This document shows, one piece after another, positions 1-64,000 of a stretch of DNA of 64,000 bases. The stretch's first letter is position 1. Every line of letters starts with the position of its first letter. The translations under genes and the position numbers were made by a program. The stretch is from a virus (Duplodnaviria > Caudoviricetes). The stretch spans positions 64,001 to 128,000 of IMG/VR virus record IMGVR_UViG_3300037067_027684; one strand, given 5' to 3'. Below the pieces are notes generated by a model, which saw only the letters and a program-made list of their open reading frames with translations, was not told the origin of the DNA and ran no database searches.

Positions 1-13
1 ATGTTCAACTAAT

Positions 14-3000
14 TTGTATTATTTGGATATGACTTCTATTGAACAAACTATTAGGACTCGTTTTGATGAATTATTAGTTGAGCTGAAGGAGGTTAAGGAG
101 CAGGTAGCTAATGAATATCTGAAGGCAATGGTCGAGATTTACAATGAACAGAAATTAGCTGTGTGTTGCGCTGTCGAGAACTGTGAATCTAGGCGCGAGA
201 ATGATAGACATAAAGAGCGTATTGAGATGTTGCGGGTTATGGCGGCAGGTCCGCAGAAGGCTTTAACTATTGACGGCGATCTAACTAGGGATTATGTGGA
301 TACCAATCCTGGGAAGGATTGTCCTGCTCCTGATGCGGGGACACAGAGTTCGGCTATAATTCCTACTACTTGTGAGTATAAGATGCTTGTGGTTGGAAGC
401 GTTAATGCTCCGAATGAGTCTTACTCTTCGACGGTTGACCTTCCGGCTGGAGAATATGTCGTTACCATATCTGGGTGCTGCTGCTTTAACAACGAAATAG
501 ACGTTGAGCCGGAAGATATATCTCCGCAAATTATGGTGCCTTGTGAATTATACTTGGGGGCTAGGAAGAGTAATAGTCAGGCTTTAGTCTATTCGGTAGG
601 TGCAATACATCTACCGGAACTCTACGAACCTGATAATTTTACTGTTTCGAATGCCTTCACCATTAATAATCAGTTTAAGTTTAAATATGTTAAAATTCCT
701 GTTCTAAGAGTTGGAACTTCGGATGGTTCAGGATATTCACTCCGTGTTGATGTCATGACCGATATTAATGGTGCTCCTGGTAGCATTATCGCATCGGCCA
801 AGGTTCCTGCGTCTGTTATTAGTACTTGGAATGAGAATGTAAAACCAACTCCTGGTCATTTTATGGAAGTTAGTGTTGATTTTGGTGATAGGACTTTTGA
901 TGCTGGAACTTACTTCTTCAGAATTAGTAAGGATGGGAGTACCAGCTCTGCTGAATTCTTCTTAATCTCAGTTTCTAATATGTTGGCTTCTGATGTTGGT
1001 CCGTTCTATTCTGATGGTGAAGTCATACCTGGTGTTGAAATATTCTTGTGCGCGGCTTATTGGAATATTGAACAAACTGGCTTTAGGGTGTCAACTGGGA
1101 TTACTGAGGAGCAATATGAAATTTTCTTAGCTAATCCTGAGTTGGTTGATCCGAGTTTCAAGCCCAAATTCGATGCTATGTTGCCTTATTCTAGTAGAAT
1201 TACTTTAGTTTATCAGGGTCCTTTTGGAGAAGTATCTGTTGATACTCCGAATCAGAATGATTATAGGACTAAGGCTGAGGCGTCGGCTGCTAATTTGGGT
1301 AGGACTGTTCAGTTTAAGCATTTTGGTGGTAAGTTGAAGGCTTATTACACTCGTGGCGGTACTTCTAAGATAACCAACAATAATGGGTCTGTTGAATTGT
1401 GTGTTAATCGCGTGCCAGTGTCAAATCCGAATCGTCCGCAACCTGCTTGTACTGGCTTTGTAAGTGATATTACTGTTTTAGGTGGATCGAACACATTTGC
1501 TATCACACCACATACTTTCCAGTATAAGGATGGTGCCTATACACCTATTTTGATTCCTAATCCAACTAATTCATCGGTGCCGCAGGTAATTGATTTGCCT
1601 GGTCCTGGTGTTTATGAATTGGAAATTATGGATTGTTGCTTCTTTGATGCTCAGGATGTTAATTTGAGTGCGTATCCTGTATTTCCTCCTGGATTCTATA
1701 TTAGTAAGAGTTCTCCCACAAGAATTCTTGTTACTCAAGGAATGTATGAGAAGGCAGTTCTTGCCGATACTGGTGGCTTTATGTTGGAGTGGGCAGCTGG
1801 CGATGCAGTTATTGCTACACTACCAGCTGACTTACAGGATCGTTTTATTAAGTATAGTTCTACGCCTGCATCTACTGATTACGATACTATTCGTGATGTG
1901 GTTTCCAAAGCAATTCAGCCGTATACTGGTGTTGTGACAGCTTGGTATACGGGGTATGCAACAGGTTCGCCAACTTCGCAGACTTTAATTGCTAGGACTT
2001 ACGCCACTCCTGATTCTAGACCTGTTTTTGAAGTTGATGAGAATGGTTACTTCACTTATACTGGTAAGCCACCACAGGATTCTGAGTTTGGTGGTTATCG
2101 TTCTTCTTCAGAAGCTACGACTGCTTTTATTGGTAAGAAATTTAGAATTAACTCATCGGGTGGTAAGTTAGCATTGTTCTTCGATGATTATGATGCTGGT
2201 TTTGGGTCTTTGGTTGAGCCAATACCTAATCCTAATTCTGGGCAGGTTGTCGTTAGAGTTAGTTGTGTTGATGAACCAGCTTGTGATATTCCTGAATTAG
2301 AGATTACTCTGAATTGTGGTATTAATATTGCTGAGATTAGTTCTATTATGGCTGATCTAGTTGCAGGTGAATATGTTGCGCAGATTAGTGACTGCTGTTG
2401 TGGTAATGGTGGCTCTTGGAAGGGAATGATTGCACTTAAATATTTGAACACTGGTATTCCTAAGACACTTTATTCTCCAGATCTTGGTAGTTTTAGTACT
2501 GACCTTGATGCCCAACAATATTATATGGGCAATAGTTTTGCGTTCATTCACAGCGGTGGTCAGATTAAAGTATGGGCTTCCACGCCAATGTATAGTGCTG
2601 GTTTGATTACCGTCTCAATTTGGAGCAGGAAGTGTTTGGACAGATGTAATACAAATCCTGCTGGTGGTAGCACTGGTATTTCTGCTATTGATCCGCAACC
2701 TGTCGATGTGTTTACTAATTGTGATATGACTTCTGACCAGATTAATTTCTATGAGTGTGGTTGGCAAACTGGGGCTTGCTGTGGAGCTTGGGTTGAGGCT
2801 TTAGGCACTATGTGGATTGTGGTTATGAGGTCATTGGGTGCAGATATGGCTTGTGGTGGTGGTGAATCAGAATTGTCTGATTGTATTAAGAAGGGTTTGG
2901 CGGCTGGATTCTACCCAGCTATTGCTTTCCCGACTATTGATGGCAATATTTTCTTGGGTAAGCCAACTAGCGGATTCCAGAGATTTGTTAGGGATGTTGA

Positions 3001-3115
3001 TGTTGAGGCTGAGATTCTTGCGAAGATTAGAGCTGGCGAAGTTTGGAGAATAGTTGGTGATCCAATCACCAACATTGGTGGGATTTTATTCCCTGCTGAT
3101 TTCTCGCACGCATAA
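14..3115 (+). CDS. Large Cys-rich probable virion/structural protein with three copies of an internal domain (start uncertain, at the window edge)
   Basis: 1033-aa ORF with N-terminal helical region and three repeats of DL..GxYxxxIxxCC paired with Y/F...A....G.....SGG.L; no enzyme motifs. Confidence 0.55.
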   Translation: MYYLDMTSIEQTIRTRFDELLVELKEVKEQVANEYLKAMVEIYNEQKLAVCCAVENCESRRENDRHKERIEMLRVMAAGPQKALTIDGDLTRDYVDTNPGKDCPAPDAGTQSSAIIPTTCEYKMLVVGSVNAPNESYSSTVDLPAGEYVVTISGCCCFNNEIDVEPEDISPQIMVPCELYLGARKSNSQALVYSVGAIHLPELYEPDNFTVSNAFTINNQFKFKYVKIPVLRVGTSDGSGYSLRVDVMTDINGAPGSIIASAKVPASVISTWNENVKPTPGHFMEVSVDFGDRTFDAGTYFFRISKDGSTSSAEFFLISVSNMLASDVGPFYSDGEVIPGVEIFLCAAYWNIEQTGFRVSTGITEEQYEIFLANPELVDPSFKPKFDAMLPYSSRITLVYQGPFGEVSVDTPNQNDYRTKAEASAANLGRTVQFKHFGGKLKAYYTRGGTSKITNNNGSVELCVNRVPVSNPNRPQPACTGFVSDITVLGGSNTFAITPHTFQYKDGAYTPILIPNPTNSSVPQVIDLPGPGVYELEIMDCCFFDAQDVNLSAYPVFPPGFYISKSSPTRILVTQGMYEKAVLADTGGFMLEWAAGDAVIATLPADLQDRFIKYSSTPASTDYDTIRDVVSKAIQPYTGVVTAWYTGYATGSPTSQTLIARTYATPDSRPVFEVDENGYFTYTGKPPQDSEFGGYRSSSEATTAFIGKKFRINSSGGKLALFFDDYDAGFGSLVEPIPNPNSGQVVVRVSCVDEPACDIPELEITLNCGINIAEISSIMADLVAGEYVAQISDCCCGNGGSWKGMIALKYLNTGIPKTLYSPDLGSFSTDLDAQQYYMGNSFAFIHSGGQIKVWASTPMYSAGLITVSIWSRKCLDRCNTNPAGGSTGISAIDPQPVDVFTNCDMTSDQINFYECGWQTGACCGAWVEALGTMWIVVMRSLGADMACGGGESELSDCIKKGLAAGFYPAIAFPTIDGNIFLGKPTSGFQRFVRDVDVEAEILAKIRAGEVWRIVGDPITNIGGILFPADFSHA

Positions 3116-3123
3116 ATATTAAC

Positions 3124-3690
3124 ATGAAGTATAAAATTAAATCAAGACAATTTTGCTCTTTGTCTCGTGAACCAAAATGGCAAGATTGGCTTCGTAAGAA
3201 TGCTGTTGATCTTTATGATAAATTGATTGCTCATCTTAAAACAAGTAAGGGATGTCGTGCTAATGTCGATAAGATGACTGAGATTCAGAAAGAGTTAGAT
3301 AAACGACATCTTTTAGTGGATATGGTTAAATTCTTGAAGGTTGAATATCCAATAGTGCTTGAGGAAGTTTACGATGATAAACCTCAACCTAAGATGACTA
3401 AGATTGAATCTCATAATGATAAAGCTGTTTTTAAGCATTATAATCCAAACCTCTTGACGTTTCCGCAAAAGGTTATTATGACTGGAGATCCAAATGAGAT
3501 CCAGAGGGCTGTTAAGGAATTTATTGCTGGAAAGATTTCTACTGATTATTTGATTATTGGAAATACTGCCTATGTCGAATATTTCCATCAGAAGTATGAG
3601 AAGGAATCTACGATGGTTAAGCCAGAGTCAAGAGAATTGTTTAAATATAGGCAGATTCATCATTTGAAGCCTGATGATAAAAAGATTTAA
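3124..3690 (+). CDS. Hypothetical protein
   Basis: 188-aa ORF preceded by CATAAATATT. Confidence 0.6.
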   Translation: MKYKIKSRQFCSLSREPKWQDWLRKNAVDLYDKLIAHLKTSKGCRANVDKMTEIQKELDKRHLLVDMVKFLKVEYPIVLEEVYDDKPQPKMTKIESHNDKAVFKHYNPNLLTFPQKVIMTGDPNEIQRAVKEFIAGKISTDYLIIGNTAYVEYFHQKYEKESTMVKPESRELFKYRQIHHLKPDDKKI

Positions 3691-3700
3691 GGAGAATTCA

Positions 3701-4153
3701 ATGTACGATTCGAAACAGGACACGCTAGATCACATTGAGTTAGTGACTAAATTAATGGAGGTTTTTCAAGTAGGATTGTCTGTAAGAGCCGAAAAACATG
3801 ACCAAAGCAAATTATCGCCGGATGAGAAGCCGATTTTTGATGAGATGACTCCTAAACTTAGGGGTTCAACTTATGGTAGTGATGAATATAAGATGTTTTT
3901 GGCAACTCTGGCTCCTGCTTTGAAACACCATTATACCGAAAATAGACATCATCCAGAACATTTTGAAAATGGTATTACTGGTATGACTTTGTTTGATTTG
4001 GTTGAAATGTTCTGTGACTGGAAAGCAGCTTCAGAGAGACATGCTAATGGTAGTCTAGAGAAGAGTATTGTCATTAATAAGGATCGGTTTAAAATTAGTG
4101 ATCAGTTAGCAACTATATTTGAGAACACTAGGAAGGCGCTTGATTGGAGCTAG
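3701..4153 (+). CDS. DUF5662-like HD-type phage protein
   Basis: KHDQSKLS, LKHHYTENRHHPEHF and DLVEMFCDW motifs; SD AAGGAG before ATG 3701. Confidence 0.7.
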   Translation: MYDSKQDTLDHIELVTKLMEVFQVGLSVRAEKHDQSKLSPDEKPIFDEMTPKLRGSTYGSDEYKMFLATLAPALKHHYTENRHHPEHFENGITGMTLFDLVEMFCDWKAASERHANGSLEKSIVINKDRFKISDQLATIFENTRKALDWS

Positions 4154-4190
4154 AGTAATTCCTTCAAAGATACTCGAAAAGGAGTTAATC

Positions 4191-4601
4191 ATGGATATGC
4201 CATCTCGAAAATCGATTGGGCCAACTGATCGACTAAGGGAATCAGTGGATGCCTATATGGTTACGATCCAGAGGGCATTAAGGAGAGCTGAAACAAATCC
4301 AGCATTAACACAATATAGGCAATCATTATTGAAGTGTCTTGAAATGGCTAAACATATGCACGATATGATTGAAGACTGTGAGAGTCAATCACAATTACCA
4401 TCGATGTTATTCGAGTCGGCTATGACTTGCCCAAAATGTGGTAGTGATGATATTCTGGCTGGAACTGATAAAACTCCTACTAAGTGTGCTAAGTGTGGTA
4501 AGACTATTGATAAGGATGATGCTCAGAAGGATGTTATTGTTGGGTGTGCCAAGCCTTTTACTGAACGTATTGAGAAAGCTTTGAAATCAGTCTGTAAATA
4601 A
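4191..4601 (+). CDS. Hypothetical protein with C-terminal zinc ribbon
   Basis: CPKCG and CAKCG; SD AAGGAG before ATG 4191. Confidence 0.6.
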   Translation: MDMPSRKSIGPTDRLRESVDAYMVTIQRALRRAETNPALTQYRQSLLKCLEMAKHMHDMIEDCESQSQLPSMLFESAMTCPKCGSDDILAGTDKTPTKCAKCGKTIDKDDAQKDVIVGCAKPFTERIEKALKSVCK

Positions 4602-4622
4602 TTCCAAATTCTGAGGAGGTAT

Positions 4623-5839
4623 CAAAATTCATCAATATAAGAAATAAAAACTGATTTCGTATCTCAATCAAAAATAACACATGAAAGTTAACAAGGCAAT
4701 TAAATTCAAAATCCACCCAACAATCAAACAACAAAAACTACTAACCAAACACTTCGGCTGCTGCAGATGGGTCTACAACCACTTCCTCCAATATAAAACA
4801 GACCAATACAAGAAAACCAAAAAATCCGCCTCATGGCTAGAAATGAATAGAAAATTAACAGAACTAAAGAAACAACCAGACAAACTATGGCTAAATGATG
4901 TTAGTAGAGTGGCTCTAAATGGAGCATTAGATAATTTAGATGTAGCTTTTAATAATTTCTTCAGAAAAACAGCAAAATACCCCAAATTCAAGAATAAACA
5001 CTCAAAACAATCATATAAATTGACCAATCAACACTTCCGTCTAAAAACAAGAGGTGTTCAAATAGCCAAAATCGGTTTCCTAAAAGGTGATGTAGAATTG
5101 CCAGAAGAGCATAAACTATTATCAATAACCATTACTAAGACATTTACTGATAAATATTATGCTTCTATTTCCTATGAAACAGAAATCCCTAATCCTAAAG
5201 TAGATCAAACAAAACCAGTAATAGGAATAGATTTTGGTCTAAAGACTTTTATTACTACTTCTGAGGGAGAGAAAATAGAACATCCTCTTCCATTTAAAAA
5301 ATCCATGAGAAAATTAAGAAGAACACAAAGAAAATTAAGTAGAAGAATTAAGGGAAGTCATAGAAGGGAGGCACAAAAAAGAAGAGTGTCTCTGATTCAA
5401 GAGAAAATCAGAAACCAGAGACAGAACTTTCTACATGAAGTATCCTCTAGGTTGGTGAGTGAGAACCAAGCCATTTATCTAGAGGATTTGAGCCTTAAAG
5501 GGATGCAAAGTAGATGGGGTAGAAAAATTAATGACTTGGGGTGGAATATTTTTACGAAACAATTGGAATATAAGGGTCCATGGAGGGGTTGTTTGGTGGA
5601 AAAGAGGGATAGGTTCTTCCCTTCTTCTAAGATGTGTTCAGTTTGTGGTTATATTAATCAAAATTTAACTTTAGACCAGAGGGAGTGGGATTGTTGTAAT
5701 TGTTCTACCCATCATGATAGGGATATTAATGCTGCTAGGAACATCCTTAACTACGGGCCGGTTGCCCGAAAGCAACGGACAGGGAGAGTTGGGGTGGTAA
5801 ACTCGCTCGTTGAACTGTCAAGGCAAGAGTAAGCCGAAC
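4623..5839 (+). mobile_element. Non-autonomous solo-TnpB element (no TnpA in window); boundaries inferred
   Basis: tnpB with structured 3' end; orphan SD GAGGAGG at 4613-4619 on the left and an SD-poor ATG at 5841 on the right. Confidence 0.5.
4681..5832 (+). CDS. tnpB: TnpB RNA-guided endonuclease (IS200/IS605/IS607 OrfB)
   Basis: N-terminal HTH (HPT..Q..LL.KHFGCCRWVYN), RuvC-I IGIDFGLK, RuvC-II IYLEDL, zinc finger SSKMCSVCG..CCNC, RuvC-III DRDINAARNI; all three catalytic residues present. Confidence 0.93.
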   Translation: MKVNKAIKFKIHPTIKQQKLLTKHFGCCRWVYNHFLQYKTDQYKKTKKSASWLEMNRKLTELKKQPDKLWLNDVSRVALNGALDNLDVAFNNFFRKTAKYPKFKNKHSKQSYKLTNQHFRLKTRGVQIAKIGFLKGDVELPEEHKLLSITITKTFTDKYYASISYETEIPNPKVDQTKPVIGIDFGLKTFITTSEGEKIEHPLPFKKSMRKLRRTQRKLSRRIKGSHRREAQKRRVSLIQEKIRNQRQNFLHEVSSRLVSENQAIYLEDLSLKGMQSRWGRKINDLGWNIFTKQLEYKGPWRGCLVEKRDRFFPSSKMCSVCGYINQNLTLDQREWDCCNCSTHHDRDINAARNILNYGPVARKQRTGRVGVVNSLVELSRQE

Positions 5840-5840
5840 C
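5755..5840 (+). ncRNA. Probable TnpB omega-RNA scaffold (3' part)
   Basis: Stems GTTGC/GCAAC, GACAG/CTGTC, GAGTT/AACTC and GGC/GCC overlapping the tnpB 3' end, where omega-RNAs are known to lie. Confidence 0.5.
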
Positions 5841-6779
5841 ATGAAGAGGATCATATGGCGATCTTGGTCTAGATATGAAGCGGCTTGGGAATTAGACCGC
5901 CTTAAGAATTTTCCCATGCAACATCAGTGGCTTAACGGGCATGAGGTGGCTCCTGAAGTAAATGACATTTATCTAACCACTAATGGGTATGATTATAGGG
6001 TTGGTGGTTTCAAGAAAGCGTCGTTGTATTGGGAATCTTATGTGTATCTGAGGCAGGAATATGATCGTTGGAACGTTGATAAGAGGTGGAATCATCGCTT
6101 TCATTTTAACCCTAATTATTATAATAAGCCAGATTGTAGTTATCTTGGAATTGGTACGTGGTGGAAAAATGAATTGCCGATGTATGAACAATTCAGGGCT
6201 ATTAAAAAGATTGAACATGTTTTTGGCATGGTGTTGGGCTGGAAGCCGACACAACCAATTCATCCGGCTGATTTAGGACATATCAGGAGTACGATTGTTA
6301 GGGAGTGCCGAACTAGATCATTTAAATATTATGGAACCAAATGGCCTTCTGGAGATCCGCATTATAGTGGTGAGGCTTATGTTTATGGTGCTAAGCATAG
6401 CCCTGTTAAATTCAATGATGCGAGGCGTTTGATGTGTGGGGCTAAGTTTGTGTTTGCTACTGAGAATACTTATGATCAGAATTATAGTGTGAATTATCTA
6501 ACTGAGAAAATTTTCCATGGTTTCTTGTCTGCGTCGGTTCCGATTTATGCTGGTTGTTGGAATGTAAAGGATATTCTTCCTGGTCTTTATATTGACCTTC
6601 GTGATTTCAATATGGATATTAAGAGAGTTTGTGATCATTGTGAGAAAATGCCTGATAGCGAGTATCGAGGTTACCTAGATAGAATTGATGAATTTTTACA
6701 TGGTCCTAAGGCTGGGGCTATGTCCTGTGACGAGCGTTTCGTTGAGTTGGATGGTAAGATTAAGGCATTGTGGGGTTAA
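5841..6779 (+). CDS. GT10 (alpha-1,3-fucosyltransferase-like) glycosyltransferase
   Basis: KFVFATENT..NYLTEKIFHGF...SVPIYAG matches the GT10 FENS..DYVTEK..VPIY.G motif. Confidence 0.75.
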   Translation: MKRIIWRSWSRYEAAWELDRLKNFPMQHQWLNGHEVAPEVNDIYLTTNGYDYRVGGFKKASLYWESYVYLRQEYDRWNVDKRWNHRFHFNPNYYNKPDCSYLGIGTWWKNELPMYEQFRAIKKIEHVFGMVLGWKPTQPIHPADLGHIRSTIVRECRTRSFKYYGTKWPSGDPHYSGEAYVYGAKHSPVKFNDARRLMCGAKFVFATENTYDQNYSVNYLTEKIFHGFLSASVPIYAGCWNVKDILPGLYIDLRDFNMDIKRVCDHCEKMPDSEYRGYLDRIDEFLHGPKAGAMSCDERFVELDGKIKALWG

Positions 6780-7011
6780 CATGATCATTGTTTTTACCTT
6801 GGTTGGGGCATTCATTGGTTATATTCTTGGGCGAGTTTTGTCCAGGAATTTTCGGGAAACTGAGTTTAAGTTGTGTTTGAGTAAGAATGGAATGCCCTAT
6901 TACGTTCCGAGTGATGGTGAGAGTGACATTCGAATTCCGTATAAGAACTTTGTGATGTATTTTCCTGATGAGAGGAAGAATCTGCTGAAGAAGTTGCCTT
7001 AGGAGACCAAA

Positions 7012-7248
7012 ATGGCTAAGTACATCGTTGGGATTGAAGGTGGGGATACTTGGGAGTGTGAAGATCAAGAATTCAATACTATTCATGATGCTGTTGCTGC
7101 GTTAGAGTTTGGTCAATTTGATGATATTTTATTCGATGATGAGGATGACCGCAACAGGCGTGCAGTCATTGCTCTTAAGGAGAATGGAGAAATTGTTAAG
7201 ATTATCAAATATTCTGATGCTAGGAAACAAGCGCAGGAACAGCCTTGA
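7012..7248 (+). CDS. Small acidic hypothetical protein
   Basis: SD AGGAG, 78 aa. Confidence 0.55.
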   Translation: MAKYIVGIEGGDTWECEDQEFNTIHDAVAALEFGQFDDILFDDEDDRNRRAVIALKENGEIVKIIKYSDARKQAQEQP

Positions 7249-7961
7249 TTACGCAATTGGTTTGTTATCATCTGCCCAAAACTCCTGAACGTCTTAGGGA
7301 ATTGAGTATCACTTTAGGGTGGAATTTAATTTGTAAACCGCTGTCGAAAATTTATGTTTTTATTGAGGATGAGGGTTTGCTTACTTGTAATTGGCCTATT
7401 GCTATTAGGTTTCGTGAGCAGTTAGCCGACGATAAAGTTACGATTGTTAAGGTTTTGAAGCGACAGACTTATTCTGAGTTGATTGATTTTGCCAATGCGC
7501 ATATTCAGGGTTTGGCGGTTATTTCAAATGCAGATGTTTATTATGACAATACGTTGATTTATCTTGGGAAAGTTGATTTTAGTGATACTGTTGTGTGTTT
7601 GAGTAAGATTGAACTTCTTGATGATACTGGCTATAAGCAGTTTAAGTTGAATAATGAGATGAAGGGTTATTCTCAGGATTCTTGGTTCTTTGGTTCGCCG
7701 GTTCGCAAGTTGTTGGGTGCGGATTTCTTTATGGGGTTGCAGAGGTGCGATAATCGGATTGCTTATGAGTTTGCCAAGAGGGGTTACAAGCTCCTTAATC
7801 CGTGTAATCAGGTTTTCTCTTATCATTTGCATGTGTGTAATCAGCGTACTTGGAAGCCGAATGTCGATGTTGTCCCTGGTCCTGTGTGTTTTGTTCCTCC
7901 TCCCTATGACATTCGGGAGCATGGAATTCAAAGTTTAGAGGATAGGGATATAGTGTGGTAG
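7245..7961 (+). CDS. Glycosyltransferase-like (GT-A) protein
   Basis: ISNADVYYD, SQDSWFF and GLQRCDNRIAY..GY...NP motifs typical of viral GT-like proteins. Confidence 0.55.
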   Translation: MITQLVCYHLPKTPERLRELSITLGWNLICKPLSKIYVFIEDEGLLTCNWPIAIRFREQLADDKVTIVKVLKRQTYSELIDFANAHIQGLAVISNADVYYDNTLIYLGKVDFSDTVVCLSKIELLDDTGYKQFKLNNEMKGYSQDSWFFGSPVRKLLGADFFMGLQRCDNRIAYEFAKRGYKLLNPCNQVFSYHLHVCNQRTWKPNVDVVPGPVCFVPPPYDIREHGIQSLEDRDIVW

Positions 7962-7989
7962 GCAACCATTCAAAAAGGAGATTACAAGA

Positions 7990-8250
7990 ATGGCGTCGAA
8001 TCTTGCTTTCATGAAGAAGGTTGGCATTAGTGAGACTTTGGCTGCTGTTATTGGGGCTGAACCCAAGGCTCGTACTGAGGTTACGAAGAAGCTTTGGGAG
8101 TATATTAAGGCGAACAATCTGCAGAATCCTGAGAAGAAGAATGAGATTATCGCTGATGCTAAGCTGAAGGCCGTCTTTGGGGGAGTGGATAGAGTTTCGA
8201 TGTTCGAAATGACGAAGTTGGTTTCTAAGCATCTTAGTAAGATTGAGTAG
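7990..8250 (+). CDS. SWIB/MDM2-domain protein
   Basis: LAAVIG..RTEVTKKLWEYIKANNLQNP.KKNEI.AD.KLKAVFGG..VSMFEMTKLVSKHL. Confidence 0.92.
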   Translation: MASNLAFMKKVGISETLAAVIGAEPKARTEVTKKLWEYIKANNLQNPEKKNEIIADAKLKAVFGGVDRVSMFEMTKLVSKHLSKIE

Positions 8251-8252
8251 TA

Positions 8253-8332
8253 CCAATAAGACAACCATAACTGTCTTATTGGGAGTTAGTGGAGAGGGAT
8301 GTTTTGCTTAGTTATGGCATTTCCTCTCCACT
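8253..8332. promoter_or_regulatory. Two tandem intergenic hairpins
   Basis: CCAATAAGACA/TGTCTTATTGG (8253-8282) and AGTGGAGAGG/CCTCTCCACT (8288-8332). Confidence 0.55.
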
Positions 8333-8347
8333 TTAAAGGAGATTACG

Positions 8348-8524
8348 ATGTTTCAACTCTTTTGGGTTTCAAAGGATAAGAAACGTCGAGAGTTAATGGA
8401 TGAGTATGATGCTGAAGTTGATGCTAAGGAAGCGATTCTAGAATGTAGGGCCGCACTAATTGAGCAAGATATGACTGCAAAGGAAATTGATGAAGGTTCT
8501 TGGGAGATTTTGGAAAAGAAATGA
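8348..8524 (+). CDS. 58-aa hypothetical protein (not in ORF track)
   Basis: SD AAGGAG; MFQLFWVSKDKK...WEILEKK; ATGA overlap with the next gene. Confidence 0.65.
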   Translation: MFQLFWVSKDKKRRELMDEYDAEVDAKEAILECRAALIEQDMTAKEIDEGSWEILEKK

Positions 8525-8832
8525 AGAATTGGGAGGCTCTTAAGGCCCTAATGGAAGGGTCTAAAATAAGACGAAGAGGTTGGATACCTGATGTGCATTG
8601 GAGTTTGGCATTCCGGATGATAGGTGGCATGCAGGTTAGTAGGGTTATCCATTCTGGAACACGTCAGCAACCAGATCTTGGTTCAATCTTTGAGAATAAT
8701 AATGACTGGGAGATATACGCACCTAAGCCTTTAGCGCCTCGGAATCAGCATTCTTTCAAAGACACCATAAAGCCCAAACATTCAGATGATTGTCCACTCT
8801 TCAGGATTAGTGAGGAATCAGATGAAGATTGA
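8521..8832 (+). CDS. DUF2829/Tad2-like protein
   Basis: EALKALMEGSKIRRRGW and DWEIY resemble the DUF2829 terminal signatures. Confidence 0.45.
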   Translation: MKNWEALKALMEGSKIRRRGWIPDVHWSLAFRMIGGMQVSRVIHSGTRQQPDLGSIFENNNDWEIYAPKPLAPRNQHSFKDTIKPKHSDDCPLFRISEESDED

Positions 8833-9187
8833 TAAAGATTCAGTTCCAATAACAATCGTTCAAGCTGTAGATTGCCTGGTTGCTAGTCTTACTGAGGATG
8901 AAGTACAAAGTATCAAAAGTGACTTGAATTATTCGGAATGTCATCATAGTGCTGGAAGATTTATTAGAAACAATTGGTCATTGTGGGAGAAGGACACGCC
9001 GATGGTTAAAGATGCTATTAAGACTTATGGTATTGCTCATGCTGATGATATTTCTGGTTTAATTTTCGAATGGGCTTTCGCTAAGGTTAGGGGTGTTGAT
9101 TTTGATCCGTCTCTTCTAGTTGAGAAATATCGTGAGCATTGGAAGGAATTTGGCACAACACCGTTAGGTGCCGCTGGTGTCGAATAA
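8822..9187 (+). CDS. DUF6794-like protein
   Basis: HHSAGRFIRNNWSLW and GIAHADDISGLI. Confidence 0.55.
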   Translation: MKIDKDSVPITIVQAVDCLVASLTEDEVQSIKSDLNYSECHHSAGRFIRNNWSLWEKDTPMVKDAIKTYGIAHADDISGLIFEWAFAKVRGVDFDPSLLVEKYREHWKEFGTTPLGAAGVE

Positions 9188-9195
9188 ATAACATT

Positions 9196-9975
9196 GTGAA
9201 ATTATTCATCCATAATAGCTTCAAATATGGTGATGTTCTCCTAACCAGAGTCATGATTGATGCTCTTAGGGCTAAATATCCAGGCGTTCAGATGATTTTA
9301 GAATGCGAAGCACCAAGGAAATATCTATGGCAGGATTACGGTTATCCAATAGTTACTACAACTCCTAATTATATTGACATCAAGCCTACTCCATCATGTC
9401 CTAAGGATTATCTCTTCTTTAATATGTGGTTTGGCGTTTTTAATGATATTCTTTGTACTTATGGATTATCTCATATTAATCATGTGCATACTTTTAATCG
9501 TCAGATGATGTATTATAAGTTGAATTCTTTTCTTGATTTACCGACTGGACCGCCTGTCTTGAAATTGCGTGATCTTGGTTTGAATGTTCCTCCGAACACC
9601 GTCCTTGTTGAGAATGGTCCCTGTAGTTCTGGGCAATGTAATAATAGTATTAACACTATTTTATCTCAATTAATCAAGAATTTCCCTAATCTGAATTTTC
9701 TTCTGTCATATGATATTGGTCTTAAGGACCAAAATGTTGTTAGTGGTTGGGGGCATAATTTATTACAATTGTCTGATTTAAGCAATAAATGTATTGGTTT
9801 TATTACTCAAGCTAGTGGTGTTAATGCTGCTTCTTATACTGCTGCGAATATTGGTAAGCCTAGGGTGTTTTTTGGTTGGAATTATATTTATAAAATTTGG
9901 GATAATTCTGCCGATGTTGCATATAATTATGATCAATTGAAACTTTGGATAGAGGGTAAGATATGCAAAAGATAA
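9196..9975 (+). CDS. GT9-like glycosyltransferase, paralog of 22114-22887
   Basis: GDVLLTR..IDALR.KYP and FITQASG; GTG start matches the paralog N-terminus. Confidence 0.55.
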   Translation: MKLFIHNSFKYGDVLLTRVMIDALRAKYPGVQMILECEAPRKYLWQDYGYPIVTTTPNYIDIKPTPSCPKDYLFFNMWFGVFNDILCTYGLSHINHVHTFNRQMMYYKLNSFLDLPTGPPVLKLRDLGLNVPPNTVLVENGPCSSGQCNNSINTILSQLIKNFPNLNFLLSYDIGLKDQNVVSGWGHNLLQLSDLSNKCIGFITQASGVNAASYTAANIGKPRVFFGWNYIYKIWDNSADVAYNYDQLKLWIEGKICKR

Positions 9976-10769
9976 AGTGGAAACCTAGTCATCTTAATTC
10001 TAAGATGACAATCATAATTGTTGCTCATGATTTGGTGAGGTTGTGCTATACTGCTATTGAATCGTGGTTGTCGGCTTTGCCGTTGGGTTGTGAATTTTTA
10101 GTTGGTGATTTTGATAGTACTGATAGTACACATGCTGTATACACGACTTTGTCTAAGTATGCTCCTATGCGGATTATTCATCGTAAGTGGCGTCCTGAGA
10201 CTGGTGGGACTGCGATTGGGATTGCTACTCAGGAGTTATTGTCGTTGTGTAAGACTCCATATGTGTTGAATTTACAGGCGTGTGAGATACTTTGTGATGA
10301 TGCTATTAATATTTGTTTGAATGAGCCGCATCCTTGGACTAAGGATGGTATTGGTCCTAGTGCTTTTTGGTTTAAGCATTTCTGGGGGAATTTTAGGTTT
10401 GATGGTTCTAAGGGTTATTCATATGGCCAGGCTCCCAGAATTTACCCCCAGAATCAGACTGGGTTGGATCATGGGGATGGTTGTTGGCCTCCTGGTGGTT
10501 ATCCTGGTTGGCCTATGAGGGGTACGGTTCACAGGTATAGTTATTGTTTTGACAATCAGGTTGCCGCGAAATCTATTAACCATTACCAGTTGTACCTTGG
10601 GCATGCTCAGACTCCTGATCAACGTTTGGCTTCGATTAATTTTTGTAAGTCTAATCCGAATTATGATGGTCCTCATCCGGCGTGTGTTCAGCATTTGGTT
10701 GGTCAGGTTAATTATGATATTATTAGGAGTTGGGCGATTATTCAGCCTACCTTAGAAACTTTGGGTTAG
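9963..10769 (+). CDS. GT2-like glycosyltransferase
   Basis: TIIIVAHD, FLVGDFDSTDST and LNLQACE (degenerate DxD). Confidence 0.55.
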   Translation: MQKIKWKPSHLNSKMTIIIVAHDLVRLCYTAIESWLSALPLGCEFLVGDFDSTDSTHAVYTTLSKYAPMRIIHRKWRPETGGTAIGIATQELLSLCKTPYVLNLQACEILCDDAINICLNEPHPWTKDGIGPSAFWFKHFWGNFRFDGSKGYSYGQAPRIYPQNQTGLDHGDGCWPPGGYPGWPMRGTVHRYSYCFDNQVAAKSINHYQLYLGHAQTPDQRLASINFCKSNPNYDGPHPACVQHLVGQVNYDIIRSWAIIQPTLETLG

Positions 10770-11059
10770 GCAGAAGCAGATGAGACTGGGTTTTGTTGGG
10801 AATATCTGATTTGGATCATACCTTTTTGTTGTATTGTTTCTAATTGCTTTAGATTAAAGCGGTTTTCTTCGGCAGTTATTGATCGTTTAGGTTGTATTCT
10901 CATTGGTCCAGATCTTGGGAAATATGGACTATCAGGTCGTGAATTAACATCGATTATTACTAATTGATTTCCTGTGTTGGTTATTGTGATGAGATTTTCT
11001 AATTCTAGGAACAGAATTAGTACTAGATATTGGTCTAGAGTTAATTCAATATGTCGAAT
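10766..11059 (-). pseudogene. Open frame without canonical start (probable 5'-truncated gene)
   Basis: 98 codons ..LITITNTGNQLVIIDV..QLETIQQKGMIQIRY..; bounded upstream by TGA TGA; the only ATGs are well inside the frame. Confidence 0.4.
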
Positions 11060-11222
11060 TCATCAAAACAGTACTTGAATTCTACCAAAAGAAGAAAAAT
11101 TCAAGTACTCTCGCAACTGGATTCAGTGATTTGTCTAAGGTATTAAATGGATTACCAATATGTGATGAAGCACTGGCGTTAGATGAAGTTATAAAATCAG
11201 AAGCACTAGAAGAAAAGAAAGA

Positions 11223-12239
11223 TTAAAGGTGTTTTATAATCTCCTGAATCCGATGAACAGGAGTATGCTTATCAAGAATTAATCTCCTATTCTCAGCACC
11301 TCTCTGCCTACACTGGTCATAAAAAGTCACCAAATGATTAACATTACTAGCAACCTTCTTAACATCAGCATCCGACCACTCATTGAACCACACAATGTGA
11401 TCCCAGCCAGCGAATAAAGCTTTATTCTGAACTCTATCTGGAGCAGGTTCATAGACAATTGGGAAGATACCACAAGCCATTAACTCAAAAGTCCGCATCG
11501 ACACGCCAGCAAAAGGAGAACGCATATTAACACCAATAGCATAACTACCGTATGATTTAGCCAAATTAGATGCAATATCCTCAGCATTTGCAGCATCAAA
11601 CGGTGCTTTCTCGACTGTTCTAATATCAAAAGCAAAAGGATAGGATTTGTGTAATTCGTCTCTGGGCCACCAGACATTCCCAATAAATCCTGCTCTATTC
11701 ACAGGACGATCTACTAACGGTTTGAATACATCGGCATCAGCACAAGCAGGTAGCCAATAAGCATTTACCAGATGTTCTCTAAACCATTTGACATCGACTT
11801 CATCTTGGGTGAACACGTAATCGAAATATTTAAACTGTTCATCTAACTTATTGGTGTTGTAGCATTGTGAAGTCCTACTACCATATCGGTAATAATTATG
11901 GAGTAGCCACGGAATCCCAGCTTTAGCCCAAGCATATTGTCCAAAGGGGTCTACGCTTGATTCATAACAAATAGCAATTAATTTCTTTCCATTTTTATTG
12001 GCTTGAATACTTGCTTGTTTCTGTGGCGTCCCAAAAATCTCACTTCGGTGATGTTCTGGTCCAATCATTACGATAAATTCTGCTTGAGTATTAAATAGTG
12101 CCTGGTGATTTGCTGGGTTGTGCCAAGCGGTGATGTCTCCTGCTTTGTTTAATTTTCCTAATTTTTTGAACCCCCTGATATACCCTTGGGTGTAGGTCCA
12201 GGCGTTGTGGGGAGTATTGTAAACGTAGATATCGAACAT
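11223..12239 (-). CDS. CgeB-like GT-B glycosyltransferase
   Basis: DYVFTQDE, WLPACAD..F.P, GFIG, SMRTFELMACG, HT..HR. Confidence 0.72.
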   Translation of the reverse strand: MFDIYVYNTPHNAWTYTQGYIRGFKKLGKLNKAGDITAWHNPANHQALFNTQAEFIVMIGPEHHRSEIFGTPQKQASIQANKNGKKLIAICYESSVDPFGQYAWAKAGIPWLLHNYYRYGSRTSQCYNTNKLDEQFKYFDYVFTQDEVDVKWFREHLVNAYWLPACADADVFKPLVDRPVNRAGFIGNVWWPRDELHKSYPFAFDIRTVEKAPFDAANAEDIASNLAKSYGSYAIGVNMRSPFAGVSMRTFELMACGIFPIVYEPAPDRVQNKALFAGWDHIVWFNEWSDADVKKVASNVNHLVTFYDQCRQRGAENRRLILDKHTPVHRIQEIIKHL

Positions 12240-12502
12240 TGGTTATCCTTTCAAAGTTGACCAATTATATTTACTGCCAACCACAAGTATGTAATTTACA
12301 GAGATGAAAAGATCGATAATTATAAATTTTAAGGATGGTACTCAGAAGGAACTCCAATTGTCCAAAGCTACAAAGCTTAACTGTGATGCTTCTATGTTGC
12401 ATTTGGATAAGTTGAAGGACGATACTTGGAGATTGATTTGGAGTAAAGATCTGATAGACGATTTTTCGCAGGTTGTTGGATTTGAAATCAGAAGAGAGTA
12501 AT

Positions 12503-12787
12503 ATGGCGAAAGTCGAAGAACATAAAAGCAAGGATCAAGCACAATATTGGTTTTGGTGTCCAGGATGTGAATATAGTCATGCCTTTACTGTGCCCCCATG
12601 GACTTTTAATGGGGATCTAGAGAAACCATCCTTCTCTCCATCATTACTCTGTAATGCGCATCATCCACCTTCACGGTGTCATTCGTGGGTTAAGGATGGG
12701 ATGATTCAATTTTTCGGTGATTGCCACCATAAATTGGCTGGTAAGACAGTTCCGCTTCCAGAGGCTAAGCTCTGGGCTAGAGACTAG
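12503..12787 (+). CDS. DUF6527-like protein
   Basis: FWCPGC..SH, WTFNGDLEKPSFSPSLL, RCHSWVKDG.IQFFGDC.H.LAG. Confidence 0.7.
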   Translation: MAKVEEHKSKDQAQYWFWCPGCEYSHAFTVPPWTFNGDLEKPSFSPSLLCNAHHPPSRCHSWVKDGMIQFFGDCHHKLAGKTVPLPEAKLWARD

Positions 12788-13070
12788 GAGGGTGTCATGG
12801 AGAATTTGGTGATCGAAGTACCTGCCGATATCAAAGATGATTTTCTTGCATTCCTTGATATTGCTCAATCTGAGTATACTCAAGAGGAGATTAAGAAGCT
12901 CACTAAAAATGAGCAAAAGGTTATTAAGTTTGTTGAGAAGATACTTGGTAATAGGGTTTCAGGTAGATTCCCAAGCCAAAAAGAGAAAGCAGTGGCTAAT
13001 ATTAGGTTCGCTAAGGCGGTAGGATTAGTATAGTCGCAAATATAAGTAAGGCAACCTAAGGAGTATTTGC

Positions 13071-14771
13071 ATGGATTTCTTAGAAGCACTTGATAGGGCG
13101 TTTGGTTTTAAAGTAGTCTTCGAAGAAGATCCACGTGAAACAATGTCGGTGTTGGATAGAAATGTCTGGATGACTATGGACCCAGACTTACTTAAGAAAA
13201 TAGCATATACTGGCAGTAAAAAGCAATTTTGGGCAGCATTAGCTGAATTGGGTCAAGATATCGATGATCCAGAAATTCTCGCTAAAGTCAAACAGGCTAC
13301 TGATGCTGAAAATCCTTCAGAGGATGTTGAATTTTTAAAGAATGTTCGACGTGAGGCTAAGAAATATGCTGGTGACAGGGCGATTAGTGCGCCAAGTCAT
13401 TTAGGGCCTACTGAGAAGTTGGGTATGTCAAAGGATGAGATTGATGCTTATTACGCTGCACGCCGTGCAGAACGGGAAAAGACTAAGAAGAAATATGTTG
13501 GTGACGAGATGTATGGTGTTTTTGATAAAGCTTCTGGTAAGATGTTGAGGGGTAATTTCTACAATGATAAGGACGCCAAATCTTTTATGGTTAGTGAATT
13601 ACCTCCAGGTGGTGATTATGAAGTCAAGCTCTATGAGAATCCAAAATCTCTCAGTAAATTGAAGGACCTCAAGCTGCCTCTACAACATGGTTGGAGCGCC
13701 GACGAAGTTGTCGAAGGTTTCATGCCGTGGATTCGATATCTCTCTTGGAAGTACCGCAGTGACAAAGCGGAGTTTGAAGATTTGCTTCAGCAAGGTGCAT
13801 TGGGGGTATTGGACGCCTTGAGGACTGACAAAGGCGAGGCTCCAATTGGTTCGCACGCTTGGCGGCATATTCTAGGTTCTATCAGGCGTTATGCTTTAAC
13901 TGGTGGCGTAATGCGTGGTGGCGAGAAATCTGGTGGCTTCAAGCAGTCTGGTGCTTTGGTTGGTTATGAAATTAGTTGGACTGATGCTAGTGGTCAGCAG
14001 CAGAAGGAATTCTTCCCAGCAGATATTTCTGCTTTGGCCAAGGGTTTCTCTCCTGAGACTGGGAGGACTCCTCCTTCTACTATGGACCCTGGCTATCGGA
14101 AGGCCGAGGCTTTCAAGGGCCAGTTGATTCAGAGTGGTGTTCCTGAGGATAAGATTCAGCTTCGTGAACGTCGTGGTGCTATGGCTTCTGCTGATGCTCC
14201 GATGAGGGGTGGTGAGGGCGAAGCTTCTTTGGGTTCTACGTTGAAGGCTACTCGCGCTAAGAAGCCCGCTTATGTTGCTCAACAGAAGGATTTGGTTAAG
14301 AAGCTGATTGATCGTGCTAAGCTTAGTGATAAGCAACGTAAGGTGCTAGAGATGACGTTCGGTTTGGATGTTCCTGAGGCTGGTCTAAGTGCTCCTGGCG
14401 AGGAGGGTGCGCATCCTCCTGGTGAACAGGCTGGTGGTGCTCCTGAAGCTAGTGAACATGGTCAGATGGGCAAGGTTCACACGACTGGTGTTTTGGGTGG
14501 TTCTGAGGAGCGTGGTCCAACCGAGATTGCTAGGATTCTTGGACTGACTCCGAAGGCAGTTCGTGAGCTTCGTGATCGCGCTTTGTTGGCTATTCACAGG
14601 GCTGCCCAGGAGATGTCTGGTGAACTTCAGCAGCGTGGTTTGATTCAGAAGCCGGAAGAGTTGGCTGCTACTGAGGCTCTTCTCAAGAAGGTTAATATTA
14701 TTGAGGAGATTGCTCGTCATCATCTGGTTCTTTCGATTGTTACTGGCGAAATCAACTGCATGTTTGAGTAA
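13071..14771 (+). CDS. Sigma70-family sigma factor with N-terminal extension and insertions
   Basis: Region 2 (EDLLQQGALGVLDAL..SHAWRHILGSIRR) and region 4 (LSDKQRKVLEMTFGLD..TEIARILGLTPKAVRELRDRAL). Confidence 0.78.
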   Translation: MDFLEALDRAFGFKVVFEEDPRETMSVLDRNVWMTMDPDLLKKIAYTGSKKQFWAALAELGQDIDDPEILAKVKQATDAENPSEDVEFLKNVRREAKKYAGDRAISAPSHLGPTEKLGMSKDEIDAYYAARRAEREKTKKKYVGDEMYGVFDKASGKMLRGNFYNDKDAKSFMVSELPPGGDYEVKLYENPKSLSKLKDLKLPLQHGWSADEVVEGFMPWIRYLSWKYRSDKAEFEDLLQQGALGVLDALRTDKGEAPIGSHAWRHILGSIRRYALTGGVMRGGEKSGGFKQSGALVGYEISWTDASGQQQKEFFPADISALAKGFSPETGRTPPSTMDPGYRKAEAFKGQLIQSGVPEDKIQLRERRGAMASADAPMRGGEGEASLGSTLKATRAKKPAYVAQQKDLVKKLIDRAKLSDKQRKVLEMTFGLDVPEAGLSAPGEEGAHPPGEQAGGAPEASEHGQMGKVHTTGVLGGSEERGPTEIARILGLTPKAVRELRDRALLAIHRAAQEMSGELQQRGLIQKPEELAATEALLKKVNIIEEIARHHLVLSIVTGEINCMFE

Positions 14772-14789
14772 AATGTTGTACGGTAGGGC

Positions 14790-14837
14790 ACAAGAGCCGC
14801 TCGCGTCCTCCGCACGTTGGCGGCTCTTGTTGTATTT
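14790..14837 (+). terminator. Probable intrinsic terminator after the sigma gene
   Basis: 11-bp IR ACAAGAGCCGC/GCGGCTCTTGT followed by T-rich TGTATTT. Confidence 0.5.
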
Positions 14838-14869
14838 GAACGTTGTGAGTTTACTTCAAGGAGATTCAA

Positions 14870-15115
14870 ATGAGGAAGTCTGAAATAATCAAGAAGAAAA
14901 AGGTTGATTTTAAGAAGGAGTTGGAATCTCTCATTAACCGACATAGTATGGAGAATTTTTCTAATACTCCTGATTTTATTCTATCTGAATATCTAATGAA
15001 TTGTTTGAACGCAGTTGAGAAGATAATTGACGCCAGAGAAAAGTGGTATTGTAGGAATCCTGGGCTAGCAGTTGAGAAGATAGTAGGCAAATATGTTGAT
15101 CCGTCTTCTAAGTAA
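14870..15115 (+). CDS. Conserved-looking small phage protein
   Basis: LINRHSMEN.SNTPDFILSEYL..CL; AAGGAGATTCAAATG leader. Confidence 0.65.
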   Translation: MRKSEIIKKKKVDFKKELESLINRHSMENFSNTPDFILSEYLMNCLNAVEKIIDAREKWYCRNPGLAVEKIVGKYVDPSSK

Positions 15116-15123
15116 GGTGAAAA

Positions 15124-15329
15124 ATGAGTGACGAAGATACCATCAGGGCGGCTGTGAATGTCGTTGTGAAGTCGATTCTTGATATTCTACAAGAGGACCC
15201 CATAATTGGAGTGATAGACCATGTGATAGTTGTCGTGCTATTTCGACAATTATAGGTAGACCATTTGGTTGTTACGAATTTGCTCGACGCAGGGCAAACA
15301 AGGAACCTGGATTTGGATATCGAAAATGA
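15124..15329 (+). pseudogene. Small Cys-containing gene with a -1 frameshift at the C4 run (15198-15201)
   Basis: Frame 0 MSDEDTIRAAV..QEDP continues in the -1 frame as HNWSDRPCDSC..GRPFGC..YRK*, whose stop forms an ATGA overlap with the next gene. Confidence 0.55.
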
Positions 15330-16147
15330 AACATCGAGAAAGACGAGATGATTATCCCCCAAGCATTCAATATGAGCCTGGTAGTGTCTATGAAGGACCC
15401 GAGGGTGATGAATATCCCAATGATGATCCTGATGATTTTGAATTAGATCAAGAGCCACGTTTTGCTAAGCAAAATGTCCCATGGATTCGTGCTGGATGTG
15501 CTGGCTATGATGGTCACCCTAGTTCTTTCGCTGGATATAAGCCACATAAATGGGGATATAAATATTTAAATATCGGACCTTGTCGTGAGAGATTACGTAC
15601 TGACAAGCAAATGGTTGAGGACCATAAGAATCATGGTTTTTCATTTGGTTTAGAGGAACGTGCTTATGCGATGCTTTGGGATTATGAGAATAATGGTCAA
15701 TCAAGCCCAATACTATCATATTGGCTAAATTATCCAGAGATTCAGGCATTGATCAAGGATGGCGATGATGCTAAGTTGGCCGAGATGGTTGCTCAATGTT
15801 TCGCCCAATGGTTGGGTACAAACTGTGGTGGTAGTTTTCTACATTCCGCTGAGGCTTTGATTAAGAAAGAAAAGGAACGTATTAAAATATTGGTAGATCC
15901 TATTAAAGCCAAAGAGGAGAAGGATAAGGAGGAGAAATTTCAGAAAACTATTGATGAACAGAGGTTAGAACGCGCAAATGCGTTTCAAAAGCTACAAAAT
16001 GAGAAATTAAAGCTTGAAGAACGAGTTAAAGTGTTAGAACAAAGTCTTGAGAAGGAAGTTGAGAATGAGCTTGAACGTCGTAGGAGACGACATATTGATG
16101 AGATGAGTAAAATGGTTGAGGAAGGTGTTCGTTCTCTAGATATCTAA
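15326..16147 (+). CDS. Hypothetical coiled-coil protein ending GVRSLDI
   Basis: ATGA-coupled start; QWLGTNCG motif; E/K-rich tail. Confidence 0.6.
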   Translation: MKHRERRDDYPPSIQYEPGSVYEGPEGDEYPNDDPDDFELDQEPRFAKQNVPWIRAGCAGYDGHPSSFAGYKPHKWGYKYLNIGPCRERLRTDKQMVEDHKNHGFSFGLEERAYAMLWDYENNGQSSPILSYWLNYPEIQALIKDGDDAKLAEMVAQCFAQWLGTNCGGSFLHSAEALIKKEKERIKILVDPIKAKEEKDKEEKFQKTIDEQRLERANAFQKLQNEKLKLEERVKVLEQSLEKEVENELERRRRRHIDEMSKMVEEGVRSLDI

Positions 16148-16197
16148 TTGATTTCTGAACATGAAGAGATATCAATGAGTATTAGAAAGGATGGAAT

Positions 16198-17112
16198 ATG
16201 AAACATTTTTATCAGGCATGTGATTTTACTCCGAAATCGCTTGGGATTATCGCTCAAGCCAATGAGATTATTGAAGAGTATTCTGCTCAGGGTTTTAGTC
16301 TAACTCTGCGGCAGATTTATTATCAATTTGTGGCTCGTGGTTTTATTCCAAATAATAATAGGGAATACCATAATTTGGGATGTATTATCGATAAAGCTAG
16401 GTTAGCTGGTTTGATTGATTGGGACATGATTGAAGATCGCACTAGAAGTGTGCGTGGTAATGCTCATTGGGATAGTCCATCTGGAATTGTTGATAGTTGC
16501 GCTTATCAATATCGTCGGTGGTTGTGGTCAGACCAGGATTTCTATGTTGAAGTATGGATTGAGAAGGATGCTCTTGTTGGTGTTATTGATGGGGTCTGTA
16601 GAGACTGGGATATTAATTTCTTCTCTTGTCGTGGTTATACTAGCCAGAGTGCTATGTATCGAGCCGCTCAAAGGATTTTGTTACATGATAGACCCTGTGT
16701 GATTCTTCATTTAGGTGACCATGATCCTAGTGGTTTGGATATGACTAGGGACATTGGTGATAGGTTGCAATTGTTGACTGAGGGAGCTGATATTGAGGTT
16801 AAGCGTATTGCTTTGAATATGGATCAGGTTGATGAGTATGAGCCTCCGCCGAATCCCACTAAGTTTACTGATAGTAGGCGTCGTGAATATGTTGCTAGAT
16901 GGGGTAGTTCGTCTTGGGAGTTGGATGCTCTTGATCCTTCGGTTTTGGTTAGGTTGATTAATGACGAGTTGATGCAAGTAGTCAATTTGCAGAAATTTGA
17001 TCGCCAGAAGAAGAAACAGGAGGTTGAGCGCAAAATTCTGGAGAAGGTAGCTAAAGATTTGAAGAAGGACGAGAGGAATGAAAAGGATAGACTGCGTAAG
17101 AAAGTGCGATAA
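16198..17112 (+). CDS. Topo VI-A/JetD-like TOPRIM protein
   Basis: TLRQIYYQ (winged helix), VEVWIEKDAL, HLGDHDPSG, WELDAL. Confidence 0.75.
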   Translation: MKHFYQACDFTPKSLGIIAQANEIIEEYSAQGFSLTLRQIYYQFVARGFIPNNNREYHNLGCIIDKARLAGLIDWDMIEDRTRSVRGNAHWDSPSGIVDSCAYQYRRWLWSDQDFYVEVWIEKDALVGVIDGVCRDWDINFFSCRGYTSQSAMYRAAQRILLHDRPCVILHLGDHDPSGLDMTRDIGDRLQLLTEGADIEVKRIALNMDQVDEYEPPPNPTKFTDSRRREYVARWGSSSWELDALDPSVLVRLINDELMQVVNLQKFDRQKKKQEVERKILEKVAKDLKKDERNEKDRLRKKVR

Positions 17113-17598
17113 TGTGGCTCTTCAAAAGAAGGATTGTGTTGGTTGTAATCAGGTTCGACGTGTTGGTGATAAGGTGATTTTTGAGTCTAGCTATTTGGGT
17201 AGAGTCTTGGCTACCGTGGATGCCAAGGGTGGCTTATATGTAATTGGTGCTGAATTGGGTGACACAGATGAATAGGATGCTTCGATTGATCCTTGGGAGG
17301 CATGACATGGATGAGGATACTTTTCTATATAAGGCTCAGATTTTGAAGGAAGATCCTCGGATTTTGTGTTCTTCTCATTATGAATGGTTGGAGCATCCGA
17401 TATGTCAAGAGATTATAGCTGAGGGTAGGCGTGTTATTCCTTTTATTATGGAGGATTTCAAAAGAGATGGTGAGTTTCCTTGGGATGTTGTTCTTCAAAA
17501 TATTGTTGGTTTTTGTCCTTCGTCTGAGGAGCATCGTGGCTGCGTTGAGGCGATTAGGCAAGATTGGCTTAAGTGGGGTAGGGAGAAAGGTTATCTTA

Positions 17599-17883
17599 AT
17601 GATTAAGCATGGTGTTGTTCATCGTGGGGCTGTTCATCGTGGTGCTGTTCGTCGTGGTGATGTTGGCAATTATTGTAGGCAGTGTGGTGGTAGTGGGATT
17701 TTTAATAGTCGTGTTTGTCGGTTGTGCAAGGGTGATGGTAAGGTGCGTTGGACTGATTGTCTTAGGTGTGACAGGAAGATGGTCATGACGAATATATTTG
17801 ATAAGGTTTGCACTAACTGTAAGTGTAAGAAGGAAGATGTTTCTAGGCGTGCTGAGCATGAATATAGGGTGATTTTTGGATGA
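17599..17883 (+). CDS. DnaJ-type zinc-finger small protein with N-terminal HRGAV repeats
   Basis: CRQCGGSG and CRLCKGDG; 15-bp tandem units. Confidence 0.55.
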   Translation: MIKHGVVHRGAVHRGAVRRGDVGNYCRQCGGSGIFNSRVCRLCKGDGKVRWTDCLRCDRKMVMTNIFDKVCTNCKCKKEDVSRRAEHEYRVIFG

Positions 17884-18172
17884 ATTTAGGAAATCTTAAA
17901 ATTGTTGAGGTTTATTTGTACTATGATGGTCCTGCTTTGTTTCTTGCCGATGATTCGAAGAATTTATTTTTATCGTTTTGGGTTGGTGATTCGGTTTATC
18001 TATATATTCCTATTACTGAAGATCAAGTTAAGAATATCGACAAGTTGCTATTGAAATCTTTTATTCTTGGTAGGGAATATGTCTTTAGGGCTGTTGGTGA
18101 TGTTGTTTCTAAGATTTCTCCAGATGAACTATTAGAATCTGAACTTCCTGATGATGTGACTATTGCTACCAA

Positions 18173-18751
18173 CTAGGATACAACTACTGGACATAACGCT
18201 ACTTGCAGTCTTATAAACGTTGTTGTTGCCAATCCTTTATTTTGGAGACGTACCCTGAAAAATGAAGCAGTAGCTTGGGTGGTCCAACTTTTTCCGCCGA
18301 GGTTTGCATAGAAATTGAAGGTGTCAGTAATATCCCAAGCATATTGTGTAAAGGCCAAACCTCCTGCTATTGTGCCGAAAGCTGAAGTTACTGTTAGTGA
18401 TAGATCACTCGCTATTGCATTAATTACTCTTACAGTATCACCTGTCACCCAAATTTGGTCACCAACCTTTAGATCACGTAGGAATTTGGTTCCTAATCCA
18501 GTTAGTGTGGTCGTGCCATTTGTGGTTACTGTTCCAACGCCGGTTATGGTTCCATTTGATTGGTCAACGAACACAGTCAAGTTCTGGTCTGATATAATAT
18601 TGGTTTGGATTCCAACCACACCCAATGTGGATGTTGCGGTTCCAGCATATATGGCGTTAGTGGCTAGGTTAGCACCACCTCCAGGACCTACAGACAGTGC
18701 GTTATTATTGTCTGCTAGAACGTCTTGGAGAATTCTCTTCCAGTAGCTCAT
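18173..18751 (-). CDS. Beta-rich tail-fibre-like protein (possibly truncated)
   Basis: GTVTTNGTTTLTG.GTKF..DLKVGD.I..I.AIASD.SLTV module typical of fibre/baseplate proteins. Confidence 0.55.
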   Translation of the reverse strand: MSYWKRILQDVLADNNNALSVGPGGGANLATNAIYAGTATSTLGVVGIQTNIISDQNLTVFVDQSNGTITGVGTVTTNGTTTLTGLGTKFLRDLKVGDQIWVTGDTVRVINAIASDLSLTVTSAFGTIAGGLAFTQYAWDITDTFNFYANLGGKSWTTQATASFFRVRLQNKGLATTTFIRLQVALCPVVVS

Positions 18752-18761
18752 TTAGTTCTCC

Positions 18762-20876
18762 TTAGAGAATTATCCAATTGGTGCCATCTGACTGAACCAA
18801 AATGTTTTCATAATCATTTATGATTTGCGAAGTATTCCCATCTATAGTTTGCCCTCCTGTGGTGGTTATTGTGACCGTGTTGATCGTAGCATTCAATTTC
18901 TTCACATTGAATGTTTTGCCTGATGTTGCAGCTGATGGTAATGTTATTGTTACTGAATTTATTGTTGCATCGACAGCAATTGTCCAATCTGATAATTGGG
19001 CAGTATAATCCGATGTTTTGGTTATGATGGGTTTAACTTCTGCGGTTGTGTCACCATAGAGACCACGTAATGTTAGGACATAACCTGTGGTTGCTGTGTA
19101 TGCATCCAGCATTGGTTTGCTGACATAGGAGACGTTGGCGGTATTTGGGTCCGTAGCTGTCAGTAAGCCTGCTGTAGCGGCACTTAGGTAATAGGTTACA
19201 CCTGCGGTTAGTCCAGCGAGGCCAGAAATATATCCTTCAAGGACTACTCGGAATCCTGCTCCGGAAGCAGTTTCGATAATTCCGACTGCTTCGGCATTAG
19301 TTGGTGTGTCAGCTTGTGCTTTAACCCAAGTTCCTGTCACATCTATGCGTACTACATCTCCTGTTGCAAAGGCGTTGGCTTGTGTGATGTCTTGGTAAAC
19401 TGTTGAGCCAGGTCCTGTTGGTCCAGTTTGCACTGGTCCGGTTGGTCCGGTTGTTATTGAAGCTGCGCCAGTTGGACCAGTTGTTATTGAAATTGGGCCG
19501 GTTGGTCCGGTTACTATAGACGCAGGACCAGTTACTCCTGTCGGTCCAGTTGTTATTGAAGTAGCTCCTGTGGGACCAGTTTGAATAGGGCCGGTAGGAC
19601 CAGTTGTTATAGAAGTAGAACCAGTTGGCCCAGTCGTGATTGAAGCTGATCCTGTTGGTCCGGTTTGAATAGGGCCAGTAGGACCAGTTTGTATTGGGCG
19701 GGTTGGACCAGTTTGTATAGGACCAGTTGGTCCAGTTGTTATAGAAGTAGAACCAGTTGGCCCAGTTGTTATAGAAGCTGATCCTGTCGGACCAGTTGTT
19801 ATAGAAGTAGAACCAGTTGGTCCAGTTTGGATAGGACCAGTTGGGCCTGTGATAATTGAAGCCGATCCTGTCGGACCAGTCGTGATTGAAGCTGATCCGG
19901 TTGGTCCAGTTTGGATAGGACCAGTAGGGCCAGTGGTTATTGAAATGGATCCGGTTGGGCCAGTTATTAATGAGTTAGCACCAGTTGGACCAGTTAAAGA
20001 TGTCCCAGTTGGACCTGTTTGTATTGGGCCTGTGGGGCCTGTTGTTATCGAATTGGCACCAGTTGGACCAGTTATCGTAGAATCAGCTCCAGTTGGGCCA
20101 GTAATTATAGAATCAGCTCCAGTAGGACCGGTCCCTCCTCCATCTGCCCCAGTTGGTCCAGTTATTGTGGCTCCAGTAGGACCAGTTTCTCCAAGACCAG
20201 TTGGACCAGTTATGGTAGAATCAGCTCCGGTTGGACCTGTTCCTCCACCATCTGCCCCAGTTGGACCAGTTATGGTAGAATCAGCTCCGGTTGGGCCTGT
20301 TCCCCCTCCAGCGACTCCAGTGGGACCAGTTATAGTAGAATCAGCTCCGGTTGGGCCAGTTTCTCCAAGACCAGTGGGGCCAGTAGTTGAACCTGACCCT
20401 GTAGGACCAGTTATTATAGAATCGGCTCCGGTTGGTCCTGTTCCCCCACCATCTGCTCCTGTTGGACCAGTTATTTGAGAATCAGCTCCGGTTGGACCGG
20501 TTGTCGAACCAGATCCAGTAGGGCCAGTTATCTGGGAATCAGCTCCGGTCGGACCGGTACCTCCACCGTCTGCTCCTGTTGGGCCAGTTATCTGGGAATC
20601 AGCTCCGGTCGGTCCAGTTGCTCCACCACCTGCTCCTGTTGGGCCAGTTCCAAATGCCCCAGTTGGACCAGTTATTGTAGAGGCTGCTCCTGTAGGACCA
20701 AAATCAGCGTTAAGTGGTTGCCAATTAGATAATGGCCCGAAGGGTGCGACTACCGACCAATAATATTGGATTCCGTTGGCTCTAACTGTATAATAATCAC
20801 CAAAAGCATTGCCAACTAGTGGCAAGTCCGTTCGATTCTGAACACAACCTCGATAAACCAGAGCAGCTTTTGCCAT
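18762..20876 (-). CDS. Collagen-like (GPTG repeat) tail fibre/fibril protein
   Basis: About 430 aa of interrupted TGPTG repeats; C-terminal KAQAD...AEAVG / [11 protein letters not shown] and TKTSDYT..TITLPSA..GQTIDG domains. Confidence 0.8.
19408..20700 (-). repeat. Degenerate 24-30 bp tandem repeats encoding GPTG-x4-6
   Basis: Recurrent CCAGTTGG(A/T/C)CCAGTT cores on the + strand. Confidence 0.9.
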
Positions 20877-21625
20877 TATTGGCTCAACAATTGAATCCTA
20901 AGACCCACAATTCCCACACTCTCTGTCTGTGGATCAGGACTCCCTTGATAATTTCGATTGAGAAGTATATGGACGATATTGTTACTACCCACACTAATAA
21001 CGTCTAATAGTTCAGTCTCACGTACATCTCCCTCAATGAGATTCAATGTAGAGATGTTGGTGTCATTGACATATAATACTGGTGTTTCGCCAGTAGCAGT
21101 GGCAACATGTGCAGTCGTTCGAATGTCAAAAGTAGTGTTTACGCCACAAGTGAACATCCAAATTAAGGACACTACTATTCTACCATTGAATGTATCATTG
21201 GTTTTTAAATTATAACCAATCACTGACACATCAGTATCTGGCAGTAATAATACTATCTTGTCATTGATAACTGATCGAGTTCCACCGAACCAACTTTCAA
21301 GAGAGGTGGAGGGGACAAAGTCGCCGTCTAGATAACTGTGTTGTAGGGATTGGCTACCAATTAACCAATTAATATATTCCTGAAATCGTGGTCCTCGCTT
21401 CATTCCTGTGATTTGATTTAGGAAGGGCAGGGCTTCATCTGGTATGTCTAATTCAATAGTGTTAGTGTTGCGGTCATAGAAGGTTTCGAATTCGATTGTG
21501 TCGTTGTTGCTTAAAGCTAGTCTAGCGAATAATGCATGTAGAAATAAGTCATTCATAGCTGGGGGATTATTTTTAAATTTAACGGGTGGCTGTATACTTC
21601 TGAATACGTTGCTTCCCCTAGTCAA
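20876..21625 (-). CDS. Probable structural protein
   Basis: 249 aa, SD GGAGG, directly coupled to the fibre gene. Confidence 0.55.
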
Positions 21626-21637
21626 GATATACCTCCA

Positions 21638-22087
21638 TTATTCTACAATCGTTTGCGCGATTTTCTTGACATCCTCGTTCACTATTGGAATTACCGCTTC
21701 GTACATTCTTAGGCCATTTCTCCAGACGCGAGCGATATTTTCAATTTTTCCAGGTAACCCAGCATTGGTTCGTACGAAGTCACAGATTTTTTCAGCGGTT
21801 CTATCTGTGACTTCTTTGCTGCGTTCATCTAGATTACCAATGAAAATGTAGTCATCTACCACATTCTCAGTGATTGGTCCGCCATTGATTAATTTACAGA
21901 GGATCATTCGGTTGTGGGAGGTGGTTTGTATTGTTAAGCCGACTTTGTTGAAGCTTTCTTCCAAGGCGTAGATGCTTTGGTAATCTATACTTTGTCCTAT
22001 TTTATAAAGTAGTTTGCCTAGGTCTTGCTGGTTGGGGGTTGGTTTTGGGGTGTCCATGATGCCTCCTAAGTAGGTTTGGATGGACAA
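21638..22087 (-). CDS. Hypothetical protein
   Basis: 149-aa ORF; GTAAATATT upstream; likely start ATG 22058 region after GGAGG. Confidence 0.55.
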   Translation of the reverse strand: MSIQTYLGGIMDTPKPTPNQQDLGKLLYKIGQSIDYQSIYALEESFNKVGLTIQTTSHNRMILCKLINGGPITENVVDDYIFIGNLDERSKEVTDRTAEKICDFVRTNAGLPGKIENIARVWRNGLRMYEAVIPIVNEDVKKIAQTIVE

Positions 22088-22113
22088 CTAATATTTACCG
22101 TGTAATTAAAAAT

Positions 22114-22887
22114 ATGAAGATTTTTATTAATAATAGTCTGCACTGTGGAGATGTAATTCTTACTAGGGTACTTATAGATGCTTTTCGTAAGAAATTTCCG
22201 AATGCTGAATTATTATTACAATGTCGTGCTCCTGTGCATTATTTGTGGGCAGATTATGGCGTCAAGATTTTCGATACTATGGTTGATTACAGCCTGACAA
22301 CTCCTACTCCGCAATGCCCAAAGGATTTTGAATTCTTTCAGGCTTGGTTTGGTACTTTTCCGGATATTCTTAATACCTATGGTTTAACTCATGCTAATCA
22401 GATCCATACTGTTAATCGACAGATGCAGATGCATGGAACCAATCATTATTTGGATTTACCGACTGAGCCTCCTGTGATTGAGTTGCGTGATCTTCATACA
22501 TTGTGTTCTCCGAATACTATTTTGGTTGAGAATGGTCCTCCTGGTTCAGGGCAGTGTAATGGTGGTTTGGGTCAGTATGTTCGTCGGTTGGCTACTGAAT
22601 TTCCACGATTTAATTTCCTTTGTTCTGCTAATCCGCAGGTTAAATTACCCAACGTGTTTGATGGTTCGGCATATAATCTTTTGGTTATGTCTGATTTATG
22701 TAATAAGTGTGTAGCTTTTATCACTCAGGCTAGTGGCGTGAATGCTTGTACCTATACGAGGTGCAATATTGGTAAGCCGCGTATTTTCTTTGGTTATATT
22801 CGTGGGTGGACTATTTGGGATAATTCGGCGGTTGTTGTGCATACTTATGAACGTTTGGCGGCTGTATTGAGGGAGAAATTATTCTAA
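22114..22887 (+). CDS. GT9-like glycosyltransferase, paralog of 9196-9975
   Basis: GDVILTR..IDAFR.KFP, LVENGP.SGQ, FITQASGVNA, NIGKPR.FFG and IWDNSA shared with the paralog. Confidence 0.55.
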   Translation: MKIFINNSLHCGDVILTRVLIDAFRKKFPNAELLLQCRAPVHYLWADYGVKIFDTMVDYSLTTPTPQCPKDFEFFQAWFGTFPDILNTYGLTHANQIHTVNRQMQMHGTNHYLDLPTEPPVIELRDLHTLCSPNTILVENGPPGSGQCNGGLGQYVRRLATEFPRFNFLCSANPQVKLPNVFDGSAYNLLVMSDLCNKCVAFITQASGVNACTYTRCNIGKPRIFFGYIRGWTIWDNSAVVVHTYERLAAVLREKLF

Positions 22888-23169
22888 TGGTGGCAATAAT
22901 CGTAGTCTAATCTCAGTTTTCTCATCTAGTGGCTTGATATCCAAATCTTTATAAGTGATTCGTCTAGCTTCAACCGCCCAAGCTTCATGCGACAATTCAA
23001 TTAATTCACCACCAACAATAACATGCCAGGAAGTCTCAATATCACTCTCTAACTCCTTTAACTTGGTTTCAATGTCCCTAAAAATACCCTGATAAGCTAG
23101 ACACTGCCGACTATCTGAGTCACGGCAAACAACTAGGCCACTATTGTAGAGAATGACCTTCCGAATCAT
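22879..23169 (-). CDS. Hypothetical protein
   Basis: SD GGAGG before ATG 23169. Confidence 0.55.
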   Translation of the reverse strand: MIRKVILYNSGLVVCRDSDSRQCLAYQGIFRDIETKLKELESDIETSWHVIVGGELIELSHEAWAVEARRITYKDLDIKPLDEKTEIRLRLLPPLE

Positions 23170-23192
23170 AGATACCTCCAAAGGAGATTCAA

Positions 23193-24086
23193 ATGCGTTA
23201 TCTGCTGCTGCTCCCTCTCCTACTTTTAGTTAGCTGTGCTAATCAAACAACTAACCCCGAAGAAGGACCACAAATAAACAATATTAAGGAAGAATTGAAG
23301 AAGGATTCTCATGCATATACTGACAGTAAGGTAGCCGATAGCCAAAATTCCATCCAACAAAATACTAGTGCTTTAGTTGCGGCATCTGTTGGTAAGCTGA
23401 CTGATAAGATAACCGGTGTCGAAGCCAAGATTGATACCACCGTTGGTGAAGTCAATGGGGTTAAGGCTAAGATTGAGACTACTGTTGGTGAAGTCAATGG
23501 GGTTAAAGCCAAGATTGATAGTACTATTAAGGTGGCTGATAAATTAGAGACGAAGGTGGGGGATGTTGACGCTAGGCTCAATAATCAAATAATGCTTAAC
23601 AACGAAATGAAGTTTAGGTTGGACAATCAGATTAAAATAGCCACTGATATGGAAGCTAAACTTGAGGCTCAGTTCAAGTTAAATGCCGAATTAGCCGTTA
23701 AGCTTGGTAATTTAACTGCTAAGATTGATGGTCAAGCTGCTGCTCAAGTTGGTCTGGGAAATAGAATTGATAAAGTTAGTACTGACATGAGTGCTGGTCG
23801 TGATGCTATTAATACTCAATTTACAGGTAATATGATGTGGACAGTTATTATTACTAATGCTTTGTGGACTTTATTGTTATTAGCTGTGGTTTGGGCGTTG
23901 ACACGGATTCAACTTACGCAGTTAGAAGAGGCTCGCCAAAAAGCCGATAATCGGGCCAATAATCTTACGAGGTTGTTGGTCCAGGCCAGTTCTAAGTTGG
24001 AGCCTAATCAGGTCAGGAGTTTAAGGGGTTTCAATTTGTCTGAAGCTCCTAAGGATTCTGAGGATTCCGAAGAACCTAGTGGGTGA
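23193..24086 (+). CDS. Lipoprotein with coiled coil and C-terminal transmembrane helix
   Basis: Lipobox LVSC; 14-aa repeats; TM segment MMWTVIITNALWTLLLLAVVWAL. Confidence 0.7.
   Translation: MRYLLLLPLLLLVSCANQTTNPEEGPQINNIKEELKKDSHAYTDSKVADSQNSIQQNTSALVAASVGKLTDKITGVEAKIDTTVGEVNGVKAKIETTVGEVNGVKAKIDSTIKVADKLETKVGDVDARLNNQIMLNNEMKFRLDNQIKIATDMEAKLEAQFKLNAELAVKLGNLTAKIDGQAAAQVGLGNRIDKVSTDMSAGRDAINTQFTGNMMWTVIITNALWTLLLLAVVWALTRIQLTQLEEARQKADNRANNLTRLLVQASSKLEPNQVRSLRGFNLSEAPKDSEDSEEPSG
23424..23525 (+). repeat. 42-bp tandem repeat (about 2.5 copies)
   Basis: GCCAAGATTGATACCACCGTTGGTGAAGTCAATGGGGTTAAG-like units. Confidence 0.85.
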
Positions 24087-24767
24087 TAGGATCAAACATG
24101 GCCAAAGGTAGAATTGCGAAAGTTACCCGTATACAACCACACCCCGTCAAGTGTGACCGTTGTGGTAAGATATATGATATTGGTCATCCACATGAGTCAT
24201 TCTGTCGTGGTGTGGTTCCACCTAATTCAAAGTGTGAACTTTGTGGTAATGACGAGCAAAAGTCTTTGCTTGAATGTCGTTGTGGTGATATAGTATGTGA
24301 TGATTGTCATGAATACAGGCATAGATGTGGTAGTTTGTGGCCTGAGAAGAGGGATGAAAAATGAACATAGATCATAATAACACTCATAAATTAATTGATT
24401 TTGAATGTTCTTTTGGGCAGAAGTTGGCCAAGAAATTTGGTGATAATACTGCTAGGGAAATTATAAGCTTCTTACAGGTAGAAGGATTACCTATCGAATT
24501 TCCAGCTAAAATGGTCGATGGTATTACTTTGTCTGGTTCTCCAGAACTTAAGCTTGAATTACTTGATGCACAGGGTAGTGTCATTGACGCCAATAATAAG
24601 GGAATAGCGCATCGTCATCGTTTCTTAGTCGCGATAGATGGTAAGCCGCAATTGACTCTTAAGAGTATTAAGATTCCTAAATTAGATTATAACAAGACTG
24701 ATTATTTGAAAGTCAAGTTAACTTACTACTGTATGGCAGAGAGGAATGTTGAACTAAAGGAGAAGAA

Positions 24768-25166
24768 ATGAAGTGGGTGTGCCTAGTTGTATTACTTTGT
24801 TTAGTTGGTTGTGAAGATCCCGAAAAAGATCGTCTTAGAGACGATGTCTCTAAATTCCAAAGGGAAATTATTCAATTAAAAGCACAACTCTCTGCTGAGA
24901 AAACTCCACAGCAAGATATGGTTGAGAAGATGCAAGAACAACAGAAGAAGCATCAAACTGAGATTCTACAACTTCAGAGTACTATTAGTCAATTGCGTGA
25001 TGATTCTGTTAGACCATCTTTGGTTGGTTTGCAAATTGAACTTAGAAGTTTGGATTCCCAGAAAGAACAAATCCACAAGATTTTAGCTCGGCTTAATAAT
25101 GTTGAGAAGGAGCTTGGAATAAGTCTAGCGCTGGTCATTCTCATTTACACTAGGAGAGAGTCATGA
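24768..25166 (+). CDS. Coiled-coil lipoprotein with hydrophobic C-terminus
   Basis: Lipobox LVGC; Q-rich coil; LGISLALVILIY. Confidence 0.6.
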   Translation: MKWVCLVVLLCLVGCEDPEKDRLRDDVSKFQREIIQLKAQLSAEKTPQQDMVEKMQEQQKKHQTEILQLQSTISQLRDDSVRPSLVGLQIELRSLDSQKEQIHKILARLNNVEKELGISLALVILIYTRRES

Positions 25167-25367
25167 AGAAGGGTGTGTTCGTACTGCATGTGCCGATTGG
25201 TAGTTTGTCTGACGAAAGGAAAATTGAGAAGTACATCAAAGCAGTTCTTCGTCCGATTAAGAAAGCTATTAAGCAAATCAAAAGGAGTGGTTATGTAGTA
25301 TTGGTCTTTCCGTCACATGAGCGGACAGAATGTTCAGTAGAAATGCATAATTTTTAGGAGGCGGCAA

Positions 25368-25799
25368 ATGAAGTTGAATAATTGGTTGTTTATTGGTGTT
25401 GTGATAATTTTTATCTTCCTTTGTGCATCGTCATGGCTCAATTACAAATACAGAGTGAGACTGGCCGAAACACAGTCTTATGCTAGGGACATGTGCCTTC
25501 AAGCTCAGAGCAGTTGTAAGAGAGTTGAACGTATGGCTAGGGCCATTGATCTTGCTATCCCAGAGGTACATGACCAATGTATTGTATCACAGTTGTTGGC
25601 TATGCGTAATACTGAACAGAAGTTTGAGATTATTGTTGGCACCTCTAATTTAACCGAGTTAATGGAAACTGGTCGTGTTGAGATTGATGAGCAGGTGCTT
25701 AGATTGCATGGGGATGTGTTGTGTGATCCTGGTCAGCTTGAGGATTTGGGCGATTACATCCTGAAGATGGCGAAGAATGCGGGATCTGATAAGAATTGA
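25368..25799 (+). CDS. N-terminally anchored membrane protein
   Basis: WLFIGVVIIFIFLCA; SD GGAGG. Confidence 0.6.
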   Translation: MKLNNWLFIGVVIIFIFLCASSWLNYKYRVRLAETQSYARDMCLQAQSSCKRVERMARAIDLAIPEVHDQCIVSQLLAMRNTEQKFEIIVGTSNLTELMETGRVEIDEQVLRLHGDVLCDPGQLEDLGDYILKMAKNAGSDKN

Positions 25800-26438
25800 G
25801 GGAAATATGCCAAAAAGTAAAAGTTCTTTGGTTAAGTTAGCTCTATTTCTGGATCACGAAATAGATAATTTTTATAATCGCATTAAGAATCCGAAAAGAG
25901 AATTTTTGTCTGTTGATATTATGCGCAAGGATTTAAGTAAAATAAAAGGAATCAATAAGGATTTGGATAATATTATTGATAAGGCCAATGATAATTGGAG
26001 TCTGGATGATATGCGAATTGGTACTTTATATGTTACTGAAGGAGAGAGTTCTAGTGGCGAGGGTAGTTTGACGATACAAATTGCCCTTAGAATGGTTCCG
26101 TCCTCAATTGGTTTGGAAGAGAAATAAAATGAAAGAACAACGCAGTTACATGATAATTCGTGCTGGTACTACAAGAACCAAAGTATTTCTAGAGCCTAAA
26201 GACAAACGTGGTAACTTCCTATGGTTAATACATACTGCTGGTATTGAAGCATTACAAGAACATCTTGAGAAATATGATATTCAAAACATCAAAGAAATCC
26301 AGAAAGTCAAAGTCAGAATTACAGTGTATAGTCCTGATGATTCTGATAATTATCAGGAAACCATGCGATTCATATTCTCAATGATCAATGATAAGAGAGG
26401 TACTTGGCACAAGATCGAATCATACCTACCATGGTCCA

Positions 26439-27188
26439 TTATGTAGGGATTTCGTTCTCAAACTCAAATTCATCCTCTAAATCTAGATCTTCTTCGCCTT
26501 CTGGTTTGGGTTCGCCCTCTTCTTGTGGGACACCCTCCTCAGTAGTTCCTTCTTCGCCTTCTTCCTCAGGAGGAGTTTCGCCTTCCTTGAACTCCTCTGG
26601 AGGAGCGCCTTCGTCACCAGGAAGTCCACCCAAATCCAAACCCCCACCACCCAAATTAGGTGTTTCGCCTTCTTCTGGCGGCAATTCTCCCTCAGGTTCT
26701 TTTCCGAAGTCTTCAATACCAGATGGTGCGGCTTCCTGCTCATACCTGTTGGAATCACCATCCAACATGTAATCAGCCATGTCTTTGACGTATTGGGCTG
26801 GGTCTACATCACCAGGAATCTTAACTTGTCCCTTGTTCAGGAGTTTGTCGCCTGTATAGAGTTGTGCGATGAATTTACCTGGGACTGATTCTAGACTTCT
26901 GATACGAAGAATGAAACCGTCGTTGCGCCGGAAGGCCATGTCCTTCTTATTGGGTAGCTTGAATGCTTCCCATGTTGGTCCAGTTGGTTCTGGGGGTAAT
27001 GCTGGTCCTTCTGGAATTTCGCCACCGATATCATCTAGTCCTTCTCCACCTTCTTGCGCACTAACTTCTGAGAATCCTAGGTCTTTCAATTCGCCTGGAG
27101 TCTCAGGGCGTTGTGCTGGTGCGTAAGGGTCTCTTGATGTTGGCAATCCCTCAATGTTAGAGGGTTGCTGCGGCGGCTGCTGGGGCAT
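26439..27188 (-). CDS. Acidic Pro/Glu-rich protein (head/scaffold-like)
   Basis: Likely start MPQQPPQQ at 27188; long PPEEEGE tail. Confidence 0.55.
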   Translation of the reverse strand: MPQQPPQQPSNIEGLPTSRDPYAPAQRPETPGELKDLGFSEVSAQEGGEGLDDIGGEIPEGPALPPEPTGPTWEAFKLPNKKDMAFRRNDGFILRIRSLESVPGKFIAQLYTGDKLLNKGQVKIPGDVDPAQYVKDMADYMLDGDSNRYEQEAAPSGIEDFGKEPEGELPPEEGETPNLGGGGLDLGGLPGDEGAPPEEFKEGETPPEEEGEEGTTEEGVPQEEGEPKPEGEEDLDLEDEFEFENEIPT

Positions 27189-27732
27189 TGTCCTGTCCTT
27201 GTATGAAGTCCCTTTGTAAAACACCAGAGATTTCACGGAGTCTTTCGCCAATTTCTATGAATTTGTGGCGCTGTTCACCTTCTGGGTAGTTACCGGCTAG
27301 ATTCATCCATTGTTTAATAATGCCATCCAACTGTCCTTTTGCTTGATCCATAGTATAATTACTACCACTTGGCGTGCCAGGAATCTGTTCTTGTGGGGCT
27401 TGTTCTGGAGCTTGTTCTGGTGCCTGCTCTTGGGGAGCTTGTTCTGGAGCTTGTTCGGGAGTCCCCTGTGGTACATCTGCTGCATCTAACAAGCTGGCTA
27501 AGCTATCTTCTGCTTCACGGAGTAATTCATCGCTCAATGGAACTTTCTGACGTTTGAAATTCATGTTAATTGGTTTGGGTTGGGATACGCTTTGCCGTCC
27601 AGTTCTGATTTTGGATTTCTGTTGCCTGGGTTTGATTTCTTCTAATTCTGAACCTTGTCCTGCTAGGCGCTTATCAACTTTTTCTAGTGGAATTACCTTG
27701 CGTAATGCTTTGCCAAGTGCGTGGTCAAACAT
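27157..27732 (-). CDS. Hypothetical protein with EQAP repeats
   Basis: PEQAPEQAPQEQAP repeats; CAAAAATAAGTAAG upstream. Confidence 0.6.
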   Translation of the reverse strand: MFDHALGKALRKVIPLEKVDKRLAGQGSELEEIKPRQQKSKIRTGRQSVSQPKPINMNFKRQKVPLSDELLREAEDSLASLLDAADVPQGTPEQAPEQAPQEQAPEQAPEQAPQEQIPGTPSGSNYTMDQAKGQLDGIIKQWMNLAGNYPEGEQRHKFIEIGERLREISGVLQRDFIQGQDNAPAAAAATL

Positions 27733-27800
27733 TGGTATTCCCTCAATCTTACTTATTTTTGAATCTTTCGCATAAATATAAAAGAAGACGAGGGATCATC

Positions 27801-30161
27801 ATGGATCACATCACAACCGTTGAGTCATGTCGAATTTGTCACCAATCCAACTTTGAGACTGTTATTAATCTAGGTGATCAATATATTGCCAATGCTTTCT
27901 ATCGAAAGGAGAATCCGCCAGAAATCAAAGCACCATTACATTTAATGAGATGCATTAATTGTGGGTTAGTACAATTGGCTCACTCTATTAATTGTGATAT
28001 GATGTATAGGAATTATTGGTATAAATCAAGCATTAATCATACTATGCGTGAACACCTCCAACTCCTGGTGAAATCAGTTCTTGAGATTAAGCCGCTGAGG
28101 AGTGGTGATACAGTTATAGATGTTGGTTGTAATGATCAATTTATGCTTGGTTGTTACCCAAAGGATGCTAACCGTGTTGGTGTTGATCCTTCTAATGTTG
28201 CTAAATTGGCCCCACTTAATTGTAATATGTTAGTTAATGATTATTTTAGTGCTAAAGCATTGAATGATATTCCTAAGGCTAAAATTATTACTTCTATTGC
28301 GATGTTTTATGATTTAAATGATCCTAAGTCATTCGTACAGGATGTTCGGAAGTGTTTGGCTGATGATGGTATTTGGGTTCTGGAATTAGCTTATTTGCCT
28401 TTGATTCTTAGTCAGAATTGCTATGACACTGTGTGTGTTAAACCTGATACTACGATACTTGGTAGTAATAAGAAGATTGTTGATTTGACCTCTCAAGATT
28501 ATGCTTTAAATGAAAATGGAGTTCTGGTTAAAATATCCAAGAGAATGGAACGAACGTTTAATGGTAATCTTATTAAAATCAGACCGCGATATCTTGAATC
28601 AATTTCTATTACTGCTGAGCATCCAATTAAAATTGTAAAGAAGGAAACAATTAAATTCAATTGTGGTCAGTTTAGACGCAATCAAAAAGAGCATAAGTTC
28701 GAATGGGTTCAAGCGAGTAAAGTTCGTGTTGGCGACTATATGGTAATTCCAAGATTGAAAGAAGGAAAGAGGATAACTGAGGTCAACCTCAACAAATTCA
28801 ATCAAACAGAAAGCAAGAATTATAGATTTGGATTGAAATCGATACCATTAAATAAGGACACTGCTTGGTTATTTGGTCTTTATGTCGCAGAAGGATATGT
28901 TGGTGGGAAGAAAACTAATCGCAACATAGAATTTAGTCTCAATATTACTGAGGAAAGTTTGTCAGATCGAATTAATGAAATTACTAAAACTTTTGGTTAT
29001 AAATCACATGTTACTTTTACTAAAGGTAGAAATACCAGAACAGCGAAAATAACGTGCGCCGCACTCGCCAGATCATTTAGAGAGTGGTTTGGAGACAAGG
29101 CCAATAGAAAGAAAATCCCAGATTTCATAATGACTGCTCCAAAAGACATAAAAATTGCGTTTTTACGTGGTTTGTTTGTTGGTGACGGATTTATAGATGA
29201 AGAAATAAATCAAGTTCATTATCATACTTCGTCTAAAGTATTAGCTTTACAGGTGCAATTAATGGTTGCTTCTTTGGGTGGTATGCTAGGCATTAGTTAT
29301 GTGAAACCTTATCCTAGAACAATTAGAGGTCGTGATGTTCACACTGGAGATTCTTGGCAATTAAGAGGCAGGTCCAGGATTTTAGCCGAAATTTTTGATT
29401 ATAAGTATACTAAAGGCGTTGGTGAATGCGAACATAATTATATTCTCAAGGATGATTATGTTTTAATACCAATTATGGATGTCGGAGTTGAGAAATATAA
29501 TGGTAAGGTTTATAACATAGAGACTGATACTCATACATATTTGGTTTCTAATGCTGTAGTTCATAATTGTCATGAGCATGTGTGCTATTATTCTCTTACT
29601 ACTTTCGAATTGACATTGGTTGGGACTGATTTAGAAGTTTTTAAGATCGAGAAGAATAATACTAATGGCGGTTCATTCAGGTTATATGTTGCTCCGAAAG
29701 GTTCCCATAATATTGGTCCTGAGGTTCAGTTGGTTAGGAATAATGAGAAGGAATTGGAGTTTGATAAACCATATCGTGAGTTTGCTCAAAGGATTACCGC
29801 TAGTAAGAATCAGTTGATTTCGTTCTTGAAAGAACAGAAGCGTTTGGGTAAGAAGGTTTATGGTTATGGTGCTTCGACTAAGGGCCAAGTTACGATGCAA
29901 TATTGCGAGATTACTTCTGATTTGATTGTTGCGGTTGCTGAGCGTAATCCTGATAAATATGGTTTGTATACTCCTGGTACGAATGCTAGGATTTGTTCTG
30001 AGGAAGAGATGAGGAAGGCTAGGCCAGACTTCTTGGTTATCTTCCCATGGCATTTCCTAGAGGAATTTGTTGTTCGTGAGCGAACGTTGCTCATGGATGG
30101 TACTAGGTTTGTGGTGCCATTGCCAAAGTTTGATGTGATTTACTGGCAACATTCGGGGTGA
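27801..30161 (+). CDS. NDP-hexose C-methyltransferase, intein-containing
   Basis: CRIC..L.RC.NCGLVQL zinc site, VIDVGCND, SIAMFYDL, YDTV|CHEH..YYS, NGGS, GYGASTKG, FPWHF. Confidence 0.88.
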   Translation: MDHITTVESCRICHQSNFETVINLGDQYIANAFYRKENPPEIKAPLHLMRCINCGLVQLAHSINCDMMYRNYWYKSSINHTMREHLQLLVKSVLEIKPLRSGDTVIDVGCNDQFMLGCYPKDANRVGVDPSNVAKLAPLNCNMLVNDYFSAKALNDIPKAKIITSIAMFYDLNDPKSFVQDVRKCLADDGIWVLELAYLPLILSQNCYDTVCVKPDTTILGSNKKIVDLTSQDYALNENGVLVKISKRMERTFNGNLIKIRPRYLESISITAEHPIKIVKKETIKFNCGQFRRNQKEHKFEWVQASKVRVGDYMVIPRLKEGKRITEVNLNKFNQTESKNYRFGLKSIPLNKDTAWLFGLYVAEGYVGGKKTNRNIEFSLNITEESLSDRINEITKTFGYKSHVTFTKGRNTRTAKITCAALARSFREWFGDKANRKKIPDFIMTAPKDIKIAFLRGLFVGDGFIDEEINQVHYHTSSKVLALQVQLMVASLGGMLGISYVKPYPRTIRGRDVHTGDSWQLRGRSRILAEIFDYKYTKGVGECEHNYILKDDYVLIPIMDVGVEKYNGKVYNIETDTHTYLVSNAVVHNCHEHVCYYSLTTFELTLVGTDLEVFKIEKNNTNGGSFRLYVAPKGSHNIGPEVQLVRNNEKELEFDKPYREFAQRITASKNQLISFLKEQKRLGKKVYGYGASTKGQVTMQYCEITSDLIVAVAERNPDKYGLYTPGTNARICSEEEMRKARPDFLVIFPWHFLEEFVVRERTLLMDGTRFVVPLPKFDVIYWQHSG
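28434..29567 (+). mobile_element. Intein with LAGLIDADG homing endonuclease (378 aa)
   Basis: Starts CVKPDT, block B ITAEHP, LFGLYVAEG and FLRGLFVGDG, ends VYNIET..VVHN|C. Confidence 0.92.
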
Positions 30162-30253
30162 CCTAAACAACGCGGACCTAGACGGCTCAGTCTGAGTCGT
30201 CCTCAAAATAATGGGCCAATGAAAGTGGCCTACACGAAAGGTGGTAAGTTACA

Positions 30254-30964
30254 ATGCCAATTACCGTCAGTACCACGCCTTGGGGTACATTCCTCGTTGC
30301 CCCGTGGGATCTCGTGCCAGCTTGGATTGCGCAAGGGAAATTCTGGGACCCACATATAAAGCCAATTTATGATAAGCATATCAACAAGAATAGTGTCTGC
30401 TTAGATGTTGGAGCACATTGTGGTTTCCATAGCATTTACCTATCTAAATTGGCTAAGGAGATTTATGCATTTGAGCCACAGCCTGTAATTTATAGGCAAT
30501 TGTGTGGCAACTTATTCTTGAATAACTGTTTGAATGTTCACGCCTTCAATTTGGCTCTTTATGATAAAGAGTGCACTATGGAGATTGCTCCACAGGCTCA
30601 GCAAGTTATTCCTGTTCCGATGTGTGGTTCGAATGTTAATTATGATGCTTGCACTAATTCTGCTGGTGTTGCGTTGAGGCCAGGTGCGGGGTCGATGAAG
30701 GCTATTACGTTGGATAGTTTGAATATTCCGAAGGTTGATTTTATTAAGTGTGATGCGCAGGGTGCTGATCTTCATGTGTTGATGGGTGGTCTTGAGTTGA
30801 TTAAACGTTGTAGGCCGATTATTATTTTCGAGTATGAGGCTGAATTGATTGGGATTAATGGCGATAAGTTGCAGGATTACTCTGATTTCTTCTTCCATAA
30901 GAACAATTTGAATTACGAGATTTCGAAGTTGGATGTTCGTGATCATTTGTGCATGCCCAGATAG
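30254..30964 (+). CDS. FkbM-family methyltransferase
   Basis: LDVGAHCG..S, YAFEP, ITLDSL...VDFIKCDAQG.D..VL.G. Confidence 0.88.
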   Translation: MPITVSTTPWGTFLVAPWDLVPAWIAQGKFWDPHIKPIYDKHINKNSVCLDVGAHCGFHSIYLSKLAKEIYAFEPQPVIYRQLCGNLFLNNCLNVHAFNLALYDKECTMEIAPQAQQVIPVPMCGSNVNYDACTNSAGVALRPGAGSMKAITLDSLNIPKVDFIKCDAQGADLHVLMGGLELIKRCRPIIIFEYEAELIGINGDKLQDYSDFFFHKNNLNYEISKLDVRDHLCMPR

Positions 30965-30976
30965 GGGAACTGATCC

Positions 30977-31621
30977 ATGAAGATGTGTGAGTTCTTACAG
31001 GACAGGTCACAAGTAGATGCTACTACCACGTTTCTAAGTCAACATGGGTTCTATCCGCATTCAATTACTCCAAAGAATTGGGATTTAGCTCATATTCTTC
31101 CTGACATAACTGAGGGGCCATTGTTGGATATGGGGTGTTGTGAATCGTATATTCTTGGTAATGCTAAGATTATTGGTCCGAAGTTTGGTATTGACATGCG
31201 TTTGCCTGGTTATACGATTCCTGGCGTGACGTTACTTCAGGGTGATTTGATGGACACTAGGTTGCCACCGAAGTATTTCCAGACTTTGACTTGTATCTCT
31301 GTTATTGAACATGGTGTGGATTTTGGGAGGTTTGCTGCTGAGTGTGTTCGTTTGTTGAGGCCAGGTGGTAAGTTATATGTCAGTTTTGATTATTGGAATC
31401 CCAAGATCACTGGCACTATGAACCTCTATGGTTTGGCTTGGAATATTCTTTGTAGATCTGATGTTGAGGGATTAATTCAAATTTGTGAGAAGGCTGGCAT
31501 GATGTTGACCGAAGAGGTGGATTGGTCGATTAAGGACGCTGTTATTAACGAGGCATTTTATGCTCCTCGTGGTAGCGGTGTTGCTTACACCTTCGGGTTG
31601 CTAACCTTTGTGGCCAAGTAA
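30977..31621 (+). CDS. Class I SAM-dependent methyltransferase
   Basis: LLDMGC, CISVIEHG, RLLRPGG.L. Confidence 0.8.
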   Translation: MKMCEFLQDRSQVDATTTFLSQHGFYPHSITPKNWDLAHILPDITEGPLLDMGCCESYILGNAKIIGPKFGIDMRLPGYTIPGVTLLQGDLMDTRLPPKYFQTLTCISVIEHGVDFGRFAAECVRLLRPGGKLYVSFDYWNPKITGTMNLYGLAWNILCRSDVEGLIQICEKAGMMLTEEVDWSIKDAVINEAFYAPRGSGVAYTFGLLTFVAK

Positions 31622-31632
31622 AAGGAGAGTTT

Positions 31633-32079
31633 ATGCGTAGAGTTTTCTTGTCTTTAATGTTTGTGTCGTTTGTTTTTGCGGAAGAAAAAGTGGGACTGCA
31701 TGATGAAGATATTCAAGCACTTCAAGAAGCTTCAAAAGCATATATTTCTGTTCATGTTGATGTCAAATGGCAAAAGGTGATTGCTGATTGGAATAAAAGG
31801 ATCAAGTTGGTAGTTGAAACCAGAATTGCCGATACTAATGTTTCTGAGGATCAAGCTTGTCGTGATTTGGCCTATGATTGGTTGAGTGATAATGCGAGGG
31901 ATTTGGAGGCTAGGGACGAAGAAAAAATTCTTATGGCTTGTTTGTGGTTTGATCTATTGATTAGCAAGAAGTTTGGTCTTCCTGCTAGGGTGAAGAGTGA
32001 GATGACTCATGAGCAAGCTTTGCAGTTAATTTCCTTCCTTAAGGAGCAAGTCTCTTTTCTTGAGGTGAAGAAGACGTGA
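31633..32079 (+). CDS. Secreted protein
   Basis: Signal peptide MRRVFLSLMFVSFVFA. Confidence 0.6.
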   Translation: MRRVFLSLMFVSFVFAEEKVGLHDEDIQALQEASKAYISVHVDVKWQKVIADWNKRIKLVVETRIADTNVSEDQACRDLAYDWLSDNARDLEARDEEKILMACLWFDLLISKKFGLPARVKSEMTHEQALQLISFLKEQVSFLEVKKT

Positions 32080-32960
32080 GGGTATTGGTTTTTGGTCATA
32101 ATGGTCAAACGGGATTCTACTTAGAGAGACTAGTTTCACAGAAGGGTTGGACTTTTTATGGATCGTCACGAAGCACTGGTAGTTCTCCATCCTTGATTGG
32201 TGATGTGTCTGATTATTCATTTGTTAAAAGGGTAATAGTTGAGACTTCACCTGATTGGATCATAAATCTTGCTGCTTACTCTAATACTAAACATCGGAAT
32301 GTCCTTATTAATCATTTGACTATTGATACTGGTAATTTGAATGTTCTAGAAGCTGCACATATGCTTGCTCGTCATGCTAAAGTGTTTGTTACTGGTTCTG
32401 GATTACAATTTAGGAATTCTGGTAAGCCAATTTCCCATACTGATGAGTTTGAAGCACGTGATCCATATTCTATGGCTAGGATTGCTTCTGTTTATCAGGC
32501 TAGGTATTATCGTAGGTTGGGAATTAAGGCGTATGTCGGGTATCTATTCCATCATGAAAGTGCTTTGCGTCAGAAGAGTAGCGTAAGCCAAATTATTTTG
32601 GGTGCTGCTAGGGAGGGAATTAGTGTTAGGATTGGTGATTTGGGTGTGGTGAAGGAGTGGACTTTTGCTGGTGATGTGGCTGAGGGTATTTTGACACTTA
32701 TGAGTCAAGATGTGATTATGGAAGCTACGATTGGGTCAGGCATTGGACATTCAATAATGGATTGGGCTAAATTGTGTTATGCTCATTTTGATATGGATTG
32801 GATGAGATTTTACCAACCAATTCCTGGTTATATTCCTGAATTTAAGATTTTGATTTCTAATCCGACAGTCATTAATGGTCTTGGATGGAAGCCGAAGGTT
32901 GATTTCAAAGATCTAATAGGTTTGATGTTGCAAAAGCCAACCAACAGGAATTCAACATGA
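32076..32960 (+). CDS. GDP-mannose 4,6-dehydratase-like extended SDR
   Basis: FGHNGQTGFYL, INLAAYS, PYSMAR (YxxxR instead of YxxxK), LFHHES, EWTFAGDV, LGWKP. Confidence 0.78.
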   Translation: MRVLVFGHNGQTGFYLERLVSQKGWTFYGSSRSTGSSPSLIGDVSDYSFVKRVIVETSPDWIINLAAYSNTKHRNVLINHLTIDTGNLNVLEAAHMLARHAKVFVTGSGLQFRNSGKPISHTDEFEARDPYSMARIASVYQARYYRRLGIKAYVGYLFHHESALRQKSSVSQIILGAAREGISVRIGDLGVVKEWTFAGDVAEGILTLMSQDVIMEATIGSGIGHSIMDWAKLCYAHFDMDWMRFYQPIPGYIPEFKILISNPTVINGLGWKPKVDFKDLIGLMLQKPTNRNST

Positions 32961-33859
32961 GCTTGCAAGACGCCTTGGCAGTTTTCGATCACGCTCGTTT
33001 GTTTGCTCTTGGTACTGGTAAGAAGCCAACAATCATTATTAAACAAACAGAACATATGGGTGATACTTTATATGCTACTCCTGTGATTAGACATTATCGG
33101 ATGAAATATCCACATGCAGCTATTGCTTTTGTTACTGGTCATAAATATGCTGATGTCCATAGGTATAATCCCCATATCGATCGCTTATTTGTGGTCCCTG
33201 TTAATTCAGATTGGCGTTTAGCGTATAAGCAGAAGATGGATGCTTTTGCTGATATTGATATCAAGTTGGCCCCTGCTGTTGCTTTTGGTAAGTGGTATGC
33301 TAGTCATCAATGGAGTCATCCTAATTTATTCGATCAGTATTTATGTAATGCTGGTATTACTGATTTGAATCCGTTGGGTGGCAGACAACCAGTGGCTGTT
33401 TGTTCTAATGAGGAGGAGAGTTGGGTTACTAATTTTTTGGCGGTCAATAAGATTGATCCAAATAGAGCTATTGCTTTGGAGTATAATAGTTATTCTCATG
33501 GTTTGGGGTGGACTCCTGCTGAGTTTCAGCAATTTTGTCATATCTGCGTTAATAAGGTTTATGTTATTGCTTTGGCTGGTTCTAATGAGGGTCTCTATGT
33601 TAATACTGTTGATGCTCGTGGTACTTCTTGGTTGCGGTCTGCAGCTCTTTTGAATCGGATTAGAGGCATTGTTGGCGTTAGTTCTGGGATGTCTGTGTTG
33701 GCTTCTACTTGCCCTAGGAAGCCTTTCATTTTTGAGATTAATGTTCCTGATTCGATTTCTATTAAAACTATGGGTTTTAGTAGTAATTGTCTATCGGTTG
33801 TTGGTGGTTGTCCTGAGCATATGGTTAATTTGGTTTGTGATAAGGTTTTCAGATCATGA
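32957..33859 (+). CDS. GT9 (heptosyltransferase-like) glycosyltransferase
   Basis: HMGDTLYATPVIR..R.KYP, NPHIDRL, AALL....IVGVSSG. Confidence 0.72.
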   Translation: MSLQDALAVFDHARLFALGTGKKPTIIIKQTEHMGDTLYATPVIRHYRMKYPHAAIAFVTGHKYADVHRYNPHIDRLFVVPVNSDWRLAYKQKMDAFADIDIKLAPAVAFGKWYASHQWSHPNLFDQYLCNAGITDLNPLGGRQPVAVCSNEEESWVTNFLAVNKIDPNRAIALEYNSYSHGLGWTPAEFQQFCHICVNKVYVIALAGSNEGLYVNTVDARGTSWLRSAALLNRIRGIVGVSSGMSVLASTCPRKPFIFEINVPDSISIKTMGFSSNCLSVVGGCPEHMVNLVCDKVFRS

Positions 33860-35582
33860 GAAAGATTACTTCGTTGACTTTCAATTATAATGGGAATATT
33901 GTGTTTACTGATAATTCTAGTCATGTGTTTGCTGTGGTTTATGATGGAGTTCATGATGGGGAGCAGTTTCAGAAGTTGATTGGTAAGAGTTTTGATGATT
34001 TGAAGGAATTTATTAAAGCTTGGATTCCTGATATTCAGTCTTTGACTGCTGCGAAATCTAAGAAGGTTGTTTCTTCTTTTGCCTTGAATTTATATGGTAA
34101 TGTTTCTTTTGACGATGGGACAGTGGATGGTTTTAGTTTCGAATATCATCCTGATCATGGCCTAATTGAGCACATGTAGTATTTCTTTTAATATCTTTTG
34201 AATTTTTAGATTGAGCCTGTGCGATAGCACATAGCAGACACGATTTTAATCTCCTTAGAACCTCGATAGGAAACCCTTCGGAGGAAGAGAATGAACATCT
34301 TTAGGACAGAATCGAAAATCCAAACAGAATCAGGAGAGACTTTCCACGAAGGAAAGTGGGATCGTCTTACGCCGTTTATGACTGCTGGTGGTCTTATTTT
34401 GACCGAATTGACTGACAACGAGTTTGATGGTGTTCTTAATCTGGGTGATTCTCTTGATCCTCTTGGTTTACGCGGATATATGGTTGCCTTACATGTTGAG
34501 AATCCGAGTGAGGACGATCCAAAATCTGTTAATCTTGCCGCTCTGCCTGCTAAGGATCAGATTTTAAGGCATCAAGATCGGTATTATTTGGTTAAGGTTG
34601 TGGTCCAGAGTAGTAGTTGTGGTATTGCGGTTTATGTAAAGCGTTTGTCTCGATTGGAGTTGTCTGGTTTTCTAAGATAGGAGCAGACATGTGTCCTGAA
34701 TGTGAGTTGAAGGATAAGCGTATCGTTGAGCTAGAGGCTGAATTAAAACAGTGGAAATGGAAGTGTGAAGATGTGTTGTTGACATTGTCGGCCATTCAAG
34801 TGGCCATTTGTGATTTTAAGGTTCGGGATTCCTGCGCGAAAGCTGATGGGTCAAGGACGAACTTATGAGCTTAGGCCAGATCGTTTTGAATGTACTCTTG
34901 AAGAGTGTCCTCATGGGTTATTTGTGCATTTTGTCACTAAGGATGAACCAATTTTTGGCTTCAAGACAGAATATGGTGATTGTGAGTGCTTTGTTGTGTC
35001 ATCTGGTGAGAAATTTTGTAGTCGTTCCGCTGGTGATGCGACTCCTGTTCCATTGAAAAAGTTAATGGTGGTGCCTGTTGTGATTTCCAAATGCGAGAGA
35101 GAATGCGTATGAGAATTCTTGGTGATAGACAATTAGTTTTCGACATTGTTGAAACCAAGGCACCGTCTGGGGAATCTTGTGTTTCGGTTACTATATGCGG
35201 TATTACTGCTAAAGTGCCCAATTGTCCCTATCTTATGAGTGTTACATTTAACAATACCCCAGATGGATATCAAGAACCCTATTTCTGTATGAGGCATCTT
35301 GAAACTAAGAGAGTTCTTGGTTCTGCTTTCACACTGGAAGAATCAAATATCGGTATTTTCGCAGCTATAGCTGCTGCTGAATGGCGCAAGAATGGTAATA
35401 TAGCTGAGGCTGATGCGTGGCAATCTATTTATAATGTTTTGGGGAACATTCATCAGATGACTGAGGCTGTTTATTAACATATGGTTTGTGAGACGATCCA
35501 ACTAAGAATTATCAATCCTATTAGGTATAGGATGAATTTCTCGTCTTCTGTTATGATGACTTCCCCGTAGGGAGGTTTGACT

Positions 35583-36053
35583 CTATACTCTGAGCGAGAA
35601 GTTTTCCAGAAGGTGTTCTCTCTTGATTGCCCATACTTCAGAGATACCTTCTTGGAGTGCTGCACAGTGTGTGACAAGGCAGCATGCTCCGATGGAGGCG
35701 ATGATGTAGATGTCCCCTTCTTTTTCATCTTGGCAGGCCCAAATTTGTCCTTGTTGGATTAGGACGGTATCTTGTGTTGTTTGAGGTTCTTTCTTGGCGG
35801 GTTCTTTCTTTGGTTCCTTCTTTTCTTTCTTGGCTTCTACGGGGGCAGGTGGTATACTGGGGGCCTCTACTGGGTCGGGGACTGGGAGGATGACTGCACC
35901 TTGTGGCTTTAGCTTACCGTCAGCTACTTTCTGTTGCATTTGTGTGGAGAAGTTTTTGCGATGGTTTTGGACGCGGATTGCGCCAAGGGCATCTGGCTTT
36001 CTGGTAAGGGGTTTGGTGACAATTCTGATTTCATCTCTTGACATGTGCTTCAC
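35583..36053 (-). CDS. Hypothetical protein with Pro/Lys-rich linker
   Basis: 156 aa; CGTAAATATT upstream. Confidence 0.55.
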   Translation of the reverse strand: MKHMSRDEIRIVTKPLTRKPDALGAIRVQNHRKNFSTQMQQKVADGKLKPQGAVILPVPDPVEAPSIPPAPVEAKKEKKEPKKEPAKKEPQTTQDTVLIQQGQIWACQDEKEGDIYIIASIGACCLVTHCAALQEGISEVWAIKREHLLENFSLRV

Positions 36054-36114
36054 CCTCGGTTTATAATATTTACGGCGTAACTAAACTTAGCAAAAATACC
36101 TTTGGAGGCCAAAC

Positions 36115-36414
36115 ATGAAACTTCAAGGCTTACATAAACTCTACATCGAAGATACCAAATTCCTTGATAACAAGGTTCTGGCGGAGGAGACTCCGACTAG
36201 TACGCCTATGTCAAAGGCGCTTGCTGATTCTGGCGAGTCGCAGGCTCAGATTGCTAAGGATGTTGGTGTTCATCCTAGTACGATTTCTAGATATAAGCAT
36301 AAGGAAGCTGCTCGTAAGAAGGGGAAAGGCCGCAGACCATCTTTTGACACCTTGAAGCGTCTTTCTCAGGTTGTTGGTCGTAAGGCTACGGTCCTTTTCC
36401 CTGAACTCTCTTAG
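36115..36414 (+). CDS. XRE-family HTH protein
   Basis: SQAQIAKDVGVHPSTISRY..RRPSFDTLKRLS; SD GGAGG. Confidence 0.82.
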   Translation: MKLQGLHKLYIEDTKFLDNKVLAEETPTSTPMSKALADSGESQAQIAKDVGVHPSTISRYKHKEAARKKGKGRRPSFDTLKRLSQVVGRKATVLFPELS

Positions 36415-37325
36415 GATGGGGTATGGATCAGGAAACATCTGGGGATTCTACTAGACATAAGAAATTCCCGCGTGGGAGTAAGAAGAATCCTTGGTATGCC
36501 ATTCCAGGTCAGATGATTGATGGTAAAGTTATAGTGCAGCATTGTTTTATGTTGTTTTGTAAGGATGGTATTTGGAAAACTACAAATAGGGAGGATATAC
36601 CAAAGGATGCTGTGATTAAGGTCACAACGTCTTACTAACTTACGATGATTTTATGGAGAGATATTACGGATTGAGGAGAAGGTTATGACCATTACGTGTA
36701 TTATCTGCAAGAAACCCATGAAAATTGTTGGATGGGCGAAGGATGATCCTATTCTGGAATGTGGGCATATTGCGCATGCTCTTAGTCCTGAAGAGATTGC
36801 TAAGAAAGCTTGTATTGAGACTGAGAATACGATCCTTCAGTTGATGAAGGAACGTGGGTATACTCGTGAGCAGGCTGAGGAGTTTTTGATTTATGATAGT
36901 TTGAATGCTTATGTGAAGGTCAAGACTTCAATGAAGGATAATATTGAGCCTGATCCTTTACCTTTTGCGGTTAAATTGGACCGTGCTTGTAAGCGTAGTG
37001 AGTTGAAGAATAAGTTTAAGGGTCCTCGTTGGTTAAATAATCCTCCTTCTGGTCCTCTTCCGTTTAGTTCATGGGAGGATGTTGACGAGATTATTGCTAA
37101 GATTTGGAATTAGAATGAAAGCGAAAGCTACAGTATCAAAGCATGAGCATGGTACATATGGCATCGACCGAGGTGGTGCGATTCTTTATGAATCTTCGCC
37201 AGAATTGGGTGGTTTTAATCTTGAAGTTGCCCGTAGAATTGTTCAATTGGAGAATAGCGACAACCCTCCAATTGATTGGGAGGAAACTGAATTGATACTT
37301 AGAGACGAAGGATATAATCTTTGAT

Positions 37326-37464
37326 TAGCTTGGCCTTAGCGGGGCGTGGTTGCTCTCACAATGCGACCTTAAGACGCCATAGCAGTGCTGACGTGCGGGC
37401 CAAATGCTGCGGTTTCGTCCGCATCTCCGCATTTGGCTCCATTGGTGCGCGTCCCGCTCCCAAG
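37326..37464. ncRNA. Candidate structured RNA / GC-rich intergenic element
   Basis: AGCGGGGCGTG/CGCGTCCCGCT closing helix; internal GGTTGC/GCGACC, GGGCCAAATGC/GCATTTGGCTC and TGCGG/CCGCA; G-U pairs favour the + strand. Confidence 0.45.
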
Positions 37465-37468
37465 ACTT

Positions 37469-38137
37469 ATGAATAATGGTATTGTCTACGTAGCGACAGG
37501 GAAGTTTAATTATGTAGTGTCGTGCGGTTGTAGTATTCTGAGTGTCAAGCGTTTTAGCGATGTTCCTATCACAATATTAACTGATTCGCCTGTTGTTGAG
37601 GCATTGTCCTCAATTGCAGATGTTAAAGTTGTTAAAATTCCCGATGACCCAAAGTTGATTTATCCTTCTCGTTGGGTTAAGACTCAACTCGCTAAATTTA
37701 CACCATATGATAGGACTCTATTTTTAGATTCTGATATCTTATGTGTTGATAGGTTTGATGAATTATGGGACTATTCTGACGATCTTATTATTGCTGCTGA
37801 TGTCTATCCTGTTAAGTATATTGATGGTGTTCGATATGCTTATTATAATACTGGTGTTATTCTTTTTGATAGGAATAAGACTGTTGATTTGTTTGAGGAT
37901 TGGCATAATAGGTGGTTGGAGACTGGTAAGTGGGATCAGCCTTCTTTTGCTGTGGCCTTGAGTAAATGGGGTGGTACTCGCAACTTAGTGGATAAATTTG
38001 TTTATAATTGGAATGTTAGGGATGCTCGTTCGAAATTTGTGCATTATTGGCATGGAGTGTGTAATTTGTCTGTTTTTCCTAAGGAGGATGTGTTGCGGGT
38101 TATTTCTATGCTTGATCCTGATGGTTCGTTAAGATAA
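37469..38137 (+). CDS. GT8-like glycosyltransferase
   Basis: YDRTLFLDSD, YNTGVILF, DQPSF, YNW, FVHY. Confidence 0.75.
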   Translation: MNNGIVYVATGKFNYVVSCGCSILSVKRFSDVPITILTDSPVVEALSSIADVKVVKIPDDPKLIYPSRWVKTQLAKFTPYDRTLFLDSDILCVDRFDELWDYSDDLIIAADVYPVKYIDGVRYAYYNTGVILFDRNKTVDLFEDWHNRWLETGKWDQPSFAVALSKWGGTRNLVDKFVYNWNVRDARSKFVHYWHGVCNLSVFPKEDVLRVISMLDPDGSLR

Positions 38138-38628
38138 CTTTCATCAACCAGATGTTTAACTAACTTTTCACACTGCTTGGTTTCTTCTTTTGTTACTTCA
38201 GTCATCATTTCATGGTATTTCTGTTTGCTATTAGAACCATGAAAGTTCTGGCTACCATTCCAGATTCTGTGATGGTCTTTATATGCCAAGAACAACATTT
38301 TGGTGTGATTATGGTCATTCCACAAGAACTGTATATTTTTGAAATTAGAACTTATTAATTGTACTTCTTTAATGATTCTATCTTCATTATTGTTTGGTGG
38401 CGTCATTATGATTGCTAATCCGCCTGGAGTTTGATTCATCAAATGAATAAATTTCTGGATGGGATTCATCTTGTGAAATGGTGGTATTTTTTGAGTTCCG
38501 TGACAATCGTGCCAATTTAGGAAAGCTGCATGGAAGTTATAAGTGGTTAATACGCCATGTTCAGGCGGTTCAACATAGACCAATTCAGCGAAATATTCCC
38601 AATAGTCTGGATCTTTATAGTCGTTCAT
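38044..38628 (-). CDS. Phospholipase D (HKD)-superfamily protein
   Basis: HTKMLFL...IWNGSQNF fits HxK..GSxN; downstream HEMM. Confidence 0.6.
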   Translation of the reverse strand: MNDYKDPDYWEYFAELVYVEPPEHGVLTTYNFHAAFLNWHDCHGTQKIPPFHKMNPIQKFIHLMNQTPGGLAIIMTPPNNNEDRIIKEVQLISSNFKNIQFLWNDHNHTKMLFLAYKDHHRIWNGSQNFHGSNSKQKYHEMMTEVTKEETKQCEKLVKHLVDESYLNEPSGSSIEITRNTSSLGKTDKLHTPCQ

Positions 38629-38637
38629 TTTCTTTTA

Positions 38638-38697
38638 GTTTCCACGGAGGAAAGACTACTTTGTCCAGGTGTCGGACTACATTTCCTCCGTGGAAAC
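38638..38697. repeat. 16-bp perfect inverted repeat
   Basis: GTTTCCACGGAGGAAA / TTTCCTCCGTGGAAAC with a 28-nt spacer. Confidence 0.9.
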
Positions 38698-38710
38698 CCT
38701 TTGAAGCTGT

Positions 38711-39508
38711 TTAGACTGTTGCCGTTGCGGGTTCGGCAGGCGCGGGAGCCGGTGCTTCAGGCGCAGGAGCAGGTGCGGGAGCCGGTGCAGCGCTCTCCTT
38801 AATCTCCTGATGCTTGAAACCCTTCTTTTCGCGTTCTGCGATTACCTGAGCAGCATCCTTCGTACCCTTGAGGACTCGCGTGCTGTGTCCACCAGCCTTG
38901 GTTTCGATCTTGAGGCTGACTCGCTGGCCCTTCAGAGGGTACTTGCTTTCACCGTTCGCTCCACCCAGTACGTTGTTGGGGTAGCGGTAGGCATTGATGA
39001 AGTAGTAGTATCCACCCTTTTCATCAACTGCCAAGAAGGTGTGAAGCTTGTGGGTAGTATGGTCGAATTTACCACCCTTGGAGAGGAGTACTCCACCGTG
39101 GGCTTTGGCCCAGGCGTTTACGTCGAAGGGAATAATCTTGGATTTTACTTCCTTCTTCGCTTTCTTCTCTTTTGGTTCTTTCTTCTCTGGCTTGGTCGCC
39201 ATCGTCGTTCTCCTTGCCTCGCGGCTTTCTTGCTTCGGCTTCTGTGCCTCTGCTTTTGGTTCTTTGGTCTCTTTCTTGACCGGTTTTTGTGCTTCGGCTT
39301 GTGCTTTTTGCTCTGCTGTTTGTTTGATTACTTCAGCCACTCTCGACTTATGTACGCGGAAAATCACCCCTTTCGTGTCTTTGACGCGTAGGGCCTCGCG
39401 GTTGACGACGGCCACTACTAGGTATGGTTCATCAACCACTTGGCCATCGGGTGGCCCCTTCAGCTTCACAACATCGCCGTCACACATTACTGGTTTGATG
39501 TCGGGCAT
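38711..39508 (-). CDS. Lys-rich protein with Ala-Pro tail, putative paralog of 39985-40494
   Basis: SD AGGAG before ATG 39508; KFDH..TFLAVD..NAY..KKGFK. Confidence 0.65.
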   Translation of the reverse strand: MPDIKPVMCDGDVVKLKGPPDGQVVDEPYLVVAVVNREALRVKDTKGVIFRVHKSRVAEVIKQTAEQKAQAEAQKPVKKETKEPKAEAQKPKQESREARRTTMATKPEKKEPKEKKAKKEVKSKIIPFDVNAWAKAHGGVLLSKGGKFDHTTHKLHTFLAVDEKGGYYYFINAYRYPNNVLGGANGESKYPLKGQRVSLKIETKAGGHSTRVLKGTKDAAQVIAEREKKGFKHQEIKESAAPAPAPAPAPEAPAPAPAEPATATV

Positions 39509-39601
39509 TTGGCTGATATCTCCTGAAATCAATCTGCCGCCTTGTATCAAATCACTTCCACCTGTCAAGTAGGGGTGATTGCTCTCTTGTGTGGAGACTA
39601 A

Positions 39602-39718
39602 CCTCCCCAGAAGAGGGAGGAAGTGCCACTATGTCGTTGAGGACCACCAGCGGACTCCTCAGAAACATCCTCCTGATAGCGCCGATTGGTACCTCCCCAT
39701 AGAGGGGAGGAGATGCCA
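39602..39718 (+). promoter_or_regulatory. Two copies of the CTCCC-N16-TGCCA motif, 90 bp apart
   Basis: CCTCCCCAGAAGAGGGAGGAAGTGCCA and CCTCCCCATAGAGGGGAGGAGATGCCA. Confidence 0.65.
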
Positions 39719-39984
39719 CGACGACGGCGGAGGAAAAGAGGAAGCGCGTAGATGACGGTCAAACAAGAAAGGGGTTAAGATGAGTAGGATGAAGTCTTTC
39801 TCAGTAAGCTTTGGCGAGGGATTGAAGGACGTGCAACTAGACAATTCATCTTTAAGGAGGGAAGCTTGTGCGATAAATTAAATTTCTAAATTGTCTTGCC
39901 AATTATTGCCGGATTCGATACGAATCGATACCAATTACCGGACGACGCGCCTACGGGCGCAAAAACCCCAAAAGGAGAAACACA

Positions 39985-40494
39985 ATGAGTACTACGTTTG
40001 GTTGGACCAAGGTCGGGGCGTGCAAGATTGTGGCTCAGGATGAAGCTCGTGTTCGCATTCTGCTTCCTGGCCGCAAGAATCCGCAGTGGGTCAGCAAGAC
40101 TCACCTTCTGCCGGTTCCCGCCAGTCTCCGCCTCCTGAAGAAGGCTGAGTTTGACCAGAAGTGCGGCTGCACGTCCTTCGTGGATGTGAATGGTCAGAAG
40201 GTTGAGACGTACAACGTGTACGGTTCTGTGGGCAAGTACCTGAAGTCTGGCATCAGCGAAGGTCTGGACGCCAGCGCTCATCACCGCCGCGTTTTCCTCT
40301 CCGAGAAGGGTTTCGTTCGGGCCAAGGGTGCGGTCCGGAATGCTAAGGACCTTGGTGCGGTTCTCTTCAACTACCAGAAGGATGGTTACAAGATCCTTTC
40401 GGGCGAGAAGAAGGCCAAGGCTCCGAAGATTGTTCCGGTTATCGTTGAAGCTCCGGTTGCTGCTCCGGTTCCCGAGGCTGTTCCCGCCGTCTGA
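39985..40494 (+). CDS. Basic protein with GC-rich codon usage and Ala-Pro tail
   Basis: SD AAGGAG; UACG-loop hairpin upstream; EFDQK..SFVDVN..NVY..KDGYK. Confidence 0.75.
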   Translation: MSTTFGWTKVGACKIVAQDEARVRILLPGRKNPQWVSKTHLLPVPASLRLLKKAEFDQKCGCTSFVDVNGQKVETYNVYGSVGKYLKSGISEGLDASAHHRRVFLSEKGFVRAKGAVRNAKDLGAVLFNYQKDGYKILSGEKKAKAPKIVPVIVEAPVAAPVPEAVPAV

Positions 40495-40513
40495 AGTTAC
40501 TCCTGAGGAAGAA

Positions 40514-40541
40514 TGGGGTGCCGCCTGTCTGGGGCACCCCA
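40514..40541 (+). terminator. Hairpin after 39985-40494
   Basis: TGGGGTGCC/GGCACCCCA; no U tract. Confidence 0.35.
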
Positions 40542-41726
40542 AGTCGTATTCATCTTGACGGCATGAAGTGAACCCCTTGAAGGAAAACAGTCATGGAAGA
40601 GAAGACTCCAATTCCCGAGAATTGGCTCTACGAGGTCGGCATTGAAGATCCTCGTCCCCCTTCTCCCGAAGAATTTGCAGAAGCGCTACGAACTCTGGCT
40701 GATTACCCGACTCTGTTTGCATTGATTTTGGATTTGAAGCTTGCAGTTCAGAGGATTGAGAATTGTCCTAAAGCCCCGCCAGAAATGTTGAAGCTGGTGA
40801 AGGCATATAAGCCTTGTATTAATTGTCTAGTTGATGATGCTAAGCTTCTTCTTGAGAAGATGCGCCGTGATCATGAGAATGGTCAAGGTATCAGGAACAA
40901 GGAAGATTCAAATGGATGACGGAGCAGATGTTTCAATCCGATGGGTCAGGCATAGGAAGAAAGGTCATATTCCCTATGGAACTATGGCTTGGAATAAACG
41001 TTTCCTTGGAAAATGGCATGCCAAAATTGACGGCGAACCAAGAACATGTTGCGGTCGATATAGTTTGAACCCAATGTGTATGGCCACCAGCACCAAGAAA
41101 CGTCATCTCTGTGAACGATGTCGGAAGGCAATTGTGACACTCCACAAGGCAATGAGCGCTATGTGCTGCTAATGGGGGATTATGATGGCAAAACATAAAA
41201 CATTCCCAGAAACACTCTGGGAATCTGTGGAAAGAAACAAACAGAACGAGCAGAAGCAGAACGAGCAAAAACAAGAGGTAATAGCCCTAGCAGGCTACGC
41301 TCTTTTTCTTGGACGTTGGGATCAAGACGAATTGGCCGACATATGCAAATTAAGTCTTGATGATCTCATTCCAGACGGAATTAAAATGGAAGATGCACAA
41401 GATGCTGCTATACGAGCCAGTAATAAAATTTTCATGCGAAGTAAGAAGCTTTACACTATCCTAAAGCGTGTTGCGGCTTCACACTGTGATTAGAGGTATC
41501 AAAAATATGTCGGAGGTAATACAAATGGCATCGAAATCACTGAATGTTGACGAAAGCAAATGTTTGGTCGCCGTTCGTGATCGAAAAACCAAGCAAATGC
41601 GACAGTGTCGTAACAATCGTGCAGATGGAAAGTGTTGTGTTATTCACGCAACAGCACAAGATTGTGGCGATACTTTGACGTTTATTAAGTAATCACCGTA
41701 TTGTGTTGTCCAACGTATATAAGAGC

Positions 41727-42524
41727 ATGAGAGACAACACGAATCGATACCAAAATCTCCAACAAGAAAAGCAAGCTGCTGCTCCCTTATGTGCCTGTGG
41801 TTGTGGTCAAAAGGTCCTTTGGAATTTACATGGGCATTCCTATAGGAAGTATTTGTTCAATCATCATCAGAAAAGAATCTTTTCCGAAGTCCTCTCTCCA
41901 AGACAAGAACAAATAGTGAGAGGAACCCTACTCGGAGACGGAAGTCTCTCTTTCATAAAGAGTAGAAAGGGACCAGAATTAGGTGTTGCTCGATTGAGAG
42001 TACGACATTCAACTGTTCGTCAGAAGGATTATACTTGGTGGCTTTATGAGGAACTTAGGAATTTCACTTCTAGTCCCCCGAAAGAGGGGCCAAATAAAGG
42101 CTTTGGAGAAAGAGTTATTGCATTCAGTACGTGTTCTACCAAACAACTATATCAAATAGGCAAAGAAATTTACTCCCCAGTTAAGGGAGTGACATGGGAT
42201 TATTTACAAAAACTCGATGATCTTGGTTTGGCGATCTGGTTCATGGACGATGGATCAACAACCTCTTTTGCCACACATTCGTTTACGGTTCAAGAGAATG
42301 AAATAATTCAGCGTTGGTTTAAAGAAAGATGGAATTTAGAATGCCTAATACAAATAGACGAAAGAGTTAATAAGCCATTTATTCGCTTTAGACAACCCAA
42401 TGTCTATAAATTACATAAGATTGTTTTTCCACATGTATTACCAAGTCTTAGATATAAATTCAAATATTGCTTGCCATACCTACTGGCCGGAAAAGCATCT
42501 GTTTCAGAAGGTCTTCAAAGCTGA
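41727..42524 (+). CDS. Free-standing LAGLIDADG homing endonuclease with CxCGCG N-terminal module
   Basis: IVRGTLLGDGS, LAIWFMDDG, THSFT, PLCACGCG. Confidence 0.88.
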   Translation: MRDNTNRYQNLQQEKQAAAPLCACGCGQKVLWNLHGHSYRKYLFNHHQKRIFSEVLSPRQEQIVRGTLLGDGSLSFIKSRKGPELGVARLRVRHSTVRQKDYTWWLYEELRNFTSSPPKEGPNKGFGERVIAFSTCSTKQLYQIGKEIYSPVKGVTWDYLQKLDDLGLAIWFMDDGSTTSFATHSFTVQENEIIQRWFKERWNLECLIQIDERVNKPFIRFRQPNVYKLHKIVFPHVLPSLRYKFKYCLPYLLAGKASVSEGLQS

Positions 42525-42582
42525 TTTAGCCGTAGACACCAGATCACCCCACGATACCACGTCAAACCGAAAGGAGGAGTCC

Positions 42583-43779
42583 ATGCAAGCGCCTATCGAG
42601 ACGCGTGATTATCAACAGCGTATTATCACCAAAGTTCTTGCTGAATACAAAAAGGGACTTAAGTCAGTGTTATTGGTAAGTCCTTGTGGGTCCGGGAAAA
42701 CGGTAATGGGATTAAGTATTCTTAAAATTCTAGAAGAGCTAGATCCGACTCTGACATTTGGTTGGGTGACAATGCGTAGGAAGCTGTTGCAACAAGCATT
42801 CATAGAAAATGAACGCATTGGTGTTAAGAACATAGAATTCATTTCTATGTTCGATAGGAATCCACCGAAGAAAAGGTTTCTGGTGATTGATGAAGGGCAT
42901 CATGCTGCAGCGGCTACTTGTGCTAATCTTTATTCTATTATGGGCATTGAACGTTCGTTGGCTCTAACTGGCACTCCATTCCGTACTGACCGAATCAAGC
43001 TTTCTTTCGAAAAGATCGTGGATGATTGTGGTGTTCGTTTCCTGATTGAGAAGGGTTACTTGAGTCCGTATCAGCAGTTCGTGATTCCTAAATGGACTCC
43101 AGATACTGTTGCTAAGATGTTTCTACAAGACCCAAAACGTTGGGGTAAGTCTGTCATCTATATGAAGACAGTAGAGCTATGTGATGAAGTAGTCCGTCTC
43201 CTTGATCTGGGTGGCATTAGATCCAGAGTGATTCATGGTGGACAGTCGAATGAGACTCACGAAGAAATCTATGAATCCTTTGAATCTGGTGAGACACAAG
43301 CGTTGGTAAATGTCTACCTTCTCACTGAAGGTTTTGACCTTCCATCGCTGCAAACTGCCTGGATTAGAGATAGTGGGAAATTAACCTCTATTCAAATGGG
43401 AGGGAGAACGCTTCGTAAGGACCCGAATAATCCTGGTAAGATTGCGAATATTGTGCAGTCCGAGGAGACTTGGTTCCCTTATACGAAGGTGGCTAAGCCT
43501 AGTGGTGAGTTTGTGTGGCAGGATGAGGAATGGCGCTCGATTGAGGCTAATGAGCGGGTTGCTAATGTTAGTGATATGGTTCGCAATGAGATTTTGACGT
43601 TGCCTGTGGAGCTTCCGGCTTATTTGGAGTATGGTGCTGCTGGTTCTATTCGGGTGAATAAGAAGGGTAAGGTTACGGTGCGGAAGTCTCGTAAGGTTGT
43701 GTCTATGGTGGCTTCAATGTTGGGTGCTTTGGACGCTGGTGAGTTTGACGATGATGGGGATTTGGAGGCTGCGGTGTGA
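42583..43779 (+). CDS. Superfamily 2 (DExH, ResIII/UvsW-like) helicase
   Basis: RDYQ, SPCGSGKT, IDEGHH, LTGTPFRTD, LTEGFDLP, QMGGRTLR; SD GGAGG before 42583. Confidence 0.9.
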   Translation: MQAPIETRDYQQRIITKVLAEYKKGLKSVLLVSPCGSGKTVMGLSILKILEELDPTLTFGWVTMRRKLLQQAFIENERIGVKNIEFISMFDRNPPKKRFLVIDEGHHAAAATCANLYSIMGIERSLALTGTPFRTDRIKLSFEKIVDDCGVRFLIEKGYLSPYQQFVIPKWTPDTVAKMFLQDPKRWGKSVIYMKTVELCDEVVRLLDLGGIRSRVIHGGQSNETHEEIYESFESGETQALVNVYLLTEGFDLPSLQTAWIRDSGKLTSIQMGGRTLRKDPNNPGKIANIVQSEETWFPYTKVAKPSGEFVWQDEEWRSIEANERVANVSDMVRNEILTLPVELPAYLEYGAAGSIRVNKKGKVTVRKSRKVVSMVASMLGALDAGEFDDDGDLEAAV

Positions 43780-43830
43780 AGCTCGTGATTATTATGGGTT
43801 GAAAATTCCAAAGGGAGAAGGGAGGTAGGC

Positions 43831-43983
43831 ATGTGGATTGTCATTTTGCTGGCCATAATCGGGGTTGCCTATGTTCTTCACTCTGTTGATAAGAGTGGGA
43901 TGCTAACTCTCTTGTTTATGGTTTTGGCCATGATTATTGCTGGAATATTCCGAATTTTAAATGTGATAAATACCAGCCTCTAA
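43831..43983 (+). CDS. 50-aa two-TM membrane protein (not in ORF track)
   Basis: SD GGAGG; MWIVILLAIIGVAYVL..MLTLLFMVLAMIIAGIF. Confidence 0.6.
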   Translation: MWIVILLAIIGVAYVLHSVDKSGMLTLLFMVLAMIIAGIFRILNVINTSL

Positions 43984-44296
43984 GCGCAACAGTTTTCTGC
44001 TGTGCTTCCGGCGATACTCCGTAGGAGAGGGTGATGGGGAGAGACTCCCCAAGAGGAGAAAATGTCAAAACCCAAACCAAAATTGAAGAGACTGAGGTTA
44101 GAGCAGTTTGCTAATGACTTTATTGATAGGTATAAGCATATTGTAGATGAATTCATTGATGATCTTGATGTTATGAATAATGTGGTTTATGACGATGGAT
44201 CAGATGATGAACAGATTGAGAATCGAAAGCAAGTTCGTATTTTTCTAATCGATCGGCTCACAACTCACCTCAAGAATCGTTGAAGAGGAGGAAGAA

Positions 44297-45457
44297 ATGA
44301 CTGTTACACTTCCGACGTTTGAGTACAGCGTTCTGAGGATCAAGGATCTAGAAGTTGTAAGCACGATTTCTCCTGAGGGAGCGATTGTTGTAGACCATAT
44401 TAAAACTGGTGGCAAGATTCTAAATCCTTCTCGGAGGTTCTGGGATAGTCTTTGCGCTCGTTTTGGTTTCGGTCCAAGTATTTTCAAATATTTCTCTCAT
44501 GCTGAAGTTTTCCAACGGATTAGTGAGAAATCGTCCAAGGACATGGTTCGGCTGGCTGTCCAGATGACCCCTTATGGTTTTGAGTCTCCGAAGGACTGGA
44601 AGCCGAAGTTACTGGCGCTTTCTAGCCCTAAGGGTAAGGCGGTTTTGACCAATACTGACATGATTCAGGTTTTTGAGGAATTGCCCTTGCTCTCAATGAC
44701 TTATCATGATGGTATTGTTACTTCGACTCATCCTTGTCGGAATGTTATGAGTTGGGATATTGAGGGTGCGACTTTTACTTCGCAGTTGATGATGGAGACT
44801 CCTCTTGATGGTTATGGGAAGCCGACTGTTTGGTTGTCTGTGGCCAAGGAACTTGGGGGTGAGGATGGTGTTACTTTTACTGCTTATTCTAAGAAGTTTA
44901 GGAGTGGGATTATTCTTGGCGATAAGAGTGCCGCCTTTACTTTGAAGCGGGCTGTTGAGTCATTTTCGAATGAGGATGGTTTTGTGGCGTTGAAGCAGCG
45001 TATGGAGGCTGCTACTAATTCTTGGTCTTCTGTTTCTGAGTGTGTTCGTTTGACTCGGATTTTGTATTCTCTGAAGAATTCGGATTTCAATCCCGATTAT
45101 GCGTTGACTGTTGTTCCCAATGGCGTTGACTCTCTTGAGGGGACTCTTCGGAATCGGTTGATTTCTGCTCTTCATGAGATTACTGGTGATATTAGGACGC
45201 TATATGGTGTGGCTCAGTTGGATTCGATTTCTGAGAAGAAGATGAAGTTGCTTCCTACGAAGTGTAGGATGTTTACTTTGATGGATTTTGCTACTGATAT
45301 TGCTACTCGTCAGGTTTTGCCTGAGGCTGCTCGTCGGCTTCGGTCTTATTTTGGTGAGTTGATTTCTAATGAGTATGATTTGGAATCTTCTGGTGAGAAG
45401 TTTGGGTCGTTCCAAGACTTTGTTGATAAGTCTGAATTCAAGAAGGAGGCGGTATAA
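44297..45457 (+). CDS. Hypothetical protein, possibly DUF932-like
   Basis: 386 aa; RFW.SL..RFGF..SIFKYF.H.EVF.RI, TP.DGYG.P. Confidence 0.5.
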   Translation: MTVTLPTFEYSVLRIKDLEVVSTISPEGAIVVDHIKTGGKILNPSRRFWDSLCARFGFGPSIFKYFSHAEVFQRISEKSSKDMVRLAVQMTPYGFESPKDWKPKLLALSSPKGKAVLTNTDMIQVFEELPLLSMTYHDGIVTSTHPCRNVMSWDIEGATFTSQLMMETPLDGYGKPTVWLSVAKELGGEDGVTFTAYSKKFRSGIILGDKSAAFTLKRAVESFSNEDGFVALKQRMEAATNSWSSVSECVRLTRILYSLKNSDFNPDYALTVVPNGVDSLEGTLRNRLISALHEITGDIRTLYGVAQLDSISEKKMKLLPTKCRMFTLMDFATDIATRQVLPEAARRLRSYFGELISNEYDLESSGEKFGSFQDFVDKSEFKKEAV

Positions 45458-46460
45458 TGGATCGTTCTCCACTTGGGTGTGCAATTGCACAACACTTGAC
45501 TGCTGCTCTTCTTGGTGTTGATACGAGCAATTATGAGAGTCGTGCTACGGCAGTCTATGCTGAATGTTCGGGTATTGCTAGGGAACAAAAGGTTGGCGAT
45601 TGGATTGAGATGCCAGATGGGACTGTTTACACAATGACGTTTAAGCCAAAGAAAGGAGATTCGAATGCCTAAAACAGCCAAAGAACTTGCTATTGGGATT
45701 GTTAAATGGTTAGAGCTTGATCCCGACATGAAGTGTGAGATCGTTGAAAAGAAAGATGGGTCGATTGATATTAACCTTGCCTCAGAGGGAGAGGAATTCT
45801 TCATCCAGGACTTTGCTGAATCTGGCATGAATATTAAGCAGATTGGTTCTTGTAAGCATGACGGTCGAACTGAGAATATTTTCGAAGTTAATGGCGACCT
45901 TTTCGGCGAGAATGCCAAGGCGATTGCGATTTGGGTAATTGGAGACACCTTCTAATGAATACTTTCACCCAATGCGCGGTCTGTGGACAGAAATGCGAAG
46001 ACGGATCATTGTGTGGAACATGCGCAAAAACTCCTTCAATGCGAAAATTAACTGACCGTGAAGTTCTCGATCTGGCAACCAAGATTAAGCATCGCCAAAT
46101 CATGTTGGCTTATGGGGCCTATTGTCGAATGCTTTATGGTTCGAAAGCTGCGATTTTTGAGATTAGTCTCCAAACTGAAGTGGATTCCCATAGTGGTGAA
46201 TATTCCAGGATCAAGCGCGTTTATGTGAAGGATGATCACGGTGATATTCTACAACCAGATTTCTCTTTGCCTTTTTGGTTGGACATGGCAAAGGAGGGTG
46301 GTAGAGTTATTGCTGGTAAGGCTGTAATTCCAAATGATTGGGTTGCGAACATTATTAATGAGTTGATTGATGATAGTTGTCTTCCGATTGTGGTTGAGAA
46401 TATTGAGCATCACCTTGATGAACCTGAGACTCTTCCTGATGTCTTTGTGGAGGATGAGCC

Positions 46461-47186
46461 ATGCAATTGCAAGGCTTCACAACCTACTTGAAGGATGACC
46501 AATATTGGTCTTATAAGGTTCGTAGTGATGTTGAATTGGAGATTGAGAAGGGTACTTTACAGGGTGGTTTCGATAATGTAATTTGGCCTTTTAATTGTCG
46601 AGCTGAATTGGACAAATGGCTTAGAAAGAATATCACTCGATGTGTTAAGTTGGGTTTCAAATTAGCTGCTGAGAGTGTTGTTGAGTCTAAGTCGGATGAT
46701 GCGTTACTGTTGGGTCAAGGTGTGTCGATTGTTGGTGTTCATTGGGTTGATAGGTTTGCTGTTGATGAGTTCAGGGATGTTGGGCGTGATTTGAGATTTT
46801 TGAAGGAATATGATCCGAATGGTTTGATTTTGGTAGAGGTTCTGAATCGGGGTATTGTGAGTTTCTTCCTTTTGTCTAAGAAAGAATCTTGGATTTTGGT
46901 TAATGCTGAGCGTAATGGTACTGATTTGAAGTTTGAGGGTGCGGCTCCTAGTTTCTTTTATCCTGAGGCGTTGATTTTTATTAGTAAAACTAGGTCCCTT
47001 CTAAGGAGGTTTTCGCATTTCGTTAGGAAGCGTGTTAAGAAGGCTGGTTATGAGATGGGAAATTTGTCTTTGTTTGATGGCGTTGATGTTAGTGATGCGT
47101 CGATGGTTCGGGTTTTCTCTACTGAGATTGGTGAGCAGGTACAGAAGCAGTTTAGGGATTTGGGTGACAGAGTTTTGTCTTTATAA
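46461..47186 (+). CDS. Degenerate WGR-like protein, paralog of 60831-61559
   Basis: Shared HWVDR/QWVAR, YDP..LVEVLN/YEP..YVEILN, LLSKKES/ILSKTES and LGDRVLSL/LGERMLEL. Confidence 0.65.
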   Translation: MQLQGFTTYLKDDQYWSYKVRSDVELEIEKGTLQGGFDNVIWPFNCRAELDKWLRKNITRCVKLGFKLAAESVVESKSDDALLLGQGVSIVGVHWVDRFAVDEFRDVGRDLRFLKEYDPNGLILVEVLNRGIVSFFLLSKKESWILVNAERNGTDLKFEGAAPSFFYPEALIFISKTRSLLRRFSHFVRKRVKKAGYEMGNLSLFDGVDVSDASMVRVFSTEIGEQVQKQFRDLGDRVLSL

Positions 47187-47708
47187 GGAGCTGAGAATGA
47201 AACAGGTAACGCGAGTGACTCAATCTCCACTCAATAAGTTGAGATGGTGTCTTGATCTGGAATGTGGTCATGATGAGTGGGTTACGTCGAAGCGTCGTCC
47301 AACCACTAAGAAGTATAAGTGTTCTAGATGTCCGAAGGAGGCTGATAATGGATAAGGGCATTCTGGTTGTTTGGGTTCAGACTATGGTTGGTAGGGGTTT
47401 GCTTACTAGTTCAGATTCCTATGTTCTGAAGAAAGAGACGTTCAAGCGATTTAAGAGGATTCTTTTATCAGAAATGAAGTTGTCTAAGGACAATGCGCTG
47501 GACAGTGAGTCTTTGTCTGGTAGGTATTATTCTTCGATGGTGAGTGATGCGACTGAGTTTGATAAGATGGTGGTTGTTCAGTCGCTTGAGACTGTTAGAA
47601 TTCCAGGTGAGGACGATTCTGATGCTTTGATTCAGCATAAGTTTAAGGAATACGAAGTTTCTGGTGTCTCTAAGTGAGATAAATGGGTAGAGAAAAGGAG
47701 ATTCAAAA

Positions 47709-48221
47709 ATGTGGAAATCTGTGTTGGTTCTGTTGCTGGTTCTCTGTGGCTGCTCTAACTCTGAAAAGCTTAAAGCTGAGTTTCAGACAGAGACTAAAGA
47801 TATTTCAGTCCTCTTGAAAAATCTACATAAGTCTCTATCTGTAGGAGTTTCCAAAGATGCTTTGGATTTGTCTACCAGAGAATTTAAGTACCTGAATGAA
47901 CAACTGCAGAGTAATAAGAAAATGGCTGAGCGTTATCCTGAACTTATGGATAAATTGAAGCATTTGTCTTATGATTTGACATTTGTGTATTATGCTTGGA
48001 CGAATATGGATTTTGGCGACAATGAATTGGATATTGATGACTCGTCTTTGGGTGAGATATGGGAAACACACCCTGAACTTAAGAAAGAGACATCCGAAGG
48101 TGGTCTTCTGCTTAATGGTAAGGTGTCAATCCGATTGGCTATGCCGATTATTCTGAGTATGCTGTCTGATTCTGTGGGTGGGGTTCTGGATGAACTTAAG
48201 AATCCCACGATGAAGAAATAG
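47709..48221 (+). CDS. Lipoprotein
   Basis: MWKSVLVLLLVLCGC lipobox. Confidence 0.7.
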   Translation: MWKSVLVLLLVLCGCSNSEKLKAEFQTETKDISVLLKNLHKSLSVGVSKDALDLSTREFKYLNEQLQSNKKMAERYPELMDKLKHLSYDLTFVYYAWTNMDFGDNELDIDDSSLGEIWETHPELKKETSEGGLLLNGKVSIRLAMPIILSMLSDSVGGVLDELKNPTMKK

Positions 48222-48228
48222 TTTGCTA

Positions 48229-48255
48229 CCTCCCTGTAGGGGCTAGCGGATGCCA
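48229..48255 (+). promoter_or_regulatory. CTCCC-N16-TGCCA motif
   Basis: CCTCCCTGTAGGGGCTAGCGGATGCCA upstream of ATG 48292. Confidence 0.6.
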
Positions 48256-48291
48256 TTGTGTTATTAGGCCAAGAATAAAAGGAGATTCAAA

Positions 48292-48633
48292 ATGGCTAAA
48301 TTACGTATACAACTTGGAACAGATGGCTATTGGGGAGATGATCCTAGCGAATCATTTCGAGATGGTAGTCGTGACTTTCGCAAGTCCTTTGCAAAGATTG
48401 AAGAGAAGCTAGAACTTAAAGAGGTTGATTCCGGTTATGATGGCGACGGCGTTGGGTATTTTGAATATGAAGCTCTTAGTCTAAAAGATGAGAAACAAGT
48501 TGAAGAAGTCCTTGGTTCAATCAAAGATTGTGACCTGAATTCCGTCGAGAAGGTTGATGATAAGTTTGTGGTTGAGATGTGTGTTGTAAATCCAAATCCG
48601 TCTGACGAAGAGGGTGATGAAGAAGGTTGGTAG
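48292..48633 (+). CDS. Acidic hypothetical protein
   Basis: 113 aa; conserved leader sequence. Confidence 0.65.
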   Translation: MAKLRIQLGTDGYWGDDPSESFRDGSRDFRKSFAKIEEKLELKEVDSGYDGDGVGYFEYEALSLKDEKQVEEVLGSIKDCDLNSVEKVDDKFVVEMCVVNPNPSDEEGDEEGW

Positions 48634-48659
48634 AAACCAGGAATAAAAGGAGATTCAAA

Positions 48660-49517
48660 ATGGCTAAGAAGGGTGCCGCAGCACTGTTGGGCAAGTTCAC
48701 GAAGACCGAGGAAAAGAAGAGTAAGAGTGAAACTCCGTTTGTGGAGTTGAAGCCCACTACCGAGAATGTTGAAGCAATCATCAACTGGGTTCGCCACAAG
48801 CGTCAGGAACGTGCGTCTGAGACTGCTCGTAAGCAGCAAGAAGAGCTTATTCGTCCGGAGAGTATTGCCGCCCGCAAGGATCATTGTATGAAGGTGCAGA
48901 AATTTACATCTACGGTCAAAGTCAAGGTTGATTCTCGTGAGTATAAGAAGGCGAAATTGGCTCTGGCCAAGACTGCTGATGAGAAGAAGGAAATTGAAGC
49001 TCTTGAGGATGAGTACATTCTGACGTTCGTGACTCAGGATAAGTACAGCGATATTCCTCTGGATCGTGAGCCTGCTTTGAAGGCTACAATTGCTCAGATT
49101 TTTGGTATTAAGGCTAAAACTCCTGAGGAATTGAAGCTTGATCCTAAGACCGATAAGGCTATTCAGGATCAGCTTATTCAGGAGGAGTTGGATTCTGCTC
49201 TTGAGAATAAGTTCAATGAGTTGTTTGTTGTTGAACCTACGATTAAGATTAGTGATGCTGGTAAGCTTCAACTGGATGATTTGCTTCCTAAGATCATTCG
49301 GGCTTGTGGTGGTGAGAAGAAGCCCGATGAGAAGGAAGAGGAGTTCCAGGAGCGGTGTGAGGCTGAATTTGCAAAGTTCTTCACGGTGACTCAGGTTTAT
49401 ACGCCGACTGAGGCTATGCATCAGGGTCGGGTGCTGAATCCTACGATTGCTGCTTTTGCGGATGAGGCAATTAAGAATGGCTTGATTAAGCATAATTCTC
49501 CCTCGTTCAAGGAGTAA
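48660..49517 (+). CDS. Hypothetical E/K-rich protein
   Basis: Start at 48660 after a 27-nt leader identical to that of 48292. Confidence 0.7.
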   Translation: MAKKGAAALLGKFTKTEEKKSKSETPFVELKPTTENVEAIINWVRHKRQERASETARKQQEELIRPESIAARKDHCMKVQKFTSTVKVKVDSREYKKAKLALAKTADEKKEIEALEDEYILTFVTQDKYSDIPLDREPALKATIAQIFGIKAKTPEELKLDPKTDKAIQDQLIQEELDSALENKFNELFVVEPTIKISDAGKLQLDDLLPKIIRACGGEKKPDEKEEEFQERCEAEFAKFFTVTQVYTPTEAMHQGRVLNPTIAAFADEAIKNGLIKHNSPSFKE

Positions 49518-49528
49518 TCAAGCGTGGT

Positions 49529-49557
49529 TGGTGCCCGTCCAAATCGGACGGGCACCA
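49529..49557 (+). terminator. 12-bp hairpin
   Basis: TGGTGCCCGTCC/GGACGGGCACCA; no U tract. Confidence 0.4.
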
Positions 49558-49573
49558 CTGTAAGGAGCCAGAT

Positions 49574-52500
49574 ATGCAAGCTTTGATGAATAAGAGGGTT
49601 AGGTATGAGTTGTCTAAAGTTGCGCCGTCGATTCACTTTGCGGTAGATTGGGAAGTTGACCCATATTTCATATGGAATGGTTTTGGGCCAGACCCACGAA
49701 ATAAGGGTTACTATCCTCATGATGTGACGGTAACGGCAACTGTTATTATTAATGGTGATTTAGTTAAAGGTCAAAATGTCCTTGGTGGGTCTTATGATAA
49801 GCCAGGGAAACTTTGTCGTAATGTACATGGTTATTTGCTTCAAATGATTGATGAGGCTATTGATGATTTGAGGAAGAAGGTGGGGGTAACTGGTCTGTGT
49901 TTGACGTGTGAGATGCACAAGGCGCAATCCTTGCTAAAGAAATTAATGACGCAGGCATACAACAGACAGCGGAAGGGCAAGAAATGACACCACACCCAAT
50001 CGTTGGTGCTTTGATTGACCAAGATCGATTCAAGTCCTCAGGAAAATGTGAGCAGTGTGGTAAGGAAGCTGATTTGAGACCTTATGGGCCGAATGGCCAA
50101 AAGATTTGTGTTGAATGTGGTTGTAAAGACGAAGAGGCAACAATTAAACGCATTAAAGCCCTTTTTGAACCATTGATTTTTGGAGGTAAGAAATGATCAA
50201 AGCTAATGTTTATATTGTTCCCGTCCAAAATGGTTATGCTGGTTCGGTTTTGAATGCAAGATATCTTGGTTCGGTTGAGGCCAATGTGTTGGAGCTTGAG
50301 GACACTCTTCGTAAAATTCCTCTTGTTTGTGGAGTTAGCAGTTTTCCTACTAAGGGTGGGGTTGATGTTGTGATTCACAAACATGTGAAGAATTAGGAGA
50401 GGGTTATGGATCAGAAAAAACTGACTGACTTAGAGCAGAGAATGTTCAAGGCACTTATGGAGGCCGATGTAGCTTTTGCGGTCTTTAACATTACTGAGGT
50501 TACGCCTCAGGCTCGTGCTTCTTTGATTAAGGCTTGGCCGCTGGTTCAGGATTGCATTGCGGAGGTTAAGGGTGAGGATTCCGCTTATGCCGAAGCTATT
50601 CGTCTGGCTCGTGCTGAGGATACAAAGTGGTGGACGATGCATTCTTCGCCCCAAGAATAAATTTCAAACCAGCCTAGAAAGGAGGAGACATGATCTACAC
50701 TTATGGTGATAAGCCATTACGTGATTTCAAGACCAACATTGCTCATTATTCTGATGGGAATTGGTTCTTCTCCACGAAGGCAGATGGTTGGAGAACAAGG
50801 ATTGTTCGCGATAAGAGTCAGCGAATTATAAGCCCATTTGGCCAATCTTCATGGGCGAGGGGCAGGGATAAGTCATTATTCTTCCTATCTAGTAGAGACA
50901 TGAAAAAGGGTGGTCCTACTCAGATTCCAGTAAGTGAGGAAATTGTCAAATCTGTTGAGGCTCTGGATTTAGCTGATTTGTCTCTACTTGACACTGAGTG
51001 GATGGCTCGTCGGACTATTGGTGAATGTCTTGAGAAACTTTTTGTGATTGATGTGGCTGTTCTTGCTGATAAGTCGTTTGCTGACGAGACCTACTATCAA
51101 CGAAAGAATATTCGGGAGGAGTTGTTGGTTGGTAAATTGACTTCTTGTTTAGATGCTTTGGAGGAGACTTCAGTCAATCTACAAGAGTTCTATGATAAGA
51201 TGACCACAATTCCGTGGACTGAGGGGATGGTTGGGAAGCATAAGAATAGTAAGTTGAAAGCAAGTTCATTCACATCGGTTGATAATCCATTGTGGGTCAA
51301 GATAAAGTGGCGTGATGGGTCAAGTGGTAGAGATACTTATCAGTCGATTTAGGAGGAATCATGGGCAAAATTGAGGATTATGCTGTTCATAAGAGTTTGT
51401 GTAATTTGAAGACTCCATGCAGTTGTGGTCTGGATAAGGTTAGGAAATCAATGAATACTGTTTTGCTCGTCATCGAGATGTCACCTTGTGGTGGTACGCA
51501 TTTAGTTTTTAGAGTTCCCGAGGATGAAGCTGATGATCTTCGGGAAAGATGTGATGACAAACTTTCTGGTGATGGTAATCATGGTGTGCCAACTGTTGTT
51601 GAACGAATTGGTACGAAAAAGGACCTATTAGAATTACTAAACAGAAAGGAGTGAATTTATGTGGAACTATTATTTGGGGAAGCCAATCAGTCAAAGTAGT
51701 GTCCAGTTGAAACCAATTGGTGTCTACAAAACTCTGTTGTGGTTTGTTGATGACAAGCCAATCTACCACGACACACCAATCTATGGTAGGCGCAAGCATT
51801 TCTTGGAGTTAGCGAAGAAGTGGGCTAATCAAGTTTTGATTGTGTGTTTGGATGATTACATGTGGATTAATGAGTGAGGTGCCATGTGAAAAGTGAGATT
51901 AGTAAATCTCTCGAAATTCGAGAAGCACTTGACCAACCTCTTTTTGTTGGTCAGCCGTACACATTGCGGCTTGTATTGCAAGAGTTCGCCGCTGTAATGG
52001 AGGGCAATTCTTCTGTTCATGACATTCGAACCCATACTGGTTTGTGTGAGGAAGAGTGTCTTAATATTAGTAAGATTGCCCAACTTCTTCTCGCTTCGAA
52101 GGAGTTGTGATGAGAATAACAATTTCCCTCTAGGAAAGGTTGAAGACCATGGGAAAGGTGATTAACGAGATTGTGCAGTTTGATCCTGGTTTCAAACAAC
52201 GCCTCGAAAATACAATGCTAGCCAAAGCCCCCAAGCTACCTGAAGCTGAAACCAAGTTGCTTCTGAGCTTGTTTACTGGCAAGCCTCTGGCTCCTTCCGT
52301 GTTCAAGCGTTGCGTTAGGACTATTGTTAGGGCTATGTCTGTCGTTCCATCCTACTCTATTTCTGATAGTTTGGTTTTGGCTAATGGTGAGGTTGATAGG
52401 AGTAATTCCAAGGTTATTCGTTGGTCGAAGCGTGATATTGCAAGGGATAGGTTTGAATATCTATATCTAACCGTTCGGAACATATTTTCGTAATACTTGC

Positions 52501-52781
52501 GGTGGTATCTGTGTCGGATACCAACAAACAGAGAAAAGTTTTTCTCTTTCCCAGAAAGCGAGGGTTTTCTTGTGGAAGATCATATTAGTACGCCCATTGA
52601 CGAACAGATGATGCCTTGTCCTAAATGTCAAACACTTCACTACCACAACGTTGAAAACATTGTTAATTGTAAATGTGGAGCTAGCCTTAAATTTGCAGTT
52701 CCACTTTTGTTCTGGGACGCAATGCCTTACGGATGGAAGTGGGTCGTTCAAGAAAAGGCGGAGCTTAATGCCTCCCTATAG
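49574..52781 (+). other. Tightly packed array of small early-type hypothetical genes
   Basis: Consecutive 60-220 aa ORFs with SD sites and ATGA overlaps. Confidence 0.7.
50690..51352 (+). CDS. Minimal ATP-dependent ligase (adenylation domain only)
   Basis: Motif I KADGWR, III LDTEW, IIIa FVIDV, IV EGMVGK, V WVKIK; no OB-fold. Confidence 0.75.
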   Translation: MIYTYGDKPLRDFKTNIAHYSDGNWFFSTKADGWRTRIVRDKSQRIISPFGQSSWARGRDKSLFFLSSRDMKKGGPTQIPVSEEIVKSVEALDLADLSLLDTEWMARRTIGECLEKLFVIDVAVLADKSFADETYYQRKNIREELLVGKLTSCLDALEETSVNLQEFYDKMTTIPWTEGMVGKHKNSKLKASSFTSVDNPLWVKIKWRDGSSGRDTYQSI

Positions 52782-52797
52782 AGTGGAGCGGATGCCA
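52771..52797 (+). promoter_or_regulatory. CTCCC-N16-TGCCA motif
   Basis: CCTCCCTATAGAGTGGAGCGGATGCCA upstream of the AAA operon. Confidence 0.6.
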
Positions 52798-52855
52798 CGG
52801 TGTTGTCGTGGGGAAGGACAATCGCAAGGGAATCCGCTGGAGAAAGGAGATTTAC

Positions 52856-52972
52856 ATGTTTGCGCACGTGACACATGACGAGGTTTCGTTGGTCAGTTCG
52901 TTGATGGTGCTTGGCTTTGCTTTTGGAGCTTACTTTGGTTTCCGGATGCTGAAGAAGATTTTTGGTAAGTAA
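52856..52972 (+). CDS. 38-aa single-TM peptide (not in ORF track)
   Basis: SD AAAGGAG; MFAHVTHDEVSLVSSLMVLGFAFGAYFGFRMLKKIFGK. Confidence 0.6.
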   Translation: MFAHVTHDEVSLVSSLMVLGFAFGAYFGFRMLKKIFGK

Positions 52973-52998
52973 AGACCTCTAGAAAAGGAGAGAAGACG

Positions 52999-55900
52999 AT
53001 GGCTGAAAAGAAGACTGCTGCTGTTGTTGAGTCGCCAACTGAAGCACGGATCATTAATTACATCAAAGCGGCCTACCCAATTCTGTGGCTGCAGACTGCG
53101 GAAGAGTCTCGTGCTGAACGCGAACTCCTCAATATCGCCAAGAAGATGCAACGTCGGATTTCGGTGTGGAGTTTCACCGAAGGATTCCTCAACCTGCAGG
53201 AAGATGGCAAGGAATCCCGCGCCTCTGGCGATGCTTCCTCTGAAGATCCTATTGAAGCTCTGAAGAAGATCAAAGACGAGGCCGCTAATGTTGGCCAAAT
53301 CTACATCTTCCGTGACCTTCATGCGTTCTTCAACAATCCGAAGGTTGTCCGATTGCTTCGGGACATTGCTCGTGAATTCAAGCAGGGCAAGAAAGTGCTG
53401 GTCGTTCTCAGTCCGTTGAATAAGCTGCCGCCTGAGGCGGAGCGTGACATCACCTTGGTTGATTATGGACTCCCGAATCGTCCGGTTATCACCAAGATTT
53501 GGGATAACATGTACGCCAAGAACAAGACTGGTATCGTGAAGACCAATGGCGATAAGGAATTTTCTGCCGATGAACATGAGAAGATTTCTCAGGCTGCTCT
53601 TGGTCTTACGACTGTCGAAGCTGAAAATGCTTTTGGTAAGGCTGTGATTGAGTGGGCGGCTCTTCCGATTGAGGATCGGCCTACCATCAGTTCTCTGGTG
53701 ATGAAGGAGAAGGCTGCTGCGGTCAAGAAGTCTGGTATTCTGGAATATTTCGAGCGGCGTGAGTCTATCAAGGATATTGGTGGCCTTGAGGCTCTTAAGA
53801 GTTGGCTGGATGTCCGCAAGCGGGCTTTGTCGCTCTCTGCGCGGGAATTCGGCTTGCCGATGCCTCGTGGTATTCTGCTGGTGGGGTTGCCTGGTTGCGG
53901 TAAGTCCTTGGTTGCTAAGGCTACTGCTGGTATTCTGGGCGTGCCTCTAATCCGTTTCGATATTGGCCGCGTGTTTGCTGGTCTGGTCGGTCAGTCTGAG
54001 ATGAACATGCGTTCTGCTCTTCAGACGATTGACGCTATCGGCAATTGTCTTACCGGTGATACTCAGGTAACGATGAAGGATGGATCTCTCCTTCAGATCG
54101 ACCAAATTAAGGTTGGTGATGAAGTTGCTTGTGTTGATGAGAAAACCGGCAAGATCACTACAACCAAGGTAATTCATGTTCAATCTCGTCGTAAGGATAC
54201 CATTCGTCTCTCGAATAAGAGTGGTGATTCGGTAACGGCGACTTTGGATCATCGGTTCCTTGTCCTCACTGATGGTGAAATGGTTTGGAAGCAAGCCTCT
54301 GAATTGAAGATTGGTGATTTGGTTGGTGTGCCTGTGAAACTTCCTTTCAATAAGGATGTGTCTGTTTTGGATCTGCTTCCTAAAGAGGCTAGGATCTATG
54401 GCGTTGATCGTTCTGATAAGAGGGTGCCTGCCTACGTTCGTTGTGATTCGGAGAAATATCCTGACCCATTCATGAATAAGTGCCTTATGACCAAAGATGA
54501 ATGGCTCTCGAAAGACAAGCATCGAGTTTCTACAGGCGCTGGTCTTTATCTCTCTGAAGTTACTGTGCCATCTCGGATTTCAGAGGAAATGTGTTATGTG
54601 GCTGGTCTTGTGGCGAGTGATGGTCATATTGGTGGTCGTCATGTTGGATTCACCAATAGTCAGAAATTGCTTCATGAACCAGTTAGGAACTTCATGAAGA
54701 GTCTATTGCTGAATCCTGTGACTCGGGAATCATTGGCTGATTCCAAATACGAATCATACAAACAGTTGTCTGGGATTTCTGAAAATCCCAGCCTTGCTGT
54801 GATCGAAGAGACTAAGACTTGTGGTAAGCTTTTTAGCCAAATCTTCAGGGCTTTACAGGAAAAGTTGCTTACATTAGACCCTGATCTTCTTCGTTGGTGG
54901 TTGGCTGGCTATGTAGATGGCGATGGTTCTACATCGCTTCCTCAACATCCTGAGAAGATTGTCATTTGCTCTAAGAAGAGCAAAAATGCTCAGCTTGTTC
55001 GTGAAGTAATTCGAAGGTTGGGCATCATTCCTCCTAAATGGGATGGAAAGGCAATTGAGGTTTCTGGGCAACGCGCTAGAGATCTCGCTATTATGTTGAC
55101 TAATAAGGTTAAGACGCCTTGGAAGTCTGACAACATCAAGAGTATCATTCGTTCTGAGAAAGTCGCTTCTAGTCGTGATTCTGGGTTTAAGGTTGGTAAG
55201 AAACTCAAGGCACTTAGAAAGAATGCTGGAATCAAATCGACTGCAATGTCAGTTGGTTCTGGCTCGATTTCTCGCGCCGAAAGTGATGTTTCGATTTGTG
55301 AACAAACCCTTAGTCGTATTAATGACGATCTGAAGGGTTCTTTCGATTATCTCCTTAATTCTGATGTCCGATGGGTACCAATTACCAAGCTTGAGGAAAT
55401 TGGTGAAGAGACCGTCTACGACATCAGTTGTGAGGGCGATAATACTCATAGCTTTATTGCGAATGGGATTGTTGCACATAATTGTGTCGTCTGGATTGAC
55501 GAAATGGAGAAGGCGTTCGCTGGCATGGGTTCGTCCAGCACGACTGATTCTGGTGTTAGCCAGCGTGTCTTCGGTTCTTTGATCACGTGGATGCAAGAGA
55601 AGAGCAGTCCTTCGTTTATGGTCGCCACAGTGAACCGAATCGAAGGTCTTCCTCCGGAATTGCTCCGTAAAGGTCGCTTCGATGAGATTTTCTTTGTCGA
55701 TCTGCCGACTGCTAAGGAGCGTCAGGAGATTCTCAAGATTCATCTTGAGAAGGATCGTCGTACTGAGGAGTTCCAGGATGGCGCTTGGCGTTATAAGTTC
55801 GATGAGGTTTTCAAGAATAAGTCTGAACTTGAGAACTGCATTTCTGCTTCTGAGAACTTCAGCGGTGCTGAACTAGAGGAAGCAATCGTGACTGCTCTCT

Positions 55901-56103
55901 ATACGGCTTATTACCGTGATGATAAGGCGGCTGATAAGTTCGGCCTGTACATCTACGGGGCGATCCAGAACACTCGTGCTCTGGCTAAGACGAATGAGGG
56001 CCAGTTAAAGGCGATGAAGACGTGGGCTGAGAATAATGCGGTCCATGCTTCGATCAAGGCTGGTACGAAGAAGGCTGACGCTCGGACGTTGGATATTGGT
56101 TAA
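52999..56103 (+). CDS. Ycf46-like AAA+ ATPase, intein-containing (555-aa extein)
   Basis: T.EE.RA N-domain, KKSGILEY, IGGLEALKSWL, Walker A GLPGCGKS, Walker B VVWIDE, LPPELLRKGRFDEIFFVDLP. Confidence 0.9.
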   Translation: MAEKKTAAVVESPTEARIINYIKAAYPILWLQTAEESRAERELLNIAKKMQRRISVWSFTEGFLNLQEDGKESRASGDASSEDPIEALKKIKDEAANVGQIYIFRDLHAFFNNPKVVRLLRDIAREFKQGKKVLVVLSPLNKLPPEAERDITLVDYGLPNRPVITKIWDNMYAKNKTGIVKTNGDKEFSADEHEKISQAALGLTTVEAENAFGKAVIEWAALPIEDRPTISSLVMKEKAAAVKKSGILEYFERRESIKDIGGLEALKSWLDVRKRALSLSAREFGLPMPRGILLVGLPGCGKSLVAKATAGILGVPLIRFDIGRVFAGLVGQSEMNMRSALQTIDAIGNCLTGDTQVTMKDGSLLQIDQIKVGDEVACVDEKTGKITTTKVIHVQSRRKDTIRLSNKSGDSVTATLDHRFLVLTDGEMVWKQASELKIGDLVGVPVKLPFNKDVSVLDLLPKEARIYGVDRSDKRVPAYVRCDSEKYPDPFMNKCLMTKDEWLSKDKHRVSTGAGLYLSEVTVPSRISEEMCYVAGLVASDGHIGGRHVGFTNSQKLLHEPVRNFMKSLLLNPVTRESLADSKYESYKQLSGISENPSLAVIEETKTCGKLFSQIFRALQEKLLTLDPDLLRWWLAGYVDGDGSTSLPQHPEKIVICSKKSKNAQLVREVIRRLGIIPPKWDGKAIEVSGQRARDLAIMLTNKVKTPWKSDNIKSIIRSEKVASSRDSGFKVGKKLKALRKNAGIKSTAMSVGSGSISRAESDVSICEQTLSRINDDLKGSFDYLLNSDVRWVPITKLEEIGEETVYDISCEGDNTHSFIANGIVAHNCVVWIDEMEKAFAGMGSSSTTDSGVSQRVFGSLITWMQEKSSPSFMVATVNRIEGLPPELLRKGRFDEIFFVDLPTAKERQEILKIHLEKDRRTEEFQDGAWRYKFDEVFKNKSELENCISASENFSGAELEEAIVTALYTAYYRDDKAADKFGLYIYGAIQNTRALAKTNEGQLKAMKTWAENNAVHASIKAGTKKADARTLDIG
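54046..55482 (+). mobile_element. Intein with LAGLIDADG endonuclease (479 aa), inserted just before Walker B
   Basis: CLTGDT, ATLDHRF, VAGLVASDG, LAGYVDGDG, VYDIS..FIANGIVAHN|C. Confidence 0.93.
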
Positions 56104-56155
56104 ACTCAACGAGGACGGGGTAGCATTTGGCTACCCTTTTAGAAAGGAATAAAAG

Positions 56156-57124
56156 ATGCCTAGTTTTTCCAAGCAAATGCTTTTGGGTCTCTATCAGGAA
56201 GAGAATACTCGGTTCGAAATTCTTGGATATATGTGTTGGTGGAATATCCGTAACGTGCAGTTGACCCAAAGTCAGTTCGGAAAGATGTTGGAGGATTGCG
56301 GTCTGAATCGGAAGTATGCTCGCACGCACAATTATCGGTCTGCTTTCATCCGTGCTCTCCGGAATTTGGAGGAGCAGCGAATTATCCGTAAGGTCGAGGA
56401 AACTGATCGATATTTGGTCTATCAGTTCACGGCTGAGCAGAAGATTAGTGAAGGTCAGACTGCTGAGTTGGAATATGATCAGGAGACAATTGTTGTTCTC
56501 GATAAGGAGTCTTATTATAAGGATCAGGATTTCCTTAAATCTCTGGTCAAGGGCCGTGAGGATATCCGACAGGCTGTGGCTTCGCATTTTGAGCGTGAGC
56601 GTGTTGCTTATTCGTCTTCTGATATCACTCGTTATGTTCAGAAGATCATGGGCGATCAGGCTGATTATGTGAGTATGCGTGAGCAGGGTTGTTTGTACTT
56701 TGTGCCTGCTGGTTTTCAGGGTACGGTTAGTGCTTGTGAGCGGTTGGTCCAGATGCTTGGTGGTGGTTCTCGTTTCGATTCGATGCCTGTTCCGAATGTT
56801 CAGGCGAATCGGATGATGGTTGGTGCTGCTGCTACTGATGAGTTGCGTCGGTTGTATGAGAAGTTGGCTGTTGAGGTTAAGGCTTCGGTTGATACTGCTA
56901 CTGATAAGTGGACTGAGGGTAAGTTGGTTGAAGTGCGTTCTATTCTTGCTCGTATTGGTATGTATGGTGATGTGATGAAGGAGAAGGAGCGTGAGAGTTT
57001 GGTTAATGATTTCTCTGCTCTTGAGAAGGAGTTGTTCCCTGATCGTGAGTTGGATTTGACTCCTGTAACGGAGACTCCGGTGGCAGAGCCTAAGAGTGCT
57101 GAGGCTGCTGCGACCCCTGTCTAA
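56156..57124 (+). CDS. DUF6744/DUF3150-like protein
   Basis: LGY.CWW.I, AF.RA.R.L, R.QG.LYFVP; directly follows the AAA gene. Confidence 0.45.
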   Translation: MPSFSKQMLLGLYQEENTRFEILGYMCWWNIRNVQLTQSQFGKMLEDCGLNRKYARTHNYRSAFIRALRNLEEQRIIRKVEETDRYLVYQFTAEQKISEGQTAELEYDQETIVVLDKESYYKDQDFLKSLVKGREDIRQAVASHFERERVAYSSSDITRYVQKIMGDQADYVSMREQGCLYFVPAGFQGTVSACERLVQMLGGGSRFDSMPVPNVQANRMMVGAAATDELRRLYEKLAVEVKASVDTATDKWTEGKLVEVRSILARIGMYGDVMKEKERESLVNDFSALEKELFPDRELDLTPVTETPVAEPKSAEAAATPV

Positions 57125-57129
57125 GGGGG

Positions 57130-57198
57130 ACTCCCTAGAGAGGGGAGTGATTGCCACTATCATAGTAGGGGAGGAGCGGGTGTTCCGCTCCTCCTCCC
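57130..57198 (+). promoter_or_regulatory. CTCCC-N16-TGCCA motif plus downstream GC hairpin
   Basis: ACTCCCTAGAGAGGGGAGTGATTGCCA; GGAGGAGCGG/CCGCTCCTCC. Confidence 0.6.
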
Positions 57199-58176
57199 AT
57201 TCTAAGGAGATTTGAAATGATTAAGTCCGTGAAGGAAGTTGAAGATGCGATGGTTGAGTCTGTAGTTCAGGTCCTTCATCCCAATGGGAATCAATATTTT
57301 ATTGCTCAGACGCGTGGCGAAGTTCAGCCCGCTTATTCGCGCAAAGTACGAACTGCTGCTTTTGTTAAGGTTTATGGGCGCAATCCAGAGAACGATGTGG
57401 AATTGTTCAGTAACACACCGATTATGTTCACTCCTGGTGTTTTGGAACTGGAGTGAAAGGAGGAATCATGAGTAAGGCTGAGCAACAGCGCAAGCATGCT
57501 TTCCGTCGCTCTAGGGAGCGTGTTGAGGGTAAAATTACTCAGAATGATTATGTTCAGATCATCAAGATGATTCAGACTGGTAAGGCTTGTTTTCTTGAAC
57601 GTCAATCGAATCGTGTTACTTTGTGGATTCTTGTTTATAGGGATGAGCCTGTTCGGGTTGTTTATGATAAGGTGCGTAGTCAGGTTGTATCGTTCCTTCC
57701 GATTGAGGAGGAGCATTTTAACAAGCTTGAGGCTTGGGAGGAGAAGAGAAATGTACAAAATACAATGGCGCAGGCAGTGGTCCCAAACTCTAACTGATGG
57801 GTTGTCGAAATATCCAAGTCTTGAGGCGGCTAATCACCAAGTTGTGATTTGGCAATCAATTTTCCGAGATAATGAGTACTTTGTGATTTTAGGAGATTAA
57901 CATGGTAGTAATGACCAATCCGCCAGATTCCACAACTCCGCAAGAACAGTTGGTTGGAACTAATATTCCTGAATTCTTCGCTAGTCTAAAGATTGCTGCT
58001 TCTACCGCTATCGGCTATAGTTGGAGGCCGGTTATGGTGTTTCGAAATGAAGAGAACAAGCGTGAATTTATAGCCGTTGATAAGAAAGACGTTCAGATGT
58101 TTCGCTCCACTCACAAAAAGTGGAGAAGAATTGTTACGGTGACACCTCACATTTTTGAGAAATAGGAGGCTAAGCA

Positions 58177-58452
58177 ATGCCTTGTTTCACTTTGGTGCAA
58201 GTCGAGGTTAAGGATAAGGTGATGGCAGAGAGGGCACTCAAGAAGATGGGTGCCAAAGCCTCCATTGAGAAGAATGCCAATGGGACTTATACTGTGACTC
58301 CCGCAAAGCAGGATGCCTCATTCCGAGACACCTTCATGTCTGAATATGCCGCGCAGGTAGCCACGGCTAAGGCTCAGGCGGATGGCTACACAGTTACACG
58401 TCAAGAAGTTGATGGTGAAACTGTCCTCTATTTGAGGGATTATTCGTCATGA
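58177..58452 (+). CDS. DUF1257 (Ycf35)-like protein
   Basis: MPCFT.V.VEVKD....RAL.KMG..F..EYA.......A...GY.V...E.DG...L.L. Confidence 0.55.
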   Translation: MPCFTLVQVEVKDKVMAERALKKMGAKASIEKNANGTYTVTPAKQDASFRDTFMSEYAAQVATAKAQADGYTVTRQEVDGETVLYLRDYSS

Positions 58453-59576
58453 AGAAAAGTAATGTCATGAAAACACACATGCATGCTCCGCCTGAACAAG
58501 TGAAGCTGGTCAAGGACTTTCTGAAGCACACAAAGAAACACACAATCTCGATTTTCTCAGAGGATTGGTGTAGACATTGGACTAAGTATTCCAAGTCGAA
58601 TTATCTTCGATTGATTACTTTGCTTAGGAAAGTCTATAGCCCAGTTGATCTATACGACCACAATGATGAGTTTAAGGCAGTTCTCATTATCATGGGTGTT
58701 AGGTTGGCATGGGGAATTCATGCTAGTCGTGCATATAGGTATGCTTATGTTCAGCGTTATGCTTTAGACGCGGGGTGCGAATACACAATTTTGTCTAATC
58801 ATGATTTTTCAAAGATTGATCCCAATTACCCATGGGAGAATTGGGATATCTTCCTAAAGGAGTGAAAAATGAAAATTTTGCTAGCCCCTAACAAAGATGC
58901 AGTTGGTACTGGCACACTTGATTTCTGCCATACAACTCCAGGCGAATTACTTGTGGTTTCTTCTTCTAGATGCTCCAAGGGCACTGTTGAGGATGAATGT
59001 GGTTGTCATCGCTCGATGACTGGAACTCAATCAAAGAAGGGCACAACAATTGGTATTGTTGCTGAGATGCCTGAAGGTGAGGTTATGAAATGGGTTAAAC
59101 ATCGCTCTGACAATTATTATTCCAAAATCGATGGTGCATCAGATGAATTAAAGAACCATTTAACAGCATGGACCATGCGTGAGCTTAAGCTAATTGCCGA
59201 TGATATTAGTGAAATTCCTGTTGGTTCGCGTGTTGGTTTCGCTTTTACGAATAGCACAATCGATATCTTCCGCGCTGGTGAGCGCAAGAAACATGGGGTG
59301 TAAACATGGATTTCGATAAAATGACGGAGCTTACTGATAAGATGGAGGTAGAGATTAGAGAGCTTAACCATTTGTCCAAGGCTTGTTTGACACTTGGCCT
59401 ACATGATTTGGCCGACAAACTAGCATGCTCTGCCGTGGAATTAAACAATATTTCCCACGACTTTAAAGTTACTGTCGTAAAAGATTTGGATCAACGTTAT
59501 AAGCAGGCGCAGCAGTTCTCTGCTACTGTTCTGGAGGCTACCTTGACAGGAATTGCCCTTGGGAAGGAGGCTCCAA

Positions 59577-59771
59577 ATGAAGCAAGTAATCGTTAAAATT
59601 GGGAAAGGTGGTCGAACCAAGATTCTTGCTGAAGGGCCACTTGGTGCTGGTACTGAGAAGTTTACAGCTGAGTTGGCTAGGGATCTGGGTACTATCCAAG
59701 AGCGACATGCAGGCTGGTTCCACACACACAACGAACAACATACTCATGTAGAGGGACACGTCCATGATTGA
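59577..59771 (+). CDS. DUF2997-like protein 1
   Basis: MKQVIVKIGKGG.TKI.AEG..G....FT.ELA.DLG...ERH. Confidence 0.55.
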   Translation: MKQVIVKIGKGGRTKILAEGPLGAGTEKFTAELARDLGTIQERHAGWFHTHNEQHTHVEGHVHD

Positions 59772-60423
59772 TGAAGATAAGGAAATTGAGCATCCGTCAT
59801 TTGGTTTGATCGGTCTTGCTCGCACTTCTGGTGGTGCTAAATTGTTTGGGTCATCGGTTGACCATCACAATTATATTAGTCTTACGATTAGCCGAGCTAA
59901 GTTGGTTCGTGGTTTGCATCATGATCATTACTACTCTACGGAGGATATTATTGAGGTTGCTTTGTCGCCTAATCAATTGAGTGAATTGCTGATGAATATG
60001 AATGTTGCCGAGGGGGTTCCGTGTACACTTCATCGTATTCTTGTTGACGGGGTGTATCAAATGGTCCCTCAGCCTGATGAGGTTAGTTCGTCTACTAAGA
60101 CTTATGTTGATGAATTTAAGGAGCGTATGGCTAAGCTGGCTGAGCAGGCGGCTAGTTTGATTTCTCATGCAAGGTCTGTGGCTGAGAAACCCACTGCTAA
60201 TAAGACTGAGCGTCGTGAGTTGACTCATGAGTTGGAAATGATGGTTCAGGAGTTGAAGAATAATATGCCTTTCGCTCTTGAGAGTTATATTGAGCAGGTT
60301 GAGAAGGTTGTTACTCAGGCTAAGTCGGAGATTGAGGCTCATCGGGTGGCGATTGGTGGTACTGCTACGGTTAATCCCAAGTTGCTTGCTTTAGGGGAAT
60401 CTAAGGAGGTTAAGAATGCGTGA
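59764..60423 (+). CDS. Conserved-looking phage hypothetical protein
   Basis: EHPSFGLI..R..GG..LFGS, EV.LS..Q..EL..MN..EGVPCTL. Confidence 0.65.
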   Translation: MIDEDKEIEHPSFGLIGLARTSGGAKLFGSSVDHHNYISLTISRAKLVRGLHHDHYYSTEDIIEVALSPNQLSELLMNMNVAEGVPCTLHRILVDGVYQMVPQPDEVSSSTKTYVDEFKERMAKLAEQAASLISHARSVAEKPTANKTERRELTHELEMMVQELKNNMPFALESYIEQVEKVVTQAKSEIEAHRVAIGGTATVNPKLLALGESKEVKNA

Positions 60424-60595
60424 GATTAAGATAGTGATTTCTAAAGGTGGAAAGCTTAAGATGCTGGATAAGGATGGCACTTCGGCTCAATTTACCGAGA
60501 AGTTGGCCAAGGAACTTGGTCAAACTGAGGAGCGTCATAAAGGAGGAAATTACACTCAAAATGAGCAAAACACGGAAATCCAACAAGGCCATTAA
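60416..60595 (+). CDS. DUF2997-like protein 2 (not in ORF track)
   Basis: MREIKIVISKGGKLKMLDKDGTSAQFTEKLAKELGQTEERHKGG..; SD AAGGAGG; clear paralog of 59577-59771. Confidence 0.7.
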   Translation: MREIKIVISKGGKLKMLDKDGTSAQFTEKLAKELGQTEERHKGGNYTQNEQNTEIQQGH

Positions 60596-60830
60596 GTGGC
60601 CGTCTCGGAAAGAGATTCGAGATAAAATGATCAAAGACTGTCCTCAACTAGCTGCTATTCCTCCTTCTGCCTTTAATTTCTATACTAAGGACGAGTGGGC
60701 AGCGATGGAGACAATATTCAGGTTGAAGGTTGAACAACCTAATAAATTCCAGAGGATAATTGATATCGTCAAGGCGAAACACTCGTCAGAAATCAAGTAA
60801 GGAGTGGATAGAACTCTAAGGAGAAAAAGA

Positions 60831-61559
60831 ATGCCGACCTACATCTGCAAAGAACATGAGGACCGAGGTGAAGCAACCAATGCATTCTGGAAATATGAAC
60901 TTGAAGGAAGTACAGGAGTAACGATCCGGTTCGGTCGGATTGGTTTAAAAGGACAGGAAGTCAAGAAATCTTTTGATAGCCAATCTGCACGTGACAAATA
61001 TGTCAATGATAAAATCCGTGAGAAAACCCGTCACGGCTACCAACTTTCCAATGAGGAAACATTGGCGAAGGAGACACAGACGGCTAAGGAGCTTGGGACT
61101 CAGTATAAGATTCGCCGCATTCAGTGGGTTGCTAGGAAGGGTTCTAAGCTTAATTTCATTCTCAACTATGAGCCTACGCAATGGGTTTATGTTGAGATTC
61201 TGAATTCTTGGAAGGGTGACGTTACTCGTCTGATTCTCTCCAAGACTGAATCCCTTCAGATTGAGGGCACTGCTGAGTCTAACCGAGTCATTGAGTTTGA
61301 TTCTGTGCAATCTGCTCCGTCTGATTTCGCAAAGGCTGTGCGCAATTATTTGCGGAGTTTGGCTAAGAAGGTTGTGGCTGTCGCTCAGAAATTTGCAGCG
61401 ATGGGCAACCGTGCGTTGGATTTGGGGTTTGGTGATTCGGATGATGAAGAGCCTACACAGCAGGCTGCGGATCTTTACGAGCAGGTTGCTGAATCTGGGG
61501 CTACTGCTCAGGTCATTTCGAAGTTCGGTGGACTTGGTGAGCGTATGTTGGAGTTGTAG
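60831..61559 (+). CDS. WGR-domain protein
   Basis: NAFW.YEL....V.IRFGRIG.KGQ...K.F.....R.K....I.EK...GY. Confidence 0.8.
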   Translation: MPTYICKEHEDRGEATNAFWKYELEGSTGVTIRFGRIGLKGQEVKKSFDSQSARDKYVNDKIREKTRHGYQLSNEETLAKETQTAKELGTQYKIRRIQWVARKGSKLNFILNYEPTQWVYVEILNSWKGDVTRLILSKTESLQIEGTAESNRVIEFDSVQSAPSDFAKAVRNYLRSLAKKVVAVAQKFAAMGNRALDLGFGDSDDEEPTQQAADLYEQVAESGATAQVISKFGGLGERMLEL

Positions 61560-61594
61560 GGTCAAACCCAACCAAGGTTAAGTAGATTGAAATA

Positions 61595-62302
61595 TTATCC
61601 TGGTTGGTATTGGCTGACGTTTGCTGTGTAAATTGGAGCGCACCAAGTTGGTCCGTCGTTGAGGGTTGTGTAACTGCCATATGGTAGGGAGTCGCTACTA
61701 GATCCTTGCCATATGGCTCCAAACTGGTCATCGATCAGACAATAGAGGGTTATAACCCATCGACAATTAACAGTATCGTAACTCACGATTATTCTGAAAT
61801 CTTGTAGAATGGTGTAACCAATCCAGGAACATCGTGGATATCCTTCTTCTTCAGCCCGTGTCATTGGTGAAAGTATCATTAATTCACTACCAGTAAACGA
61901 GTTACTGCAACCACATATTTCTTGTTGGATGTAAACCGCAACTCCTTGGGCATCTAGGAATTGTACTGTGAGATATGTTAGATTAAATGTATCTATATCA
62001 AATGGACAAATACATGGTGTTGGATATGGGGATGGGGATGGAGATGGTGTTGGTGGGTATCCTGGGACTTCTTCCTTAATGGTTTCGCTGATGTGGTCTG
62101 CTGGGACGTTGCCGCAGCATTCTACTAGTCCTGGGGTTGTGTCTACGAACATTTCTACACTGCCGGTTAGGGCATTTAGAGTTACGCCTGGTATGGTTAG
62201 GGCAGTTGCTAGTGGTATTTCGTTGGCTCCGTAGTCAGGGATTATTACGAATCCATTTATGACTGGGAATCGTCTGACAATGGTGATGTCTTCAAAGCTC
62301 AT
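61595..62302 (-). CDS. Cys-containing probable structural protein with Pro-Ser linker
   Basis: PPTPSPSPSPYPTP; isolated - strand gene with CAAATATA upstream. Confidence 0.55.
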   Translation of the reverse strand: MSFEDITIVRRFPVINGFVIIPDYGANEIPLATALTIPGVTLNALTGSVEMFVDTTPGLVECCGNVPADHISETIKEEVPGYPPTPSPSPSPYPTPCICPFDIDTFNLTYLTVQFLDAQGVAVYIQQEICGCSNSFTGSELMILSPMTRAEEEGYPRCSWIGYTILQDFRIIVSYDTVNCRWVITLYCLIDDQFGAIWQGSSSDSLPYGSYTTLNDGPTWCAPIYTANVSQYQPG

Positions 62303-62340
62303 ATTAAGTACCCCATTTCCTAGACTATATTTGTCTTGGT

Positions 62341-62475
62341 GCTCCCGTTTATGTGATTGTGAGCGGTACTCCGGATGGTACCACCGTACCGGCGATACCG
62401 GTAGCTTGGCGTCCTGTAAACGGGACGGGGCGTGGTTTGGCCGGTCCGGACGGGTTCGGCGCGGGTTCTCCGCGA
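62341..62475. ncRNA. Candidate structured RNA / GC-rich intergenic element
   Basis: Hairpins TACCGG/CCGGTA, CGTCCTG/CGGGACG and CGCGG/CCGCG; shares TAGCTTGGC and CGGGGCGTGGTT with 37326-37351. Confidence 0.4.
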
Positions 62476-63888
62476 GAAAGGAACGTAAGATGAAACACAG
62501 ACGACCTCCTCTTGATGATGAATGTGGATTAATCTGTATTATTCTTAAGGGTCATTACGTTGTTCCTGGTTCTTTTGGTCTAGGTAGTGCGGATTCGATT
62601 AGGCGATTTATGATGCTTCCTGGTAATGGGAAGTACATGGATAGTGGTTACGATGGAATGAAGAAGGATGGCTACAGGTTGGCTGATGTTCGTCTCAAGG
62701 TTGTGGGTATTAAAGAGATTTGATAAGGAGTCTAAGATGAAATGTCAAGTTTGTCATGGTAAGGGTTGGTCTACTTTCGATTATGATGGTAAACCTACCA
62801 TTCAGCGTTGTGACGCTTGTATGAAATTCAATTCAGATGTTGCTGCAGCCAAGGAAGCTAAGAAGACTGGTATTAATGTCCGTCTTCGGTATCCATGTTT
62901 CATTCAGCGCCCGTATTTCAAATGACGCATTTGGAATAAGGAGAAATTTTTCATGGAACTTTCTAAGGCAGATCTGGATGATTTGGGCTTTAAGGTTATT
63001 GAGAAGGATCGAGGTTTTGGAGGTAAAGCTTGGAATCTAGTTAGGATTCAGTTGGAATCTGATGGTATTTATGATACTGAACCTGATGTTGTCTTCTTTA
63101 AGAAGGGTTCTCGGGAATTTGTGTTGGTTGGTTGTGCTTTGGAGGGGCATGGTACGTTTCGGATTTATGAGGTGAAATTATGAATGGCATTCCGCGATAT
63201 CGTTTTCAGGATGAAGTATCAGAAGATTTGAGGGGTCTGCCTAAGGGCGATTGTGAATGGCCAGGATATTCTGTCGTCTGGGATAGGCTGCAATCAATAG
63301 CATTGAAAATGGCCATGAGTAAAGGACATAATTATTTGTCCGAAGACCATTTGCATACTATGGCTGTTCTTGGTTGTGGTCATGAGGAGACAATGAAGGG
63401 TTGGCTTCTGCACCTTACGGATATTGGGTGGAAATGGGAGAAATAACAAATGCTCTACTTAATCATTGGTAACCAAGTTTCATTCATGGATAATGGACTC
63501 TCATGTGATAATGATGGAACTAGTATTTGGCTTGTTGAGGGCGAACAAGAAGCGAAGAAAAGCGCTCAGGATTGGTGGGATAAGAAATTAGTCCCAAAAG
63601 AAGAAGACGATGATGATACGGAAGTATACCTTAACATTAAGATATTCCCTGCTATAAATGGTTTGTCATTTAATCATGATGGAACTACACAAGCAAAGTC
63701 AATCTTCGAACTGGAATCAGATAGGATGAATAACACATGATTGAACAGGTTCTTCAAGAAATAATTGACAGTCTACCTCCTGTTGATAAGAAAGAGGAAC
63801 TAGATTCTTACCTGGAGAGTGTTCGGAACGAGGAAGAAGATATTGGTATCCTCAAGATGATTCCTGAAGAAGAGATTGCCCTTTACAA

Positions 63889-63915
63889 CCTCCCTAAAAA
63901 CCCGAGCAGATGCCA
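63889..63915 (+). promoter_or_regulatory. CTCCC-N16-TGCCA motif
   Basis: CCTCCCTAAAAACCCGAGCAGATGCCA just upstream of GGAGG and an ATG near 63937. Confidence 0.55.
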
Positions 63916-64000
63916 TGAGCAGGTCGGAGGACAGGAATGAAGAGTTTTAGGTCTGCGATTGTTATGTCAATTACTATGACGATTATTGCTGCTATCTCTA

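Follow-up and report, generated by a model that had tools for sequence, protein, structure and literature searches.

Genes and tags in the window

The window, a 64,000-nucleotide stretch of a large phage genome assembled as a single contig of 247 kb, encodes six proteins bearing a peptide of 8-9 residues, termed here the tag, as well as several untagged genes of interest. All of the features below lie on the plus strand, and '-stop' marks tags that end the reading frame.

15326-16147, +: 273-aa protein with a coiled-coil C-terminal part, matching no Pfam family at the curated cut-off
16118-16144, +: C-terminal tag EEGVRSLDI-stop of the 15326-16147 protein, from the translation
35091-35477, +: 128-aa protein whose N-terminal tag is ILGDRQLVF (35115-35141)
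46461-47186, +: full-length paralogue of the WGR protein (BLASTP E 2e-15 across the whole length)
47052-47078, +: decayed internal tag EMGNLSLFD of the WGR paralogue, from the tail alignment
47157-47183, +: terminal tag DLGDRVLSL-stop of the WGR paralogue
52999-56103, +: Ycf46-like (COG0464) AAA+ ATPase, split by an intein (Pfam AAA and intein domains)
54046-55482, +: intein with Hint and LAGLIDADG domains (Pfam), 479 aa, residues 350-828
56074-56100, +: tail tag ADARTLDIG-stop of the ATPase
56156-57124, +: DUF6744 protein (Pfam E 1e-20)
57035-57058, +: tag FPDRELDL of the DUF6744 protein, followed by a 21-residue Ala/Pro/Glu-rich tail
58177-58452, +: DUF1257-like small protein, untagged, a candidate receptor component (weak Pfam match)
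59577-59771, +: DUF2997-like protein, copy 1, untagged, a candidate receptor component (iterated HMM and alignment)
60416-60595, +: DUF2997-like protein, copy 2, untagged (iterated HMM and alignment)
60804-61559, +: WGR-domain protein with two tags (Pfam WGR E 1e-12)
61398-61427, +: internal tag AMGNRALDLG of the WGR protein
61530-61556, +: terminal tag GLGERMLEL-stop of the WGR protein

An earlier sequence-only reading had listed five of these proteins, attributing to four unrelated families a shared ending of the form R-x-L-[DES]-[LI]. The five endings are present in the translations as listed, but four is the most families that they can represent, since the products of 46461-47186 and the WGR gene are full-length paralogues. 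The sixth carrier, absent from that list, is the 35091-35477 protein, which begins MRERMRMRILGDRQLVFD and matched no Pfam or PHROG family.

The tag is retained in distant orthologues of all five listed proteins. Homologues of the 15326-16147 protein, at 30-33% identity, end GGRRIIEV-stop. The AF2 model of the WGR protein places both of its tags in a low-confidence tail; eight orthologues or paralogues preserve the pair in the arrangement KFAAxGxRxLxL ... KFAxLGxRVLxL-stop, there always being two copies in large phages. Within the DUF6744 family, the tag is terminal in 23 of the 37 closest representatives and precedes a short tail in several others; none of 70 distant members has it. Similarly, in a tagged GHKL ATPase the peptide is an N-terminal addition absent from most GHKL homologues.

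A peptide enriched at protein termini

The longer peptide E-[LMI]-G-[DE]-R-x-L-[DE]-[LI](-G) has R-x-L-[DES]-[LI] at its core. Its Arg is invariant, and the residue after it is free, the phage copies having S, V, T, M, E, D, K, H or Q there. A genome-wide list places the tag at the C- or N-terminus of around 20 proteins (approximately 12 C-terminal and 8 N-terminal). Six-frame translation of the 246,684-bp genome gave 1228 ORFs of 50 aa or longer, and enrichment was assessed over all of them, relative to 100 within-ORF shuffles and with reversed motifs as a further control. R.L[DES][LI] was found at most five residues from the C-terminus in 12 ORFs, against a shuffled expectation of 1.74 and a shuffle maximum of 7, and was at chance level in ORF interiors (28 vs 24.8). 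The pattern G.R.L.[LIFM] had 11 C-terminal matches (1.06 expected) and 8 N-terminal matches (1.74 expected) in the same ORFs, in which the reversed motifs gave C-terminal counts at the level of chance (1 and 1). The proposed excess of the motif at protein ends was thus borne out, as was its conservation in the orthologues of the WGR, DUF6744, ATPase and 15326 families.

Copies of the tag within the phage use different codons at synonymous sites, which implies a protein motif under selection at the protein level; a DNA repeat was ruled out as the source of the similarity on the same grounds. In predicted models the tags lie in low-pLDDT termini (below 50-65) flanking confident domains, and in the ATPase, WGR and 15326 families the linker varies in both length and sequence while the tag is retained. 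The carriers span unrelated folds (AAA+, WGR, DUF6744, GHKL and helix-hairpin-helix, HhH). Being short, flexibly or disorderedly positioned, conserved amid variable flanks and portable, the tag has the properties of a short linear motif, as the sequence-only reading had suggested.

Tags were identified with regular expressions rather than with a position-specific scoring matrix built from ATPase tails, which ranked the phage tags poorly because their Gly lies one residue further from Arg (G-[DE]-R, vs G-R in the ATPase family). A scan of five related large phages with a degenerate nucleotide pattern encoding G-x-R-x-L-x-[LI]-stop gave counts equal to those of the backwards control, with only a few extra plausible carriers emerging. 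Pfam and PHROG searches with ten further tagged proteins recognised only the GHKL ATPase; no carrier was recognisable by these searches as a replisome protein, and the majority of the approximately 20 have no recognised function.

The ATPase and its tail

The 52999-56103 product belongs with the classic clade of Ycf46-like/COG0464 ATPases, to which it is homologous over its full length and with which it shares both Walker motifs (A and B) and an AAA lid (Pfam AAA E 9e-22; phrog_8638 E 1e-132 over residues 3-541). Its intein, the boundaries of which were set using the 99% identical intein-less orthologue P0006, is inserted just ahead of the Walker B strand. Source records for its 1181 homologues name the SpoVK/Ycf46/Vps4 family, and the alignment shows no variation in the motifs GLPGCGKS and WIDE. 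Foldseek matched the protein to p97, Cdc48 and Rix7 over approximately 575 columns of D1-D2, with TM scores of only 0.4-0.6 at 17-19% identity. The first domain lacks both a Walker A motif and a Pfam AAA match, and hence is at best a degenerate D1; the alignment shows the pore-1 loop to be Leu-Val-Gly, without the usual aromatic residue, which leaves threading activity uncertain. Comparison with the PADLOC defence-system models returned only generic AAA similarity, to IetA.

In 103 of 120 homologues the ATPase ends, after a variable linker, in a tail of the form R-x-[LI]-x-hydrophobic, approximately G-R-x-[LI]-[DEQ]-[LIF]. In the monomer model the phage tail has a pLDDT below 50 and does not dock in cis, so the model indicates no site for it on the ATPase. 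Many cellular homologues end ...R-x-R-P-A-S without a tag. Of the two cyanobacterial copies sampled, that of Pseudanabaena is one of these, and that of Okeania ends in a shortened form, QRLEF, which fell outside the pattern used to score tails.

Gene neighbourhoods

In phages with ATPases 46-53% identical to that of the window, the orthologous WGR, DUF6744 and ATPase proteins all retain the tag. Beside the ATPase, large phages encode tagged WGR and DUF6744 proteins, and bacteria encode tagged HhH proteins. At bacterial and further viral loci, 27 neighbours of the ATPase, across 18 loci, end in the tag; for instance, one rumen bacterium has seven tagged HhH-type proteins, probably paralogues, six of which are encoded in tandem immediately upstream of the ATPase gene. 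Tagged neighbours are approximately three times commoner beside tailed ATPases, and the majority of the apparent exceptions involve decayed or truncated tails. The tag is therefore tied to the AAA+ module, as first proposed, both through the tail found across the ATPase family and through the neighbours that share it in phages and bacteria. The system is also found beside HhH proteins on bacterial and archaeal assembly contigs, which may include prophage regions, and cultured carriers include Mycobacterium phage Corndog (gp96/gp95), Rhizobium phage RHph_I4, Dactylosporangium roseum and Clostridium peptidivorans.

Candidate receptor components

The DUF1257-like protein encoded at 58177-58452 is a member of a 78-ORF family assembled with an iterated HMM from AAA-linked loci and an annotated DUF1257 seed, while the HMM for DUF2997 was seeded with proteins annotated as such by their own records or by Pfam. 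Among cellular loci, DUF1257/DUF2997 genes accompany 18 of 18 tailed ATPases vs 12 of 34 untailed ones, an association that is not significant on phylogenetically independent pairs. Neither family was detected, with these HMMs or with Pfam, in a large group of tailed actinophage-like loci. In view of these two results, co-occurrence with the tail was dropped as a pointer to the receptor. A complex prediction combining the 60-residue WGR tail with ATPase residues 1-540, DUF1257 and DUF2997 (score 0.01, mark 0.32) bears neither for nor against binding.

Proposed role of the tag

The most likely explanation is that the peptide is an address tag for one docking site of a p97-like ATPase machine. 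More specifically, it is probably a portable motif, borne on flexible ends, that addresses proteins to a machine comprising the Ycf46-like AAA+ ATPase, DUF1257 and DUF2997. The ATPase and the two kinds of small protein would form the p97-like assembly, with the tail of the ATPase providing six copies of the tag per ring if it is hexameric, as is typical of its fold relatives. Members of the p97/Cdc48/Rix7 group dock partners through C-terminal tail motifs. As the ATPase and its partners (in large phages WGR and DUF6744 proteins, in bacteria HhH proteins) carry the same peptide, all of them could occupy one common binding site, which may lie on DUF1257/DUF2997 or on the ATPase itself, in either its degenerate D1-like domain or its pore. 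We infer that the tag is bound, that a single receptor binds it and where that receptor would lie. Spread of the tag to around 20 phage proteins would make these cofactors or clients of the machine, 'client' being a label rather than a finding given that most of the carriers have no recognised function. WGR and HhH domains bind nucleic acids, and on this basis the favoured reading is that the tagged proteins act as adaptors, guiding the ATPase to DNA-bound targets. It can be suggested more tentatively that the tag is the address code of a widespread p97-like protein-handling machine, the Ycf46-like/DUF1257/DUF2997 assembly being common to bacteria, archaea, plastid lineages and phages, and that this jumbo phage has rewired approximately 20 of its proteins onto it, DNA-binding adaptors among them.

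Of the alternatives, a degron-like signal, by which the ATPase would grip tagged substrates by their free end and unfold or extract them, its own tail acting as a regulatory pseudo-substrate, appears unlikely. This overlaps with the address-tag explanation, from which it differs in making the tagged proteins substrates rather than cofactors. Recognition signals for ClpX occur at N- or C-termini, and the presence of the tag on flexible ends at either terminus resembles them; the ATPase also folds like the substrate-threading p97, Cdc48 and Rix7, and numerous small tagged proteins lack a recognised function. However, the conservation of WGR and DUF6744 proteins, and their synteny with the ATPase over large distances, fit stable cofactors better, the maintenance of two tags in WGR proteins suggests avidity for a multi-site receptor, and the pore-1 loop is without its usual aromatic residue. 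It is less likely still that the tags bind one another or a hub outside the AAA+ module, such as a capsid or packaging receptor or a host factor, making the ATPase one carrier of many. The analysis turned up no receptor within the module, most carriers are encoded far from it, and there is a precedent in encapsulins, relatives of phage capsids that load cargo through terminal peptides; yet the ATPase, with its family-wide tail, is the one constant companion of the tag in phages, bacteria and archaea, and the pairing with HhH proteins on cellular, albeit possibly prophage-derived, contigs makes an ancestral virion-packaging role hard to picture.

The sequence-only reading had also considered docking on a sliding clamp, with GNLSLFD in the 46461-47186 protein as a supporting clamp motif. 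Docking of the ATPase on the host beta clamp, along with DNA-binding WGR and HhH proteins, would agree with the many ATPase tails reading R-Q-L-D-L, which includes the first four positions of QL[SD]LF, and with the nucleic acid-binding domains of several carriers (WGR, HhH and a GHKL ATPase). Clamp motifs, like the tag, also sit at N- or C-termini. Nevertheless, this is very improbable: it is Arg rather than Gln that is invariant, the position equivalent to Gln being free in the phage; C-terminal copies stop at the fourth position, before the final Phe of the motif; and nothing in clamp motifs corresponds to the conserved E-L-G-[DE] upstream. Furthermore, in bacteria, where the survey covered the genes beside the ATPase, the tag is borne by these neighbours, and GNLSLFD aligns with the internal tag of the WGR protein, making it a decayed copy of the tag. 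No DnaN domain was found in the phage genome by a search that was positive in 10 control genomes; in the search for gp45-type clamps, the control was silent. Chance, or plain common descent of the carriers, is the least credible explanation. Two of the five listed carriers are paralogous, and the seven HhH proteins of the rumen bacterium probably are too, but the enrichment is far above that of shuffles and reversed controls, the folds of the carriers are unrelated, and the tag occurs at both termini and as an addition to families otherwise lacking it (GHKL and DUF6744). As a whole, the first interpretation is therefore partly supported.

Comparison with known systems

PUB- and PUL-domain cofactors bind the tail motif of p97, and PAN, Rpt and archaeal Cdc48 proteins dock on the 20S proteasome through HbYX tails. 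The present system is similar in having a p97-like AAA+ protein with a disordered linker ending in a short conserved peptide of docking type, and it shares with the PUB-domain case the presence of an ATPase-tail motif on unrelated proteins served by one receptor, which here is putative. By contrast, the tag is R-x-L-[DE]-[LI] and contains no Tyr; the ATPase tails end [DE]-[LIF], Tyr rarely being last, and so are not of the HbYX type. The tag is, moreover, also found N-terminally and internally before Gly, and is copied onto around 20 proteins; among the proteins analysed, none was identified as a receptor of the PUB, PUL or 20S type.

In the MIT-MIM system of Vps4 and ESCRT-III, a short terminal peptide addresses different proteins to one AAA+ ATPase, and here too a set of different proteins has a common short terminal peptide tied to such an ATPase. 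Unlike Vps4, which holds the receptor (MIT), the ATPase described here holds the motif and has no MIT-like domain, its N-terminal part being a degenerate AAA domain. The beta-clamp motifs QL[SD]LF and QLxLxL likewise are short terminal peptides with alternating Leu residues on several unrelated proteins, but in the tag the invariant residue is Arg, one position upstream of that matching Gln, and the tag has no terminal aromatic residue and is linked to the AAA+ module. The sets of Ycf46, Ycf35 and DUF2997 genes in cyanobacteria and algal plastids unite the same three families as the phage.

Ycf46, Ycf35 (DUF1257) and DUF2997 have been noted as a gene cluster (PMC4284462). Literature searches found no published mechanistic work on DUF1257, DUF2997, DUF6744, ycf35 or ycf46, no description of the tag network and its WGR, DUF6744 and HhH partners, and no phage described as having around 20 proteins wired onto an ATPase machine. 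In cyanobacteria, plastids, many bacteria and phages, the genes of these three families have long been orphans, and the shared terminal tag provides a first concrete handle on what the Ycf46-like ATPase may act with. It names candidate partners of the ATPase in each genome from sequence alone, unites approximately 20 hypothetical phage proteins in one putative functional set, and predicts a single docking site that can be tested with a nine-residue peptide.

Distribution of the tag in the phage genome

The source record, of which the window covers bases 64001-128000, is a single virus sequence of 246,684 bp, classed as a provirus in IMG/VR and estimated by CheckV to be 91% complete; genes in the window lie nearly all on the + strand, on which G exceeds C. 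When the whole genome was scanned in six-frame translation, around 20 proteins were found to carry the tag, a short terminal peptide common to otherwise unrelated proteins. The five endings from which a sequence-only reading derived the core R-x-L-[DES]-[LI] are all present in the window, and this core sits within the full-length tag E-[LMI]-G-[DE]-R-x-L-[DE]-[LI]; where the tag does not reach the extreme end, a glycine often comes next. Twelve carriers have the tag at or near the C-terminus, for instance ELGDRDLEL, ELGERQLILEG, EIGDRKLIMEGN, EPGERHLEL and DLGCRQLEI, each running to the stop codon. The other eight carry it at the N-terminus (including MELGDRTLDLGV, MELGDRTLDIGE, MPELGDRELDLGV, MGELGDRKLDFGE, MEQLGERKLAFEE and MELGNRTLILDD), one of them, 35091-35477, being a gene of the window absent from the original list.

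Enrichment was assessed in all 1228 six-frame ORFs with 50 or more residues from the whole genome, with 100 shuffles. R-x-L-[DES]-[LI] occurs within five residues of the C-terminus in 12 ORFs, as against 1.74 expected and a maximum of seven in any shuffle, and interior matches in the same ORFs equal expectation. The longer pattern is found 11 times at C-termini (1.06 expected) and eight times at N-termini (1.74 expected), while reversed-pattern controls are at chance level. Synonymous codons differ among copies, indicating that the tag is conserved as protein; the same differences rule out a DNA repeat or regulatory site as its origin.

The AAA+ ATPase and its tail

Tagged genes of the window and the features associated with them include the following:

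15326-16147, tagged protein without a known family
52999-56103, AAA+ ATPase of the classic clade, Ycf46-like group (COG0464)
54046-55482, intein of 479 residues (Hint and LAGLIDADG) within the ATPase
56156-57124, tagged DUF6744 protein
59577-59771 and 60416-60595, two untagged DUF2997-like proteins which, with one that is DUF1257-like, lie between the ATPase and WGR genes
60804-61559, tagged WGR protein

The intein occupies residues 350-828 of the ATPase, where it separates ...AIGN from CVVWIDE and immediately precedes Walker B. It is absent from a 555-residue orthologue of 99% identity on a 250-kb contig, and the insertion is therefore either recent or polymorphic. In an AF2 model of the ATPase (mean pLDDT 84.6), around 575 columns align with the D1-D2 tandem of p97, Cdc48 and Rix7; as the first domain has no P-loop, the protein resembles, on this model, a p97-type ATPase whose first ring is degenerate.

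Among 120 homologues, 103 finish with R-x-[LIVM]-x-hydrophobic no more than five residues from the terminus, typically as A-G-R-Q-L-[DE]-[LI] preceded by a variable low-complexity linker, and the exceptions include several fragments. The tag is thus this ATPase family's signature tail, which in the monomer model is undocked and has pLDDT below 50.

Conservation in the other carriers

Large phages with a 46-53% identical ATPase have the tag on their WGR, DUF6744 and ATPase proteins alike. Members of the WGR family always carry the tag twice, as KFAAxGxRxLxL and, after an acidic linker, a terminal KFAxLGxRVLxL; in the model of the WGR protein both copies fall in the low-confidence C-terminal part, behind two confident domains. 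The product of 46461-47186, originally counted as a separate family, is instead paralogous to the WGR protein over its full length (25% identity, E 2e-15). Its GNLSLFD, noted at first for its likeness to a clamp motif, aligns exactly with the internal WGR copy and is a decayed tag.

In DUF6744 the tag is terminal in 23 of the 37 closest representatives, and in several others a short acidic tail comes after it, as in the window; it occurs in none of 70 distant members. The gene at 15326-16147 does start at the ATG proposed for it, at 15326, where homologues on record also begin. Relatives with 30-33% identity retain G-G-R-R-I-I-E-V, and the segment before the tag differs in length. Outside the window, one tagged protein could be assigned to a family:

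genome positions 137359-139089 (locus L083), GHKL-type ATPase (HATPase_c_3) with an N-terminal tag

Here the tag lies in an N-terminal extension of around 20 residues that most homologues lack. Only the nearest relative shares it, although a homologue of 37% identity begins with MRELDL; most others examined begin directly at the catalytic domain, a few bearing other short extensions. The peptide is accordingly gained and lost as a terminal add-on. No family was recognised for the remaining tagged proteins outside the window.

A Cys almost invariant across the family alignment (A4) is missing from both DUF2997-like proteins. The C-terminal end of the first is His-rich, and that of the second rich in Gln, Asn and Glu with few His.

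Tagged neighbours beyond phages

Members of the ATPase family occur widely in bacteria and also in some archaea. Around a third of 79 cellular copies have the tail, and proteins ending in the same peptide adjoin the tailed copies. For instance, a rumen bacterium has seven paralogues ending E-R-x-[LIV]-D-[LIF], six of which form a tandem array immediately upstream of the ATPase:

L167:3561-7350 (+), six genes, most of around 210-235 residues, each ending E-R-x-[LIV]-D-[LI], immediately preceding a tailed AAA+ gene that has DUF1257 and DUF2997 alongside

Similarly, an ATPase neighbour in Dactylosporangium roseum ends G-R-V-L-D-F, and in Microbacterium helvum the neighbour ends G-R-R-V-D-Y and the ATPase G-R-T-V-D-Y. 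In these neighbours the tag comes directly after a helix-hairpin-helix (HHH_3) domain, which was present in the two genes of the rumen array that were scanned. In total, 18 loci yielded 27 tagged neighbours, which are around three times more common beside tailed than untailed ATPases, and in most apparent exceptions the ATPase tail is decayed or truncated. Mycobacterium phage Corndog is a cultured carrier: its gp96 terminates in VRVLDL, and GRAIDF and GYALDF occur close to the end of gp95.

Possible function of the tag

The low-confidence positions of the modelled tags, undocked in the ATPase, fit a short linear motif at a flexible terminus, binding in trans. Probably the peptide serves for docking or recognition at a single shared site of the AAA+ module, and the original proposal of a docking tag is supported as far as sequence evidence goes. 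Were the ATPase to assemble as a hexamer, as its fold relatives typically do, it would present six copies; the WGR protein would contribute two and every other carrier one. Tagged proteins may be cofactors or substrates. Since both WGR and HhH are nucleic-acid-binding domains, we favour a scheme in which tagged adaptors would tie the machine to DNA-bound targets.

The hub was alternatively suggested to be a sliding clamp. RQLDL is found in many ATPase tails, and a terminal position is also known for clamp motifs. However, the arginine is invariant in the tag, whereas the position equivalent to the clamp motif's glutamine varies freely in this phage; C-terminal copies do not reach the motif's final phenylalanine, and the conserved upstream E-L-G-[DE] has no counterpart in it. 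Furthermore, no DnaN domain was detectable in the phage by a search that was positive in ten control genomes; a search for gp45-type clamps was uninformative, as its control was silent. The clamp alternative is left unsupported, and we consider it very improbable.

For a docking peptide of the AAA+ module, the untagged, conserved DUF1257 and DUF2997 proteins are obvious candidate receptors. In cellular loci, one or other is near 18 of 18 tailed but 12 of 34 untailed ATPases, an association that is not significant on the tree, which gives only seven independent contrasts. Neither is detectable in a group of tailed actinophage-like loci, where a conserved protein of around 115 residues, starting M-P/A-C-D/E-T and ending HSHDGGxTWH, follows the AAA+ gene and tagged neighbour:

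L006:8729-9070, Corndog gp93
L018:12508-12855, corresponding protein
L036:6523-6870, corresponding protein

This protein matches no Pfam family and may take the place of DUF1257 and DUF2997.

Both p97 and archaeal Cdc48 use motifs in their C-terminal tails to recruit PUB/PUL cofactors or the 20S proteasome, and ESCRT-III proteins are addressed to Vps4 by MIM peptides; by analogy, both systems appear close in logic to the tag. A tail motif common to an AAA+ ATPase and its partners is a known kind of mechanism; the motif, the machine and the size of one phage's tag set appear undescribed. The papers found by full-text search on DUF1257, DUF2997, DUF6744, ycf35 and ycf46 make no mention of a tail motif or tag network; they comprise a note of the DUF2997-ycf35-fed7 cluster (PMC4284462) and otherwise plastid gene lists and expression studies.

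Other genes of the window

A second intein-bearing gene, at 27687-30161, encodes a C-methyltransferase (Methyltransf_13/14/23) split by intein-splicing and LAGLIDADG domains, and a TnpB-type gene (OrfB_IS605, with a Cas12f1-like TNB domain) lies within the phage genome at 4681-5832. Just upstream of the tagged gene 15326-16147, 13071-14771 encodes a 566-residue protein with a weak match to sigma-70 region 2 (E 8e-5, just under the Pfam cut-off).

Follow-up and report, generated by a model that had tools for sequence, protein, structure and literature searches.

A two-part motif with the consensus (C)CTCCC and GCCAC, in which the boxes lie exactly 17 bp apart, recurs through one half of a large phage genome, where it probably marks a phage-specific class of promoters that are read by the host RNA polymerase in combination with a phage-encoded sigma factor. 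Six copies fall within the 64,000-nucleotide stretch of DNA that was analysed (‘the window’), and 16 clear and three weaker copies are found in the 246,684-bp genome that contains it. A novel promoter class, with boxes resembling -35 and -10 elements for a phage sigma, had been proposed in the first-pass annotation of the window, and it is still the best-supported reading: two fixed boxes separated by 17 bp are laid out like the -35 and -10 elements that sigma factors of the sigma-70 family recognize. We know of no sigma factor that recognizes GC-rich boxes of such a kind.

All six copies reported in that annotation are present on the plus strand of the window, each one nucleotide beyond the position given there. 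The exact pattern is matched six times in the 64-kb window, always on the plus strand, and 0.00 times in dinucleotide shuffles, while the looser form CTCC-N17-TGCCA is likewise matched six times (0.33 expected). Tolerating two mismatches yields no further matches in the window; tolerating three yields six more, which are unrelated to the motif and at chance level (4.3 expected). A weaker reverse copy that had been suspected at 8315-8341 is absent from these three-mismatch matches, and can therefore be set aside as coincidental. The spacing, which had been described as invariant, is indeed so across the genome: in an ungapped alignment the bases TCCC and GCCA, with 17 nt between them, are shared by 16 of 16 copies, and counts of the paired boxes peak at N17. 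The pattern CTCCC-N17-GCCA gives 15 matches genome-wide, compared with 0-3 at other spacings from N12 to N22 and 0.3-1 in shuffles; the shorter core TCCC-N17-GCCA gives 25, compared with 4-8 at N15, N16, N18 and N19. A single degenerate copy has a spacing of 18 nt. Once ribozymes and a coding repeat are set aside, the motif is the top dyad of the genome.

The first two window copies form a tandem pair, 90 nt apart, at the head of a rightward gene array. Copy 1 (39603..39629, plus strand; an exact match scoring 39 bits against the position weight matrix) and copy 2 (39693..39719, plus strand; the best copy, at 42.6 bits) occupy, as first described, a divergent intergenic region in which the GC skew changes sign at approximately 39.58 kb. 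The ATG of a 33-aa reading frame (39780) lies 60 nt past copy 2, and a 169-aa reading frame follows at 39985. The remaining four copies, also on the plus strand, had been placed about 20-60 nt before start codons, and each is indeed followed, at 21-60 nt, by an ATG (48292, 52856, 57217 and 63937) with a Shine-Dalgarno sequence. Copy 3 (48230..48256) begins 8 nt past the stop codon of the upstream gene, and the Shine-Dalgarno sequence and ATG of a 113-aa reading frame come 35 nt beyond its end. Copy 4 (52772..52798) ends 58 nt before its ATG, which opens a hydrophobic reading frame of 38 aa, and this in turn precedes the gene for an intein-containing AAA+ ATPase (52999-56103). Copy 5 (57131..57157) begins 6 nt past the stop codon of a DUF6744 gene, and is separated from its start codon by a presumed leader that contains a GC hairpin. 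Copy 6 (63890..63916), which overlaps the 3' end of a 67-aa reading frame, has the shortest leader, of 20 nt.

The confinement of the motif to what had been called the early-type half of the window extends to the genome as a whole, in which the copies span 103.6 to 227.1 kb and are missing from the other half. Rather than being scattered in random orientation and position, each copy points in the same direction as the genes downstream of it. Two convergent gene arrays, one running rightward from 103.6 to 151 kb and the other leftward from 227.1 to 152 kb, are both headed by tandem copies, placed exactly at the two points of strand divergence where the GC skew flips. Ten copies lie 20-65 nt upstream of a Shine-Dalgarno sequence and ATG; one lies 49 nt upstream of a gene for a tRNA-like RNA, and in two cases a copy lies upstream of a twister ribozyme. 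Placement before the tRNA-like RNA and the ribozymes suits a transcriptional rather than a translational role. In the motif-free half, a search for a second (late) class of motif detected none. As a separate observation, TTTCC-N5-GGAAA dyads share the half of the genome that bears the motif, and do not adjoin its copies.

The phage encodes two paralogous and very divergent proteins of the sigma-70 family, 566-640 aa in length and carrying large insertions, whose paralogy is evident in region 2 (E = 6e-20; hhalign 99.3%). The first, sigma1, is a 566-aa protein encoded in the window (13071..14771, plus strand) that was matched to PF04542 at 26.2 bits in a six-frame search; its gene lies in the motif-free half of the genome, among virion and other genes. 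The second, sigma2, is encoded outside the window, at 133.7-135.7 kb of the genome, within an operon that is itself headed by the motif; its AlphaFold model (pLDDT 43) is unusable. Promoters of the host sigma-70 type show no enrichment, either overall (74, compared with 75-98 in shuffles) or in the region that bears the motif (30 compared with 25.9). Only two near-perfect examples exist in the genome, one of them before the sigma2 gene and the other before a gene for a Cro-like regulator. The latter is a perfect promoter (TTGACA, an 18-nt spacer and TATAAT; 36038..36067, plus strand), which precedes a 99-aa Cro/C1-type helix-turn-helix protein (36115..36414, plus strand; Pfam HTH_3, E = 4.7e-7).

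In the sole distant relative examined that carries the motif (L008), a homolog of sigma2 (36% identical) is preceded by a consensus sigma-70 promoter as well, and the orthologous Zn-ribbon gene has a single, in-register copy of the motif upstream of it. Sigma2 is at least as good a candidate for the reader as sigma1: it has a host-type promoter of its own, is encoded in an operon headed by the motif, and occurs together with the motif in that relative. On such grounds of context it is favoured over sigma1, as roughly twice as probable. Relatives were sought through sigma2, sigma1 and the Zn-ribbon gene in viral and genome collections, and none was obtained except two genomes (G001 and G002) that encode a sigma of the sigma1 family. 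A scan of IMG/VR for the motif in other phages returned one match only, antisense within a 1,909-aa reading frame and attributable to chance.

From these features we infer the promoter function itself, the transcription start sites, the timing and the choice of sigma. At the start of infection, the host RNA polymerase and the host primary sigma would use the very few consensus sigma-70 promoters, of which one lies before the Cro-like regulator and one before the sigma2 gene. A phage sigma would then take the place of the host one on the bacterial core enzyme, and the resulting holoenzyme would initiate approximately 6-9 nt past the GCCAC box, at some 16-19 sites. The tandem copies may serve to fire both convergent arrays, and the single copies to boost transcription within them.

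The same class of promoter might instead be read by sigma1, possibly loaded into the virion and injected so that the motif copies act as immediate-early promoters; we regard this as an unlikely alternative. The gene at 13071 had been named as the source of the reader when the window was first annotated, and it does encode a sigma-family protein, although its assignment to the motif is not established, and sigma2 is at least its equal as a candidate. Sigma1 is the better-supported sigma factor of the two, since its family matches both region 2 (Sigma70_r2, 11 of 11 members) and region 4 (Sigma70_r4, 10 of 11), and the position of its gene in the motif-free half, among virion and other genes, also suits this alternative. 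Members of its family share a leader of about 20 aa that ends in (I/L/V)-x-E, as a signal for a prohead protease or for capsid targeting would. Against packaging, however, a T4-type prohead protease, a capsid protein and late promoters were not found; the Pfam searches among these were run without a positive control, as was that for PF03420. Against sigma1 as the reader, the two genomes with a sigma of its family lack the motif, at a completeness of only 37-42%, and the only relative known to bear the motif was reached through sigma2. Those two genomes hold no analogous dyad either, their top dyads being tRNAs and coding repeats.

The motif consensus is neither an inverted nor a direct repeat, and has no dyad symmetry. 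The information content of the site, about 34 bits, is approximately twice what is needed to locate it in the genome; the spacer is partly conserved, purine-rich and nearly free of T; and a third element, AGGAC, follows at a variable distance. Taken together, the conserved T-poor spacer, the excess information and AGGAC point to the possible involvement of a further factor, or of some role at the level of RNA. It is conceivable, at a low probability, either that sigma1 is packaged and delivered with the DNA as an immediate-early reader, or that the boxes and AGGAC form a three-part signal for a sigma acting with a second phage factor. If delivery of sigma1 were true, half of the genome would be switched on without the host sigma.

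The same excess information, purine-rich spacer and AGGAC element would also fit a site for some other DNA-binding protein of the phage, which would activate or repress promoters defined by other elements, and the phage does make early helix-turn-helix regulators. We nevertheless consider such a role improbable. The copies are strictly co-oriented and show neither dyad nor direct-repeat symmetry, and they have no further promoter-like element beside them: no TAnnnT box adjoins them at a fixed distance, and there is no surplus of sigma-70-type sites. An operator, which the first-pass annotation had offered as a further option, is improbable on the same two grounds, the site being non-palindromic and strictly co-oriented.

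A function at the RNA level, whether in processing, in masking Shine-Dalgarno sequences (an anti-Shine-Dalgarno element, CCUCC) or as a leader signal, has less in its favour again, and appears quite improbable. CCTCC is complementary to the Shine-Dalgarno sequence, copies inside the long arrays are transcribed, and messages of this phage are processed by ribozymes. The copies, however, show no conserved structure, no covariation and no Rfam match; an anti-Shine-Dalgarno role does not account for an invariant GCCA at a constant distance of 17 nt; and copies precede a non-coding tRNA-like RNA and head arrays at points where no upstream transcript is expected.

A promoter of the N4 type, in which a hairpin is read by a virion RNA polymerase, or one for a T7-like single-subunit polymerase, is very improbable. 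The stretch CCCTATAGAG resembles promoters of the T7 class, some copies resemble the core of T7, T3 and SP6 promoters around TATAG, and the information content is similar to that of T7 promoters. The hairpin that had been noted between CTCCC and a downstream GGGAG can form in some copies (four of them in the window), but it is not common to all: of the 16 copies, just one is clearly ahead of its own shuffles in folding (z = -3.9), and about seven are essentially unfolded. RNAalifold predicted no pairs among the copies, 66.7% of cells paired, compared with 64.9% in shuffles, and there was no covariation. No single-subunit or two-barrel polymerase was found: PF00940 had no match in the phage (in a search without a positive control), PF00623 had none, a DxDGD-type motif is absent from all large reading frames, and the largest of these are tail-like or of unknown function, with no polymerase motifs. 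The N4-type hairpin promoter thus fails, because the hairpin is not conserved and no gene for such a virion or T7-like polymerase was found. A T7-like promoter was rejected on the lack of a polymerase and because it is TCCC and GCCA that never change, whereas the TATAG-like stretch varies; conservation is in two parts and not contiguous.

Other readings were dismissed more briefly: a multisubunit, YonO-like or crAss-like phage polymerase by the lack of a DxDGD-type motif and of a PF00623 match; a sigma-54 promoter (TGGCAC-N5-TTGC) because TGGCA occurs only on the reverse complement, in an orientation that points away from the genes and without TGC at the required offset; and recognition of the motif by the host sigma-70 from the sequence itself.

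The use of phage sigma factors for temporal control was already established with SPO1 and T4, and the principle is not new; what would be new is the promoter sequence, which is not known to have been recorded before. A phage-sigma promoter class, if confirmed, would reveal how transcription is organized in an uncultured groundwater phage of 247 kb. A few host-type promoters would turn on regulators, a phage sigma among them, and one private promoter class would then drive approximately 124 kb that comprises non-structural genes, operons punctuated by ribozymes, and a tRNA-like RNA. The finding would in addition provide a new pairing of sigma and promoter, with an unusual GC-rich specificity and a high information content; such a pair might be exploited as an orthogonal expression part, and would aid the annotation of an oversized, insertion-bearing family of sigma factors in huge phages.

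Several known systems share individual features with the arrangement proposed here. The middle promoters of T4 combine a MotA box with a sigma-70 -10 element, and are used with AsiA; they resemble the present sites in having a phage-specific upstream box in place of the host -35, but the downstream box described here is not a sigma-70 -10 element, and TAnnnT is not conserved within it. Promoters for ECF and alternative sigma factors in bacteria consist of two short boxes that a rigid spacer sets 16-17 bp apart, and have a high information content per site. The motif matches them in its short paired boxes, its rigid spacer and its information content, and differs in that the upstream box is without AAC and the downstream box without CGT. 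In the Bacillus phage SPO1, early promoters are read by the host sigma-A, middle promoters by the phage sigma gp28 and late promoters by gp33/gp34 (PMC13401047). As in SPO1, the host polymerase would carry out all transcription, a second phage sigma is present, and a phage sigma encoded behind a host-type promoter would redirect the core enzyme to two-box promoters unlike those of the host. The boxes, however, are unrelated in sequence to those of SPO1, being GC-rich and flanking a purine-rich spacer that is conserved; and the predicted sigmas are proteins of 566-640 aa with large insertions, in place of the small gp28. Promoters that depend on a phage sigma have also been described for phiEco32 (gp36) and for Salmonella phage 7-11 (PMC4331800). 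In those phages, as in this one, the promoter class was found as an over-represented intergenic motif, and host promoters are few and stand where the early cluster begins; the phiEco32 and 7-11 promoter, however, consists of just one AT-rich element, about 9 bp long, that resembles an extended -10, whereas the motif described here is a rigid two-box element of about 27 bp.

The genome is a single virus contig of 246,684 bp, with the window forming its bases 64,001-128,000, and within it the two-box motif CTCCC-N17-GCCAC is a real, statistically clear, lineage-specific and promoter-like signal. The window contains six exact matches, all on the + strand (39603, 39693, 48230, 52772, 57131 and 63890); these are the same sites that were picked out in the first-pass annotation, which had placed each of them 1 nt too far to the left. 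The exact pattern yields no matches in dinucleotide shuffles of the window, and the minimal form (CTCC-N17-TGCCA) returns the same six sites against an expectation of 0.33. Allowing two mismatches adds no further site in the window, and allowing three adds six unrelated matches, which corresponds to the level of chance; a weaker reverse copy that had been suggested at 8315-8341 is absent even from this most permissive set.

A scan of the whole contig identified 16 clear copies, located at genome positions 103603, 103693, 112230, 116772, 121131, 127890 and 131997 on the + strand and at 166859, 177426, 201798, 222988, 223064, 224757, 226945, 227020 and 227091 on the − strand, as well as three weaker ones at 162127 (−), 224245 (−, with 18-nt spacing) and 227092 (+, back to back with the copy at 227091). 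When 16 copies are aligned without gaps, TCCC and GCCA are invariant and separated by exactly 17 nt, with a spacer that is rich in purines and almost devoid of T. CTCCC-N17-GCCA occurs 15 times in the genome, versus 0-3 times at any other spacer length in the range 12-22 and 0.3-1 times in shuffles; an 8-base core is found 25 times at N17, versus 4-8 times at N15, N16, N18 and N19. The information content of the site is ~34 bits (small-sample corrected), as compared to the ~15 bits sufficient for this many sites. An unbiased dyad search ranked the motif as the genome's top two-part signal behind twister ribozymes and a coding tandem repeat.

The + strand carries the genes as far as ~151 kb and the − strand most of them over 152-227 kb, and by gene calls that are crude (the longest ORFs, picked greedily) all copies are co-directional with the local genes. 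In ten cases the motif stops 20-65 nt short of a start codon that has a good Shine-Dalgarno sequence, and these copies often begin only a few bases past the stop codon of the preceding gene. The distance between tandem neighbours is 71-90 nt. GC skew changes sign exactly at the pair at 103.6 kb and at the triplet at 227.0 kb, which puts them at the heads of the rightward and leftward arrays. At the tandem pair (window ~39.4-39.8 kb) AT skew also switches, from strongly negative to positive, which marks a compositional boundary between the genome halves. Downstream of two copies there is a leader and, after it, a twister-P5 ribozyme; a tRNA-like RNA (41.5 bits to the Rfam tRNA model, with a 112-nt insert) starts 49 nt beyond the end of the degenerate copy at 224245. 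Because the motif precedes both protein-coding and RNA genes, a role in transcription fits better than one in translation.

The proposed confinement of the motif to an 'early-type' half is borne out across the contig, where all copies lie within 103.6-227.1 kb. That half encodes a helicase, an AAA+ ATPase, DNA and RNA ligases, a methyltransferase, a nuclease and many small genes; the other half encodes tail genes and mixed functions. The genes for the AAA+ ATPase (window 52999-56103) and a C-methyltransferase (window 27687-30161) are each interrupted by an intein with a LAGLIDADG homing-endonuclease domain, and a full-length transposase gene resides at window 4681-5832 (PHROG 506, E = 3e-115).

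Two sigma-70-family proteins are encoded in the genome, and the motif is probably a promoter read by a phage sigma, the two candidates being taken together. Sigma1 (window 13071-14771) reaches the Pfam region-2 cut-off in a six-frame search, and in its family region 2 is matched in 11 of 11 members and region 4 in 10. Sigma2 (genome 133,732-135,654) is a region-2 paralog of sigma1 (E = 6e-20; hhalign 99.3%) with a region-4-like segment in which its homologs do not differ; only two homologs were found among 5.8 billion proteins. Host-type sigma-70 promoters are enriched neither in the genome (74 versus 75-98 in shuffles) nor in the motif region (30 versus 25.9). Only two in the genome are near-perfect, both in proper intergenic positions: one at window 36038-36067, ahead of a Cro/C1-type HTH gene, and one ahead of sigma2 (L001:5675-5703, on another stretch of this genome; genome 133675).

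Comparison was made with one distant relative, L008, a 14.7-kb metagenome contig, in which the order of ligase, Zn-ribbon gene and sigma2 is retained. Its sigma2 homolog (36% identity) has kept a consensus sigma-70 promoter directly 5' of the gene (L008:9951-9980), and its single motif copy lies, with equal spacing and register, 5' of the orthologous Zn-ribbon gene. As the reader of the motif, sigma2 is preferred to sigma1: it has a host-type promoter of its own, belongs to an operon headed by the motif, and occurs together with the motif in L008. Two large, incomplete contigs (G001 and G002) with a shorter member of the same sigma family contain neither the motif nor an analogous dyad. The Zn-ribbon protein (L001:4056-4274; L008:9276-9488), directly 3' of the motif and 5' of sigma2, has 70-72 residues and four cysteines; its 61% identity between the two phages exceeds sigma2's own conservation, and it might act as partner or regulator of the sigma. 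The NAD-dependent DNA ligase is uninterrupted in this genome (128776-130734) and split in L008 (3025-6847) into two ORFs, parted by a ~1.7-kb insertion with two extra genes.

The simplest account, by analogy, would be an SPO1-type cascade (PMC13401047), for which phiEco32/7-11 (PMC4331800) offers a system for comparison: host holoenzyme would express a few regulators, the phage sigma among them; that sigma, on host core enzyme, would read the CTCCC-N17-GCCAC promoters; and these would drive the non-structural genome half. The system would then be a further case of an already known kind, promoter control by a phage sigma.

Delivery of sigma1 in the virion is improbable: searches of the genome yielded no T4-type protease, capsid or late promoters, and the idea finds no support here. 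A leader of ~20 residues (M-D/N-F/L-x3-L-D-R-A-L-G, ending (I/L/V)-x-E; window 13071-13130 and homologs P0004-P0013) is common to the N termini of the sigma1 family; it may serve as a signal for a protease or for capsid targeting, or represent a variant of a portable docking tag. An unrelated 92-residue ORF beside the sigma gene of G001 (71753-72031) opens with a similar start.

Recognition by a phage RNA polymerase was rejected, as no such enzyme was found: the genome gave no match to a T7-like domain (in a search run without a positive control) or to Rpb1 domain 2, no DFDGD-like motif was present in any frame or any large ORF, and none of the large ORFs proved to be a polymerase. A structured RNA or a hairpin was discarded as well. 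Of the copies folded individually, a single one folds clearly better than its shuffles and about seven hardly fold at all; the CTCCC/GGGAG helix suggested in the first-pass annotation pairs in 66.7% of cells versus 64.9% in column shuffles, without covariation; RNAalifold predicts no consensus structure, and Rfam returns no match at the copies. The suggestion of an operator fails on a consensus that lacks dyad symmetry.

In 8 of 15 copies AGGAC, the best of all pentamers, occurs 0-17 nt 3' of the GCCAC box (0.5 expected; p ~8e-9; window 39640-39644, 52814-52818 and 63928-63932, for example), and it also follows the copy in the relative (L008:9253-9257). Its variable spacing suggests a separate leader element or the site of a second factor, for which the excess information and conserved spacer likewise leave room. 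Several copies have GC-rich hairpins 15-20 nt past the GCCAC box (window 57173-57203, and the leaders after 222988 and 226945), which at the predicted transcript 5' end may be stabilizing stem-loops. The stretch from the divergent promoter cluster to the first rightward gene contains (at L004:14120-14345, on a further part of this genome; genome ~227.12-227.35 kb) two ~26-nt direct-repeat copies with CCATGG, alongside a G-rich tract, and these repeats may be operators.
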